Shown here: positions 1 to 64,000 of the stretch, in pieces
How the letters are laid out: the number at the start of each line of letters is the position of its first letter
Position numbering within the stretch: position 1 is the stretch's first letter
Assembly: GCA_964016885.1 (NCBI GenBank)
Contig: OZ024744.1
Location: forward strand, 28,210,001 to 28,274,000
DNA: 64,000 nucleotides
Direction of reading: 5' to 3'
From: Eledone cirrhosa
Taxonomy: Eukaryota
Made by a program: the position numbers and the translations under genes
Notes under the pieces: model-generated
The model's database searches: none
What the model saw: the letters and a program-made list of their open reading frames with translations, nothing else
What the model was told of the DNA's origin: nothing

Positions 1-3000
1 TAACAGCGCTAACAACAACAACAGTGACCATAACAGTGATAACAGCGAGAACAACAACAACAATGACAATAACAGTGATAACAGCGACAACAACAACAAC
101 AACAATGACAGTTGTAACAGCGACAACCACAACAACAGTGTCGATAACAGTGATAACAGCTACAACAACAACAACAACAACAACAACAACAGTGACAATA
201 ACAATTATAACAGCGGCAACAACAACAACAGTGACAATAACAGTTATAACAGCGACAACAACAATAACAGTGACAATAACAGTGATAACAGCGAGAACAA
301 CAACAACCACAGTGACAATAACAGTTATAACAGTGACAACAACAACAACAACAATGACTATAAGAGTGATAACAGCGACAACAACAACAACAACAATGAC
401 AATAACAGTTATAACAGCGACAACAACAACAACAGTGACAATAACAGTTATAACAGCGACAACAGCAGTGACAATAACAGTGATAACAGCCAGAACAACA
501 ACAACAACGATCACGATGACAGTGATAACAGCGAGAACAACAACAACAACAGTGAGAATAACAGTTATAACAGCGACAACAACAACATTCAAAAGAACAG
601 TTATGACAGCGAAAACAACAACAACAACAATGGCAATAACAGTGATTACAGCAACAACAACAGTGACAATAACATTTATAACAGTGACAACAACAACAGT
701 GACAATAACAGTGATAACAGCGACAACAACAACAACAGTGACGATAACAGTGAAAACAGCGACAACAACAACAACAATGACAATAACAGTGATAACAGGG
801 ACAACAATGACAGTAACAGTTATAACAGCGACAACAAAAACAACAACAATGAAAATAACAGTGATAACAGCGACAACAACAACAACAACAACAGTGACAA
901 TAACAGTGATAACAACGACAACAACAACAACAGTGACAATAACAGTTATAACAGGGACAACAACAACAACAGTGACAATAACAGTTATAACAGCGACAAC
1001 AACAACAGTGAAAATAACAGTTATAACAGTGACAACAACAACAACAGTGACAATAACAGTGATAACAGCGACACCAAAAACAACAGTGAGAATAACATTT
1101 ATAACAGTGACAACAACAACAGTGACAATAACAGTGATAACAGCGACAACAACAACAAAAGTGACAATAACAGTGATAACAGCGACAATAACAACAACAA
1201 TGACAATAACAGTGATAACAGCGAGAACAACAACAACAGTGACATTAACAGTTATAACAGCGACAACAACAACAGTGACCAGACCATAACAGTGATAACA
1301 GCAAGAACAACAACATCAACAATGACAATAACAGTGATAACAGCGACAACAACAAGAACAACAACAATGACAGTTGTAACAGCGACAACAACAACAACAA
1401 CAGTGACAATAACAGTTATAACAGCGACAACAACAGTGACAATAACAGTGATAACAGCGACAACAGCAGTGAAAATAACAGTGATAACAGCCAGAACAAC
1501 AACAACGATCACGACGACAGTGATAACAGCGACAACAACAACAACAGTGACAATAACAGTGATAACAGCGACAACAACAACAACAACAGTGACAATTACA
1601 GTCATAACAGCGAGAACAACAACAACAACAGTGACAATAACAGTGATAACAGCGAGAGCAACAACAACAGTGACCATAACAGTGATAACAGCGAGAACAA
1701 CAACAACAATGACAATAACAGTGATAACAGCGACAACAACAACAACAACAATGACAGTTGTAACAGCGACAACCACAGCAACAGTGTCGATAACAGTGAT
1801 AACAGCTACAACAACAACAACAACAACAACAACAACAGTGACAATAACAATTATAACAGCGGCAACAACAACAACAGTGACAATAACAGTTATAACAGCG
1901 ACAACAACAATAACAGTGACAATAACAGTGATAACAGCGAGAACAACAACAACCACAGTGACAATAACAGTTATAACAGTGACAACAACAACAACAATGA
2001 CTATAAGAGTGATAACAGCGACAACAACAACAACAACAATGACAATAACAGTTATAACAGCGACAACAACAACAACGATCACGATGACAGTGATAACAGC
2101 GAGAACAACAACAACAACAGTGAGAATAACAGTTATAACAGCGACAACAACAACATTCAAAAGAACAGTTATGACAGCGAAAACAACAACAACAACAATG
2201 ACAATAACAGTGATTACAGCAACAACAACAGTGACAATAACATTTATAACAGTGACAACAACAACAGTGACAATTACAGTGATAACAGCGACAACAACAA
2301 CAACAGTGACGATAACAGTGAAAACAGCGACAACAACAACAACAATGACAATAACAGTGATAACAGGGACAACAATGACAGTAACAGTTATAACAGCGAC
2401 AACAAAAACAACAACAATGAAAATAACAGTGATAACAGCGACAACAACAACAACAACAACAGTGACAATAACAGTGATAACAGCGACAACAACAACAACA
2501 GTGACAATAACAGTTATAACAGTGACAACAACAACAACAGTGACAATAACAGTTATAACAGCGACAACAACAACAGTGAAAATAACAGTTATAACAGCGA
2601 CAACAACAACAACAGTGACAATAACAGTGATAACAGCGACAACAAAAACAACAGTGAGAATAACATTTATAACAGTGACAACAACAACAGTGACAATAAC
2701 AGTGATAACAGCGACAACAACAACAAAAGTGACAATAACAGTGATAACAGCGACAATAACAACAACAATGACAATAACAGTGATAACAGCGAGAACAACA
2801 ACAACAGTGACATTAACAGTTATAACAGCGACAACAACAACAGTGACCTGACCATAACAGTGATAACAGCAAGAACAACAACATCAACAATGACAATAAC
2901 AGTGATAACAGCGACAACAACAACAACAACAACAATGACAGTTGTAACAGCGACAACAACAACAACAGTGACAATAACAGTTATAACAGCGACAACAACA

Positions 3001-6000
3001 GTGACAATAACAGTGATAACAGCGACAACAACAACAACAATGACAATAACAGCGATAACAGCGTCAACAACAACAACGATCACGACGACAGTCATAACAG
3101 CGACAACAACAACAACAGTGACAATAACAGTGATAACAGCGACAACAACAACAACAGTGACAATTACAGTCATAACAGCGAGAACAACAACAACAGTGAC
3201 AATAACAGTGATAACAGCGAGAGCAACAACAAAAACAACAAAAACAGTGACAATAACAGTTATAACAGCGACAATAACAACAACAATGGTAATAACAGTG
3301 ATAACAGCGCGAACAACAACAACAACAGTGATATAAACAGTTATAACAGCGCTAACAACAACAACAGTGACCATAACAGTGATAACAGCGAGAACAACAA
3401 CAACAATGACAATAACAGTGATAACAGCGACAACAACAACAACAACAACAATGACAGTTGTAACAGCGACAACCACAACAACAGTGACAATAACAGTTAT
3501 AACAGCGACAACAACAGTGACAATAACAGTGATAACAGCGACAACAACAACAACAATGACAATAACAGCGATAACAGCGACGACAACAACAACAGTGACA
3601 ATAACAGTGATAACAGCGATAACAACAACAACAACAACAACAGTGACAATAACAGTGATAACAGCGACAACAACAACAACAACAGTGATAACAGTGAGAA
3701 CAACAACAACAACAGTGACAATAACAGTGATAACAGCGAGAACAACAACAACAACAACAGTGACAATAACAGTTATAACAGCGACAATAACAACAACAAT
3801 GACAATAACAGTGATAACAGCGACAACAACAACAACATCAATGACAATAACAGTGATAAAAGCGACAACAACAACAACAGTGACAATAACAGTGATAACA
3901 GCGACAACAACAACAACATTGACAATAACAGTGATAACAGCGACAACAACAACAACATTGACAATAACAGTGATAACAGCGACAATAACAACAACAATGA
4001 CAATACCAGTGATAACAGCGACACGAACAACAACAACAATGAAAATAACAGTGATAACAGCGAGAACAACAACAACAACAGTGACATTAACAGTAATAAC
4101 AGCGAGTACAACAACAACAACAGTGACCCTAAGAGTGATAACAGCGACAACAACAACAATGACAGTTGTAACAGCGACAACAACAACAACAGTGACAATA
4201 ACAGTTATAACAGCGACAACAACAGTGACAATAACAGTTATAACAGCGATAACAACAACAGTGACAATAACAGTGATAACAGCGACAACAACAACAACAA
4301 TGACAATAACAGCGATAACAGCGACAACAACAACAACAACAGTCACAATAACAGTGATAACAGCGATAACAACAACAACAACAACAGTGACCATAACAGT
4401 TATAACAGCGACAACAACAACAGCGACAACAACAACAAAAACAATTACAATAACAGTGATAACAGTGACAACAACAACAACAACAGTGACAATTAGAGCG
4501 ATAACAGCGACAACAACAACAACAATGACAACAACAGTGATAACAGCGACAACCGCAACAACAACAGTGACAATAACAGTGATAACAGCGACAACAGCAG
4601 TGACAATAACAGTGATAACAGCGACAACAACAACAACAACAACAGTGACAATAACAGTGATAACAGCGACAACAACAACAACAACAATGACAATAACAGT
4701 GATAACAGCGACAACCGCAACAACAACAGTGATATTACAGTTATAACAGCGACAAGAACAGTGACAAAAACAGTGATAACAGCGAGAACAACAACAACAA
4801 CAGTGACAATAACAGTGATAACAGCGAGAACAACAACAACAACAACAGCAGTGACAATAACAGTTATAACAGCGACAATAACAACAACAATGACAATAAC
4901 AGTGATAACAGCGACAACACCAACAACAACATCAATGACAATAACAGTGATAAAAGCGACAACAACAACAACAGTGACAATAACAGTGATAACAGCGACA
5001 ACAACAACATTGACAATAACAGTGATAACAGCGACAACACGAACAACAGTGACATTAACAGTTATAACAGCGACAATAACAACAACAGTGACACTAAGAC
5101 TTATAACAGCGACAACAACTGACGATAACAGTGACAACAGCGACAACAACAGCAACAACAATGACAATAATAGTTATAGCAGCGACAACAACAACAACAA
5201 CAACAACAGTAACTAATAACAGTTATATCACCGACAGCAACAACAACAACAGTGACAATAACAGTTATAACAGCGACAACAACAGTGACAATAACAGTTA
5301 TAACAGCGACAACAGCAGTGACAATAACAGTGATAACAGCCAGAACAACAACAACAACAGTGAGAATAACAGTTATAACAGCGACAACAACAACAGTCAA
5401 AAGAACAGTTATGACAGCGACAACAAAAACAACAGTGACAATAACATTTATAACAGTGACAACAACAACAGTGACAATAACAGTGATAACAGCGACAACA
5501 ACAACAACAGTGACGATAACAGTGAAAACAGCGACAACAACAACAATGACAATAACCGTGATAACAGCGACAAAAATAACAACAATAGTGACAATAACAT
5601 TTATAACAGTGACAACAACAAGTGTGACAATAACAGTGATAACACCGACAACAACAACAGTGACGATAACAGTGAAAACAGCGACGACAACGACAACAAC
5701 AATGACAATAACAGTGATAACAGGGACAACATTGACAGTAACAGTTATAACAGCGACAACAATGACAATAACAGTGATAACAGCGACAACAACAACAACA
5801 GTGACAATAACAGTGATAACAGCGACAACAACAACAACAGTGACAATAACAGTTATAACAGCGAGAACAACAACAACAACAACAACAACAGCAGTGACAA
5901 TAACAGTTATAACAGCGACAATAACAACAACAATGACAGTAACAGTGATAACAGCGACAACACCAACAACAACATCAATGACAATAACAGTGATAAAAGC

Positions 6001-8690
6001 GACAACAACAACAACAGTGACAATAACAGTGATAACAGCGACAACAACAACATTGACAATAACAGTGATAACAGCGACAACAAGAACAAGAGTGACATTA
6101 ACAGTTATAACAGCGACAATAACAACAACAGTGACACCAAAAGTTATAACAGCGACAACAACAACTGACAATAACAGTGACAACAGCGACAACAACAACA
6201 ACAGTGACAATAACAGTGATAACAGCGACAATATCAACAGTGACAATAACCATGATAACAACGACAACAACGACAACAACAGCGACAATAACAGTGATGA
6301 CAACGACGACACCAACAACAACACAACAACGGTGACAATAACAGCGACAACAACAACAGCGACAATAACACTGATGACAACGACAACAACAACAAAGACA
6401 ACAGTGACAATAACAGCGACAACAACAACACCAGTGACAATAACAGTGATAACAGCGACAACAACAACAACAGTGTCGATAACAGTGATAACAGCTACAA
6501 CAACAACAACAACAACAACAACAGTGACAATAACAATTATAACAGCGGCAACAACAACAACAGTGACAATAACAGTTATAACAGCGACAACAACAATAAC
6601 AGTGACAATAACAATGATAACAGCGAGAACAACAACAACCACAGTGACAATAACAGTTATAACAGTGACAACAACAACAATGACAATAAGAGTGATAACA
6701 GCGACAACAACAACAACAACAATGACAATAACAGTTATAACAGCGACAACAACAACAACAGTGACAATAACAGTTATAACAGCGACAACAGCAGTGACAA
6801 TAACAGTGATAACAGCCAGAACAACAACAACAACGATCACGATGACAGTGATAACAGCGAGAACAACAACAACAACAGTGAGAATAACAGTTATAACAGC
6901 GACAACAACAACATTCAAAAGAACAGTTATGACAGCGAAAACAACAACAACAACAATGACAATAACAGTGATTACAGCAACAACAACAACAACAGTGACA
7001 ATAACATTTATAACAGTGACAACAACAACAGTGACAATAACAGTGATAACAGCGACAACAACAACAACAGTGACGATAACAGTGAAAACAGCGACAACAA
7101 CAACAACAAAGACAATAACAGTGATAACAGGGACGACAATGACAGTAACAGTTATAACAGCGACAACAAAAACAACAACAATGAAAATAACAGTGATAAC
7201 AGCGACAACAACAACAACAACAACAACAGTGACAATAACAGTGATAACAGCGACAACAACAACAACAGTGACAATAACAGTTATAACAGGGACAACAACA
7301 ACAACAGTGACAATAACAGTTATAACAGCGACAACAACAACAGTGAAAATAACAGTTATAACAGCGACAACAACAACAACAGTGACAATAACAGTGATAA
7401 CAGCGACAACAAAAACAACAGTGAGAATAACATTTATAACAGTGACAACAACAACAGTGACAATAACAGTGATAACAGCGACAACAACAACAAAAGTGAC
7501 AATAACAGTGATAACAGCGACAATAACAACAATGACAATAACAGTGATAACAGCGAGAACAACAACAACAGTGACATTAACAGTTATAACAGCGACAACA
7601 ACAACAGTGACCAGACCATAACAGTGATAACAGCAAGAACAACAACATCAACAATGACAATAACAGTGATAACAGCGACAACAACAACAACAACAATGAC
7701 AGTTGTAACAGCGACAACAACAACAGTGACAATAACAGTTATAACAGCGACAACAACAGTGACAATAACAGTGATAACAGCGACAACAACAACAACAATG
7801 ACAATAACAGCGATAACAGCGTCAACAACAACAACAACAACAGTGACCATAACAGTTATAACAGCGACAACAACAACAGCGACAACAACAACAAAAACAA
7901 TGACAATAACAGTGATGACAGCGACAACAACAACAACAACAGTGACAATAACAGCGATAACAGCGACAACCGCAACAACAACAGTGACAATAACAGTGAT
8001 AACAGCGACAACAGCAGTGAAAATAACAGTGATAACAGCCAGAACAACAACAACGATCACGACGACAGTGATAACAGCGACAACAACAACAACAGTGACA
8101 ATAACAGTGATAACAGCGACAACAACAACAACAACAGTGACAATTACAGTCATAACAGCGAGAACAACAACAACAACAGTGACAATAACAGTGATAACAG
8201 CGAGAGCAACAACAAAAACAACAAAAACAGTGACAATAACAGTTATAACAGCGACAATAACAACAACAATGACAATAACAGTGATAACAGCGACAACAAC
8301 AACAACAACAACATCAATGACAATAACAGTGATAAAAGCGAGAACAACAACAGCAGTGACAATAACAGTGATAACAGCGACAACAACAACAACATTGACA
8401 ATAACAGTGATAACAGCGACAACAACAACAACAACAGTGACAATAACAGTGATAACAGCCACAATAACAACAACAATGACAATACCAGTGATAACAGCGA
8501 CACGAACAACAACAACAATGACAATAACAGTGATAACAGCGACAACCGCAACAACAACAGTGACAATAACAGTGATAACAGCGACAACAGCAGTGACAAT
8601 AACAGTGATAACAGCCAGAACAACAACAACAACGATCACGATGACAGTGATAACAGCGACAACAACAACAACAACAACAACAACAACAGT
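1..8690 (+). repeat. AAC-derived satellite array, left arm (A/C-rich strand on +); monomer GTGACAATAACAGT(G/T)ATAACAGCG(ACA)n
   Basis: Uninterrupted tandem copies of the 24-bp core plus an (ACA)2-10 tail from base 1 to 8690. The array is open at the window start. A 39-bp consensus monomer has 20 A, 9 C, 6 G and 4 T. Confidence 0.98.
24..2860 (+). repeat. Left-arm higher-order repeat (~1.6 kb period); copies at ~24-1290 and ~1670-2860, and a third at ~6465-7625
   Basis: The same ordered rare variants occur in each copy: GTGTCGATAAC, GCGGCAAC, ACGATCACGATGAC, TTCAAAAGAACAGTTATGAC, ACAGGGAC, GACC(A/T)GACCATAAC. ORF starts 1292, 2860 and 7624 mark equivalent positions. Confidence 0.88.
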
Positions 8691-8710
8691 TAAAAATGTT
8701 ATTGTCATTG
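8680..8710. other. Strand-inversion junction within the satellite array
   Basis: ...ACAACAACAGT|TAAAAATGTTATTGTCATTG...: abrupt switch from AAC-rich to GTT-rich + strand with no foreign spacer DNA. Confidence 0.97.
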
Positions 8711-9119
8711 TTGTTGTTGTTGTCGCTGTTATCACTGTTATTGTCACTGTTGTTGTTGTTGTCGCTGTCATAACTGTTCTTTTCACTGTTGTTGTTGTCG
8801 CTGTTATAACTGTTATTGTCACTGTTGTTGTTATTGTCGCTGTTATCACTGTTATTTTCACAGTTGTTGTCGCTGTTATCACTGTTATTGTCATTGTTGT
8901 TGTTGTCGCTGTTATAACTGTTATTGTCATTGTTGTTGTTGTCGCTGTTATCACTGTTATTGTCATTGTTGTTGTTGTCGCTATTATCACTGTTATTGTC
9001 ACTGTTGTTGTTATTGTCGCTGTTATCACTGTTATTTTCACAGTTGTTGTCGCTGTTATCACTGTTATTTTCACAGTTGTTGTCGCTGTTATCACTGTTA
9101 TTGTCATTGTTGTTGTTGT

Positions 9120-10030
9120 TGCTGTCGGTGTTATAACTGTTATTAGTTACTGTTGTTGTTGTTGTTCTCGCTGTTATAAGTTTTATTGTCATTGTTGTTG
9201 TTGTCGATGTTATAACTGTTATTGTCATTGTTGTTGTTGTTGTTGTCGCTGTTATAACTGTTATTGTCACTATTGTTGTTGTTCTCGCTGTTATCACTGT
9301 TACTGTCACTGTTGTTGTTGTCGCTGTTTTAACTGTTATTGTCATTGTTGTTGTAGTCGCAGTTATATATGTTATTGACACTGTTGTTGTTGTTGTTCTC
9401 GCTGTTATCACTGTTATTATCACTGTTGTTGTTGTTGTTGTCGCTGTTATCACTGTTATTGTTCTGTTGTTGGTGTCGCTTTTATAACTGTTATTACCAT
9501 TGTTGTTGTTGTTGTCTCTGTTATCACTGTTATTGTCACTGTTGTTGTTGTTGTTGCGGTTAGTGTCACTCTTGTTGTTTTGTTGTCGTTGTCGTCGTTG
9601 TCATCACTGTTATTGTCGCTGTTGTTGTTGTTGTCGTTGTTATCATGCTTGTTGTCACTGTTGTTGTTGTTGTGGTTGTTGTTGTTATCACTGTTATTGT
9701 CACTGTTGTCTTTGTTGTTGTCGTTGTCATGACTGTTATTGTCGATGTTCTTGTTGTTGTTGTTGTTGCTGTTATTGTCACTGTTGTTGTTTTGTTGTTG
9801 TTGTCGTCGTTGTCATCACTGTTATCGTCGCTGTTGTCGTTGTTGTCCTTGTTATCATGGTTATTGTCACTGTTGTTGTCGCTGTTATCACTGTTATTGT
9901 CACTGTTGTTGTTGTTCTCGCTGTTATCACTGTTATTGTCACTGTTGTTGTGTTGTTGTCGCTGTAATAACTGTTATTGTCAAAGTTGTTGTTGTCGCTG
10001 TTATAACTGTTATTGTCACTGTTATTGTGT
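9120..10030. repeat. Diverged landmark module of the right-arm HOR (first copy)
   Basis: Carries GGTGTTATAACTGTTATTAGTTAC, GTAGTCGCAGTTATATATG, GCTTTTATAACTGTTATTACC, GTTAGTGTCACTCTT, ATCATGCTT, GTCATGAC and GTCCTTGTTATCATGG. It recurs whole or in part more than 12 times along the right arm. Confidence 0.88.
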
Positions 10031-13000
10031 TGTCGCTGTTACCACTGTTATTGTCTTTGTTGTTGTTGTGGTCGCTGTTATCACTGTTATTGTCACTGTT
10101 ATTGTCCTTGTCGCTGTTACCACTGTTATTGTCTTTGTTGTTGTTGTGGTCGCTGTTATCACTGTTATTGTCACTGTTGTTGTTGTCGCTGTTATCACTG
10201 TTATTGCCACTGTTGTTGTTGTTGTCGCTGTTATCACTGTTATTGTCACTGTTGTTGTTGTTGTTGTCGCTGTTATCACTGTTATTGTCACTGTTGTTGT
10301 TGTCGCTGTTATCACTGTTATTGCCACTGTTGCTGTTGTTGTCGCTGTTATCACTGTTATTGTCACTGTTGTTGTTGTTGTCGCTGTTACCACTGTTATT
10401 GTCACTGTTGTTGTTGTCGCTGTTATCACTGTTATTGTCACTGTTGCTGTTGTTGTCGCTGTTATCACTGTTATTGTCATTGTTGTTGTTGTTGTCGCGG
10501 TTATCTCTGTTATTGTCATTGTTGTTGTTGTTGTTGTTGTCGCTGTTATCATTGTTATTGTCATTGTTGTCGCTGTTATCACTGTTATTGTCACTGTTGT
10601 TGTCGCTGTTACAACTGTCCTTGTTGTTGTTGTTATTGTCGCTGTTATCACTGTTATTGTCATTGTTGTTGTTATTGTCGCTGTTATCACTGTTATTGTA
10701 ACTGTTGTTGTTGTCGCTGTTATCACTGTTATTGTAACTGTTGTTGTTGTCGCTGTTATAACTGTTATTGTCACTGTTTATGTTGTCGCTGTTATAACTG
10801 TTATTGTCACTGTTGTTGTTGTCCCTGTTATAACTGTTATTGTCACTGTTGTTGTTGTCGCTGTTATCATTGTTATTGTCACTGTTGTTGTTGTCGCTGT
10901 TATCACTGTTATTGTCATTGTTGTTGTTGTTGTCGCTGTTATAACTGTTACTGTCATTGTTGTTGTTGTTGTCGCTGTTATCACTGTTATTGTCACTGTT
11001 GTTGTCGCTGTTATCACTGTTATTGTCACTGTTGCTGTTGTTGTCGCTGTTATCACTGTTATTGTCATTGTTGTTGTTGTTGTCGCGGTTATCACTGTTA
11101 TTGTCATTGTTGTTGTTGTTGTTCTCGCTGTTATCACTGTTATTGTCACTGTTGTTGTCGCTGTTATCACTGTTATTGTCACTGTTTTTGTCGCTGTTAC
11201 AACTGTCATTGTTGTTGTTGTTATTGTCGCTGTTATCACTGTTATTGTCATTGTTGTTATTGTTGTTGTCGCTGTTATAACTGTTATTCTCACTGTTGTT
11301 TTTGTTGTTGCCGCTGATATCACTCTTATTGTCACTGTTGTTGTTGTCTCTGTTATAACTGTTATTGTCACTGTTGTTGTTGTCACTGTTATCACTGTTA
11401 TTGTCACTGTTGTTGTTCTCGCTGTTATCACTGTTATTGTCACAGTTGTTGTTGTCGCTGTTATCACTGTTATTGTCATTGTTGTTGTTGCCGCTGTTAT
11501 AACTGTTATTGTCATTGTTGTTGTTGTTGTCGCTGTTATCACTGTTATTGTCATTGTTGTTGTTGTCGCTATTATCACTGTTATTGTCACTGTTGTTGTT
11601 ATTGTCTCTGTTATTTTCACAGTTGTTGTCGCTGTTCTCACTGATATTGTCATTGTTGTTGTTGTTGTCGCCGTTATCACTGTTATTGTCAATGTTTTTG
11701 TTGTTGTTGTCGGTGTTATAACTGTTATTAGTTACTGTTGTTGTTCTCGCTGTTATAACTATTATTGTCATTGTTGTTGTTGTCGCTGTTATAACTGTTA
11801 TTGTCAGTGTTGTTGTTGTTGTTGTCGCTGTTATAAGTGTTATTGTCATTATTGTTGTTGTTGTCGCCGTTATAACTGTTATTGTCACTGTTGTTGTTGT
11901 CGCTGTTTTAACTGTTATGGTCATTGTTGTTGTAGTCGCAGTTATATATGTTATTGACACTGTTGTTGTTGTTGTTATCGCTGTTATCACTGTTATTATT
12001 ACTGTTGTTGTTGTTGTTGTTGTCGCTGTTATCACTGTTATTGTTCTGTTGTTGTTGTCGCTTTTATAACTGTTATTACCATTGTTGTTGTTGTTGTTGT
12101 ATCTGTTATCACTGTTATTGTCACTGTTGTTGTTGTTGTCGCTGTTATCACTGTTGTTGTCACTGGTGTTGTTGTTGTTGCTGTTAGTGTCACTCTTGTT
12201 GTTTTGTTGTCGTTGTCCTCGTTGTCATCACTGTTATTGTCGCTGTTGTTGTTGTTGTTGTCGTTGTTATCATGCTTGTTGTCACTGTTGTTGTTGTTGT
12301 GTTTGTTCTTGTTGTTATCACTGTTATTGTCACTGTTGTCTTTGTTGTTGTCGTTGTCATGACTGTTATTGTCGCTGTTGTTGTTGTCGCTGTTATAACT
12401 GTTATTGTCAAAGTTGTTGTTGTCGCTGTTATAACTGTTATTGTCACTGTTATTGTGTTGTCGCTGTTACCACTGTTATTGTCTTTGTTGTTGTTGTTCT
12501 CGCTGTTATCACTGTTATTGTCATTGTTGTTGTTGTCGCTGTTATCACTTATATTAGTCATTGTTGTTGTTGTTGTCGCTGTTATAACTGTTATTGTCAC
12601 TGATGTTGTTGTTGTCGCTGTTATAACTGTTATTGTCAAAGTTGTTGTTGTTGTCGCTGTTATAACTGTTATTGTCACTGTTATTGTTCTTGTCGCTGTT
12701 ACCACTGTTATTGTCTTTGTTGTTGTTGTGGTCGCTGTTATCACTGTTATTGTCACTGTTGTTGTTGTCGCTGTTATCACTGTTATTGCCACTGTTGTTG
12801 TTGTCGCTGTTATCACTGTTATTGTCACTGTTGTTGTTGTTGTTGTCGCTGTTATCACTGTTATTGTCACTGTTGTTGTCGCTGTTATCACTGTTATTGT
12901 CACTGTTTTTGTTGTTGTTGATGTTATCACCACTGTTGTAGTTGTTGTCGCTGTTATAACTGTTATTGTCACTGTTGTTGTTGTTGCTGTCGCTGTTATC

Positions 13001-14149
13001 ACTGTTATTGTCATTGTTGCTGTTGTACTCGCTGTTATCACTGTTATTGTTGTTGTTGTTGTGGCTGTTATCACTGTTATTGTCACTGTTGTTGTTGTTC
13101 TCGCTGTTATAACTGTTATTGTGACTGTTGTTGTTGTCGCTGTTATAACTGTTATTGTCATTGTTGTTGTTGTTGTCGCTGTTATCACTGTTATTAACAC
13201 TGCTGTTGTTGTTGTTCTCGCTGTTATCACTGTTATTGTCACTGTTGTTGTTGTCGCTGTCATAACTCTTATTGTCACTGTTGTTGTTGTTGTTCTCGTT
13301 GTTATCACTGTTATTGTCATTATTGTTGTTCTCGCTGTTATCACTGGTATTGACACTGTTGTTATTGTTGTTGTCGCTGTTATAACTGTTATTGTCTCTG
13401 TTGATGTTGTTGTTGTCGCTGTTATAACTGTTATTGTCACTGTTGTTGTTGTCGCTGTTATAACTCTTATTGTCACTGTTGTTGTTGTTGTCGTCGTTGT
13501 TATCACTGTTATTGTCATTATTGTTGTTGTCGCTGTTATCACTGTTATTGTCATTGTTGTTGTTTTTGTCGGTGTTATCACTGTTATTGTCACTGTTGTT
13601 GTCGCTGCTATAACTGTTATTGTCACTATTGCTTTTGTTGTTGTCGCTCTTATCACTCTTATTGTCATTGTTGTTGTTGTTCTCGCTGCTATCCTTGTTA
13701 TTGTCATTGTTGTTGTTGTTGTACTCGCTGTTATCACTGTTATTGTCATTGTTGTTGTTCTTGTTGCTGTTATCACTGTTATTGTCACTGTTTTTGTTGT
13801 TGTCGCTATTATCACTGTTATCGTCACTGTTGTTTTTGTTGTTGTCGCTGTTATCACTGTTATTTTCATTGTTGTTGTTGTTGTTCTCGCATTTATCACT
13901 GTCGTCGTCACTGTTGTTGTTGTTGTCGCTGTTATAACTGTTATTGTGACTGTTGTTGTTGTTCTTGTCGCTGTTATAACTGTTATTGTCATTGTTGTCG
14001 CTGTTATCACTGTTATTGACACTGTTGTTGTTATTGTCGCTGTTATCACTGTTATTTTCACAGTTGTTGTTGTTGTTGTCGCTGTTATAACTGTTATTGT
14101 CATTGTTGTTGTTGTCGCTGTTATCACTGTTATTGACACTGTTGCTGCT

Positions 14150-14181
14150 GTTGTTCTGGCTGTTACCACTGTTATTGTCAC

Positions 14182-14212
<31 letters not shown>

Positions 14213-17200
14213 ATCACTGTTATTGTCATTATTGTTATTGTCGCTGTTATCACTGTTATTGTCATTGTTGTTGATGTTGTTGTTGTCGCTGTTATCACTG
14301 TTATTGTCACTGTTGTTGTTGTTGTCGCTTCTATAACTGTTATTGTCACTATTGCTGTTGTTGTTGTCGCTGTTATCACTCTTACTGTCATTGTTGTTGT
14401 TGTCGCTGTTATCACTGTTATTGCCACTGTTGCTGTTGTTGTCGTTGTTATCACTGTTATTGTCATTGTTGTTGTTGTTGTCGCTGTTATCACTGTTATT
14501 GTCACTGTTGTTGTCGCTGTTATAACTGTTATTGTCACTGTTGTTGTTGTTGTCGGTGTTATAACTGTTATTAGTTACTGTTGTTGTTGTTGATGTTGTT
14601 CTTGCTGTTATAACTATTATTGTCATTGTTGTTGTTGTTGCTGTCGGTGTTATTACTGTTAATGCCATTGTTGTTGTTGTTGTTGTCTCTGTTATCACTG
14701 TTATTGTCACTGTTGTTGTCGCTGTTATTGTCACTGTTGTTGTCGTTGTTGTTGTTGTCGCTGTTATCACTGTTATTGTGCTGTTGTTGTTGTTGTCGCT
14801 GTTATAACTGTTAATGTCACTGTTGTTGTTCTCGCTGTTATCACTGTTATTGTCATTGTTGTTGTTATTGTTGTTGTTGTTGTCGCTGTTATCATTGTTA
14901 TTGTCATTGTTGTTGTTATTGTCGCTGTTATAACTGTTATTGTCACTGTTGTTGTTGTCGCTGTTATCACTGTTATTGTAACTGTTGTTGTTGTTGTCAC
15001 TGTTATAAATGTTATTGTCACTGTTGTTTTTGTTGTCGCTTTTATCACTGTTATTGTCACTGTTGTTGTTGTCGCTGTTATAACTGTTATTGTCACTGTT
15101 TATGTTGTCGCTGTTATAACTGTTATTGTCACTGTTGTTGTTGTCCCTGTTATAACTGTTATTGTCACTGTTGTTGTTGTTGTCGCTGTTATCACTGTTA
15201 TTGTCACTGTTATTGTCCTTGTCGCTGTTACCACTGTTATTGTCTTTGTTGTTGTTGTGGTCGCTGTTATCACTGTTATTGTCACTGTTGTTGTTGTTGT
15301 CGCTGTTATCACTGTTATTGCCACTGTTGTTGTTGTTGTCGCTGTTATCACTGTTATTGTCACTGTTGTTGTTGTTGTTGTCGCTGTTATCACTGTTATT
15401 GTCACTGTTGTTGTTGTCGCTGTTATCACTGTTATTGCCACTGTTGCTGTTGTTGTCGCTGTTATCACTGTTATTGTCACTGTTGTTATTGTTGTCGCTG
15501 TTATCACTGTTATTGTCACTGTTGTTGTTGTCGCTGTTATCAATGTTATTGTCACTGTTGCTGTTGTTGTCGCTGTTATCACTGTTATTGTCATTGTTGT
15601 TGTTGTTGTCGCGGTTATCACTGTTATTGTCATTGTTGTTGTTGTTGTTGTTGTTGTTGTCGCTGTTATCATTGTTATTGTCATTGTTGTCTCTGTTATC
15701 ACTGTTATTGTCACTGTTGTTGTCGCTGTTACAACTGTCCTTGTTGTTGTTGTTATTGTCGCTGTTATCACTGTTATTGTCATTGTTGTTGTTATTGTCG
15801 CTGTTATCACTGTTATTGTCACTGTTGTTGTTGTCGCTGTTATCACTGTTATTGTAACTGTTGTTGTTGTCGCTGTTATAACTGTTATTGTCACTGTTTA
15901 TGTTGTCGCTGTTATAACTGTTATTGTCACTGTTGTTGTTGTCCCTGTTATAACTGTTATTGTCACTGTTGTTGTTGTTGTCGCTGTTATCATTGTTATT
16001 GTCACTGTTGTTGTTGTCGCTGTTATCACTGTTATTGTCATTGTTGTTGTTGTTGTCGCGGTTATCACTGTTAGTGTCACTGTTTTGTTGTTGTCGCTGT
16101 TATCACTGTTATTGTCACTGTTGTTGTTGTCGCTGTTATCACTGTTATTGTCACTGTTGTTGTCGCTGTTATCACTGTTATTGTCATTGTTGTTGTTGTT
16201 GTCGCGGTTATCACTGTTATTGTCATTGTTGTTGTTGTTGTCGCTGTTATCACTGTTATTGTCATTGTTGTTGTTGCCGCTGTTATAACTGTTATTGTCA
16301 TTGTTGTTGTTGTTGTCGCTGTTATCACTGTTATTGTCATTGTTGTTGTTGTCGCTATTATCACTGTTATTGTCACTGTTGTTGTTATTGTCGCTGTTAT
16401 CACTGTTATTTTCACACTTGTTGTCGCTGTTCTCATTGATATTGTCATTGTTGTTGTTGTTGTCGCCGTTATCACTGTTATTGTCATTGTTTTTGTTGTT
16501 GCTGTCGGTGTTATAACTGTTATTAGTTACTGTTGTTGTTGTTGTTCTCGCTGTTATAACTATTATTGTCATTGTTGTTGTTGTCGCTGTTATAACTGTT
16601 ATTGTCATTGTTGTTGTTGTTGTTGTCGCTGTTATAAGTGTTATTGTCACTGTTGATGTTGTTGTTCTCGCTGTTATCACTCTTATTTCACTATTGTTGT
16701 TGTTCTCGCTGTTATCACTCTTATTGTCACTATTGTTGTTGTTGTCGCCGTTATAACTGTTATTGTCATTGTTGTTGTAGTCGCAGTTATATATGTTATT
16801 GACACTGTTCTTGTTGTTGTTATCGCTGTTATCACTGTTATTATCACTGTTGTTGTTGTTGTTGTTGTCGCTGTTATCACTGTTATTGTTCTGTTGTTGT
16901 TGTCGCTTTTATAACTGTTATTACCATTGTTGTTGTTGTTGTTGTTGTCTCTGTTATCACTGTTATTGTCACTGTTGTTGTTGTTGTCGCTGTTATCACT
17001 GTTATTGTCACTGGTGTTGTTGTTGTTGCTGTTAGTGTCACTCTTGTTGTTTTGTTGTCGTTGTCCTCGTTGTCATCACTGTTATTGTCGCTGTTGTTGT
17101 TGTTGTCGTTGTTATCATGCTTGTTGTCACTGTTGTTGTTGTTGTGGTTGTTGTTGTTGTTATCACTGTTATTGTCACTGTTGTCTTTGTTTGTTGTCGT

Positions 17201-20200
17201 TGTCATGACTGTTATTGTCACTGTTGTTGTTTTGTTGTTGTTGTCGTCGTTGTCATCACTGTTATCGTCGGTGTTGTCGTTGTTGTCCTTGTTATCATGG
17301 TTATTGTCACTGTTGTTGTCGTTGTTATCACTGTTATTGTCACTGTTGTTGTTGTCGCTGTTATTACTGTTATTGTCACTGTTGTCTTGTTGTTGTTGTC
17401 ATTGTTATCACTGTTATTGTCACTATTGTTGTTGTCGCTGATATCACTGTTATTGTCACTGTTGTTGTTGTTCTCGCTGTTATCACTGTTATTGTCATTG
17501 TTGTTGTTTTTGTTGTCGCTGTTATAACTGTTACTGTCATTGTTGTCCCTGTTATCACTGTTATTGTCATTGTTGTTGTTGTTGTCGCTGTTTTCACTGT
17601 TATCGTCACTGTTGTCGTTGTTGTCGCTGTTATAACTGTTATTGTCAAAGTTGTTGTTGTCGCTGTTATAACTGTTATTGTGTTGTCGCTGTTACCACTG
17701 TTATTGTCTTTGTTGTTGTTGTTCTCGCTGTTATCACTGTTATTGTCATTGTTGTTGTTGTCGCTGTTATCACTTATATTAGTCATTGTTGTTGTTGTTG
17801 TCGCTGTTATAACTGTTATTGTCACTGATGTTGTTGTTGTCGCTGTTATAACTGTTATTGTCAAAGTTGTTGTTGTCGCTGTTATAACTGTTATTGTCAC
17901 TGTTATTGTCCTTGTCGCTGTTACCACTGTTATTGTCTTTGTTGTTGTTGTGGTCGCTGTTATCACTGTTATTGTCACTGTTGTTGTTGTTGTCGCTGTT
18001 ATCACTGTTATTGCCACTGTTGTTGTTGTCGCTGTTATCACTGTTATTGTCACTGTTGTTGTTGTTATTGTCGCTGTTATCACTGTTATTGTCACTGTTG
18101 TTGTTGTCGCTGTTATCACTCTTATTGCCACTGTTGCTGTTGTTGTCGCTGTTATCACTGTTATTGTCATTGTTGTTGTTGTCGCGGTTATCACTGTTAT
18201 TGTCATTGTTGTTGTTGTTGTTGTTCTCGCTGTTATCACTGTTAATGTCACTGTTGTTGTCGCTGTTATAACTGTTATTGTCACTGTTGTTGTTGTTGTC
18301 GCTGTTATCACTGTTATTGTCACTGTTGTTGTCGCTGTTATCACTGTTATTGTCACTGTTGTGTCGCTGTTACAACTGTCATTGTTGTTGTTGTTATTGT
18401 CGCTGTTATCACTGTTATTGTCATTGTTGTTATTGTTGTTGTCGCTGTTATAACTGTTATTGTCACTGTTGTTTTTGTTGTTGCCGCTGTTATCACTGTT
18501 ATTGTCACTGTTGTTGTTGTCTCTGTTATAACTGTTATTGTCACTGTTGTTGTTGTTCTGGCTGTTACCACTGTTATTGTCACTGTTGTTGTTGTTGTCG
18601 TTGATATCACTGTTATTGTCATTATTGTTATTGTCGCTGTTATCACTGTTATTGTCATTGTTGTTGTTGTTGTTGTTGTCGCTGTTATCACTGTTATTGT
18701 CACTGTTGTTGTTGTTGTCGCTTCTATAACTGTTATTGTCACTATTGCTGTTGTTGTTGTCGCTGTTATCACTCTTACTGTCATTGTTGTTGTTGTCGCT
18801 GTTATCACTGTTATTGCCACTGTTGCTGTTGTTGTCGTTGTTATCACTGTTATTGTCATTGTTTTTGTTGTTGTCGCTGTTATCACTGTTATTGTCACTG
18901 TTGTTGTCGCTGTTATAACTGTTATTGTCACTGTTGTTGTTGTTGTCGGTGTTATAACTGTTATTAGTTACTGTTGTTGTTGTTGATGTTGTTCTTGCTG
19001 TTATAACTATTATTGTCATTGTTGTTGTTGTTGCTGTCGGTGTTATTACTGTTAATGCCATTGTTGTTGTCTCTGTTATCACTGTTATTGTCACTGTTGT
19101 TGTCGTTGTTGTTGTTGTCGCTGTTATCACTGTTATTGTTCTGTTGTTGTTGTCGCTGTTATAACTGTTAATGTCACTGTTGTTGTTCTCGCTGTTATCA
19201 CTGTTATTGTCATTGTTGTTGTTGTTGTTGTTGTTGTCGCTGTTATCATTGTTATTGTCATTGTTGTCGCTGTTATCACTGTTATTGTCACTGTTGTTGT
19301 CGCTGTTACAACTGTCCTTGTTGTTGTTGTTATTGCCGCTGTTATCACTGTTATTGTCATTGTTGTTTTTATTGTCGCTGTTATCACTGTTATTGTCACT
19401 GTTGTTGTTGTCGCTGTTATCACTGATATTGTAACTGTTGTTGTTGTTGTCACTGTTATAAATGTTATTGTCACTTTTGTTTTTGTTGTCGCTTTTATCA
19501 CTGTTATTGTCACTGTTGTTGTTGTCGCTGTTATAACTGTTATTGTCACTGTTTATGTTGTCGCTGTTATAACTGTTATTGTCACTGTTGTTGTTGTCCC
19601 TGTTATAACTGTTATTGTCACTGTTGTTGTTGTTGTCGCTGTTATCACTGTTATTGTCACTGTTATTGTCCTTGTCGCTGTTACCACTGTTATTGTCTTT
19701 GTTGTTGTTGTGGTCGCTGTTATCACTGTTATTGTCACTGTTGTTGTTGTTGTCGCTGTTATCACTGTTATTGCCACTGTTGTTTTTGTTGTCGCTGTTA
19801 TCACTGTTATTGTCACTGTTGTTGTTGTTGTCGCTGTTATCACTGTTATTGTCACTGTTGTAGTTGTCGCTGTTATCACTGTTATTGCCACTGTTGCTGT
19901 TGTTGTCGCTGTTATCACTGTTATTGTCACTGTTGTTATTGTTGTCGCTGTTATCTATGTTATTGTCACTGTTGTTGTTGTCGCTGTTATCACTGTTATT
20001 GTCACTGTTGCTGTTGTTGTCGCTGTTATCACTGTTATTGTCATTGTTGTTGTTGTTGTCGCGGTTATCACTGTTATTGTCATTGTTGTTGTTGTTGTTG
20101 TTGTTGTTGTCGCTGTTATCATTGTTATTGTCATTGTTGTCGCTGTTATCACTGTTATTGTCACTGTTGTTGTCGCTGTTACAACTGTCCTTGTTGTTGT

Positions 20201-22600
20201 TGTTATTGTCGCTGTTATCACTGTTATTGTCATTGTTGTTGTTATTGTCGCTGTTATCACTGTTATTGTCACTGTTGTTGTTGTCGCTGTTATCACTGTT
20301 ATTGTAACTGTTGTTGTTGTCGCTGTTATAACTGTTATTGTCACTGTTTTTGTTGTCGCTGTTATAACTGTTATTGTCACTGTTGTTGTTGTCCCTGTTA
20401 TAACTGTTATTGTCACTGTTGTTGTTGTTGTCGCTGTTATCATTGTTATTGTCACTGTTGTTGTCGTGGTTATCACTGTTATTGTCATTGTTGTTGTTGT
20501 TGTCGCGGTTATCACTGTTATTGTCACTGTTTTGTTGTTGTCGCTGTTATCACTGTTATTGTCACTGTTGTTGTTGTCGCTGTTATCACTGTTATTGTCA
20601 CTGTTGTTGTCGCTGTTATCACTGTTATTTTCATTGTTGTTGTTGTTGTCGCTGTTATAAGTGTTATTGTCACTGTTGATGTTGTTGTTCTCGCTGTTAT
20701 CACTCTTATTGTCACTATTGTTGTTGTTCTCGCTGTTATCACTCTTATTGTCACTATTGTTGTTGTTGTCGCCGTTATAACTGTTATTGTCATTGTTGTT
20801 GTAGTCGCAGTTATATATGGTATTGACACTGTTCTTGTTGTTGTTATCGCTGTTATCACTGTTATTATCACTGTTGTTGTTGTTGTTGTTGTCGCTGTTA
20901 TCACTGTTATTGTTCTGTTGTTGTTGTCGCTTTTATAACTGTTATTACCATTGTTGTTGTTGTTGTTGTCTCTGTTATCACTGTTATTGTCACTGTTGTT
21001 GTTGTTGTCGCTGTTATCACTGTTATTGTCACTGGTGTTGTTGTTGTTGCTGTTAGTGTCACTCTTGTTGTTTTGTCGTCGTTGTCCTCGTTGTCATCAC
21101 TGTTATTGTCGCTGTTGTTGTTGTTGTCGTTGTTATCATGCTTGTTGTCACTGTTGTTGTTGTTGTGGTTGTTGTTGTTGTTATCACTGTTATTGTCACT
21201 GTTGTCTTTGTTGTTGTCGTTGTCATGACTGTTATTGTCGCTGTTGTTGTTGTTGTTGTCGCTGTTATTGTCACTGTTGTTGTTTTGTTGTTGTTGTCGT
21301 CGTTGTCATCACTGTTATCGTCGCTGTTGTCGTTGTTGTCCTTGTTATCATGGTTATTGTCACTGTTGTTGTCGCTGTTATCACTGTTATTATCACTGTT
21401 GTTGTTGTCGCTGTTATTACTGTTATTGTCACTGTTGTTGTTGTTGTTGTCATTGTTATCACTGTTATTGTCACTATTGTTGTTGTCGCTGTTATCACTG
21501 TTATTGTCACTGTTGTTGTTGTTCTCGCTGTTATCACTGTTATTGTCATTGTTGTTGTTTTTGTTGTCGCTGTTATAACTGTTACTGTCATTGTTGTCCC
21601 TGTTATCACTGTTATTGTCATTGTTGTTGTTGTTGTCGCTGTTTTCACTGTTATCGTCACTGTTGTTGTTGTTGTCGCTGTTATAACTGTTATTGTCAAA
21701 GTTGTTGTTGTCGCTGTTATAACTGTTATTGTGTTGTCGCTGTTACCACTGTTATTGTCTTTGTTGTTGTTGTTCTCGCTGTTATCACTGTTATTGTCAT
21801 TGTTGTTGTTGTCGCTGTTATCACTTATATTAGTCATTGTTGTTGTTGTTGTCGCTGTTATAACTGTTATTGTCACTGATGTTGTTGTTGTCGCTGTTAT
21901 AACTGTTATTGTCAAAGTTGTTGTTGTTGTCGCTGTTATAACTGTTATTGTCACTGTTATTGTTCTTGTCGCTGTTACCACTGTTATTGTCTTTGTTGTT
22001 GTTGTGGTCGCTGTTATCACTGTTATTGTCACTGTTGTTGTTGTTGTCGCTGTTATCACTGTTATTGCCACTGTTGTTGTTGTCGCTGTTATCACTGTTA
22101 TTGTCACTGCTGTTGTTGTTGTTGTCGCTGTTATCACTGTTATTGTCACTGTTGTTGTTGTCGCTGTTATCACTCTTATTGCCACTGTTGCTGTTGTTGT
22201 CGCTGTTATCACTGTTATTGTCACTGTTGTTGTTGTTGTCGCTGTTATCACTGTTATTGTCATTGTTGTTGTTGTGGCGGTTATCACTGTTATTGTCACT
22301 GTTGTTGTCGCTGTTATAACTGTTATTGTCACTGTTGTTGTTGTCGCTGTTATCACTGTTATTGTCACTGTTGTTGTCGCTGTTATCACTGTTATTGTCA
22401 CTGTTTTTGTCGCTGTTACAACTGTCATTGTTGTTGTTGTTATTGTCGCTGTTATCACTGTTATTGTCATTGCTGTTATTGTTGTTGTCGCTGTTATAAC
22501 TGTTATTCTCACTGTTGTTTTTGTTGTTGCCGCTGTTATCACAGTTATTGTCACTGTTGTTGTTGTCTCTGTTATAACTGTTATTGTCACTGTTGTTGTT
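14150..22600. repeat. Nested ~4.0-4.4 kb tandem duplication (~14150-18500 vs ~18550-22600)
   Basis: Paired ORFs 14343/18736, 15162/19615, 15960/20410, 16793/20817 and 17894/21948. The offset falls from ~4450 to ~4024 because ~430 bp are missing from the second copy near 20630. Boundaries approximate. Confidence 0.78.
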
Positions 22601-25600
22601 GTCACTGTTATTGTCACTGTTGTTGTTGTTCTCGCTGTTATCACTGTTATTGTCACAGTTGTTGTTGTCGCTGTTATCACTGTTATTGTCATTGTTGTTG
22701 TTGCCGCTGTTATAACTGTTATTGTCATTGTTGTTGTTGTTGTCGCTGTTATCACTGTTATTGTCATTGTTGTTGTTGTCGCTATTATCACTGTTATTGT
22801 CACTGTTGTTGTTATTGTCGCTGTTATCAGTGTTATTTTCACAGTTGTTGTCGCTGTTCTCATTGATATTGTCATTGTTGTTGTTGTTGTCGCCGTTATC
22901 ACTGTTATTGTCATTGTTTTTGTTGTTGCCGTCGGTGTTATAACTGTTATTAGTTACTGTTGTTGTTTTTGTTCTCGCTGTTATAACTATTATTGTCATT
23001 GTTGTTGTTGTCGCTGTTATAACTGTTATTGTCATTGTTGTTGTTGTTGTTGTCGCTGTTATAAGTGTTATTGTCACTGTTGATGTTGTTGTTCTCGCTG
23101 TTATCACTCTTATTGTCACTATTGTTGTTGTTCTCGCTGTTATCACTCTTATTGTCACTATTGTTGTTGTTGTCGCCGTTATAACTGTTATTGTCATTGT
23201 TGTTGTAGTCGCAGTTATATATGTTATTGACACTGTTCTTGTTGTTGTTATCGCTGTTATCACTCTTATTATCACTGTTGTTGTTGTTGTTGTTGTCGCT
23301 GTTATCACTGTTATTGTTCTGTTGTTGTTGTCGCTTTTATAACTGTTATTACCATTGTTGTTGTTGTTGTTGTCTCTGTTATCACTGTTATTGTCACTGT
23401 TGTTGTTGTTGTCGCTGTTATCACTGTTATTGTCACTGGTGTTGTTGTTGTTGCTGTTAGTGTCACTCTTGTTGTTTTGTTGTCGTTGTCATCACTGTTA
23501 TTGTCGCTGTTGTTGTTGTTGTCGTTGTTATCATGCTTGTTGTCACTGTTGTTGTTGTTGTGGTTGTTGTTGTTGTTATCACTGTTTGTTGTCACTGTTG
23601 TCTTTGTTGCTGTCGTTGTCATGACTGTTATTGTCACTGTTGTTGTTTTGTTGTTGTTGTCGTCGTTGTCATCACTGTTATCGTCGGTGTTGTCGTTGTT
23701 GTCCTTGTTATCATGGTTATTGTCACTGTTGTTGTCGCTGTTATCACTGTTATTGTCACTGTTGTTGTTGTCGCTGTTATTACTGTTATTGTCACTGTTG
23801 TTGTTGTTGTCATTGTTATCACTGTTATTGTCACTATTGTTGTTGTCGCTGTTATCACTGTTATTGTCACTGTTGTTGTTGTTCTCGCTGTTATCACTGT
23901 TATTGTCATTGTTGTTGTTTTTGTTGTCGCTGTTATAACTGTTACTGTCATTGTTGTCCCTGTTATCACTGTTATTGTCATTGTTGTTGTTGTTGTCGCT
24001 GTTTTCACTGTTATCGTCACTGTTGTTGTTGTTGTCGCTGTTATAACTGTTATTGTCAAAGTTGTTGTTGTCGCTGTTATAACTGTTATTGTGTTGTCGC
24101 TGTTACCACTGTTATTGTCTTTGTTGTTGTTGTTCTCGCTGTTATCACTGTTATTGTCATTGTTGTTGTTGTCGCTGTTATCACTTGTATTAGTCATTGT
24201 TGTTGTTGTTGTCGCTGTTATAACTGTTATTGTCACTGATGTTGTTATTGTCGCTGTTATAACTGTTATTGTCAAAGTTGTTGTTGTTGTCGCTGTTATA
24301 TCTGTTATTGTCACTGTTATTGTTCTTGTCGCTGTTACCACTGTTATTGTCTTTGTTGTTGTTGTGGTCGCTGTTATCACTGTTATTGTCACTGTTGTTG
24401 TTGTTGTCGCTGTTATCACTGTTATTGCCACTGTTGTTGTTGTCGCTGTTATCACTGTTATTGTCACTGTTGTTGTTGTTGTCGCTGTTATCACTGTTAT
24501 TGTCACTGTTGTTGTTGTCGCTGTTATCACTCTTATTGCCACTGTTGCTGTTGTTGTCGCTGTTATCACTGTTATTGTCACTGTTGTTGTTGTTGTCGCT
24601 GTTATCACTGTTATTGTCATTGTTGTTGTTGTCGCGGTTATCACTGTTATTGTCATTGTTGTTGTTGTTGTTGTTCTCGCTGTTATCACTGTTAATGTCA
24701 CTGTTGTTGTCGCTGTTATAACTGTTATTGTCACTATTGTTGTTGTTGTCGCTGTTATCACTGTTATTGTCACTGTTGTTGTCGCTGTTATCACTGTTAT
24801 TGTCACTGTTGTTGTCGCTGTTACAACTGTCATTGTTGTTGTTGTTATTGTCGCTGTTATCACTGTTATTGTCATTGTTGTTATTGTTGTTGTCGCTGTT
24901 ATAACTGTTATTGTCACTGTTGTTTTTGTTGTTGCCGCTGTTATCACTGTTATTGTCACTGTTGTTGTTGTCTCTGTTATAACTCTTATTGTCACTGTTG
25001 TTGTTGTCGCTGTTATCACTGTTATTGACACTGATGTTGCTGTTGTTCTCGCTGTTATCACTGTTATTGTCACTGTTGTTGTTGTTGTTCTGGCTGTTAC
25101 CACTGTTATTGTCACTGTTGTTGTTGTTGTTGTTGTCGTTGTTATCACTGTTATTGTCATTATTGTTATTGTCGCTGTTATCACTGTTATTGTCATTGTT
25201 GTTGTTGTTGTTGTCGCTGTTATCACTGTTATTGTCACTGTTGTTGTTGTTGTCGCTTCTATAACTGTTATTGTCACTATTGCTGTTGTTGTTGTCGCTG
25301 TTATCACTCTTACTGTCATTGTTGTTGTTGTCGCTGTTATCACTGTTATTGTCACTGTTGTTGTTGTCGCTGTTATCACTCTTATTGCCACTGTTGCTGT
25401 TGTTGTCGCTGTTATCACTGTTATTGTCACTGTTGTTGTTGTTGTCGCTGTTATCACTGTTTTTGTCATTGTTGTTGTTGTGGCGGTTATCACTGTTATT
25501 GTCACTGTTGTCTTTGTTGTTGTCGTTGTCATGACTGTTATTGTCGATGTTGTTGTTGTTGTTGTCGCTGTTATTGTCACTGTTGTTGTTTTGTTGTTGT

Positions 25601-28600
25601 TGTCGTCGTTGTCATCACTGTTATCGTCGCTGTTGTCGTTGTTGTCCTTGTTATCATGGTTATTGTCACTGTTGTTGTCGCTGTTATCACTGTTATTGTC
25701 ACTGTTGTTGTTGTCGCTGTTACTACTGTTATTGTCACTGTTGTTGTTGTTGTCGTCATTGTTATCACTGTTATTGTCACTATTGTTGTTGTCGCTGTTA
25801 TCACTGTTATTGTCACTGTTGTTGTTGTTCTCGCTGTTATCATTGTTATTGTCATTGTTGTTGTTTTTGTTGTCGCTGTTATAACTGTTACTGTCATTGT
25901 TGTCCCTGTTATCACTGTTATTGTCATTGTTGTTGTTGTTGTCGCTGTTTTCACTGTTATCGTCACTGTTGTTGTTGTTGTCGCTGTTATAACTGTTATT
26001 GTCAAAGTAGTTGTTGTCGCTGTTATAACTGTTATTGTGTTGTCGCTGTTACCACTGTTATTGTCTTTGTTGTTGTTGTTCTCGCTGTTATCACTGTTAT
26101 TGTCATTGTTGTTGTTGTCGCTGTTATAACTGTTATTGTCACTGTTATTGTTCTTGTCGCTGTTACCACTGTTATTGTCTTTGTTGTTGTTGTGGTCGCT
26201 GTTATCACTGTTATTGTCACTGTTGTTGTTGTTGTCGCTGTTATCACTGTGATTGTCACTGTTATCACTCTTATTGCCACTGTTGCTGTCGCTGTTATCA
26301 CTGTTATTGTCACTGTTGTTGTTGTTGTCGCTGTTATCACTGTTATTGTCATTGTTGTTGTTGTCGCGGTTATCACTGTTATTGTCATTGTTGTTGTTGT
26401 TGTTGTTCTCGCTGTTATCACTGTTAATGTCACTGTTGTTGTCGCTGTTATAACTGTTATTGTCACTGTTGTTGTTGTTGTCGCTGTTATCACTGTTATT
26501 GTCACTGTTGTTGTCGCTGTTATCACTGTTATTGTCACTGTTGTTGTCGCTGTTACAACTGTCATTGTTGTTGTTGTTATTGTCGCTGTTATCACTGTTA
26601 TTGTCATTGTTGTTATTGTTGTTGTCGCTGTTATAACTGTTATTGTCACTGTTGTTTTTGTTGTTGCCGCTGTTATCACTGTTATTGTCACTGTTGTTGT
26701 TGTCTCTGTTATAACTGTTATTGTCACTGTTGTTGTTGTCGCTGTTATCACTGTTATTGACACTGTTGTTGCTGTTGTTCTCGCTGTTATCACTGTTATT
26801 GTCACTGTTGTTGTTGTTGTTCTGGCTGTTACCACTGTTATTGTCACTGTTGTTGTTGTTGTTGTTGTCGCTGTTATCACTGTTATTGTCATTGTTGTTG
26901 TTGTTGTCGCTGTTATCACTGTTATTGTCACTGTTGTTGTTGTCGCTTCTATAACTGTTATTGTCACTATTGCTGTTGTTGTTGTCGCTGTTATCACTCT
27001 TACTGTCATTGTTGTTGTTGTCGCTGTTATCACTGTTATTGTCACTGTTGTTGTTGTCGCTGTTATCACTCTTATTGCCACTGTTGCTGTTGTTGTCGCT
27101 GTTATCACTGTTGTTGTCGCTGTTATCACTGTTATTGTCACTGTTGTTGTTGTTGTCGCTGTTATCACTGTTATTGTCATTGTTGTTGTTGTGGCGGTTA
27201 TCACTGTTATTGTCACTGTTGTTGTCGCTGTTATAACTGTTATTGTCACTGTTGTTGTTGTTGTCGCTGTTATCACTGTTATTGTCACTGTTGTTGTCGC
27301 TGTTATCACTGTTATTGTCACTGTTTTTGTCGCTGTTACAACTGTCATTGTTGTTGTTGTTATTGTCGCTGTTATCACTGTTATTGTCATTGCTGTTATT
27401 GTTGTTGTCGCTGTTATAACTGTTATTCTCACTGTTGTTTTTGTTGTTGCCGCTGTTATCACAGTTATTGTCACTGTTGTTGTTGTCTCTGTTATAACTG
27501 TTATTGTCACTGTTGTTGTTGTCACTGTTATTGTCACTGTTGTTGTTGTTCTCGCTGTTATCACTGTTATTGTCACAGTTGTTGTTGTCGCTGTTATCAC
27601 TGTTATTGTCATTGTTGTTGTTGCCGCTGTTATAACTGTTATTGTCATTGTTATTGTTGTCGCTGTTATCACTGTTATTGTCATTGTTGTTGTTGTCGCT
27701 ATTATCACTGTTATTGTCACTGTTGTTGTTATTGTCGCTGTTATCAGTGTTATTTTCACAGTTGTTGTCGCTGTTCTCATTGATATTGTCATTGTTGTTG
27801 TTGTTGTCGCCGTTATCACTGTTATTGTCATTGTTTTTGTTGTTGCTGTCGGTGTTATAACTGTTATTAGTTACTGTTGTTGTTGTTGTTCTCGCTGTTA
27901 TAACTATTATTGTCATTGTTGTTGTTGTCGCTGTTATAACTGTTATTGTCATTGTTGTTGTTGTCGCTGTTATAAGTGTTATTGTCACTGTTGATGTTGT
28001 TGTTCTCGCTGTTATCACTCTTATTGTCACTATTGTTGTTGTTCTCGCTGTTATCACTCTTATTGTCACTATTGTTGTTGTTGTCGCCGTTATAACTGTT
28101 ATTGTCATTGTTGTTGTAGTCGCAGTTATATATGTTATTGACACTGTTCTTGTTGTTGTTATCGCTGTTATCACTGTTATTATCACTGTTGTTGTTGTTG
28201 TTGTTGTCGCTGTTATCACTGTTATTGTTCTGTTGTTGTTGTCGCTTTTATAACTGTTATTACCATTGTTGTTGTTGTTGTTGTCTCTGTTATCACTGTT
28301 ATTGTCACTGTTGTTGTTGTCGCTCTTATCACTGTTATTGTCACTGGTGTTGTTGTTGTTGCTGTTAGTGTCACTCTTGTTGTTTTGTTGTCGTTGTCCT
28401 CGTTGTCATCACTGTTATTGTCGCTGTTGTTGTTGTTGTCGTTGTTATCATGCTTGTTGTCACTGTTGTTGTTGTTGTGGTTGTTGTTGTTGTTATCACT
28501 GTTATTGTCACCTTTGTCTTTGTTGTTGTCGTTGTCATGACTGTTATTGTCGCTGTTGTTGTTGTTGTCGCTGTTATTGTCACTGTTGTTGTTTTGTTGT

Positions 28601-31600
28601 TGTTGTCGTCGTTGTCATCACTGTTATCGTCGCTGTTGTCGTTGTTGTCCTTGTTATCATGGTTATTGTCACTGTTGTTGTCGCTGTTATCACTGTTATT
28701 GTCACTGTTGTTGTTGTCGCTGTTACTACTGTTATTGTCACTCTTGTTGTTGTTGTTGTCATTGTTATCACTGTTATTGTCACTATTGTTGTTGTCGCTG
28801 TTATCACTGTTATTGTCACTGTTGTTGTTGTTCTCGCTGTTATCACTGTTATTGTCATTGTTGTTGTTTTTGTTGTCGCTGTTATAACTGTTACTGTCAT
28901 TGTTGTCCCTGTTATCACTGTTATTGTCATTGTTGTTGTTGTCGCTGTTTTCACTGTTATCGTCACTGTTGTTGTTGTTGTCGCTGTTATAACTGTTATT
29001 GTCAAAGTTGTTGTTGTCGCTGTTATAACTGTTATTGTGTTGTCGCTGTTACCACTGTTATTGTCTTTGTTGTTGTTGTTCTCGCTGTTATCACTGTTAT
29101 TGTCATTGTTGTTGTTGTCGCTGTTATAACTGTTATTGTCACTGTTATTGTTCTTGTCGCTGTTACCACTGTTATTGTCTTTGTTGTTGTTGTGGTCGCT
29201 GTTATCACTGTCATTGTCACTGTTGTTGTTGTTGTCGCTGTTATCACTGTTATTGCCACTGTTGTTGTTGTCGCTGTTATCACTGTTATTGTCACTGTTG
29301 TTGTTGTTGTCGCTGTTATCACTGTTATTGTCACTGTTATCACTCTTATTGCCACTGTTGCTGTCGCTGTTATCACTGTTATTGTCACTGTTGTTGTTGT
29401 TGTCGCTGTTATCACTGTTATTGTCATTGTTGTTGTTGTCGCGGTTATCACTGTTATTGTCATTGTTGTTGTTGTTGTTGTTCTCGCTGTTATCACTGTT
29501 AATGTCACTGTTGTTGTCGCTGTTATAACTGTTATTGTCACTGTTGTTGTTGTTGTCGCTGTTATCACTGTTATTGTCACTGTTGTTGTCGCTGTTATCA
29601 CTGTTATTGTCACTGTTACAACTGTCATTGTTGTTGTTGTTATTGTCGCTGTTATCACTGTTATTGTCATTGTTGTTATTGTTGTTGTCGCTGTTATAAC
29701 TGTTATTGTCACTGTTGTTTTTGTTGTTGCCGCTGTTATCACTGTTATTGTCACTGTTGTTGTTGTCTCTGTTATCACTGTTATTGTCACTGTTGTTGTT
29801 GTTCTCGCTGTTATCACTGTTATTGTCATTGTTGTTGTCGCTGTTATCACTGTTATTGTCACTGTTGCAGTTGTTGTCGCTGTTATCTGTTATTGTGATT
29901 GTTGTTGTTGTCGCTGTTATAACTGTTATTGTTATTGTTGTTGTTGTTGTTCTCGCAGTTATCACTGTTATTGTCACTGTTGTTTTTGTTGCTGTCGGTG
30001 TTATAACTGTTATTAGTTAATGTTGTTGTTGTTCTCGCTGTTATAACTGTTATTGTCATTGTTGTTGTTGTCGCTGTTATCACTGTTATTGTCATTGTTG
30101 TTGTTGTCGCTATTATCACTGTTATTGTCACTGTTGTTGTTGTCGCTGTTATCACTGTTATTGTCACAGTTGTTGTCGCTGTTATCACTGTTATTGTCAT
30201 TGTTGTTGTTGTTGTTGTCGCTGTTATCACTGTTATTGTCATTGTTGTTGTCGCTATTATCGCTGTTATTGTCACTGTTGTTGTTGGTCTCGCTGGTATA
30301 ACTGTTATTGTCACTGTTGTTGTTGCTGTTATAACTGTTATTACACTGTTGTTGTTCTTGTCGCTGTTATAACTGTTATTGTCATTGTTGTTGTTGTCGC
30401 TGTTATCAATGTTATTGTCATTGTTGTTGTTGTTGTTCTCACTGTTATCACTGTTATTGTCACTGTTGTTGTTGTTGTTCTCGCTGTTATCACTCTTATT
30501 GTCACTATTGTTGTTGTTGTCGCCGTTATAACTGTTATTGTCACTGTTGTTGTTGTCGCTGTTTTAACTGTTATTGTCATTGTTGTTGTAGTCGCAGTTA
30601 TATATGTAATTGACACTGTTGTTGTTGTTCTCGCTGTTATCACTGTTATTATCACTGTTGTTGTTGTCGCTGTTATCACTGTTGTTGTTGTCGTTGTCGC
30701 TGTTATCACTGTCATTGTCACTGTTGTTGTCGCTGTTATCACTGTTATCGTCATCGTTGTTGTTGTTCTCGCTGTTATCACTGTTATTGTCACTGTTGTC
30801 GCTGTTATCACTGTTATTGTCACTGTTGTTGGTGTCGCTGTTATCACTGTTATTGTCACTGTTGTTCTTGTCGCTGTTATAACTCTTATTGTCATTGTTG
30901 TTGTTGTTGTTGTCGCTGTTATCACTGTTATTGTCACTGATGTTGTTGTTCTCGCTGTTATCACTGTTATTGTCACTGTTGTTGTTGTTGTTGTTGTTCT
31001 CGCTGTTATCACTGTTATTGTCATTGCTGTTGTTGTTGTCGCTGTTATCACTGTTATTGTCACTATTGTTGTTGTTCTCGCTGTTATTGTCATTGTTGTT
31101 GTTGTTGTTGTTGTTGTTGTCGCTGTTATCAGTGTTATTGTCACTGTTGTTGTTGTACTCGCTGTTATCACTGTTATTGTCATTGTTGTTGTTGTTGTCG
31201 CTGTTATCACTGTTATTGTCACTGTTGTTCTCGCTGTTATAACTGTTATTGTGACTGTTGTTGTTGTTATTGTTGTCGCTGTTATAACTGTTATTGTCAC
31301 TGTTGTTGCTGTCGCTGTTATAACTGTTATTGTTACTGTTGTTGTTGCTGTTGTCGCTGTCATAACTCTTATTGTCACTGTTGTTGTTGTTGTTGTTGTC
31401 GTTGTTATCACTGTTATTGTCATTATTGTTGTTCTCGCTGTTATCACTGTTATTGTCACTGTTGTTGTTGTCGTGTTATAACTTTTATTGTCACTATTTT
31501 TGTTGGCGCTGTTATCACTGTTATTGTCATTGTTGTTGTTGTCGCTGTTATCACTGTTATTGTCCCTGATGTTGTCGCTGTTATAACTGTTATTGTCAAT

Positions 31601-33250
31601 ATTGTCAATATTGTTGTTCTCGCTGCTATCCCTGTTATTGTTACAGTTGTTGTTGTTGTTCTCGCTGTTATCACAGTTATTGTCACTGTTGTTCTGTTGT
31701 TCTCGCTGTTATCACTGTTATTGTCACTGTTGTTGTTATTGTCGTAGCTGTTATATCTGTTATTGTCACTGTTATTGTTGTTGCTGTCGCTGTTATCACT
31801 GTTATTGTCATTGTTGTTGTTGTTGTACTCGCTGTTATCACTGTTATTGTCACTGTTGTTGTCGCTGTTATCACTGTTATTGTCATTGTTATTGTTGTTG
31901 TCGCTGTTATCACTGTTATTGTCACTGTTGTTGTTGTTGTCCCTGTTATCACTGTTATTGTCACTGTTGTTGTTGTTGTTGTCACTGTTATTTATAAATG
32001 TTATTGTCACTGTTGTTGTTGTCGCTGTTATAACTGTTATTGTCACTGTTGTTGTTGTCACTGTTATTTATAAATGTTATTGTCACTGTTGTTGTTGTCG
32101 CTGTTATGACTCTTATTGTCACTGTTGTTGTTGTCGCTGTTATTACTGTTATTGTCACTGTTTTTGTTGTTGTCGCTGTTATCACTGTTATTGTCACTGC
32201 TGATGTTGTTGTCTCTGTTATCACTGTTATTGTCATTGTTGTTATTGTTGTTGTCGCTGTCATAACTGTTATTGTCACTGTTGTTGTTGTCGCTGTTATC
32301 ACTGTTATTGTCACTGTTGTTGTCGCCGTTATCACTGTTATTGTCATTGTTGTTGTTGTCGCTGTTATAACTGTTATTGTCATTGTTGTTGTTGTTGTTG
32401 TTGTCGCTGTTATGACTGTTATTGTCATTGTTGTTGTCGCTGTTATCACTGTTATTTTCACTGTTGTTGTTGTTGTTGTCGTTGTTATAACTGTTATTGT
32501 CATAGTTGTTGTTGTCGCTGTTATAACTGTTATTGTCACTGTTGTTGTTGTTGTCGCTGTTATTGTCACTGTTGTTGTTTTGTTGTTGTTGTTGTCGCTG
32601 TTATCACTGTTATTGTTCTCTTGTTGTTGTTGTTGTCGCTGTTATAACTGTTATTGCCATTGTTGTTTTTGTTGTTGTTGTCTCTGTTATCACTGTTATT
32701 GTCACTGTTGTTGTTGTCGCTGTTATAACTGTTATTGTTATTGGTGTTGTTGTCGCTGTTATGACTGTTATTTTCATAATTGTTGTTGTCGTTGTTATCA
32801 CTGTTAATGTCATTGTTGTTGTTGTTTTTGTCGCTGTTATTACTGTTATTGTCACTGTGGTTGTTGTTGTTCTCGCTGTTATGACAGTTATTGTCACTGT
32901 TGTTGTTGTCGCTGTTATAACTATTATTGTCACTGTTGTTGTTGTTGTCGATGTTATTGTCACTGTTATTGCCACTGTTGTTGTTGTTGTTGTCTCTATT
33001 ATCACTGTTATTGTTACTGTTGTTGTTGTCGCTGTTATAACTGATATTGTTATTGGTGTTTTTGTTGTCGCTGTAATAACTGTTATTGTCATTATTGTTG
33101 TTGTCGCTGTTATCACTGTTATTGTCACTGTTGTTGTTTTGTTGTTGTTGTTGTCGTCGTTGTCATCACTGTTATTGTCACTTTTGTTGTTGTTGTTGTC
33201 GTTGTTATCATGCTTATTGTCACTGTTGTTGTTGTCGTTGTTGTCGTTGT
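14435..33250. repeat. ~18.7 kb tandem duplication, copy 1
   Basis: The ORF track recurs at constant offsets: +18802 (14620/33422 to 21235/40037), +18649 (23221/41870 to 31251/49900), +18607 (31372/49979) and +18688 (31988/50676 to 33086/51774). Boundaries were checked in the nucleotide sequence. Confidence 0.93.
22260..29770. repeat. Overlapping 1.7-4.9 kb block duplications
   Basis: Paired ORFs 22722/27642 and 23221/28132 (~4.9 kb); 24989/26721 and 25271/26961 (~1.7 kb); 25541/28547 and 26035/29035 (~3.0 kb). Boundaries approximate. Confidence 0.75.
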
Positions 33251-36200
33251 TATCACTGTTATTGTCATTGTTGTTGTTGTTGTCGCTGTTATCACTGTTA
33301 TTGTCACTGTTGTTGTCGCTGTTATAACTGTTATTGTCACTGTTGTTGTTGTTGTCGGTGTTATAACTGTTATTAGTTACTGTTGTTGTTGTTGATGTTG
33401 TTCTTGCTGTTATAACTATTATTGTCATTGTTGTTGTTGTTGCTGTCGGTGTTATTACTGTTAATGCCATTGTTGTTGTTGTTGTTGTCTCTGTTATCAC
33501 TGTTATTGTCACTGTTGTTGTCGCTGTTATTGTCACTGTTGTTGTCGTTGTTGTTGTTGTCGCTGTTATCACTGTTATTGTGCTGTTGTTGTTGTTGTCG
33601 CTGTTATAACTGTTAATGTCACTGTTGTTGTTCTCGCTGTTATCACTGTTATTGTCATTGTTGTTGTTATTGTTGTTGTTGTTGTCGCTGTTATCATTGT
33701 TATTGTCATTGTTGTTGTTATTGTCGCTGTTATAACTGTTATTGTCACTGTTGTTGTTGTCGCTGTTATCACTGTTATTGTAACTGTTGTTGTTGTTGTC
33801 ACTGTTATAAATGTTATTGTCACTGTTGTTTTTGTTGTCGCTTTTATCACTGTTATTGTCACTGTTGTTGTTGTCGCTGTTATAACTGTTATTGTCACTG
33901 TTTATGTTGTCGCTGTTATAACTGTTATTGTCACTGTTGTTGTTGTCCCTGTTATAACTGTTATTGTCACTGTTGTTGTTGTTGTCGCTGTTATCACTGT
34001 TATTGTCACTGTTATTGTCCTTGTCGCTGTTACCACTGTTATTGTCTTTGTTGTTGTTGTGGTCGCTGTTATCACTGTTATTGTCACTGTTGTTGTTGTT
34101 GTCGCTGTTATCACTGTTATTGCCACTGTTGTTGTTGTTGTCGCTGTTATCACTGTTATTGTCACTGTTGTTGTTGTTGTTGTCGCTGTTATCACTGTTA
34201 TTGTCACTGTTGTTGTTGTCGCTGTTATCACTGTTATTGCCACTGTTGCTGTTGTTGTCGCTGTTATCACTGTTATTGTCACTGTTGTTATTGTTGTCGC
34301 TGTTATCACTGTTATTGTCACTGTTGTTGTTGTCGCTGTTATCAATGTTATTGTCACTGTTGCTGTTGTTGTCGCTGTTATCACTGTTATTGTCATTGTT
34401 GTTGTTGTTGTCGCGGTTATCACTGTTATTGTCATTGTTGTTGTTGTTGTTGTTGTTGTTGTCGCTGTTATCATTGTTATTGTCATTGTTGTCTCTGTTA
34501 TCACTGTTATTGTCACTGTTGTTGTCGCTGTTACAACTGTCCTTGTTGTTGTTGTTATTGTCGCTGTTATCACTGTTATTGTCATTGTTGTTGTTATTGT
34601 CGCTGTTATCACTGTTATTGTCACTGTTGTTGTTGTCGCTGTTATCACTGTTATTGTAACTGTTGTTGTTGTCGCTGTTATAACTGTTATTGTCACTGTT
34701 TATGTTGTCGCTGTTATAACTGTTATTGTCACTGTTGTTGTTGTCCCTGTTATAACTGTTATTGTCACTGTTGTTGTTGTTGTCGCTGTTATCATTGTTA
34801 TTGTCACTGTTGTTGTTGTCGCTGTTATCACTGTTATTGTCATTGTTGTTGTTGTTGTCGCGGTTATCACTGTTAGTGTCACTGTTTTGTTGTTGTCGCT
34901 GTTATCACTGTTATTGTCACTGTTGTTGTTGTCGCTGTTATCACTGTTATTGTCACTGTTGTTGTCGCTGTTATCACTGTTATTGTCATTGTTGTTGTTG
35001 TTGTCGCGGTTATCACTGTTATTGTCATTGTTGTTGTTGTTGTCGCTGTTATCACTGTTATTGTCATTGTTGTTGTTGCCGCTGTTATAACTGTTATTGT
35101 CATTGTTGTTGTTGTTGTCGCTGTTATCACTGTTATTGTCATTGTTGTTGTTGTCGCTATTATCACTGTTATTGTCACTGTTGTTGTTATTGTCGCTGTT
35201 ATCACTGTTATTTTCACACTTGTTGTCGCTGTTCTCATTGATATTGTCATTGTTGTTGTTGTTGTCGCCGTTATCACTGTTATTGTCATTGTTTTTGTTG
35301 TTGCTGTCGGTGTTATAACTGTTATTAGTTACTGTTGTTGTTGTTGTTCTCGCTGTTATAACTATTATTGTCATTGTTGTTGTTGTCGCTGTTATAACTG
35401 TTATTGTCATTGTTGTTGTTGTTGTTGTCGCTGTTATAAGTGTTATTGTCACTGTTGATGTTGTTGTTCTCGCTGTTATCACTCTTATTTCACTATTGTT
35501 GTTGTTCTCGCTGTTATCACTCTTATTGTCACTATTGTTGTTGTTGTCGCCGTTATAACTGTTATTGTCATTGTTGTTGTAGTCGCAGTTATATATGTTA
35601 TTGACACTGTTCTTGTTGTTGTTATCGCTGTTATCACTGTTATTATCACTGTTGTTGTTGTTGTTGTTGTCGCTGTTATCACTGTTATTGTTCTGTTGTT
35701 GTTGTCGCTTTTATAACTGTTATTACCATTGTTGTTGTTGTTGTTGTTGTCTCTGTTATCACTGTTATTGTCACTGTTGTTGTTGTTGTCGCTGTTATCA
35801 CTGTTATTGTCACTGGTGTTGTTGTTGTTGCTGTTAGTGTCACTCTTGTTGTTTTGTTGTCGTTGTCCTCGTTGTCATCACTGTTATTGTCGCTGTTGTT
35901 GTTGTTGTCGTTGTTATCATGCTTGTTGTCACTGTTGTTGTTGTTGTGGTTGTTGTTGTTGTTATCACTGTTATTGTCACTGTTGTCTTTGTTTGTTGTC
36001 GTTGTCATGACTGTTATTGTCACTGTTGTTGTTTTGTTGTTGTTGTCGTCGTTGTCATCACTGTTATCGTCGGTGTTGTCGTTGTTGTCCTTGTTATCAT
36101 GGTTATTGTCACTGTTGTTGTCGTTGTTATCACTGTTATTGTCACTGTTGTTGTTGTCGCTGTTATTACTGTTATTGTCACTGTTGTCTTGTTGTTGTTG

Positions 36201-39200
36201 TCATTGTTATCACTGTTATTGTCACTATTGTTGTTGTCGCTGATATCACTGTTATTGTCACTGTTGTTGTTGTTCTCGCTGTTATCACTGTTATTGTCAT
36301 TGTTGTTGTTTTTGTTGTCGCTGTTATAACTGTTACTGTCATTGTTGTCCCTGTTATCACTGTTATTGTCATTGTTGTTGTTGTTGTCGCTGTTTTCACT
36401 GTTATCGTCACTGTTGTCGTTGTTGTCGCTGTTATAACTGTTATTGTCAAAGTTGTTGTTGTCGCTGTTATAACTGTTATTGTGTTGTCGCTGTTACCAC
36501 TGTTATTGTCTTTGTTGTTGTTGTTCTCGCTGTTATCACTGTTATTGTCATTGTTGTTGTTGTCGCTGTTATCACTTATATTAGTCATTGTTGTTGTTGT
36601 TGTCGCTGTTATAACTGTTATTGTCACTGATGTTGTTGTTGTCGCTGTTATAACTGTTATTGTCAAAGTTGTTGTTGTCGCTGTTATAACTGTTATTGTC
36701 ACTGTTATTGTCCTTGTCGCTGTTACCACTGTTATTGTCTTTGTTGTTGTTGTGGTCGCTGTTATCACTGTTATTGTCACTGTTGTTGTTGTTGTCGCTG
36801 TTATCACTGTTATTGCCACTGTTGTTGTTGTCGCTGTTATCACTGTTATTGTCACTGTTGTTGTTGTTATTGTCGCTGTTATCACTGTTATTGTCACTGT
36901 TGTTGTTGTCGCTGTTATCACTCTTATTGCCACTGTTGCTGTTGTTGTCGCTGTTATCACTGTTATTGTCATTGTTGTTGTTGTCGCGGTTATCACTGTT
37001 ATTGTCATTGTTGTTGTTGTTGTTGTTCTCGCTGTTATCACTGTTAATGTCACTGTTGTTGTCGCTGTTATAACTGTTATTGTCACTGTTGTTGTTGTTG
37101 TCGCTGTTATCACTGTTATTGTCACTGTTGTTGTCGCTGTTATCACTGTTATTGTCACTGTTGTGTCGCTGTTACAACTGTCATTGTTGTTGTTGTTATT
37201 GTCGCTGTTATCACTGTTATTGTCATTGTTGTTATTGTTGTTGTCGCTGTTATAACTGTTATTGTCACTGTTGTTTTTGTTGTTGCCGCTGTTATCACTG
37301 TTATTGTCACTGTTGTTGTTGTCTCTGTTATAACTGTTATTGTCACTGTTGTTGTTGTTCTGGCTGTTACCACTGTTATTGTCACTGTTGTTGTTGTTGT
37401 CGTTGATATCACTGTTATTGTCATTATTGTTATTGTCGCTGTTATCACTGTTATTGTCATTGTTGTTGTTGTTGTTGTTGTCGCTGTTATCACTGTTATT
37501 GTCACTGTTGTTGTTGTTGTCGCTTCTATAACTGTTATTGTCACTATTGCTGTTGTTGTTGTCGCTGTTATCACTCTTACTGTCATTGTTGTTGTTGTCG
37601 CTGTTATCACTGTTATTGCCACTGTTGCTGTTGTTGTCGTTGTTATCACTGTTATTGTCATTGTTTTTGTTGTTGTCGCTGTTATCACTGTTATTGTCAC
37701 TGTTGTTGTCGCTGTTATAACTGTTATTGTCACTGTTGTTGTTGTTGTCGGTGTTATAACTGTTATTAGTTACTGTTGTTGTTGTTGATGTTGTTCTTGC
37801 TGTTATAACTATTATTGTCATTGTTGTTGTTGTTGCTGTCGGTGTTATTACTGTTAATGCCATTGTTGTTGTCTCTGTTATCACTGTTATTGTCACTGTT
37901 GTTGTCGTTGTTGTTGTTGTCGCTGTTATCACTGTTATTGTTCTGTTGTTGTTGTCGCTGTTATAACTGTTAATGTCACTGTTGTTGTTCTCGCTGTTAT
38001 CACTGTTATTGTCATTGTTGTTGTTGTTGTTGTTGTTGTCGCTGTTATCATTGTTATTGTCATTGTTGTCGCTGTTATCACTGTTATTGTCACTGTTGTT
38101 GTCGCTGTTACAACTGTCCTTGTTGTTGTTGTTATTGCCGCTGTTATCACTGTTATTGTCATTGTTGTTTTTATTGTCGCTGTTATCACTGTTATTGTCA
38201 CTGTTGTTGTTGTCGCTGTTATCACTGATATTGTAACTGTTGTTGTTGTTGTCACTGTTATAAATGTTATTGTCACTTTTGTTTTTGTTGTCGCTTTTAT
38301 CACTGTTATTGTCACTGTTGTTGTTGTCGCTGTTATAACTGTTATTGTCACTGTTTATGTTGTCGCTGTTATAACTGTTATTGTCACTGTTGTTGTTGTC
38401 CCTGTTATAACTGTTATTGTCACTGTTGTTGTTGTTGTCGCTGTTATCACTGTTATTGTCACTGTTATTGTCCTTGTCGCTGTTACCACTGTTATTGTCT
38501 TTGTTGTTGTTGTGGTCGCTGTTATCACTGTTATTGTCACTGTTGTTGTTGTTGTCGCTGTTATCACTGTTATTGCCACTGTTGTTTTTGTTGTCGCTGT
38601 TATCACTGTTATTGTCACTGTTGTTGTTGTTGTCGCTGTTATCACTGTTATTGTCACTGTTGTAGTTGTCGCTGTTATCACTGTTATTGCCACTGTTGCT
38701 GTTGTTGTCGCTGTTATCACTGTTATTGTCACTGTTGTTATTGTTGTCGCTGTTATCTATGTTATTGTCACTGTTGTTGTTGTCGCTGTTATCACTGTTA
38801 TTGTCACTGTTGCTGTTGTTGTCGCTGTTATCACTGTTATTGTCATTGTTGTTGTTGTTGTCGCGGTTATCACTGTTATTGTCATTGTTGTTGTTGTTGT
38901 TGTTGTTGTTGTCGCTGTTATCATTGTTATTGTCATTGTTGTCGCTGTTATCACTGTTATTGTCACTGTTGTTGTCGCTGTTACAACTGTCCTTGTTGTT
39001 GTTGTTATTGTCGCTGTTATCACTGTTATTGTCATTGTTGTTGTTATTGTCGCTGTTATCACTGTTATTGTCACTGTTGTTGTTGTCGCTGTTATCACTG
39101 TTATTGTAACTGTTGTTGTTGTCGCTGTTATAACTGTTATTGTCACTGTTTTTGTTGTCGCTGTTATAACTGTTATTGTCACTGTTGTTGTTGTCCCTGT

Positions 39201-42200
39201 TATAACTGTTATTGTCACTGTTGTTGTTGTTGTCGCTGTTATCATTGTTATTGTCACTGTTGTTGTCGTGGTTATCACTGTTATTGTCATTGTTGTTGTT
39301 GTTGTCGCGGTTATCACTGTTATTGTCACTGTTTTGTTGTTGTCGCTGTTATCACTGTTATTGTCACTGTTGTTGTTGTCGCTGTTATCACTGTTATTGT
39401 CACTGTTGTTGTCGCTGTTATCACTGTTATTTTCATTGTTGTTGTTGTTGTCGCTGTTATAAGTGTTATTGTCACTGTTGATGTTGTTGTTCTCGCTGTT
39501 ATCACTCTTATTGTCACTATTGTTGTTGTTCTCGCTGTTATCACTCTTATTGTCACTATTGTTGTTGTTGTCGCCGTTATAACTGTTATTGTCATTGTTG
39601 TTGTAGTCGCAGTTATATATGGTATTGACACTGTTCTTGTTGTTGTTATCGCTGTTATCACTGTTATTATCACTGTTGTTGTTGTTGTTGTTGTCGCTGT
39701 TATCACTGTTATTGTTCTGTTGTTGTTGTCGCTTTTATAACTGTTATTACCATTGTTGTTGTTGTTGTTGTCTCTGTTATCACTGTTATTGTCACTGTTG
39801 TTGTTGTTGTCGCTGTTATCACTGTTATTGTCACTGGTGTTGTTGTTGTTGCTGTTAGTGTCACTCTTGTTGTTTTGTCGTCGTTGTCCTCGTTGTCATC
39901 ACTGTTATTGTCGCTGTTGTTGTTGTTGTCGTTGTTATCATGCTTGTTGTCACTGTTGTTGTTGTTGTGGTTGTTGTTGTTGTTATCACTGTTATTGTCA
40001 CTGTTGTCTTTGTTGTTGTCGTTGTCATGACTGTTATTGTCGCTGTTGTTGTTGTTGTTGTCGCTGTTATTGTCACTGTTGTTGTTTTGTTGTTGTTGTC
40101 GTCGTTGTCATCACTGTTATCGTCGCTGTTGTCGTTGTTGTCCTTGTTATCATGGTTATTGTCACTGTTGTTGTCGCTGTTATCACTGTTATTATCACTG
40201 TTGTTGTTGTCGCTGTTATTACTGTTATTGTCACTGTTGTTGTTGTTGTTGTCATTGTTATCACTGTTATTGTCACTATTGTTGTTGTCGCTGTTATCAC
40301 TGTTATTGTCACTGTTGTTGTTGTTCTCGCTGTTATCACTGTTATTGTCATTGTTGTTGTTTTTGTTGTCGCTGTTATAACTGTTACTGTCATTGTTGTC
40401 CCTGTTATCACTGTTATTGTCATTGTTGTTGTTGTTGTCGCTGTTTTCACTGTTATCGTCACTGTTGTTGTTGTTGTCGCTGTTATAACTGTTATTGTCA
40501 AAGTTGTTGTTGTCGCTGTTATAACTGTTATTGTGTTGTCGCTGTTACCACTGTTATTGTCTTTGTTGTTGTTGTTCTCGCTGTTATCACTGTTATTGTC
40601 ATTGTTGTTGTTGTCGCTGTTATCACTTATATTAGTCATTGTTGTTGTTGTTGTCGCTGTTATAACTGTTATTGTTATTGGTGTTTTTGTTGTCGCTGTA
40701 ATAACTGTTATTGTCATTATTGTTGTTGTCGCTGTTATCACTGTTATTGTCACTGTTGTTGTTTTGTTGTTGTTGTTGTCGTCGTTGTCATCACTGTTAT
40801 TGTCACTTTTGTTGTTGTTGTTGTCGTTGTTATCATGCTTATTGTCACTGTTGTTGTTGTCGTTGTTGTCGTTGTTATCACTGTTATTGTCATTGTTGTT
40901 GTTGTTGTCGCTGTTATCACTGTTATTGTCACTGTTGTTGTCGCTGTTATAACTGTTATTGTCACTGTGGTTGTTGTTGTTCTCGCTGTTATGACAGTTA
41001 TTGTCACTGTTGTTGTTGTCGCTGTTATAACTATTATTGTCACTGTTGTTGTTGTTGTCGATGTTATTGTCACTGTTATTGCCACTGTTGTTGTTGTTGT
41101 TGTCTCTATTATCACTGTTATTGTTACTGTTGTTGTTGTCGCTGTTATAACTGATATTGTTATTGGTGTTTTTGTTGTCGCTGTAATAACTGTTATTGTC
41201 ATTATTGTTGTTGTCGCTGTTATCACTGTTATTGTCACTGTTGTTGTTTTGTTGTTGTTGTTGTCGTCGTTGTCATCACTGTTATTGTCACTTTTGTTGT
41301 TGTTGTTGTCGTTGTTATCATGCTTATTGTCACTGTTGTTGTTGTCGTTGTTGTCGTTGTTATCACTGTTATTGTCATTGTTGTTGTTGTTGTCGCTGTT
41401 ATCACTGTTATTGTCACTGTTGTTGTTGTCGCTTCTATAACTGTTATTGTCACTATTGCTGTTGTTGTTGTCGCTGTTATCACTCTTACTGTCATTGTTG
41501 TTGTTGTCGCTGTTATCACTGTTATTGTCACTGTTGTTGTTGTCGCTGTTATCACTCTTATTGCCACTGTTGCTGTTGTTGTCGCTGTTATCACTGTTGT
41601 TGTCGCTGTTATCACTGTTATTGTCACTGTTGTTGTTGTTGTCGCTGTTATCACTGTTATTGTCATTGTTGTTGTTGTGGCGGTTATCACTGTTATTGTC
41701 ACTGTTGTTGTCGCTGTTATAACTGTTATTGTCACTGTTGTTGTTGTTGTCGCTGTTATCACTGTTATTGTCACTGTTGTTGTCGCTGTTATAACTGTTA
41801 TTGTCACTATTGTTGTTGTTGTCGCCGTTATAACTGTTATTGTCATTGTTGTTGTAGTCGCAGTTATATATGTTATTGACACTGTTCTTGTTGTTGTTAT
41901 CGCTGTTATCACTGTTATTATCACTGTTGTTGTTGTTGTTGTTGTCGCTGTTATCACTGTTATTGTTCTGTTGTTGTTGTCGCTTTTATAACTGTTATTA
42001 CCATTGTTGTTGTTGTTGTTGTCTCTGTTATCACTGTTATTGTCACTGTTGTTGTTGTTGTCGCTGTTATCACTGTTATTGTCACTGGTGTTGTTGTTGT
42101 TGCTGTTAGTGTCACTCTTGTTGTTTTGTTGTCGTTGTCATCACTGTTATTGTCGCTGTTGTTGTTGTTGTCGTTGTTATCATGCTTGTTGTCACTGTTG

Positions 42201-45200
42201 TTGTTGTTGTGGTTGTTGTTGTTGTTATCACTGTTTGTTGTCACTGTTGTCTTTGTTGCTGTCGTTGTCATGACTGTTATTGTCACTGTTGTTGTTTTGT
42301 TGTTGTTGTCGTCGTTGTCATCACTGTTATCGTCGGTGTTGTCGTTGTTGTCCTTGTTATCATGGTTATTGTCACTGTTGTTGTCGCTGTTATCACTGTT
42401 ATTGTCACTGTTGTTGTTGTCGCTGTTATTACTGTTATTGTCACTGTTGTTGTTGTTGTCATTGTTATCACTGTTATTGTCACTATTGTTGTTGTCGCTG
42501 TTATCACTGTTATTGTCACTGTTGTTGTTGTTCTCGCTGTTATCACTGTTATTGTCATTGTTGTTGTTTTTGTTGTCGCTGTTATAACTGTTACTGTCAT
42601 TGTTGTCCCTGTTATCACTGTTATTGTCATTGTTGTTGTTGTTGTCGCTGTTTTCACTGTTATCGTCACTGTTGTTGTTGTTGTCGCTGTTATAACTGTT
42701 ATTGTCAAAGTTGTTGTTGTCGCTGTTATAACTGTTATTGTGTTGTCGCTGTTACCACTGTTATTGTCTTTGTTGTTGTTGTTCTCGCTGTTATCACTGT
42801 TATTGTCATTGTTGTTGTTGTCGCTGTTATCACTTGTATTAGTCATTGTTGTTGTTGTTGTCGCTGTTATAACTGTTATTGTCACTGATGTTGTTATTGT
42901 CGCTGTTATAACTGTTATTGTCAAAGTTGTTGTTGTTGTCGCTGTTATATCTGTTATTGTCACTGTTATTGTTCTTGTCGCTGTTACCACTGTTATTGTC
43001 TTTGTTGTTGTTGTGGTCGCTGTTATCACTGTTATTGTCACTGTTGTTGTTGTTGTCGCTGTTATCACTGTTATTGCCACTGTTGTTGTTGTCGCTGTTA
43101 TCACTGTTATTGTCACTGTTGTTGTTGTTGTCGCTGTTATCACTGTTATTGTCACTGTTGTTGTTGTCGCTGTTATCACTCTTATTGCCACTGTTGCTGT
43201 TGTTGTCGCTGTTATCACTGTTATTGTCACTGTTGTTGTTGTTGTCGCTGTTATCACTGTTATTGTCATTGTTGTTGTTGTCGCGGTTATCACTGTTATT
43301 GTCATTGTTGTTGTTGTTGTTGTTCTCGCTGTTATCACTGTTAATGTCACTGTTGTTGTCGCTGTTATAACTGTTATTGTCACTATTGTTGTTGTTGTCG
43401 CTGTTATCACTGTTATTGTCACTGTTGTTGTCGCTGTTATCACTGTTATTGTCACTGTTGTTGTCGCTGTTACAACTGTCATTGTTGTTGTTGTTATTGT
43501 CGCTGTTATCACTGTTATTGTCATTGTTGTTATTGTTGTTGTCGCTGTTATAACTGTTATTGTCACTGTTGTTTTTGTTGTTGCCGCTGTTATCACTGTT
43601 ATTGTCACTGTTGTTGTTGTCTCTGTTATAACTCTTATTGTCACTGTTGTTGTTGTCGCTGTTATCACTGTTATTGACACTGATGTTGCTGTTGTTCTCG
43701 CTGTTTTCACTGTTATTGTCACTGTTGTTGTTGTTGTTCTGGCTGTTACCACTGTTATTGTCACTGTTGTTGTTGTTGTTGTTGTCGTTGTTATCACTGT
43801 TATTGTCATTATTGTTATTGTCGCTGTTATCACTGTTATTGTCATTGTTGTTGTTGTTGTTGTCGCTGTTATCACTGTTATTGTCACTGTTGTTGTTGTT
43901 GTCGCTTCTATAACTGTTATTGTCACTATTGCTGTTGTTGTTGTCGCTGTTATCACTCTTACTGTCATTGTTGTTGTTGTCGCTGTTATCACTGTTATTG
44001 TCACTGTTGTTGTTGTCGCTGTTATCACTCTTATTGCCACTGTTGCTGTTGTTGTCGCTGTTATCACTGTTATTGTCACTGTTGTTGTTGTTGTCGCTGT
44101 TATCACTGTTTTTGTCATTGTTGTTGTTGTGGCGGTTATCACTGTTATTGTCACTGTTGTCTTTGTTGTTGTCGTTGTCATGACTGTTATTGTCGATGTT
44201 GTTGTTGTTGTTGTCGCTGTTATTGTCACTGTTGTTGTTTTGTTGTTGTTGTCGTCGTTGTCATCACTGTTATCGTCGCTGTTGTCGTTGTTGTCCTTGT
44301 TATCATGGTTATTGTCACTGTTGTTGTCGCTGTTATCACTGTTATTGTCACTGTTGTTGTTGTCGCTGTTACTACTGTTATTGTCACTGTTGTTGTTGTT
44401 GTCGTCATTGTTATCACTGTTATTGTCACTATTGTTGTTGTCGCTGTTATCACTGTTATTGTCACTGTTGTTGTTGTTCTCGCTGTTATCATTGTTATTG
44501 TCATTGTTGTTGTTTTTGTTGTCGCTGTTATAACTGTTACTGTCATTGTTGTCCCTGTTATCACTGTTATTGTCATTGTTGTTGTTGTTGTCGCTGTTTT
44601 CACTGTTATCGTCACTGTTGTTGTTGTTGTCGCTGTTATAACTGTTATTGTCAAAGTAGTTGTTGTCGCTGTTATAACTGTTATTGTGTTGTCGCTGTTA
44701 CCACTGTTATTGTCTTTGTTGTTGTTGTTCTCGCTGTTATCACTGTTATTGTCATTGTTGTTGTTGTCGCTGTTATAACTGTTATTGTCACTGTTATTGT
44801 TCTTGTCGCTGTTACCACTGTTATTGTCTTTGTTGTTGTTGTGGTCGCTGTTATCACTGTTATTGTCACTGTTGTTGTTGTTGTCGCTGTTATCACTGTG
44901 ATTGTCACTGTTATCACTCTTATTGCCACTGTTGCTGTCGCTGTTATCACTGTTATTGTCACTGTTGTTGTTGTTGTCGCTGTTATCACTGTTATTGTCA
45001 TTGTTGTTGTTGTCGCGGTTATCACTGTTATTGTCATTGTTGTTGTTGTTGTTGTTCTCGCTGTTATCACTGTTAATGTCACTGTTGTTGTCGCTGTTAT
45101 AACTGTTATTGTCACTGTTGTTGTTGTTGTCGCTGTTATCACTGTTATTGTCACTGTTGTTGTCGCTGTTATCACTGTTATTGTCACTGTTGTTGTCGCT

Positions 45201-48200
45201 GTTACAACTGTCATTGTTGTTGTTGTTATTGTCGCTGTTATCACTGTTATTGTCATTGTTGTTATTGTTGTTGTCGCTGTTATAACTGTTATTGTCACTG
45301 TTGTTTTTGTTGTTGCCGCTGTTATCACTGTTATTGTCACTGTTGTTGTTGTCTCTGTTATAACTGTTATTGTCACTGTTGTTGTTGTCGCTGTTATCAC
45401 TGTTATTGACACTGTTGTTGCTGTTGTTCTCGCTGTTATCACTGTTATTGTCACTGTTGTTGTTGTTGTTCTGGCTGTTACCACTGTTATTGTCACTGTT
45501 GTTGTTGTTGTTGTTGTCGCTGTTATCACTGTTATTGTCATTGTTGTTGTTGTTGTCGCTGTTATCACTGTTATTGTCACTGTTGTTGTTGTCGCTTCTA
45601 TAACTGTTATTGTCACTATTGCTGTTGTTGTTGTCGCTGTTATCACTCTTACTGTCATTGTTGTTGTTGTCGCTGTTATCACTGTTATTGTCACTGTTGT
45701 TGTTGTCGCTGTTATCACTCTTATTGCCACTGTTGCTGTTGTTGTCGCTGTTATCACTGTTGTTGTCGCTGTTATCACTGTTATTGTCACTGTTGTTGTT
45801 GTTGTCGCTGTTATCACTGTTATTGTCATTGTTGTTGTTGTGGCGGTTATCACTGTTATTGTCACTGTTGTTGTCGCTGTTATAACTGTTATTGTCACTG
45901 TTGTTGTTGTTGTCGCTGTTATCACTGTTATTGTCACTGTTGTTGTCGCTGTTATCACTGTTATTGTCACTGTTTTTGTCGCTGTTACAACTGTCATTGT
46001 TGTTGTTGTTATTGTCGCTGTTATCACTGTTATTGTCATTGCTGTTATTGTTGTTGTCGCTGTTATAACTGTTATTCTCACTGTTGTTTTTGTTGTTGCC
46101 GCTGTTATCACAGTTATTGTCACTGTTGTTGTTGTCTCTGTTATAACTGTTATTGTCACTGTTGTTGTTGTCACTGTTATTGTCACTGTTGTTGTTGTTC
46201 TCGCTGTTATCACTGTTATTGTCACAGTTGTTGTTGTCGCTGTTATCACTGTTATTGTCATTGTTGTTGTTGCCGCTGTTATAACTGTTATTGTCATTGT
46301 TGTTGTTGTCGCTGTTATCACTGTTATTGTCATTGTTGTTGTTGTCGCTATTATCACTGTTATTGTCACTGTTGTTGTTATTGTCGCTGTTATCAGTGTT
46401 ATTTTCACAGTTGTTGTCGCTGTTCTCATTGATATTGTCATTGTTGTTGTTGTTGTCGCCGTTATCACTGTTATTGTCATTGTTTTTGTTGTTGCTGTCG
46501 GTGTTATAACTGTTATTAGTTACTGTTGTTGTTGTTGTTCTCGCTGTTATAACTATTATTGTCATTGTTGTTGTTGTCGCTGTTATAACTGTTATTGTCA
46601 TTGTTGTTGTTGTCGCTGTTATAAGTGTTATTGTCACTGTTGATGTTGTTGTTCTCGCTGTTATCACTCTTATTGTCACTATTGTTGTTGTTCTCGCTGT
46701 TATCACTCTTATTGTCACTATTGTTGTTGTTGTCGCCGTTATAACTGTTATTGTCATTGTTGTTGTAGTCGCAGTTATATATGTTATTGACACTGTTCTT
46801 GTTGTTGTTATCGCTGTTATCACTGTTATTATCACTGTTGTTGTTGTTGTTGTTGTCGCTGTTATCACTGTTATTGTTCTGTTGTTGTTGTCGCTTTTAT
46901 AACTGTTATTACCATTGTTGTTGTTGTTGTTGTCTCTGTTATCACTGTTATTGTCACTGTTGTTGTTGTCGCTGTTATCACTGTTATTGTCACTGGTGTT
47001 GTTGTTGTTGCTGTTAGTGTCACTCTTGTTGTTTTGTTGTCGTTGTCCTCGTTGTCATCACTGTTATTGTCGCTGTTGTTGTTGTTGTCGTTGTTATCAT
47101 GCTTGTTGTCACTGTTGTTGTTGTTGTGGTTGTTGTTGTTGTTATCACTGTTATTGTCACCTTTGTCTTTGTTGTTGTCGTTGTCATGACTGTTATTGTC
47201 GCTGTTGTTGTTGTTGTCGCTGTTATTGTCACTGTTGTTGTTTTGTTGTTGTTGTCGTCGTTGTCATCACTGTTATCGTCGCTGTTGTCGTTGTTGTCCT
47301 TGTTATCATGGTTATTGTCACTGTTGTTGTCGCTGTTATCACTGTTATTGTCACTGTTGTTGTTGTCGCTGTTACTACTGTTATTGTCACTCTTGTTGTT
47401 GTTGTTGTCATTGTTATCACTGTTATTGTCACTATTGTTGTTGTCGCTGTTATCACTGTTATTGTCACTGTTGTTGTTGTTCTCGCTGTTATCACTGTTA
47501 TTGTCATTGTTGTTGTTTTTGTTGTCGCTGTTATAACTGTTACTGTCATTGTTGTCCCTGTTATCACTGTTATTGTCATTGTTGTTGTTGTCGCTGTTTT
47601 CACTGTTATCGTCACTGTTGTTGTTGTTGTCGCTGTTATAACTGTTATTGTCAAAGTTGTTGTTGTCGCTGTTATAACTGTTATTGTGTTGTCGCTGTTA
47701 CCACTGTTATTGTCTTTGTTGTTGTTGTTCTCGCTGTTATCACTGTTATTGTCATTGTTGTTGTTGTCGCTGTTATAACTGTTATTGTCACTGTTATTGT
47801 TCTTGTCGCTGTTACCACTGTTATTGTCTTTGTTGTTGTTGTGGTCGCTGTTATCACTGTCATTGTCACTGTTGTTGTTGTTGTCGCTGTTATCACTGTT
47901 ATTGCCACTGTTGTTGTTGTCGCTGTTATCACTGTTATTGTCACTGTTGTTGTTGTTGTCGCTGTTATCACTGTTATTGTCACTGTTATCACTCTTATTG
48001 CCACTGTTGCTGTCGCTGTTATCACTGTTATTGTCACTGTTGTTGTTGTTGTCGCTGTTATCACTGTTATTGTCATTGTTGTTGTTGTCGCGGTTATCAC
48101 TGTTATTGTCATTGTTGTTGTTGTTGTTGTTCTCGCTGTTATCACTGTTAATGTCACTGTTGTTGTCGCTGTTATAACTGTTATTGTCACTGTTGTTGTT

Positions 48201-51200
48201 GTTGTCGCTGTTATCACTGTTATTGTCACTGTTGTTGTCGCTGTTATCACTGTTATTGTCACTGTTACAACTGTCATTGTTGTTGTTGTTATTGTCGCTG
48301 TTATCACTGTTATTGTCATTGTTGTTATTGTTGTTGTCGCTGTTATAACTGTTATTGTCACTGTTGTTTTTGTTGTTGCCGCTGTTATCACTGTTATTGT
48401 CACTGTTGTTGTTGTCTCTGTTATCACTGTTATTGTCACTGTTGTTGTTGTTCTCGCTGTTATCACTGTTATTGTCATTGTTGTTGTCGCTGTTATCACT
48501 GTTATTGTCACTGTTGCAGTTGTTGTCGCTGTTATCTGTTATTGTGATTGTTGTTGTTGTCGCTGTTATAACTGTTATTGTTATTGTTGTTGTTGTTGTT
48601 CTCGCAGTTATCACTGTTATTGTCACTGTTGTTTTTGTTGCTGTCGGTGTTATAACTGTTATTAGTTAATGTTGTTGTTGTTCTCGCTGTTATAACTGTT
48701 ATTGTCATTGTTGTTGTTGTCGCTGTTATCACTGTTATTGTCATTGTTGTTGTTGTCGCTATTATCACTGTTATTGTCACTGTTGTTGTTGTCGCTGTTA
48801 TCACTGTTATTGTCACAGTTGTTGTCGCTGTTATCACTGTTATTGTCATTGTTGTTGTTGTTGTTGTCGCTGTTATCACTGTTATTGTCATTGTTGTTGT
48901 CGCTATTATCGCTGTTATTGTCACTGTTGTTGTTGGTCTCGCTGGTATAACTGTTATTGTCACTGTTGTTGTTGCTGTTATAACTGTTATTACACTGTTG
49001 TTGTTCTTGTCGCTGTTATAACTGTTATTGTCATTGTTGTTGTTGTCGCTGTTATCAATGTTATTGTCATTGTTGTTGTTGTTGTTCTCACTGTTATCAC
49101 TGTTATTGTCACTGTTGTTGTTGTTGTTCTCGCTGTTATCACTCTTATTGTCACTATTGTTGTTGTTGTCGCCGTTATAACTGTTATTGTCACTGTTGTT
49201 GTTGTCGCTGTTTTAACTGTTATTGTCATTGTTGTTGTAGTCGCAGTTATATATGTAATTGACACTGTTGTTGTTGTTCTCGCTGTTATCACTGTTATTA
49301 TCACTGTTGTTGTTGTCGCTGTTATCACTGTTGTTGTTGTCGTTGTCGCTGTTATCACTGTCATTGTCACTGTTGTTGTCGCTGTTATCACTGTTATCGT
49401 CATCGTTGTTGTTGTTCTCGCTGTTATCACTGTTATTGTCACTGTTGTCGCTGTTATCACTGTTATTGTCACTGTTGTTGGTGTCGCTGTTATCACTGTT
49501 ATTGTCACTGTTGTTCTTGTCGCTGTTATAACTCTTATTGTCATTGTTGTTGTTGTTGTTGTCGCTGTTATCACTGTTATTGTCACTGATGTTGTTGTTC
49601 TCGCTGTTATCACTGTTATTGTCACTGTTGTTGTTGTTGTTGTTGTTCTCGCTGTTATCACTGTTATTGTCATTGCTGTTGTTGTTGTCGCTGTTATCAC
49701 TGTTATTGTCACTATTGTTGTTGTTCTCGCTGTTATTGTCATTGTTGTTGTTGTTGTTGTTGTTGTTGTCGCTGTTATCACTGTTATTGTCACTGTTGTT
49801 GTTGTACTCGCTGTTATCACTGTTATTGTCATTGTTGTTGTTGTTGTCGCTGTTATCACTGTTATTGTCACTGTTGTTCTCGCTGTTATAACTGTTATTG
49901 TGACTGTTGTTGTTGTTATTGTTGTCGCTGTTATAACTGTTATTGTCACTGTTGTTGCTGTCGCTGTTATAACTCTTATTGTCACTGTTGTTGTTGTTGT
50001 TGTTGTCGTTGTTATCACTGTTATTGTCATTATTGTTGTTCTCGCTGTTATCACTGTTATTGTCACTGTTGTTGTTGTCGTGTTATAACTTTTATTGTCA
50101 CTATTTTTGTTGGCGCTGTTATCACTGTTATTGTCATTGTTGTTGTTGTCGCTGTTATCACTGTTATTGTCCCTGATGTTGTCGCTGTTATAACTGTTAT
50201 TGTCAATATTGTCAATATTGTTGTTCTCGCTGCTATCCCTGTTATTGTTACAGTTGTTGTTGTTGTTCTCGCTGTTATCACAGTTATTGTCACTGTTGTT
50301 CTGTTGTTCTCGCTGTTATCACTGTTATTGTCACTGTTGTTGTTGTTGTCGTAGCTGTTATATCTGTTATTGTCACTGTTATTGTTGTTGCTGTCGCTGT
50401 TATCACTGTTATTGTCATTGTTGTTGTTGTTGTACTCGCTGTTATCACTGTTATTGTCACTGTTGTTGTCGATGTTATCACTGTTATTTTCATTGTTGTT
50501 TTTGTTGTCACTGTTATAACTGTTATTGTCATTGTTGTTGTTGTTGTCGCTGTTATCACTGTTATTGTCATTGTTATTGTTGTTGTCGCTGTTATCACTG
50601 TTATTGTCACTGTTGTTGTTGTTGTCCCTGTTATCACTGTTATTGTCACTGTTGTTGTTGTTGTTGTTGTCACTGTTATTTATAAATGTTATTGTCACTG
50701 TTGTTGTTGTCGCTGTTATAACTGTTATTGTCACTGTTGTTGTTGTCACTGTTATTTATAAATGTTATTGTCACTGTTGTTGTTGTCGCTGTTATGACTC
50801 TTATTGTCACTGTTGTTGTTGTCGCTGTTATTACTGTTATTGTCACTGTTTTTGTTGTTGTCGCTGTTATCACTGTTATTGTCACTGCTGATGTTGTTGT
50901 CTCTGTTATCACTGTTATTGTCATTGTTGTTATTGTTGTTGTCGCTGTCATAACTGTTATTGTCACTGTTGTTGTTGTCGCTGTTATCACTGTTATTGTC
51001 ACTGTTGTTGTCGCCGTTATCACTGTTATTGTCATTGTTGTTGTTGTCGCTGTTATAACTGTTATTGTCATTGTTGTTGTTGTTGTTGTTGTCGCTGTTA
51101 TGACTGTTATTGTCATTGTTGTTGTCGCTGTTATCACTGTTATTTTCACTGTTGTTGTTGTTGTTGTCGTTGTTATAACTGTTATTGTCATAGTTGTTGT

Positions 51201-51938
51201 TGTCGCTGTTATAACTGTTATTGTCACTGTTGTTGTTGTTGTCGCTGTTATTGTCACTGTTGTTGTTTTGTTGTTGTTGTTGTCGCTGTTATCACTGTTA
51301 TTGTTCTCTTCTTGTTGTTGTTGTCGCTGTTATAACTGTTATTGCCATTGTTGTTTTTGTTGTTGTTGTCTCTGTTATCACTGTTATTGTCACTGTTGTT
51401 GTTGTCGCTGTTATAACTGTTATTGTTATTGGTGTTGTTGTCGCTGTTATGACTGTTATTTTCATAATTGTTGTTGTCGTTGTTATCACTGTTAATGTCA
51501 TTGTTGTTGTTGTTTTTGTCGCTGTTATTACTGTTATTGTCACTGTGGTTGTTGTTGTTCTCGCTGTTATGACAGTTATTGTCACTGTTGTTGTTGTCGC
51601 TGTTATAACTATTATTGTCACTGTTGTTGTTGTTGTCGATGTTATTGTCACTGTTATTGCCATTGTTGTTGTTGTTGTTGTCTCTATTATCACTGTTATT
51701 GTTACTGTTGTTGTTGTCGCTGTTATAACTGATATTGTTATTGGTGTTTTTGTTGTCGCTGTAATAACTGTTATTGTCATTATTGTTGTTGTCGCTGTTA
51801 TCACTGTTATTGTCACTGTTGTTGTTTTGTTGTTGTTGTTGTCGTCGTTGTCATCACTGTTATTGTCACTTTTGTTGTTGTTGTTGTCGTTGTAATCATG
51901 CTTATTGTCACTGTTGTTGTTGTCGTTGTTGTCGTTGT
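33237..51938. repeat. ~18.7 kb tandem duplication, copy 2
   Basis: Matches 14435-33250 except for a replaced block at 40676-41797, a few SNPs and monomer-sized indels. Match to copy 1 ends at 51939. Confidence 0.93.
40676..41797. other. Mosaic replacement block in copy 2 built from three other parts of the array
   Basis: 40676-40968 matches 33051-33343; ~40961-41425 matches 32851-33315; ~41370-41790 matches ~26885-27305 (or its twin ~45535-45955). It stands in place of 21874-23148 of copy 1. Confidence 0.85.
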
Positions 51939-53719
51939 CATCACTGTTATTGTCGCTGTTGTTGTTGTTGTCGCTGTTATTTTCACTGTTGATGTTTTGT
52001 TGTTGTTGTTGTCGTCGTTGTCATCACTGTTATTGTCGCTGTTGTTGTCGTTGTTGTCGTTGTTATCATGGTTATTGTCACTGTTGTTGTTGTTGTTATC
52101 ACTGTTATAGTCACTGTTGTTGTTGTCGCTGTTATCACTGTTATTGTCACTGTTGTTGTTGTTCTCGCTGTTATCACTGTTATTGTCACTGTTGTTGTGT
52201 TGTTGCGGCTGTTATAACTGTTATTGTCAAAGTTGTTGTTGTCGCTGTTATAACTGTTATTGTCACTGTTGTTATTGTTGTCATTGTTATCACTGTTATT
52301 GTCACTATTGTTGTTGTCGCTGTTATCACAGTTATTGTCACTGTTGTTGTTGTTCTCGCTGTTATCACTGTTATTGTCACTGTTGTTGTGTTGTTGTCGC
52401 TGTTATAACTGTTATTGTCAAAGTTGTTGTTGTCGCTGTTATAACTGTTATTGTCACTGTTATTGTTGTTGTCGCTGTTACCACTGTTATTGTCCTTGTT
52501 GTTGTTGTTCTCGCTGTTATCACTGTTATTGTCATTGTTGTTGTTGTCGCTGTTATCACTTATATTGTCATTGTTGTTGTTGTTGTCGCTGTTATAACTG
52601 TTATTGTCACTGATTTTGTTGTTGTCGCTGTTATAACTGTTATTGTCAAAGTTGTTGTTGTTGTCTCTGTTATCACTGTTATTGTCACTGTTGTTGTTAT
52701 TGTCGCTGTTATCACTGTTATTGTCACTGGTGTTGTTGTTGTCGCTGTTATTGTCACTCTTATTGTTTTGTTGTTGTTGTCGTTGTTATCATGCTTATTG
52801 TCACTGTTGTTGTTGTTGTGGTTGTTGTTGTTGTTATCATTGTTATTGTCACTGTTGTCTTTGTTGTTGTCGTTGTCATGACTGTTATTGTCGCTGTTGT
52901 TGTTGTTGTTGTTCACGCTGTTATTGTCACTGTTGTTGTTTTGTTGTTGTTGTCGTCGTTGTTATCACTGTTATCGTCGCTGTTGTTGTCGTTGTTGTCC
53001 TTGTTATCATGGTTATTGTCACTGTTGTTGTCGCTGTTATCACTGTTATTGTCACTGTTGTTGTTCTCGCTGTTATAACTGTTATTGTCACTGTTGTTGT
53101 TGTTGTTGTCATTGTTATCACTGTTATTGTCACTATTGTTGTTGTCACTGTTATTGTTCTTGTCGCTGTTACCACAGTTATTTTCATTGTTGTTGTTGTT
53201 GTTCTCTCTGTTATCACTGTTATTGTCACTGTTGTTGTGGTTCTCGCTGTTATAACTGTTATTGTGACTGTTGTTGTTGTTGTCGCTGTTATAACTGTTA
53301 TTGTCATTGTTATTGTCGCTGTTATCACTGTTATTGACACTGTTGTTGTTGTTGGTCTCGCTGTTATCACTGTTATTGTCACTGTTGCTGTTGTTGTCGC
53401 TGTAATAACTGTTATTGTCACTGTTGTTGTTGCTGTTGTCGCTGTCATAACTCTTATTGTCACTGTTGTTGTTGTTGTTGTTGTTGTCGTTGTTATCACT
53501 GTTATTGTCATTATTGTTGTTCTCGCTGTTATCACTGGTATTGACACTGTTGTTGTTGTTGTCGCTGTTATAACTGTTATTGTCTCTGTTGATGTTGTTG
53601 TTGTCGCTGTTATAACTGTTATTGTCACTGTTGCTGTTGTCGTTGTTATAAATCTTATTGTCACTGTTTTTGTTGTTGTTGTCGTTGTTATCACTGTTAT
53701 TGTCATTATTGTTGTTGGC

Positions 53720-53914
53720 GCTGTTATCACTGTTATTGTCATTGTTGTTGTTGTTTTCGCTGTTATCACTGTTATTGTCATTGTTGTTGTTGTTGTCGCT
53801 GTTATCACTGTTATTGTCATTGTTGTTGTTGTTGTCGCTGTTATCACTGTTATTGTCATTGTTGTTGTTGTTGTCGCTGTTATCACTGTTATTGTCATTG
53901 TTGTTGTTGTTGTC
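53720..53914. repeat. Five tandem 39-bp monomers, four of them identical (GCTGTTATCACTGTTATTGTCATTGTTGTTGTTGTTGTC)
   Basis: Units start at 53720, 53759, 53798, 53837 and 53876. Confidence 0.9.
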
Positions 53915-56900
53915 GCTGTTATCACAGTTATTGTCACTGTTGTTGTGTTGTTCTCGCTGTTATATCTGTTATTGTCACTGTTGTTGTTGTTGTTGCTGTC
54001 GCTGTTATCACTGTTATTGTCATTGTTGTTGTTGTTGTTGTACTCGCTGTTATCACTGTTATTGTCACTGTTGTTGTCGATGTTATCACTGTTATTTTCA
54101 TTGTTGTTTTTGTTGTCACTGTTATCACTGTTATTGTCATTGTTGTTGTTGTTGTCGCTGTTATCACTGTTATTGTCACTGTTGTTGTTGTTGTCCCTGT
54201 TATCACTGTTATTGTCACTGTTGTTGTTGTCACTGTTATTTCTAAATGTTATTTTCACTGTTGTTGTTGTCGCTGTTATAACTGTTATTGTCACTGTTGT
54301 TGTTGTCGCTGTTATAACTGTTAATGTCACTGTTTTTGTTGTTGTCGCTGTTATAACTGTTATTGTCACTGTTGTTGTTGTGTTGTCGTTGTTATCACTG
54401 TTATTGTCACTGTTGTTGTTGTTGTCTCTGTTATCACTGTTATTGTCATTGTTGTTATTGTTGTTGTCGCTGTTATAACTGTTATTGTCACTGTTGTCGT
54501 TGTCCCTGTTATAACTGTTATTGTCACTGTTGTTGTTGTCGCTGTTATCACTGTTATTGTCACTGTTGTTGTCGCTGTTATAACTGTTATTGTCATTGTT
54601 GTTGTTGTTGTTGTCGCTGTTATAACTGTTATTGTCATTGTTGTTGTCGCTGTTATCAATGTTATTATCACTGTTGTTGTTGTTATCGCTGTTATCACTG
54701 TTATTTTCACTGTTGTTGTTGTCACTGTTATAAATGTTATTGTCACTGTTGTTGTTGTTGTCGCTGTTATAACTGTTATTGTCACTGTCGTTTTTGTTGT
54801 CGCTCTTATCACTGTTATTGTCACTGTTGTTGTTGTTGTTGTCGCTGTTATAACTGTTATTGTCATTGTTGTTGTTGTCGCTGTTATAACTGTTATTGTC
54901 ACTGTTGTTGTTGTTGTTGTCGCTGTTATTGTCACTGTTGATGTTTTGTTGTTGTTGTTGTTGTCGCTGTTATCACTGTTATTGTTCTGTTGTTGTTGTC
55001 GCAGTTATAACTGTTATTGCCATTGTTGTTGTTGTTGTTGTCTCTGTTGTCACTGTTATTGTCACTGTTGTTGTTGTTGCTGTTATAACTGTTATTGTTA
55101 TTGGTGTTTTTGTCGCTGTTATGACTGTTATTGTCATTATTGTTGTTGTCGTTGTTATCACTGTTAATGTCATTGTTGTTGTTGTTGTTTTTGTCGCTGT
55201 TATTACTGTTATTGTCACCGTGGTTGTTGTTGTTCTCGCTGTTATGACAGTTATTGTCACTGTTGTTGTTGTTGTTGTCGATGTTATTGTCAATGTTGTT
55301 GTTTTGTTGTTGTTGTTGTCGTCGCTGTTATAACTGTTATTGCCATTGTTGTTGTTGTTGTTGTCTCTGTTATCACTGTTATTGTTACTGTTCTTGTTGT
55401 CGCTGTTATAACTGATATTGTTATTGGTGTTGTTGTCGCTGTAATTACTGTTATTGTCATTCTTGTTGTTGTCGCTGTTATCACTGTTATTTTCATTGTT
55501 GTTGTTGTTTTTGTCGCTGATATCACTGTTATTGTAACTGTTGTTGTTGTTGTCACTGTTATAAATGTTATTGTCACTGTTGTTTTTGTTGTCGCTGTTA
55601 TCACTGTTATTGTCACTGTTGTTGTTGTCGCTCTTATAACTGTTATTGTCACTGTTTATGTTGTCGCTGTTATAACTGTTATTGTCACTGTTGTTGTTGT
55701 CCCTGTTATAACTGTTATTGTCACTGTTGTTGTTGTCGTCGCTGTTATCACTGTCATTGTCACTGTTGTTGTCGCTGTTATCACTGTTATTGTCATTGTT
55801 GTTGTTGTCGCTGTTATAACTGTTACTGTCATTGTTGTTGTTGTTGTCGCTGTTATCACTGTTATTTTCATTGTTGTTGTTGTTGTCGCTGTTATCACTG
55901 TTATTGTCACTGTTTTGTTGTTGTTGTTGTCGCTGTTATCACTGTTATTGTCACTTTTGTTGTTGTTGTCACTGTTATAAATGTTATTGTCACTGTTGTT
56001 GTTGTTGTCGCTGTTATCACTGTTATTGTCACTGTTGTTGTTGTTGTCGCTGTCATAACTGTTCTTTTCACTGTTGTTGTTGTGGCTGTTATAACTGTTA
56101 TTGTCACTGTTGTTGTTGTTGCTGTTATCACTGTTATTGTCACAGTTGTTGTTGTCGCTGTTATCACTGTTATTGTCATTGTTGTTGTTGTCGCTGTTAT
56201 AACTGTTATTGTCATTGTTGTTGTTGTTGTCGCTGTTATCACTGTTATTGTCATTGTTGTTGTTGTCGCTATTATCACTGTTATAGCCACTGTTGTTGTT
56301 ATTGTCGCTGTTATCACTGTTATTGTCGCAGTTGTTGTCGCTGTTATCACTGATATTGTCATTGTTGTTGTTGTTGTTGTCGCTGTTATCACTGTTATTG
56401 TCATTGTTGTTGTTGTTGCTGTCGGTGTTATAACTGTTATTAGTTATTGTTGTTGTTGTTGTTCTCGCTGTTATAAATATTATTGTCATTGTTGTTGTTG
56501 TTGTTGTCGCTGTTATAACTGTTAATGTCACTGTTGTTGTTTTGTTGTTGTTGTCGCTTTTATAACTGTTATTACCATTGTTGTTGTTGTTGTTGTCTCT
56601 GTTATCACTGTTATTGCCACTGTTGTTGTTGTCGCTGTTATCACTGTTATTGTCACTGGTGTTGTTGTTGTTGCTGTTAGTGTCACTCTTGTTGTTTTGT
56701 TGTCGTTGTCGTCGTTGTCATCACTGTTATTGTCGCTGTTGTTGTTGTTGTCGTTGTTATCATGCTTGTCGTCACTGTTGTTGTTGTTATCACTGTTATT
56801 GTCACTGTTGTCTTTGTTGTTGTCGTTGTCATGATTGTTATTGTCGCTGTTGTTGTTGTTGTTGTCGCTGTTATTGTCACTGTTGTTGTTTTGTTGTTGT

Positions 56901-57349
56901 TGTCGTCGTTGTCATCACTGTTATCGTCGCTGTTGTCCTTGTTATCATGGTTATTGTCACTGTTGTTGTCGCTGTTATCACTGTTATTGTCACTGTTGTT
57001 GTCGCTGTTATAACTGTTATTGTCACTGTTGTTGTTGTTGTTGTCATTGTTATCACTGTTATTGTCACTATTGTTGTTGTCGCTGTTATCACTGTTATTG
57101 TCACTGTTGTTGTTGTTCTCGCTGTTATCACTGTTATTGTCACTGTTGTTGTGTTGTTGTCGCTGTTATAACTGTTATTGTCAAAGTTGTTGTTGTCGCT
57201 GTTATAACTGTTATTGTCACTGTTATTGTGTTGTCGCTGTTACCACTGTTATTGTCTTTGTTGTTGTTGTTCTCGCTGTTATCACTGTTATTGTCATTGT
57301 TGTTGTTGTCGCTGTTATCACTTATATTGTCATTGTTGTTGTTGTCGCT

Positions 57350-58149
57350 GTTATAACTGTTATTGTCACTGTTATTGTTCTTGTCGCTGTTACCACTGTT
57401 ATTGCCTTTGTTGTTGTTGTGGTGGCTGTTATCACTGTTATTGTCACTGTTGTTGTTGTTGTCGCTGTTATCACTGTTATTGCCACTGTTGTTGTTGTTG
57501 TCGCTGTTATCACTGTTATTGCCACTGTTGTTGTTGTTGTCGCTGTTACCACTGTTATTGCCACTGTTGTTGTTGTTGTCGCTGTTATCACTGTTATTGT
57601 CACTGTTGTTGTTGTCGCTGTTATCACTGTTATTGTCACTGTTGTTTTTGTTGTCGTCGCTGTTATCACTGTTATTGTCACTGTTGCTGTTGTTGTCGCT
57701 GTTATCACTGTTATTGACATTGTTGTTGTTATTATCGCTGTTATCACTGTTATTGTCATTGTTGTTGTTGTTGTTCTCGCTGTTATCACTGTTATTGTCA
57801 CTGTTGTTGTCGCTGTTATAACTGTTATTGTCACAGTTGCTGTTGTCGGTGTTATAACTGTTATTAGTTACTGTTGTTGTTGTTTTTGTTGTTCTTGCTG
57901 TTATAACTATTATTGTCATTGTTGTTGTTGTTGCTGTCGGTGTTATTACTGTTATTGCCATTGTTGTTGTTGTTGTTGTTGTCTCTGTTATCACTGTTAT
58001 TGTCACTGTTGTTGTTGTCGCTGTTATTGTCACTGTTGTTGTTGTTGTTGTTGTCGCTGTAATCACTGTTATTGTTCTGTTGTTGTTGTCGCTGTTATAA
58101 CTGTTAATGTCACTGTTGTTGTTGTTCTCGCTGTTATCACTGTTATTGT

Positions 58150-58182
<33 letters not shown>

Positions 58183-61100
58183 CGCTGTTATCATTGTTAT
58201 TGTCATTGTTGTTGTCGCTGTTATCACTGTTATTGTCACTGTTGTTGTCGCTGTTACAACTGTCATTGTTGTTGCTGTTATTGTCGCTGTTATCACAGTT
58301 ATTGTCATTGTTGTTGTTATTGTCGCTGTTATCACTGTTATTGTCACTGTTGTTGTCGCTGTTATCACTGTTATTGTCACTGTTGTTTTTGTTGTCACTG
58401 TTATAAATGTTATTGTCACTGTTGTTTTTGTTGTCGCTGTTATCACTGTTATTGTCACTGTTGTTGTCGCTGTTATAACTGTTATTGTCACTGTTTATGT
58501 TGTCGCTGTTATAACTGTTATTGTCACTGTTGTTGTTGTTGTCCCTGTTATAACTGTTATTGTCACTGTTGTTGTTGTTGTTGTCGCTGTTATCGCTGTT
58601 ATTGTCACTGTTGTTGTTGTTGTCGCTGTCATAACTGTTCTTTTCACTGTTGTTGTTGTTGTTATCGCTGTTATAACTGTCATTGTCACTGTTGTTGTGG
58701 CTGTTATAACTGTTATTGTCACTATTGTTGTTGTTGTCGCTGTTATCACTGTTATTGTCATTGTTGTTGTCGCTGTTATAACTGTTATTCTCATTGTTGT
58801 TTTTGTTGTCGCTGTTATAACTGTTATTGTCACTGTTGTTGTTGTTGCTGTCGGTGTTATAACTGTTATTAGTTACTGTTGTTGTTGTTGTTGTCGCTGT
58901 TATCACTGTTATTGTCATTGTTGATGTTGTTGTTGTCGCTGTTATCACTGTTATTGCTCTGTTGTTGTTGCCGCTGTTATAACAGTTATTACCATTGTTG
59001 TTGTTGTTGTTGTCGCTGTTACAACTGTTATTTTCACTGTTGTTGTCGCTGTTATCACTGTTATTGTCACTGTTGTTGTTGTCGCTGTTATAACTGTTAT
59101 TGTCACTGTTGTTGTTGTTGTCGCTGTTATAACTGTTAATATCACTGTGGTTGTTGTTGTTCTCGCTGTTATCACTGTTATTGTCATTGTTGTTGTTGTC
59201 GATGTTATCACTGTTATTGTCAGTGTTGTTGTTGTTGTTCTCGCTGTTATCACTGTTATTGACTCTGTTGATGTTGTTGTTGTCTCTGTTATCACTGTTA
59301 TTGTCACTGTTGTTGTCGCTGTTATCACTGTCATTGCCACTGTTGTTGTTGTTGTTGTCGCTGTTATAACTGTTAATATCACTGTGGTTGTTGTTGTTCT
59401 CGCTGTTATCACTGTTATTGTCATTGTTGTTGTTGTTGTCGCTGTTATCACTGTTATTGTCAGTGTTGTTGTTGTTGTTCTCGTGGTTATCACTGTTATT
59501 GTCACTGTTGTTGTTGTTCTCGCTGTTATCACTGTTATTGTCTCTGTTGATGTTGTTGTTGTCGCTGTTATCACTGTTATTGTCACTGTTCTTGTTGTCG
59601 CTGTTATCACTGTTATTGCCACTGTTGCTGTTGTTGTCGCTGTTATCACTGTTATTGTCACTGTTGTTGTCGCTGTTATCACTGTTATTGTCACTGTTGT
59701 TATTGTTGTTGTTGCTGTTATCATTGTTATTGTCACTGTTGTAGTTGTTGTCGCTGTTATAACTGTTATTGTCACTGTTGTTGTTGTTGCTGTCGCTGTT
59801 ATCACTGTTATTGTCATCGTTGCTGTTGTACTCGCTGTTATCACTGTTATTGTCACTGTTGTTATTGTTGTTGTTGCTGTTATCATTGTTATTGTCACTG
59901 TTGTAGTTGTTGTGGCTGTTATCACTGTTATTGTCACTGTTGTTGTCACTGTTATCACTGTTATTTTCATTGTTGTTGTTGTTGTTCTCTCTGTTATCAC
60001 TGTTATTGTCACTGTTATTGTCATTGTTGTTGTTGTTGTCGCTGTTATCACTGTTATTGTTGCTGTTGTCGCTGTCATAACTCTTATTGTCACTGTTGTT
60101 GTTGTCGTTGTTATCACTGTTATTGTCATTATTGTTGTTCTCGCTGTTATCACTGGTATTGACACTGTTGTTGTTGTTGTCGCTGTTATAACTGTTATTG
60201 TCTCTGTTGATGTTGTTGTTGTCGCTGTTATAACTGTTATTGTCACTATTGTTGTTGTCGCTGTTATAACTCTTATTGTCACTGTTGTTGTTGTTGTCGT
60301 CGTTGTTATCACTGTTATTGTCATTATTGTTGTTGTCGCTGTTAACACTGTTATTGTCATTGTTGTTGTTGTTGTCGCTGTTATAACTGTTATTGTCACC
60401 ATTGCTTTTGTTGTTGTCGCTCTTATCACTCTTATTGTCATTGTTGTTGTTGTTCTCGCTGCTATCCCTGTTATTGTCATTGTTGTTGTTGTTGTACTCG
60501 CTGTTATCACTGTTATTGTCATTGTTGTTGTTCTTGTTGCTGTTATCACTGTTATTGTCACTGTTTTTGTTGTTGTCGCTATTATCACTGTTATCGTCAC
60601 TGTTGTGTTTGTTGTTGTCGCTGTTATCATTGTTATTTTCATTGTTTTTGTTGTTGTTCTCGCATTTATCACTGTTATTGTCAGTGTTGTTGTTGTTGTT
60701 CTCGCTGTTATCACTGTCGTCGTCACTGTTGTTGTTGTTGTCGCTGTTATAACTGTTATTGTGACTGTTGTTGTTGTTGTTGTCGCTGTTATAACTGTTA
60801 TTGTCATTGTTGTTGTTGTCGCTGTTATCACTGTTATTGACACTGTTGTTGCTGTTGTTCTCGCTGTTATCACTGTTATTGTCACTGTTGTTGTTGTTGT
60901 TCTCGCTGTTACCACTGTTATTGACACTGTTGTTGTCGTTGTCGTTGTTATCACTGTTATTGTCGTTATTGTTATTGTCGCTGTTATCACTGTTATTGTC
61001 ATTGTTGTTGTTGTTGTCGCTGTTATCACTGTTATTGTCACTGTTGTTGTTGTTGTCGCTTCTATAACTGTTATTGTCACTATTGCTGTTGTTGTTTTCG

Positions 61101-63540
61101 CTGTTATCACTCTTATTGTCATTGTTGTTGTTGTTGCTGTTATCACTGTTATTGTCACTGTTGTTGTTGTCGCTGTTATCACTGTTATTGCCACTGTTGC
61201 TGTTGTTGTCGTTGTTATCACTGTTATTGTCATTGTTGTTTTTGTTGTCGCTGTTATCACTGTTATTGTCACTGTTGTTGTCGCTGTTATAACTGTTATT
61301 GTCACTGTTGTTGTTGTTGTCGGTGTTATAACTGTTATTAGTTAGTTGTTGTTGTTGTTCTTGCTGTTATAACTATTATTGTCATTGTTGTTGTTGTTGC
61401 TGTCGGAGTTATTACTGTTATTGCCATTGTTGTTGTTGTTGTTGTCGCTGTTATAACTGTTATTGTCACTGTTATTGTTCTTGTCGCTGTTACCACTGTT
61501 ATTGCCTTTGTTGTTGTTGTTGTCGCTGTTATAACTGTTATTGTCACTGTTATTGTTCTTGTCGCTGTTACCACTGTTATTGCCTTTGTTGTTGTTGTGG
61601 TCGCTGTTATCACTGTTATTGTCACTGTTGTTGTTGTTGTCGCTGTTATCACTGTTATTGCCACTGTTGTTGTTGTTGTCGCTGTTATCACTGTTATTGC
61701 CACTGTTGTTGTTGTTGTCGCTGTTACCACTGTTATTGCCACTGTTATTGTTGTTGTCGCTGTTATCACTGTTATTGTCACTGTTGTTGTTGTCGCTGTT
61801 ATCACTGTTATTGTCACTGTTGTTGTTGTTGTCGTCGCTGTTATCACTGTTATTGTCACTGTTGCTGTTGTTGTCGCTGTTATCACTGTTATTGACATTG
61901 TTGTTGTTGTTATCGCTGTTATCACTGTTATTGTCATTGTTGTTGTTGTTGTTCTCGCTGTTATCACTGTTATTTTCACTGTTGTTATCGCTGTTATAAC
62001 TGTTATTGTCACTGTTGCTGTTGTCGGTGTTATAACTGTTATTAGTTACTGTTGTTGTTGTTTTTGTTGTTCCTGCTGTTATAACTATTATTGTCATTGT
62101 TGTTGTTGTTGCTGTCGGTGTTATTACTGTTATTGCCATTGTTGTTGTTGTTGTTGTTTTCTCTGTTATCACTGTTATTGTCACTATTGTTGTTGTCGCT
62201 GTTATTGTCACTGTTGTTGTTGTTGTTGTTGTTGTCGCTGTTTTCATTGTTATTGTCATTGTTGTTGTCGCTGTTATCACTGTTATTGTCACTGTTGTTG
62301 TTGTTGTCCCTGTTATAACTGTTATTGTCACTGTTGTTGTTGTTGTTGTTGTCGTCGCTGTTATCGCTGTTATTGTCACTGTTGTTGTTGTTGTTGTCGC
62401 TGTCAAAACTGTTCTTTTCACTGTTGTTGTTGTCGCTGTTATAACTGTTATTGTCACTGTTGTTGTGGCTGTTATAACTGTTATTGTCACTATTGTTGTT
62501 GTCGCTGTTATCACTGTTATTGTCATTGTTGTTGTCGCTGTTATAACTGTTATTCTCATTGTTGTTTTTGTTGTCGCTGTTATAACTGTTATTGTCACTG
62601 TTGTTGTTGTTGCTGTCGGTGTTATAACTGTTATTAGTTACTGTTGTTGTTGTTGTCGCTGTTATCACTGTTATTGTCATTGTTGTTGTTGTTGTTGTTG
62701 TTGTTGTCGCTGTTATCACTGTTATTGCTCTGTTGTTGTTGCCGCTGTTATAACAGTTATTACCATTGTTGTTGTTGTTGTTGTTGTCTCTGTTATCACT
62801 GTTATTGTCACTGTTGTTGTTGTCGTTGTTATCACTGTTATTGCCACTGTTGTTGTTGTTGTTGTCGCTGTTACAACTGTTATTTTCACTGTTGTTGTCG
62901 CTGTTATCACTGTTATTGTCACTGTTGTTGTCGCTGTTATAACTGTTATTGTCACTGTTGTTGTTGTTGTCGCTGTTATAACTGTTAATATCACTGTGGT
63001 TGTTGTTGTTCTCGCTGTTATCACTGTTATTGTCATTGTTGTTGTTGTCGATGTTATCACTGTTATTGTCAGTGTTGTTGTTGTTGTTCTCGCTGTTATC
63101 ACTGTTATTGACTCTGTTGGTGTTGTTGTTGTCGCTGTTATCACTGTTATTGTCACTGTTGTTGTTGTCGCTGTTATCACTGTTATTGTCACTGTTCTTG
63201 TTGTCGCTGTTATCACTGTTATTGTCACTGTTGTTGTCGCTGTTATCACTGTTATTGTCACTGTTGTCATTGTTGTTGTTGCTGTTATCATTGTTATTGT
63301 CACTGTTGTAGTTGTTCTCGCTGTTATAACTGTTATTGTCACTGTTGTTGTTGTTGCTGTCGCTGTTATCACTGACTTTGTCATCGTTGCTGTTGTACTC
63401 GCTGTTATCACTGTTATTGTTGTTGTTGTTGTGGCTGTTATCACTGTTATTGTCACTGTTGTTGTCGCTGTTATCACTGTTATTTTCATTGTTGTTGTTG
63501 TTGTTCTCTCTGTTATCACTGTTATTGTCAATGTTATTGT
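57350..63540. repeat. ~3.8-4.2 kb offset duplication (~57350-60000 vs ~61530-63540) with internal deletions
   Basis: Paired ORFs 57363/61541, 58879/62644 and 59151/63000. Shared variants: ATTGCCTTTG, ATTGACATTG, GTTAATATCACTGTGG, ATTGACTCTG. Confidence 0.75.
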
Positions 63541-64000
63541 CACTGTTGTTGTTGTTCTCGCTGTTATAACTGTTATTGTCATTGTTGTTGTTGTTGTTGT
63601 CGCTGTTATAACTGTTATTGTCACTGTTGTTGTTGTTGTTCTCGCTGTTATCACTCTTATTGTCAATATTGTTGTTGTTGTCGCCGTTATAACTGTTATT
63701 GTCACTGTTGTTGTTGTCGCTGTTTTAACTGTTATTGTCATTGTTGTTGTAGTCGCAGTTATATATGTTATTGACACTGTTGTTGTTGTTCTCGCTGTTA
63801 TCACTGTTATTATCACTGTTGTTGTTGTTGTTGTCGCTGTTATCACTGTTATTGTTCTGTTGTTGGTGTCGCTTTTATAACTGTTATTACCATTGTTGTT
63901 GTTGTTGTTGTTGTCTCTGTTATCACTGTTATTGTCACTGTTGTTGTTGTTGTCGCTGTTATCACTGTTATTGTCACAGGTGTTGTTGTTGTTGCTGTTA

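What the first reader, a model, noticed from the sequence alone, without database searches (positions are those of the whole stretch)
1..64000. A microsatellite turned complex satellite: fixed 24-bp core, variable (AAC)n tail and multi-level HORs
Seen: every monomer has a length-invariant core and a tail of 2-10 triplets, so the array has no fixed period. Tail-length strings are nevertheless copied faithfully between HOR copies, like a barcode. Periodicity is nested at 3 bp, 9-12 bp, ~36-39 bp, ~1.6-2.5 kb, ~4-5 kb and ~18.7 kb, with an older ~47 kb offset. Established: nested HORs with occasional strand switches are typical of centromeric and pericentromeric satellites such as primate alpha satellite and Arabidopsis CEN178, but those have near-fixed monomer lengths. 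Inference: this is a satellite family I do not recognise, and a candidate centromeric or heterochromatic array born from (AAC)n.
Basis: partly seen in the sequence, partly recalled or inferred. Interest (0 to 1): 0.7.

Follow-up and report, generated by a model that had tools for sequence, protein, structure and literature searches.

The report
Octopus satellite grown from AAC microsatellite
This is part of a single 0.8-megabase repeat array on one octopus chromosome, made of about 20,000 short units with a fixed core and a variable (AAC)n tail, which likely grew from a simple microsatellite by repeated block duplication and is likely ordinary satellite DNA rather than the centromere repeat.

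Summary
The anatomy is real: a length-stable 24-27-bp core, a tail of 2-10 triplets (1,440 of 1,604 intervals) and one strand switch in the window. The window lies inside one uninterrupted 799-kb array of about 19,900 monomers in an octopus genome (mitochondrial COX1 100% identical to Eledone cirrhosa). Of 10,207 genome-wide core matches, 10,205 lie in this array, so it is not a pan-centromeric satellite. The 'HORs' are nested tandem duplications of 2.0-3.2 copies whose period changes along the array. The 18.7-kb level is one 99.4-99.9% identical pair; the 47-kb offset is one 710-bp match. The 'barcode' is copied because the duplications are young: tails change about 13 times faster per tail than bases do per site, mostly by one triplet. 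Every core triplet is 0-2 transitions from AAC, supporting a microsatellite origin. Fifteen of 40 samples along this chromosome are wholly tandem repeat, so large arrays are common here. It works like human HSat2/3 (nested tandem repeats from a simple repeat) without being homologous. New member of a known kind; interest 0.3.

The parts
1..8688 (+). End of the 220-kb inverted middle domain (D2) of the array; about 216 monomers, AAC on the + strand
8689..8697 (.). Strand-switch junction (tail to tail), no gap, about 2 bp of overlap; the minus-strand monomer ends in the rare ATT variant of subunit 2
8697..64000 (-). Part of the 207-kb right domain (D3); about 1,390 monomers of consensus AGT GAC AAT AAC / AGT GAT AAC / AGC GAC (AAC)n read on the minus strand
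14435..33236 (-). Copy 1 of the youngest large tandem duplication (offset 18,649-18,802 bp)
33237..51980 (-). Copy 2 of the 18.7-kb duplication; aligned pieces 99.85%, 99.72% and 99.38% identical to copy 1
469..3030 (+). Small older duplication (469-1,465 vs 2,040-3,030, offset 1,571, 98.4%), one source of the 1.6-kb period
9832..10529 (-). The only retained match at the 47-kb offset (to 57,030-57,730; 710 bp, 92.5%)

Best explanation
This is a single-locus, non-coding satellite array of about 19,900 roughly 39-bp monomers that likely arose in place from an imperfect (AAC)n microsatellite and likely grew without a function by repeated in-register tandem duplication. Inferred order: transitions broke an AAC run into short frozen blocks plus one run of about 4 pure triplets, and that 39-bp stretch became the unit of amplification. 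Shown: blocks of 2-99 kb were then duplicated again and again, almost always once each, which nests the periods and copies whatever tail lengths a block carried. Shown: after a duplication the tails drift by mostly single-triplet steps, about 13 times faster per tail than a base changes. Inferred: a 220-kb middle domain entered in inverted orientation, possibly as an inserted copy of a block from the left edge, and each domain then homogenised on its own.
For: Single locus: 10,205 of 10,207 matches to an 18-nt core pattern and all 1,999 and all 5,515 matches to two longer patterns lie at C28:27.627-28.426 Mb; the same tool lists several contigs for another repeat. AAC origin: 9 of 9 core triplets are 0-2 transitions from AAC; 87% of tail triplets are AAC; the first 5 of 5 matched cores at the 5' edge have AAC where the mature core has AGC, against 0-10% per 20-kb bin elsewhere, and an imperfect AAC run lies about 100 bp outside. 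Duplication: 59 matches of at least 1.5 kb and 97% cover 50-58% of each domain; 13 of 13 tandem ones have 2.0-3.2 copies; the top period differs among the 20 regions scanned. Slippage: in 38 duplicate pairs, 84 of 5,205 aligned monomers differ in length, 63 of the 74 triplet changes by one step; 148 core substitutions in 140.5 kb; ratio 13.5. That rate times core divergence (3.9-5.1%) predicts 0.5-1.0 steps per tail; with the step sizes seen this gives a variance of about 1.0-1.9, against 1.5-2.2 observed (my arithmetic). Background: 15 of 40 10-kb samples of this chromosome are wholly tandem repeat, about 12 families; a second, unrelated AAC-rich 45-bp array starts 1.5 Mb away.
Against: Absence of function is inferred, not shown. 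The array is unusual among its neighbours: TRF indels 11% against 0-3% in the 15 fully repeated samples. It has no insertion over 800 kb (largest core-to-core distance 121 bp) although both flanks hold LINE-like debris; this fits youth or fast turnover but also constraint. Mean tail length is 3.8-4.1 in all three separately homogenised domains, which drift allows but a length constraint would also give. The microsatellite at the edge is separated from the array by about 100 bp of other sequence and could be a chance neighbour. No reads were laid on the array, so the duplications and junctions rest on one assembly.
Confidence: 0.78

Rival explanations
1. The array is the chromosome-specific centromere or its pericentromeric heterochromatin.
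For: 0.8 Mb, no insertions, blocks of homogenised variants and strand switches. It sits 20% along a 136.5-Mb contig, a possible place for a centromere. In-register kb duplications are the known mutation mode of Arabidopsis centromeres (bioRxiv 2025.06.02.657473, abstract and section 11).
Against: One locus only. The chromosome carries many other arrays (15 of 40 samples). A 16-bp satellite fills 3 of 3 samples from 128 to 134 Mb and also occurs on C3, which makes it a better shared candidate. Duplication structure is not specific to centromeres (maize knobs, PMC13011684, search listing only).
Confidence: 0.08
2. The youngest duplications and the inversion are assembly artefacts, such as two haplotypes joined in tandem or mis-oriented pieces.
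For: The 18.7-kb copies are 99.4-99.9% alike. Only one assembly was examined.
Against: No N in 874 kb. Duplicate identities form a continuum from 97 to 99.9%. Only 4 isolated non-triplet indels in 213.6 kb of aligned pairs. The three domains have distinct variant pools that change at the junctions. Three public runs hold 41-45% of the sampled words, but they may be the source sample and are not independent.
Confidence: 0.08
3. The array is or was a coding repeat for an Asn/Asp/Ser-rich protein (it reads SDNNSDNSDNNNN in the AAC frame).
For: Stop-free stretches of up to 1,408 codons in the window.
Against: The frame of the AAC triplets shifts about 8 times in 8.7 kb and about 130 times in 55 kb. 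Core substitutions fall 44/51/53 on codon positions 1/2/3, with no third-position excess. Open frames are expected of AAC-rich DNA.
Confidence: 0.02

Closest known systems
Human satellites 2 and 3 (HSat2/HSat3) with nested tandem repeats (PMC4022460, passages; bioRxiv 10.1101/2021.07.12.452052, passages)
   Same: Derived from a simple repeat; irregular unit length; kb-scale periods called nested tandem repeats that vary along an array and expand locally; chromosome-specific arrays (a 280-kb subfamily confined to chr17); strand switches.
   Different: No sequence relation (AAC triplet, not CATTC). Here there is a clear 39-bp monomer with one slipping tail, a single 0.8-Mb locus, only two strand switches and periods of 2-3 copies. 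Position relative to the centromere is unknown.
Arabidopsis centromeric satellite mutation spectrum (bioRxiv 10.1101/2025.06.02.657473, abstract and section 11)
   Same: Kilobase in-register indels of whole units build homogenised blocks and long-distance similarity without long-range recombination.
   Different: That satellite is on all centromeres, with point changes driven largely by gene conversion; here conversion-like patches are few (9 patches against 79 isolated substitutions and 35 isolated tail changes) and unit length varies.
Barley trinucleotide satellite arrays (AAC, AAG, ACT, ATC) (PMC9241371, passages)
   Same: Long arrays based on AAC.
   Different: Reported as trinucleotide arrays in the pericentric regions of all chromosomes; here a complex monomer at one locus. 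Barley CENH3 peaks go with AGAGGG and cereba.
Satellite monomers built from shorter sub-repeats (review PMC5615363, passages)
   Same: Cycles of duplication and divergence of a short unit giving a longer monomer; birth at one locus followed by local amplification.
   Different: Here one sub-repeat still slips, so the monomer has not settled on one length.

Membership tests
HSat2/3-type simple-repeat-derived complex satellite | Derived from an ancestral simple repeat | tested here: met
   9 of 9 core triplets 0-2 transitions from AAC; 87% of tail triplets AAC
HSat2/3-type simple-repeat-derived complex satellite | Irregular unit length | tested here: met
   tail SD 1.2-1.5 triplets; TRF indels 11%
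HSat2/3-type simple-repeat-derived complex satellite | kb-scale nested periods that vary along the array | tested here: met
HSat2/3 (the family itself) | CATTC-derived sequence | tested here: not met
   consensus is AAC-derived; an analogue, not a member
HSat2/3-type simple-repeat-derived complex satellite | Pericentromeric heterochromatin | not testable with these tools
   no chromatin or cytological data
Alpha-satellite-type HOR array | One multi-monomer unit repeated many times in tandem | tested here: not met
   13 of 13 tandem matches of at least 1.5 kb and 97% have 2.0-3.2 copies
Alpha-satellite-type HOR array | Monomers of similar length | tested here: not met
   intervals mostly 30-51 bp
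Pan-centromeric satellite | Present on every chromosome | tested here: not met
   10,205 of 10,207 matches in one array; single hits on C4 and C13
Pan-centromeric or chromosome-specific centromeric satellite | CENP-A occupancy | not testable with these tools
   no ChIP or CUT&Tag data

The most novel reading that the evidence does not exclude
The array is a young, chromosome-specific octopus centromere born in place from an AAC microsatellite, with its seed and proto-monomers still at one edge; it would show that a kinetochore can sit on a satellite with no fixed period, and would be the first sequence handle on a cephalopod centromere that my searches could find.
Probability: 0.07. Interest if true: 0.7.

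Novelty: new member of a known kind. Interest (0 to 1): 0.3.

Why it matters
As read here it matters modestly. It is a clean, fully assembled example of a microsatellite turning into a satellite, with an internal measure of slippage against substitution (about 13 to 1 for 2-6-triplet runs) and a ready chromosome-specific FISH marker for an octopus, a group for which my searches found no satellite catalogue. It also warns that nested periods in a dot plot need not be HORs or point to a centromere. If it proved centromeric, it would be a variable-period centromere in a lineage whose centromeres appear undescribed.

Tried and rejected
Gene conversion as the main editor of the barcode. BLAST-based counts suggested it: 368 of 5,704 paired monomers differed in length, differences tracked site heterozygosity with r = 0.97, and tail and core changes co-occurred 153 times against 23 in permutations. 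One search showed that BLAST had aligned monomers out of register around whole-monomer indels and at alignment ends. A monomer-level realignment with trimmed ends removed the signal: 7 co-occurrences against 2.9 (highest permutation 7), and 10 and 5 differences at the two polymorphic sites against a mean of 5.5. The rates (part 1; part 1), 54 and 57 are therefore discarded, including the apparent 3-5-fold CpG excess; the CpG sites show 10 and 7 changes, which is inconclusive. Mirror symmetry around the strand switch: none; the best inverted matches are about 600 bp at 88%. Special similarity between the D3 end and the D1 start beyond the junction monomer: none (ranks 295 and 322 of 528). Expression: no RNA holder listed. 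An insect-type telomere pattern found nothing. One search failed with a script error and was rerun. Earlier-findings look-ups near this place and by words returned nothing. Dfam, Repbase and nt are not available here, and I read no supplements; repeat tables in supplements of octopus genome papers could already list this unit.

Full report
Observation. The whole window is one tandem repeat of modal period 39 bp, AAC-rich on the + strand to about 8,690 and on the - strand after it. A gap-free 24-bp core is found 1,606 times, and 1,440 of 1,604 intervals leave a tail of 2-10 whole triplets. The monomer reads AGT GAC AAT AAC / AGT GAT AAC / AGC GAC (AAC)n: three sub-units of the form AGY GAY (AAY)k with k = 2, 1 and n. 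Two core sites are strongly polymorphic (site 2 G/A, site 16 G/T). Tail-length strings repeat far beyond chance: 205 identical in a row at lag 466, against 7-8 in five shuffles.

Where it lies. The window is G000:C28:28,210,001-28,274,000 on a 136.5-Mb contig of a 3.0-Gb genome. The genome's mitochondrial COX1 is 100% identical over 490 residues to a record named Eledone cirrhosa, and the next hits are other octopods at 94-98%, so the animal is an octopus. I read 874 kb around the window. The array runs from about 27,626,900 to 28,426,000 without N, as three domains: minus 372 kb (D1), plus 220 kb (D2), minus 207 kb (D3), with 9,353, 5,443 and 5,132 monomers. No core-to-core distance exceeds 121 bp, so nothing is inserted. 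One 10-kb flank stretch on each side holds broken reading frames that I recognise from memory as Tx1-like LINE proteins (no family search run).

One locus. An 18-nt core pattern has 10,207 matches in the genome; 10,205 are in this array, and the other two are single hits on C4 and C13. Two longer patterns gave 1,999 and 5,515 matches, all inside the array. The tool warns that repeat counts can be lower bounds, but it listed C2, C8, C10 and C20 for another repeat. Unassembled arrays cannot be excluded.

The periods are duplications. In the window the 18.7-kb level is one pair of adjacent copies, 99.4-99.9% identical. Shorter periods come from partial matches of at most 1.8 kb, and the 47-kb offset from one 710-bp match at 92.5%. 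Across the array, 59 matches of at least 1.5 kb and 97% have offsets from 1.9 to 98.6 kb and cover 50-58% of each domain. The 13 that are tandem have 2.0-3.2 copies. The leading period differs among the 20 regions scanned. This is what the human centromere paper calls nested tandem repeats expanding locally, as distinct from HORs (bioRxiv 2021.07.12.452052, passages). Simulations from Arabidopsis mutation-accumulation lines show that in-register kb indels alone give such blocks (bioRxiv 2025.06.02.657473, section 11).

Why the barcode is faithful. I aligned 38 duplicate pairs (those of the 59 whose second copy was not already used) monomer by monomer. Of 5,205 aligned monomers, 84 differ in length; 74 differ by whole triplets, 63 of them by one. 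The cores carry 148 substitutions in 140.5 kb. A tail thus changes about 13.5 times as often as a base, which by my recall is ordinary for short triplet runs. A block 0.2% diverged should keep about 97% of its tails. Core divergence from consensus, leaving out the three most polymorphic sites, is 3.9-5.1%. That gives 0.5-1.0 steps per tail and, with the step sizes seen, a variance of about 1.0-1.9, against 1.5-2.2 observed. Neutral slippage from one ancestor of about 4 units is therefore roughly enough. An earlier BLAST-based analysis pointed to gene conversion; it was an alignment artefact and is withdrawn.

Origin. All nine core triplets are 0-2 transitions from AAC. At the 5' edge the first five matched cores carry AAC in place of AGC, against 0-10% per 20-kb bin elsewhere, and a 340-bp imperfect AAC/AGC/AAT run lies about 100 bp outside. 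This fits birth in place, although the run could be a chance neighbour. A second AAC-rich array with another core and a 45-bp period begins at 29.97 Mb; its pattern has 203 matches, all on one strand, and the first 100 listed are all at that place. The route from AAC to satellite has thus probably been taken more than once on this chromosome.

The inversion. The three domains have separate variant pools. D2 is closest to a block at D1 360-364 kb, near the left edge (part 3, 60). The D3 end and the D1 start both stop in the rare ATT form of sub-unit 2 (2-3% of monomers in D1 and D2) and overlap by 9 bp with one change each from that form. I infer that D2 may be an inverted copy inserted between D3 and D1 and then expanded. 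Wider similarity between those two ends was not found, so this step is tentative.

Background and centromere. Fifteen of 40 10-kb samples at preset positions along C28 are wholly tandem repeat, about 12 families of 16-290 bp. Large locus-specific arrays are therefore common here; what sets this one apart is length variation (11% indels against 0-3%). A 16-bp satellite fills the samples at 128, 131.5 and 134 Mb and also lies on C3, which makes it a better shared centromeric or subtelomeric candidate. No chromatin data were available.

Comparison and novelty. The closest working analogue is human HSat2/3: simple-repeat origin, irregular units, kb periods, chromosome-specific arrays (PMC4022460, passages). 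It is not a member, since the sequence is unrelated. Barley has long AAC arrays near all centromeres (PMC9241371, passages). Longer monomers arising from shorter ones is standard theory (PMC5615363, passages). Five paper searches (listings only) showed no octopus satellite catalogue and no description of this repeat. Passages of two cephalopod genome papers named no satellite (PMC13218726; bioRxiv 2025.08.29.672809). Dfam, Repbase, nt and supplements were not seen.

Verdict. It is a real, apparently undescribed, single-locus satellite of a known kind, explained by microsatellite decay, slippage and nested duplication. Interest 0.3; a chromosome-specific centromere remains possible at about 7-8%.

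Noticed in passing
L139-L141 (C28:128.0, 131.5 and 134.0 Mb); C3:184.77 Mb onward: A 16-bp satellite, rich in TTAAG and GGGG, fills 3 of 3 samples over 6 Mb near the end of C28 and also forms an array on C3; 2,339 matches of five perfect units, on both strands. A better candidate for a shared centromeric or subtelomeric repeat.
   Followed up: partly
L100 and L017 (C28:29.97 Mb to about 30.03 Mb): A second AAC-rich array, period 45 bp, 7% indels, different core, 203 matches on one strand.
   Followed up: partly
L103-L142 (C28, 40 samples): 15 of 40 10-kb samples are entirely minisatellite-type arrays of about 12 families; 6 of the first 7 samples (2-23 Mb) are among them, while 58-96.5 Mb has none in 12 samples.
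   Followed up: no
C28 about 27.67-27.84 Mb (D1 156-226 kb vs 232-325 kb): An older duplication at offsets of 76-99 kb, with younger duplications inside one copy.
   Followed up: no
L018 (C28:31.0 Mb); C2, C8, C10, C20: A 76-80-bp CT-rich minisatellite is spread over several contigs (2,130 matches), unlike the two AAC arrays.
   Followed up: no
G000:C2:345.14, 115.16, 115.18, 206.20 and 163.79 Mb: Nuclear copies of mitochondrial COX1, some with stops.
   Followed up: no
window, core site 16: The T allele (about 30% of monomers) makes an 8-bp palindrome inside the core; no excess mutation was seen at this site.
   Followed up: partly

What the first reader, a model, noticed from the sequence alone, without database searches (positions are those of the whole stretch)
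40676..41797. Three-donor patchwork that copies the duplication junction twice: a serial template-switching footprint
Seen: copy 2 leaves register with copy 1 at 40676 (=21874). It copies 33051-33343, jumps back to copy 32851-33315, then copies ~26885-27305 (or its twin ~45535-45955), and rejoins at ~41798 (=23149), a net change of -153 bp. The first two pieces contain the chimeric 33237-33250 junction and copy-1 alleles (GCCACTG, TTATCATG) rather than the 51.6-51.9 kb alleles (GCCATTG, TAATCATG). All switches occur in monomer register. Established: serial short templated insertions are the signature of MMBIR/FoSTeS or multi-invasion gap repair. Inference: a ~1.3 kb gap was repaired from donors kilobases away, after or during the 18.7 kb duplication. 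This is a mechanism for HOR shuffling distinct from simple unequal crossover.
Basis: partly seen in the sequence, partly recalled or inferred. Interest (0 to 1): 0.75.

Follow-up and report, generated by a model that had tools for sequence, protein, structure and literature searches.

The report
Template-switch mosaic inside satellite duplication
In a 39-base satellite array, a 1.1-kb stretch is an exact mosaic of three nearby pieces; it likely records a broken or stalled replication fork that restarted several times, a kind of event already described in plant centromeres.

Summary
The mosaic is in the assembly. 40670-41792 equals 33045-33343, then 32842-33316, then 26872-27306 (or 45521-45955), all switches in monomer register, net -153 bp. 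An internal 170-mer occurs once in the genome, so there is no single exact donor. It is the only cluster of four unique junctions within 1.2 kb in 516 kb of array. The left duplicated arm (A, 7,439 bp) has 0 differences and the right arm (C, 10,102 bp) has 12. Piece 2 carries a probably derived copy-1 allele, so it was copied after the C copies diverged. The second 'junction copy' is ambiguous, because donor 3 supplies the same 66 bases. Best reading: one young template-switching event, anchored near 33.3 kb, laid down the A copy and pieces 1-2 together; the '18.7-kb duplication' is then a composite of two ages. The class is known (complex tandem duplications in Arabidopsis centromeres, ascribed to break-induced replication). 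This scan noted a similar patched duplication elsewhere in this genome. No long reads were available, so an assembly artefact is not excluded.

The parts
8697..64000 (+). 39-bp satellite array (GTT-rich strand) with a variable (GTT)n run; part of an array of at least 510 kb
14435..21873 (+). Block A, template of the identical copy A'
   Evidence: 7,439-bp exact match to 33237-40675
21874..23148 (+). Block B, without a young copy; its last ~1 kb is an older ~99% paralogue of 27108-28175
23149..33250 (+). Block C1; 12 differences from C2, 7 derived here
26872..27306 (+). Donor of piece 3 (twin at 45521-45955)
32842..33343 (+). Donor zone of pieces 1 and 2, around junction J0; inferred stall or break site at about 33316-33343
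   Evidence: the break site is inference
33237..33250 (+). Junction J0 (end of C joined to start of A), 14-bp overlap; derived, since older paralogues keep the upstream-A and C-downstream adjacencies
33237..40675 (+). A', identical copy of A
40670..40968 (+). Piece 1 = 33045-33343; entry junction J1 has a 6-bp exact overlap inside 35 of 36 identical bases
40952..41426 (+). Piece 2 = 32842-33316; junction J2 has a 17-bp overlap and steps back 485 bp on the same donor; carries copy-1 allele 32975
41358..41792 (+). Piece 3 = 26872-27306 or 45521-45955; junction J3 has a 69-bp overlap
41793..41797 (+). Exit junction J4; base 41793 matches neither donor (a short consensus-type template or a mutation)
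41798..51938 (+). Block C2; 5 of the 12 differences derived here; 41798-42058 also equals 28060-28320

Best explanation
The block is an exact mosaic of three nearby array segments, and it was likely laid down, together with the identical 7.4-kb copy to its left, by one recent repair event in which a broken or stalled DNA end near 33.3 kb likely switched templates several times between repeats. Inferred steps: (1) an older duplication had already produced the two C blocks, which then diverged at 12 sites; (2) an end just past junction J0 invaded the start of block A through about 70-110 bp of identity and copied 7.36 kb; (3) it came back to the DNA just upstream of the break (33051), ran to 33343, stepped back 485 bp (32859) and ran to 33316. 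Two sub-variants cannot be separated from one haplotype: a pure 8,110-bp insertion (33317-41426), in which piece 3 is the linker of the older duplication; or a replacement of an older A-B copy (8.7 kb), in which piece 3 and J4 belong to the young event too.
For: Shown: exact donors and in-register junctions. 33317-41426 equals 14515-21873 + 33051-33343 + 32859-33316 without a mismatch. A has 0 differences in 7,439 bp, C has 12 in 10,102 bp, 7 derived in C1 and 5 in C2. Pieces 1 and 2 come from one 500-bp zone next to where A' begins, and their donors end within 27 bp of each other, which one fixed break site explains. 4 of 34 unique junction points in 516 kb fall within 1.2 kb here; no other such cluster; P = 0.002 under uniform placement, post hoc. 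The J0+J2 170-mer occurs once in the genome. Mosaic insertions with preserved periodicity are documented de novo in Arabidopsis centromeres and ascribed to BIR with template switching (10.1101/2025.06.02.657473, sections 7 and 12 read).
Against: No read or second haplotype confirms the block. The near-collinearity (-153 bp) is a coincidence under the pure-insertion variant. Uneven divergence is not special to this locus: a 15.5-kb tandem duplication elsewhere in the array has 6 differences in its first 3.9 kb and then 11,613 identical bases with no patch, and 8 of C's 12 differences sit in its last 2.1 kb, so the A-versus-C contrast is weaker than the uniform P value suggests. The polarity of 32975 rests on four older paralogues that match 207 bp on one side and only 13 bp on the other; a wider gap-free comparison was uninformative. 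A final sequence cannot show that junctions formed in one cell cycle.
Confidence: 0.55

Rival explanations
1. One reading: one 18.8-kb tandem duplication (A-B-C twice), later loss of the second B and gap repair from three donors. The identity of A and A' is then chance or a separate long in-register homogenisation.
For: Explains the -153-bp collinearity directly. The end of piece 3 is a paralogue of B (41594-41747 = 22191-22344), and 41798-42058 equals 28060-28320, as expected if the right-hand end invaded the 4.9-kb paralogue. Long identical tracts inside diverged duplications occur elsewhere in the array.
Against: 0 versus 12 differences across the patch. It gives no reason why pieces 1 and 2 come from the J0 zone 7.6 kb away and end within 27 bp of each other. 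The 'during' version conflicts with allele 32975.
Confidence: 0.15
2. Successive ordinary events: several single-junction tandem duplications (about 18.8, 4.2, 7.6 and 8.1 kb) and one ~20-kb deletion, in different generations, left the remnants side by side.
For: Simple in-register tandem duplications are common here: at least 6 young ones of 1.9-8.2 kb in 516 kb. Each junction alone looks like theirs (overlaps of 10-41 bp).
Against: It needs about five events, with four breakpoints inside 500 bp around J0, and still does not explain why A and A' are identical. Four junctions within 1.2 kb are rare under uniform placement (P = 0.002).
Confidence: 0.12
3. The patch is the scar of an exchange between homologous chromosomes: a young A-B-C duplication on one haplotype joined to the C block of another haplotype that differs by about 0.1%.
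For: Explains identical A copies, diverged C copies with derived alleles on both sides and the collinearity in two events.
Against: Does not explain why donors 1 and 2 cluster at J0. No second haplotype is in the assembly: the 8 copies of 33040-33250 at 98% or more among 38 listed matches (40 of 1,480 candidates scored) all lie in this array.
Confidence: 0.08
4. Assembly or library artefact: a chimeric amplified molecule, or a phase switch through the identical 7.4-kb A block.
For: No long reads could be laid; the short-read contigs lack even words private to A' and piece 1, so they do not test the locus. Sequencing technology and heterozygosity of this assembly are unknown to me.
Against: Overlaps of 6-69 bp are far shorter than read-overlap joins (general knowledge), all pieces are error-free and in register, and older two-junction mosaics occur in the same array. 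In replicated Arabidopsis assemblies only 15 errors lay in centromeres (10.1101/2025.06.02.657473, section 5), though that is another species and satellite.
Confidence: 0.08

Closest known systems
Complex tandem duplications (CTD) in Arabidopsis CEN178 arrays (10.1101/2025.06.02.657473; abstract, passages and sections 5, 7, 12 read; supplements and figures not seen)
   Same: Inserted sequence is a mosaic of nearby repeat units, periodicity is kept, chimeric monomers form at the breakpoints; ascribed to BIR with template switching.
   Different: There the events are de novo against a known ancestor and add 1-31 units (mean 1,870 bp). Here the event is inferred from one haplotype, is about 8.1 kb (~210 monomers of 39 bp), uses donors up to 19 kb away and revisits an older junction. 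Centromere status of this array was not tested.
MMBIR / FoSTeS (Hastings, Ira, Lupski 2009, PMC2621351; passages read)
   Same: Discontinuous duplication with several template switches from a single broken end.
   Different: Those junctions have 2-5 nt of microhomology in non-repeated DNA; here the overlaps are 6, 17 and 69 bp inside near-identical monomers, and no piece is inverted.
BIR template switching among repeats in yeast (PMC3459980, abstract only) and RAD52/PIF1-dependent change of human alpha-satellite arrays (PMC11034957, abstract only)
   Same: Homology-directed, repeat-guided switching or array expansion.
   Different: Experimental systems with genetic tests; no enzyme dependence can be tested here.
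Multi-invasion-induced rearrangement (PMC10499017; short abstract and section headings only)
   Same: One end engages more than one donor.
   Different: By its headings it concerns translocations between donors; I did not test it, and the serial return to one zone fits sequential copying better (inference).

Membership tests
Complex tandem duplication (Dong et al.) | New sequence is an exact mosaic of nearby repeat units | tested here: met
Complex tandem duplication (Dong et al.) | Repeat periodicity preserved at all switches | tested here: met
   (alignments in register; the anchor parse was rough)
Complex tandem duplication (Dong et al.) | Net insertion relative to the ancestral haplotype | tested here: inconclusive
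   An 8,110-bp pure insertion is consistent with the sequence, but so is a replacement; no ancestral haplotype
Complex tandem duplication (Dong et al.) | Arises as one event | not testable with these tools
   Needs a pedigree or population haplotypes; junction clustering is indirect support
MMBIR / FoSTeS | Junction microhomology of 2-5 nt, too short for homologous recombination | tested here: not met
   Exact overlaps 6, 17 and 69 bp inside longer near-identity; J4 has a base found in neither donor
MMBIR / FoSTeS | Discontinuous duplication with multiple template switches | tested here: met
MMBIR / FoSTeS | One-ended break; Rad51-independent annealing | not testable with these tools
   Needs genetics
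Multi-invasion-induced rearrangement | Simultaneous invasion of two donors by one end | not testable with these tools
   A final sequence does not separate simultaneous from serial invasion
Higher-order repeat | Multi-monomer unit repeated many times in tandem | tested here: not met
   The 18.7-kb unit has two copies, with arms of unequal divergence

The most novel reading that the evidence does not exclude
An older duplication junction acted as a fixed stall or break site: the restarting strand left for a distant repeat, copied 7.4 kb, then looped back twice onto the DNA just behind its own starting point. Apparent two-copy 'super-units' in satellites can thus be composites of events of different age, assembled by self-templated looping, and identity-based dating of such units misleads.
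Probability: 0.25. Interest if true: 0.55.

Novelty: new member of a known kind. Interest (0 to 1): 0.3.

Why it matters
It is a base-resolved natural example, outside Arabidopsis, of the mosaic duplications that BIR models of satellite turnover predict, with a census of simpler events in the same array for scale (at least 6 young single-junction duplications against this one four-junction cluster). It warns that a seemingly single large duplication in a satellite can be of two ages. It does not add a new mechanism, and nothing suggests a function.

Tried and rejected
Search for one contiguous donor: none among matches of 90 bp or more in 264 kb, none by greedy parse in 516 kb, and the internal 170-mer is unique in the genome as an exact match; a slightly diverged donor outside the fetched 664 kb is not excluded. 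A genome search with the whole block was not scored. Read check: 8 runs listed, best share of words 0.41; three sets of short-read contigs and two RAD runs were laid, no listed piece bridged a junction and words private to the locus had no depth, so they are no evidence either way. The idea that the J4 base came from the start of A (73-bp match) was dropped: 24 of 2,586 loci match as well or better. The idea that all C differences sit in one copy (error-prone synthesis) was dropped: 7 versus 5. The idea that A mutates less was not supported: mean piece length against older paralogues is 85 bp in A and 90 bp in the first 8 kb of C. A literature search for the satellite motif gave 0 papers, which does not show that it is undescribed. 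PMC10676400 (abstract only) describes duplication-deletions without template switching at a fork barrier; not tested here. PMC13011684 (passages) only restates out-of-register BIR. Scan notes near this place: none; by words: none.

Full report
Setting. The window is one 39-bp satellite with a variable (GTT)n run and a strand switch near 8690. It lies on a 136-Mb contig. Of 664 kb examined (window plus 60 fetched stretches), about 516 kb is this array; it ends about 215 kb after the window start and its upstream end was not reached. Whether it is centromeric was not tested.

Observation. Writing A = 14435-21873, B = 21874-23148 and C1 = 23149-33250, the window reads A, B, C1, A', patch, C2. A' (33237-40675) equals A. 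The patch is 33045-33343 (299 bp), 32842-33316 (475 bp) and 26872-27306 or its twin 45521-45955 (435 bp); C2 starts at 41798 and the offset changes by -153. Exact overlaps are 14 bp at the old junction J0, 6 bp at J1 (35 of 36 bases alike), 17 bp at J2 and 69 bp at J3. At J4 base 41793 matches neither donor. All switches are in monomer register. For scale, random in-register pairs share a median exact run of 4 bp; 11% reach 17 bp and 0.1% reach 69 bp (rough anchors). J0 is derived: older paralogues keep the adjacency upstream of A (18668-18863) and downstream of C2 (four copies at +86 to +125 kb).

More than chance. The patch tiles in 4 pieces, while 15 of 15 control windows need 11-25. A scan for non-collinear abutting matches of 200 bp or more on the same strand gave 135 junction keys; keeping those whose spanning word occurs once and merging neighbours left 34 points. 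The patch holds 4 of them within 1.2 kb, and no other place has more than 2 (P = 0.002 under uniform placement, post hoc). A 170-mer across the copied J0 and J2 occurs once in the 3.0-Gb assembly, and near-identical copies of the donor zone were found only in this array (40 of 1,480 candidates scored).

First, A and A' differ at 0 of 7,439 bases, while C1 and C2 differ by 9 substitutions and 3 length changes in 10,102 bases. Derived states fall on both copies: 7 in C1 and 5 in C2. With uniform rates P = 0.0013; with only the first 8 kb of C (4 differences) P = 0.02-0.07. Second, piece 2 carries the C1 allele at 32975, which four older paralogues suggest is derived, so it was copied after C1 and C2 parted; this argues against 'during the duplication'. 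Third, donor 3's match begins at 41358, inside the J0 overlap, so the bases after the second 'junction copy' need not come from A. Fourth, the donors of pieces 1 and 2 lie in one 500-bp zone at the start of A' and end at 33343 and 33316; repair of a gap at 40676 gives no reason for that.

Best explanation (inferred). The stretch 33317-41426 (8,110 bp) equals 14515-21873 + 33051-33343 + 32859-33316 exactly. I read this as one young event. An end just past J0 invaded the start of A, copied 7.36 kb, returned to the duplex just behind the break, ran to the break zone, stepped back 485 bp and ran to it again. Either the strand then resumed on the original sequence (pure insertion; piece 3 is the linker of an older 10.5-kb complex duplication of C), or it switched on through piece 3 to C2, replacing an older A-B copy. 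Both variants make the '18.7-kb duplication' a composite of two ages. I put 0.55 on this family of readings.

Results against it. The -153-bp collinearity is a coincidence under pure insertion. The end of piece 3 is a paralogue of B, and 41798-42058 equals 28060-28320, which suits repair from a right-hand end. Uneven divergence occurs elsewhere without a patch: a 15.5-kb duplication has 6 differences in 3.9 kb and then 11,613 identical bases. No read evidence exists: only short-read contigs and RAD reads were served, and they lack words private to the locus.

Background. The same array holds at least 6 young single-junction tandem duplications of 1.9-8.2 kb and at least one two-junction mosaic. 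The patch is the complex end of an ordinary local process. An unreviewed note of this scan describes a 56-kb satellite duplication with a patched junction elsewhere in this genome (e1-10325877), and another a young 31-kb duplication already carrying rearrangements (e1-9909488); I did not check either.

Comparison with what is known. Dong et al. (10.1101/2025.06.02.657473; abstract, passages, sections 5, 7 and 12) report that de novo centromeric insertions are tandem duplications or 'complex tandem duplications' made of mosaics of nearby units, always in period, and ascribe them to BIR with template switching. This block works like those; whether it is a net insertion from one event could not be tested. 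It fails the strict MMBIR criterion of 2-5 nt microhomology (PMC2621351, passages). Template switching among repeats in yeast BIR (PMC3459980, abstract) and RAD52/PIF1-dependent change of human arrays (PMC11034957, abstract) give the general frame. Multi-invasion (PMC10499017, abstract and headings) was not testable.

Verdict. It is a new, well-resolved member of a known kind, interest 0.3. The most novel reading not excluded is self-templated looping at an older junction that builds composite super-units (probability 0.25, interest 0.55 if true).

Noticed in passing
window 8674-8697: The array changes strand here, with a short T/A spacer. The opposite-strand block runs about 220 kb upstream to a second switch near G000:C28:27,999,000.
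   Followed up: partly
G000:C28:28,086,962-28,117,951 (L059 to L020): A 15.5-kb tandem duplication with 6 differences in its first 3.9 kb and then 11,613 identical bases, with a simple 14-bp-overlap junction; it suggests long in-register homogenisation or nested events.
   Followed up: partly
G000:C28:28,345,528-28,346,352 (L008): A two-junction mosaic: about 825 bp copied from 2.6 or 5.6 kb upstream lies between two other blocks.
   Followed up: partly
window 31132-33206 versus 49781-51894: 8 of the 12 differences between the C copies, including all three length changes (42, 78 and 3 bp), lie in the last 2.1 kb; unexplained.
   Followed up: partly
G000:C28:27.91-28.43 Mb: At least six young single-junction tandem duplications of 1.9-8.2 kb, identical or nearly so; the array ends near 28.425 Mb, and related sequence also lies near 27.63 Mb.
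   Followed up: partly
G000:C28:28,023,000-28,046,000 (L053 to L055): A nest of young overlapping duplications (offsets 1.9, 2.6, 6.0, 7.9 and 8.6 kb) that may hold another complex event.
   Followed up: no
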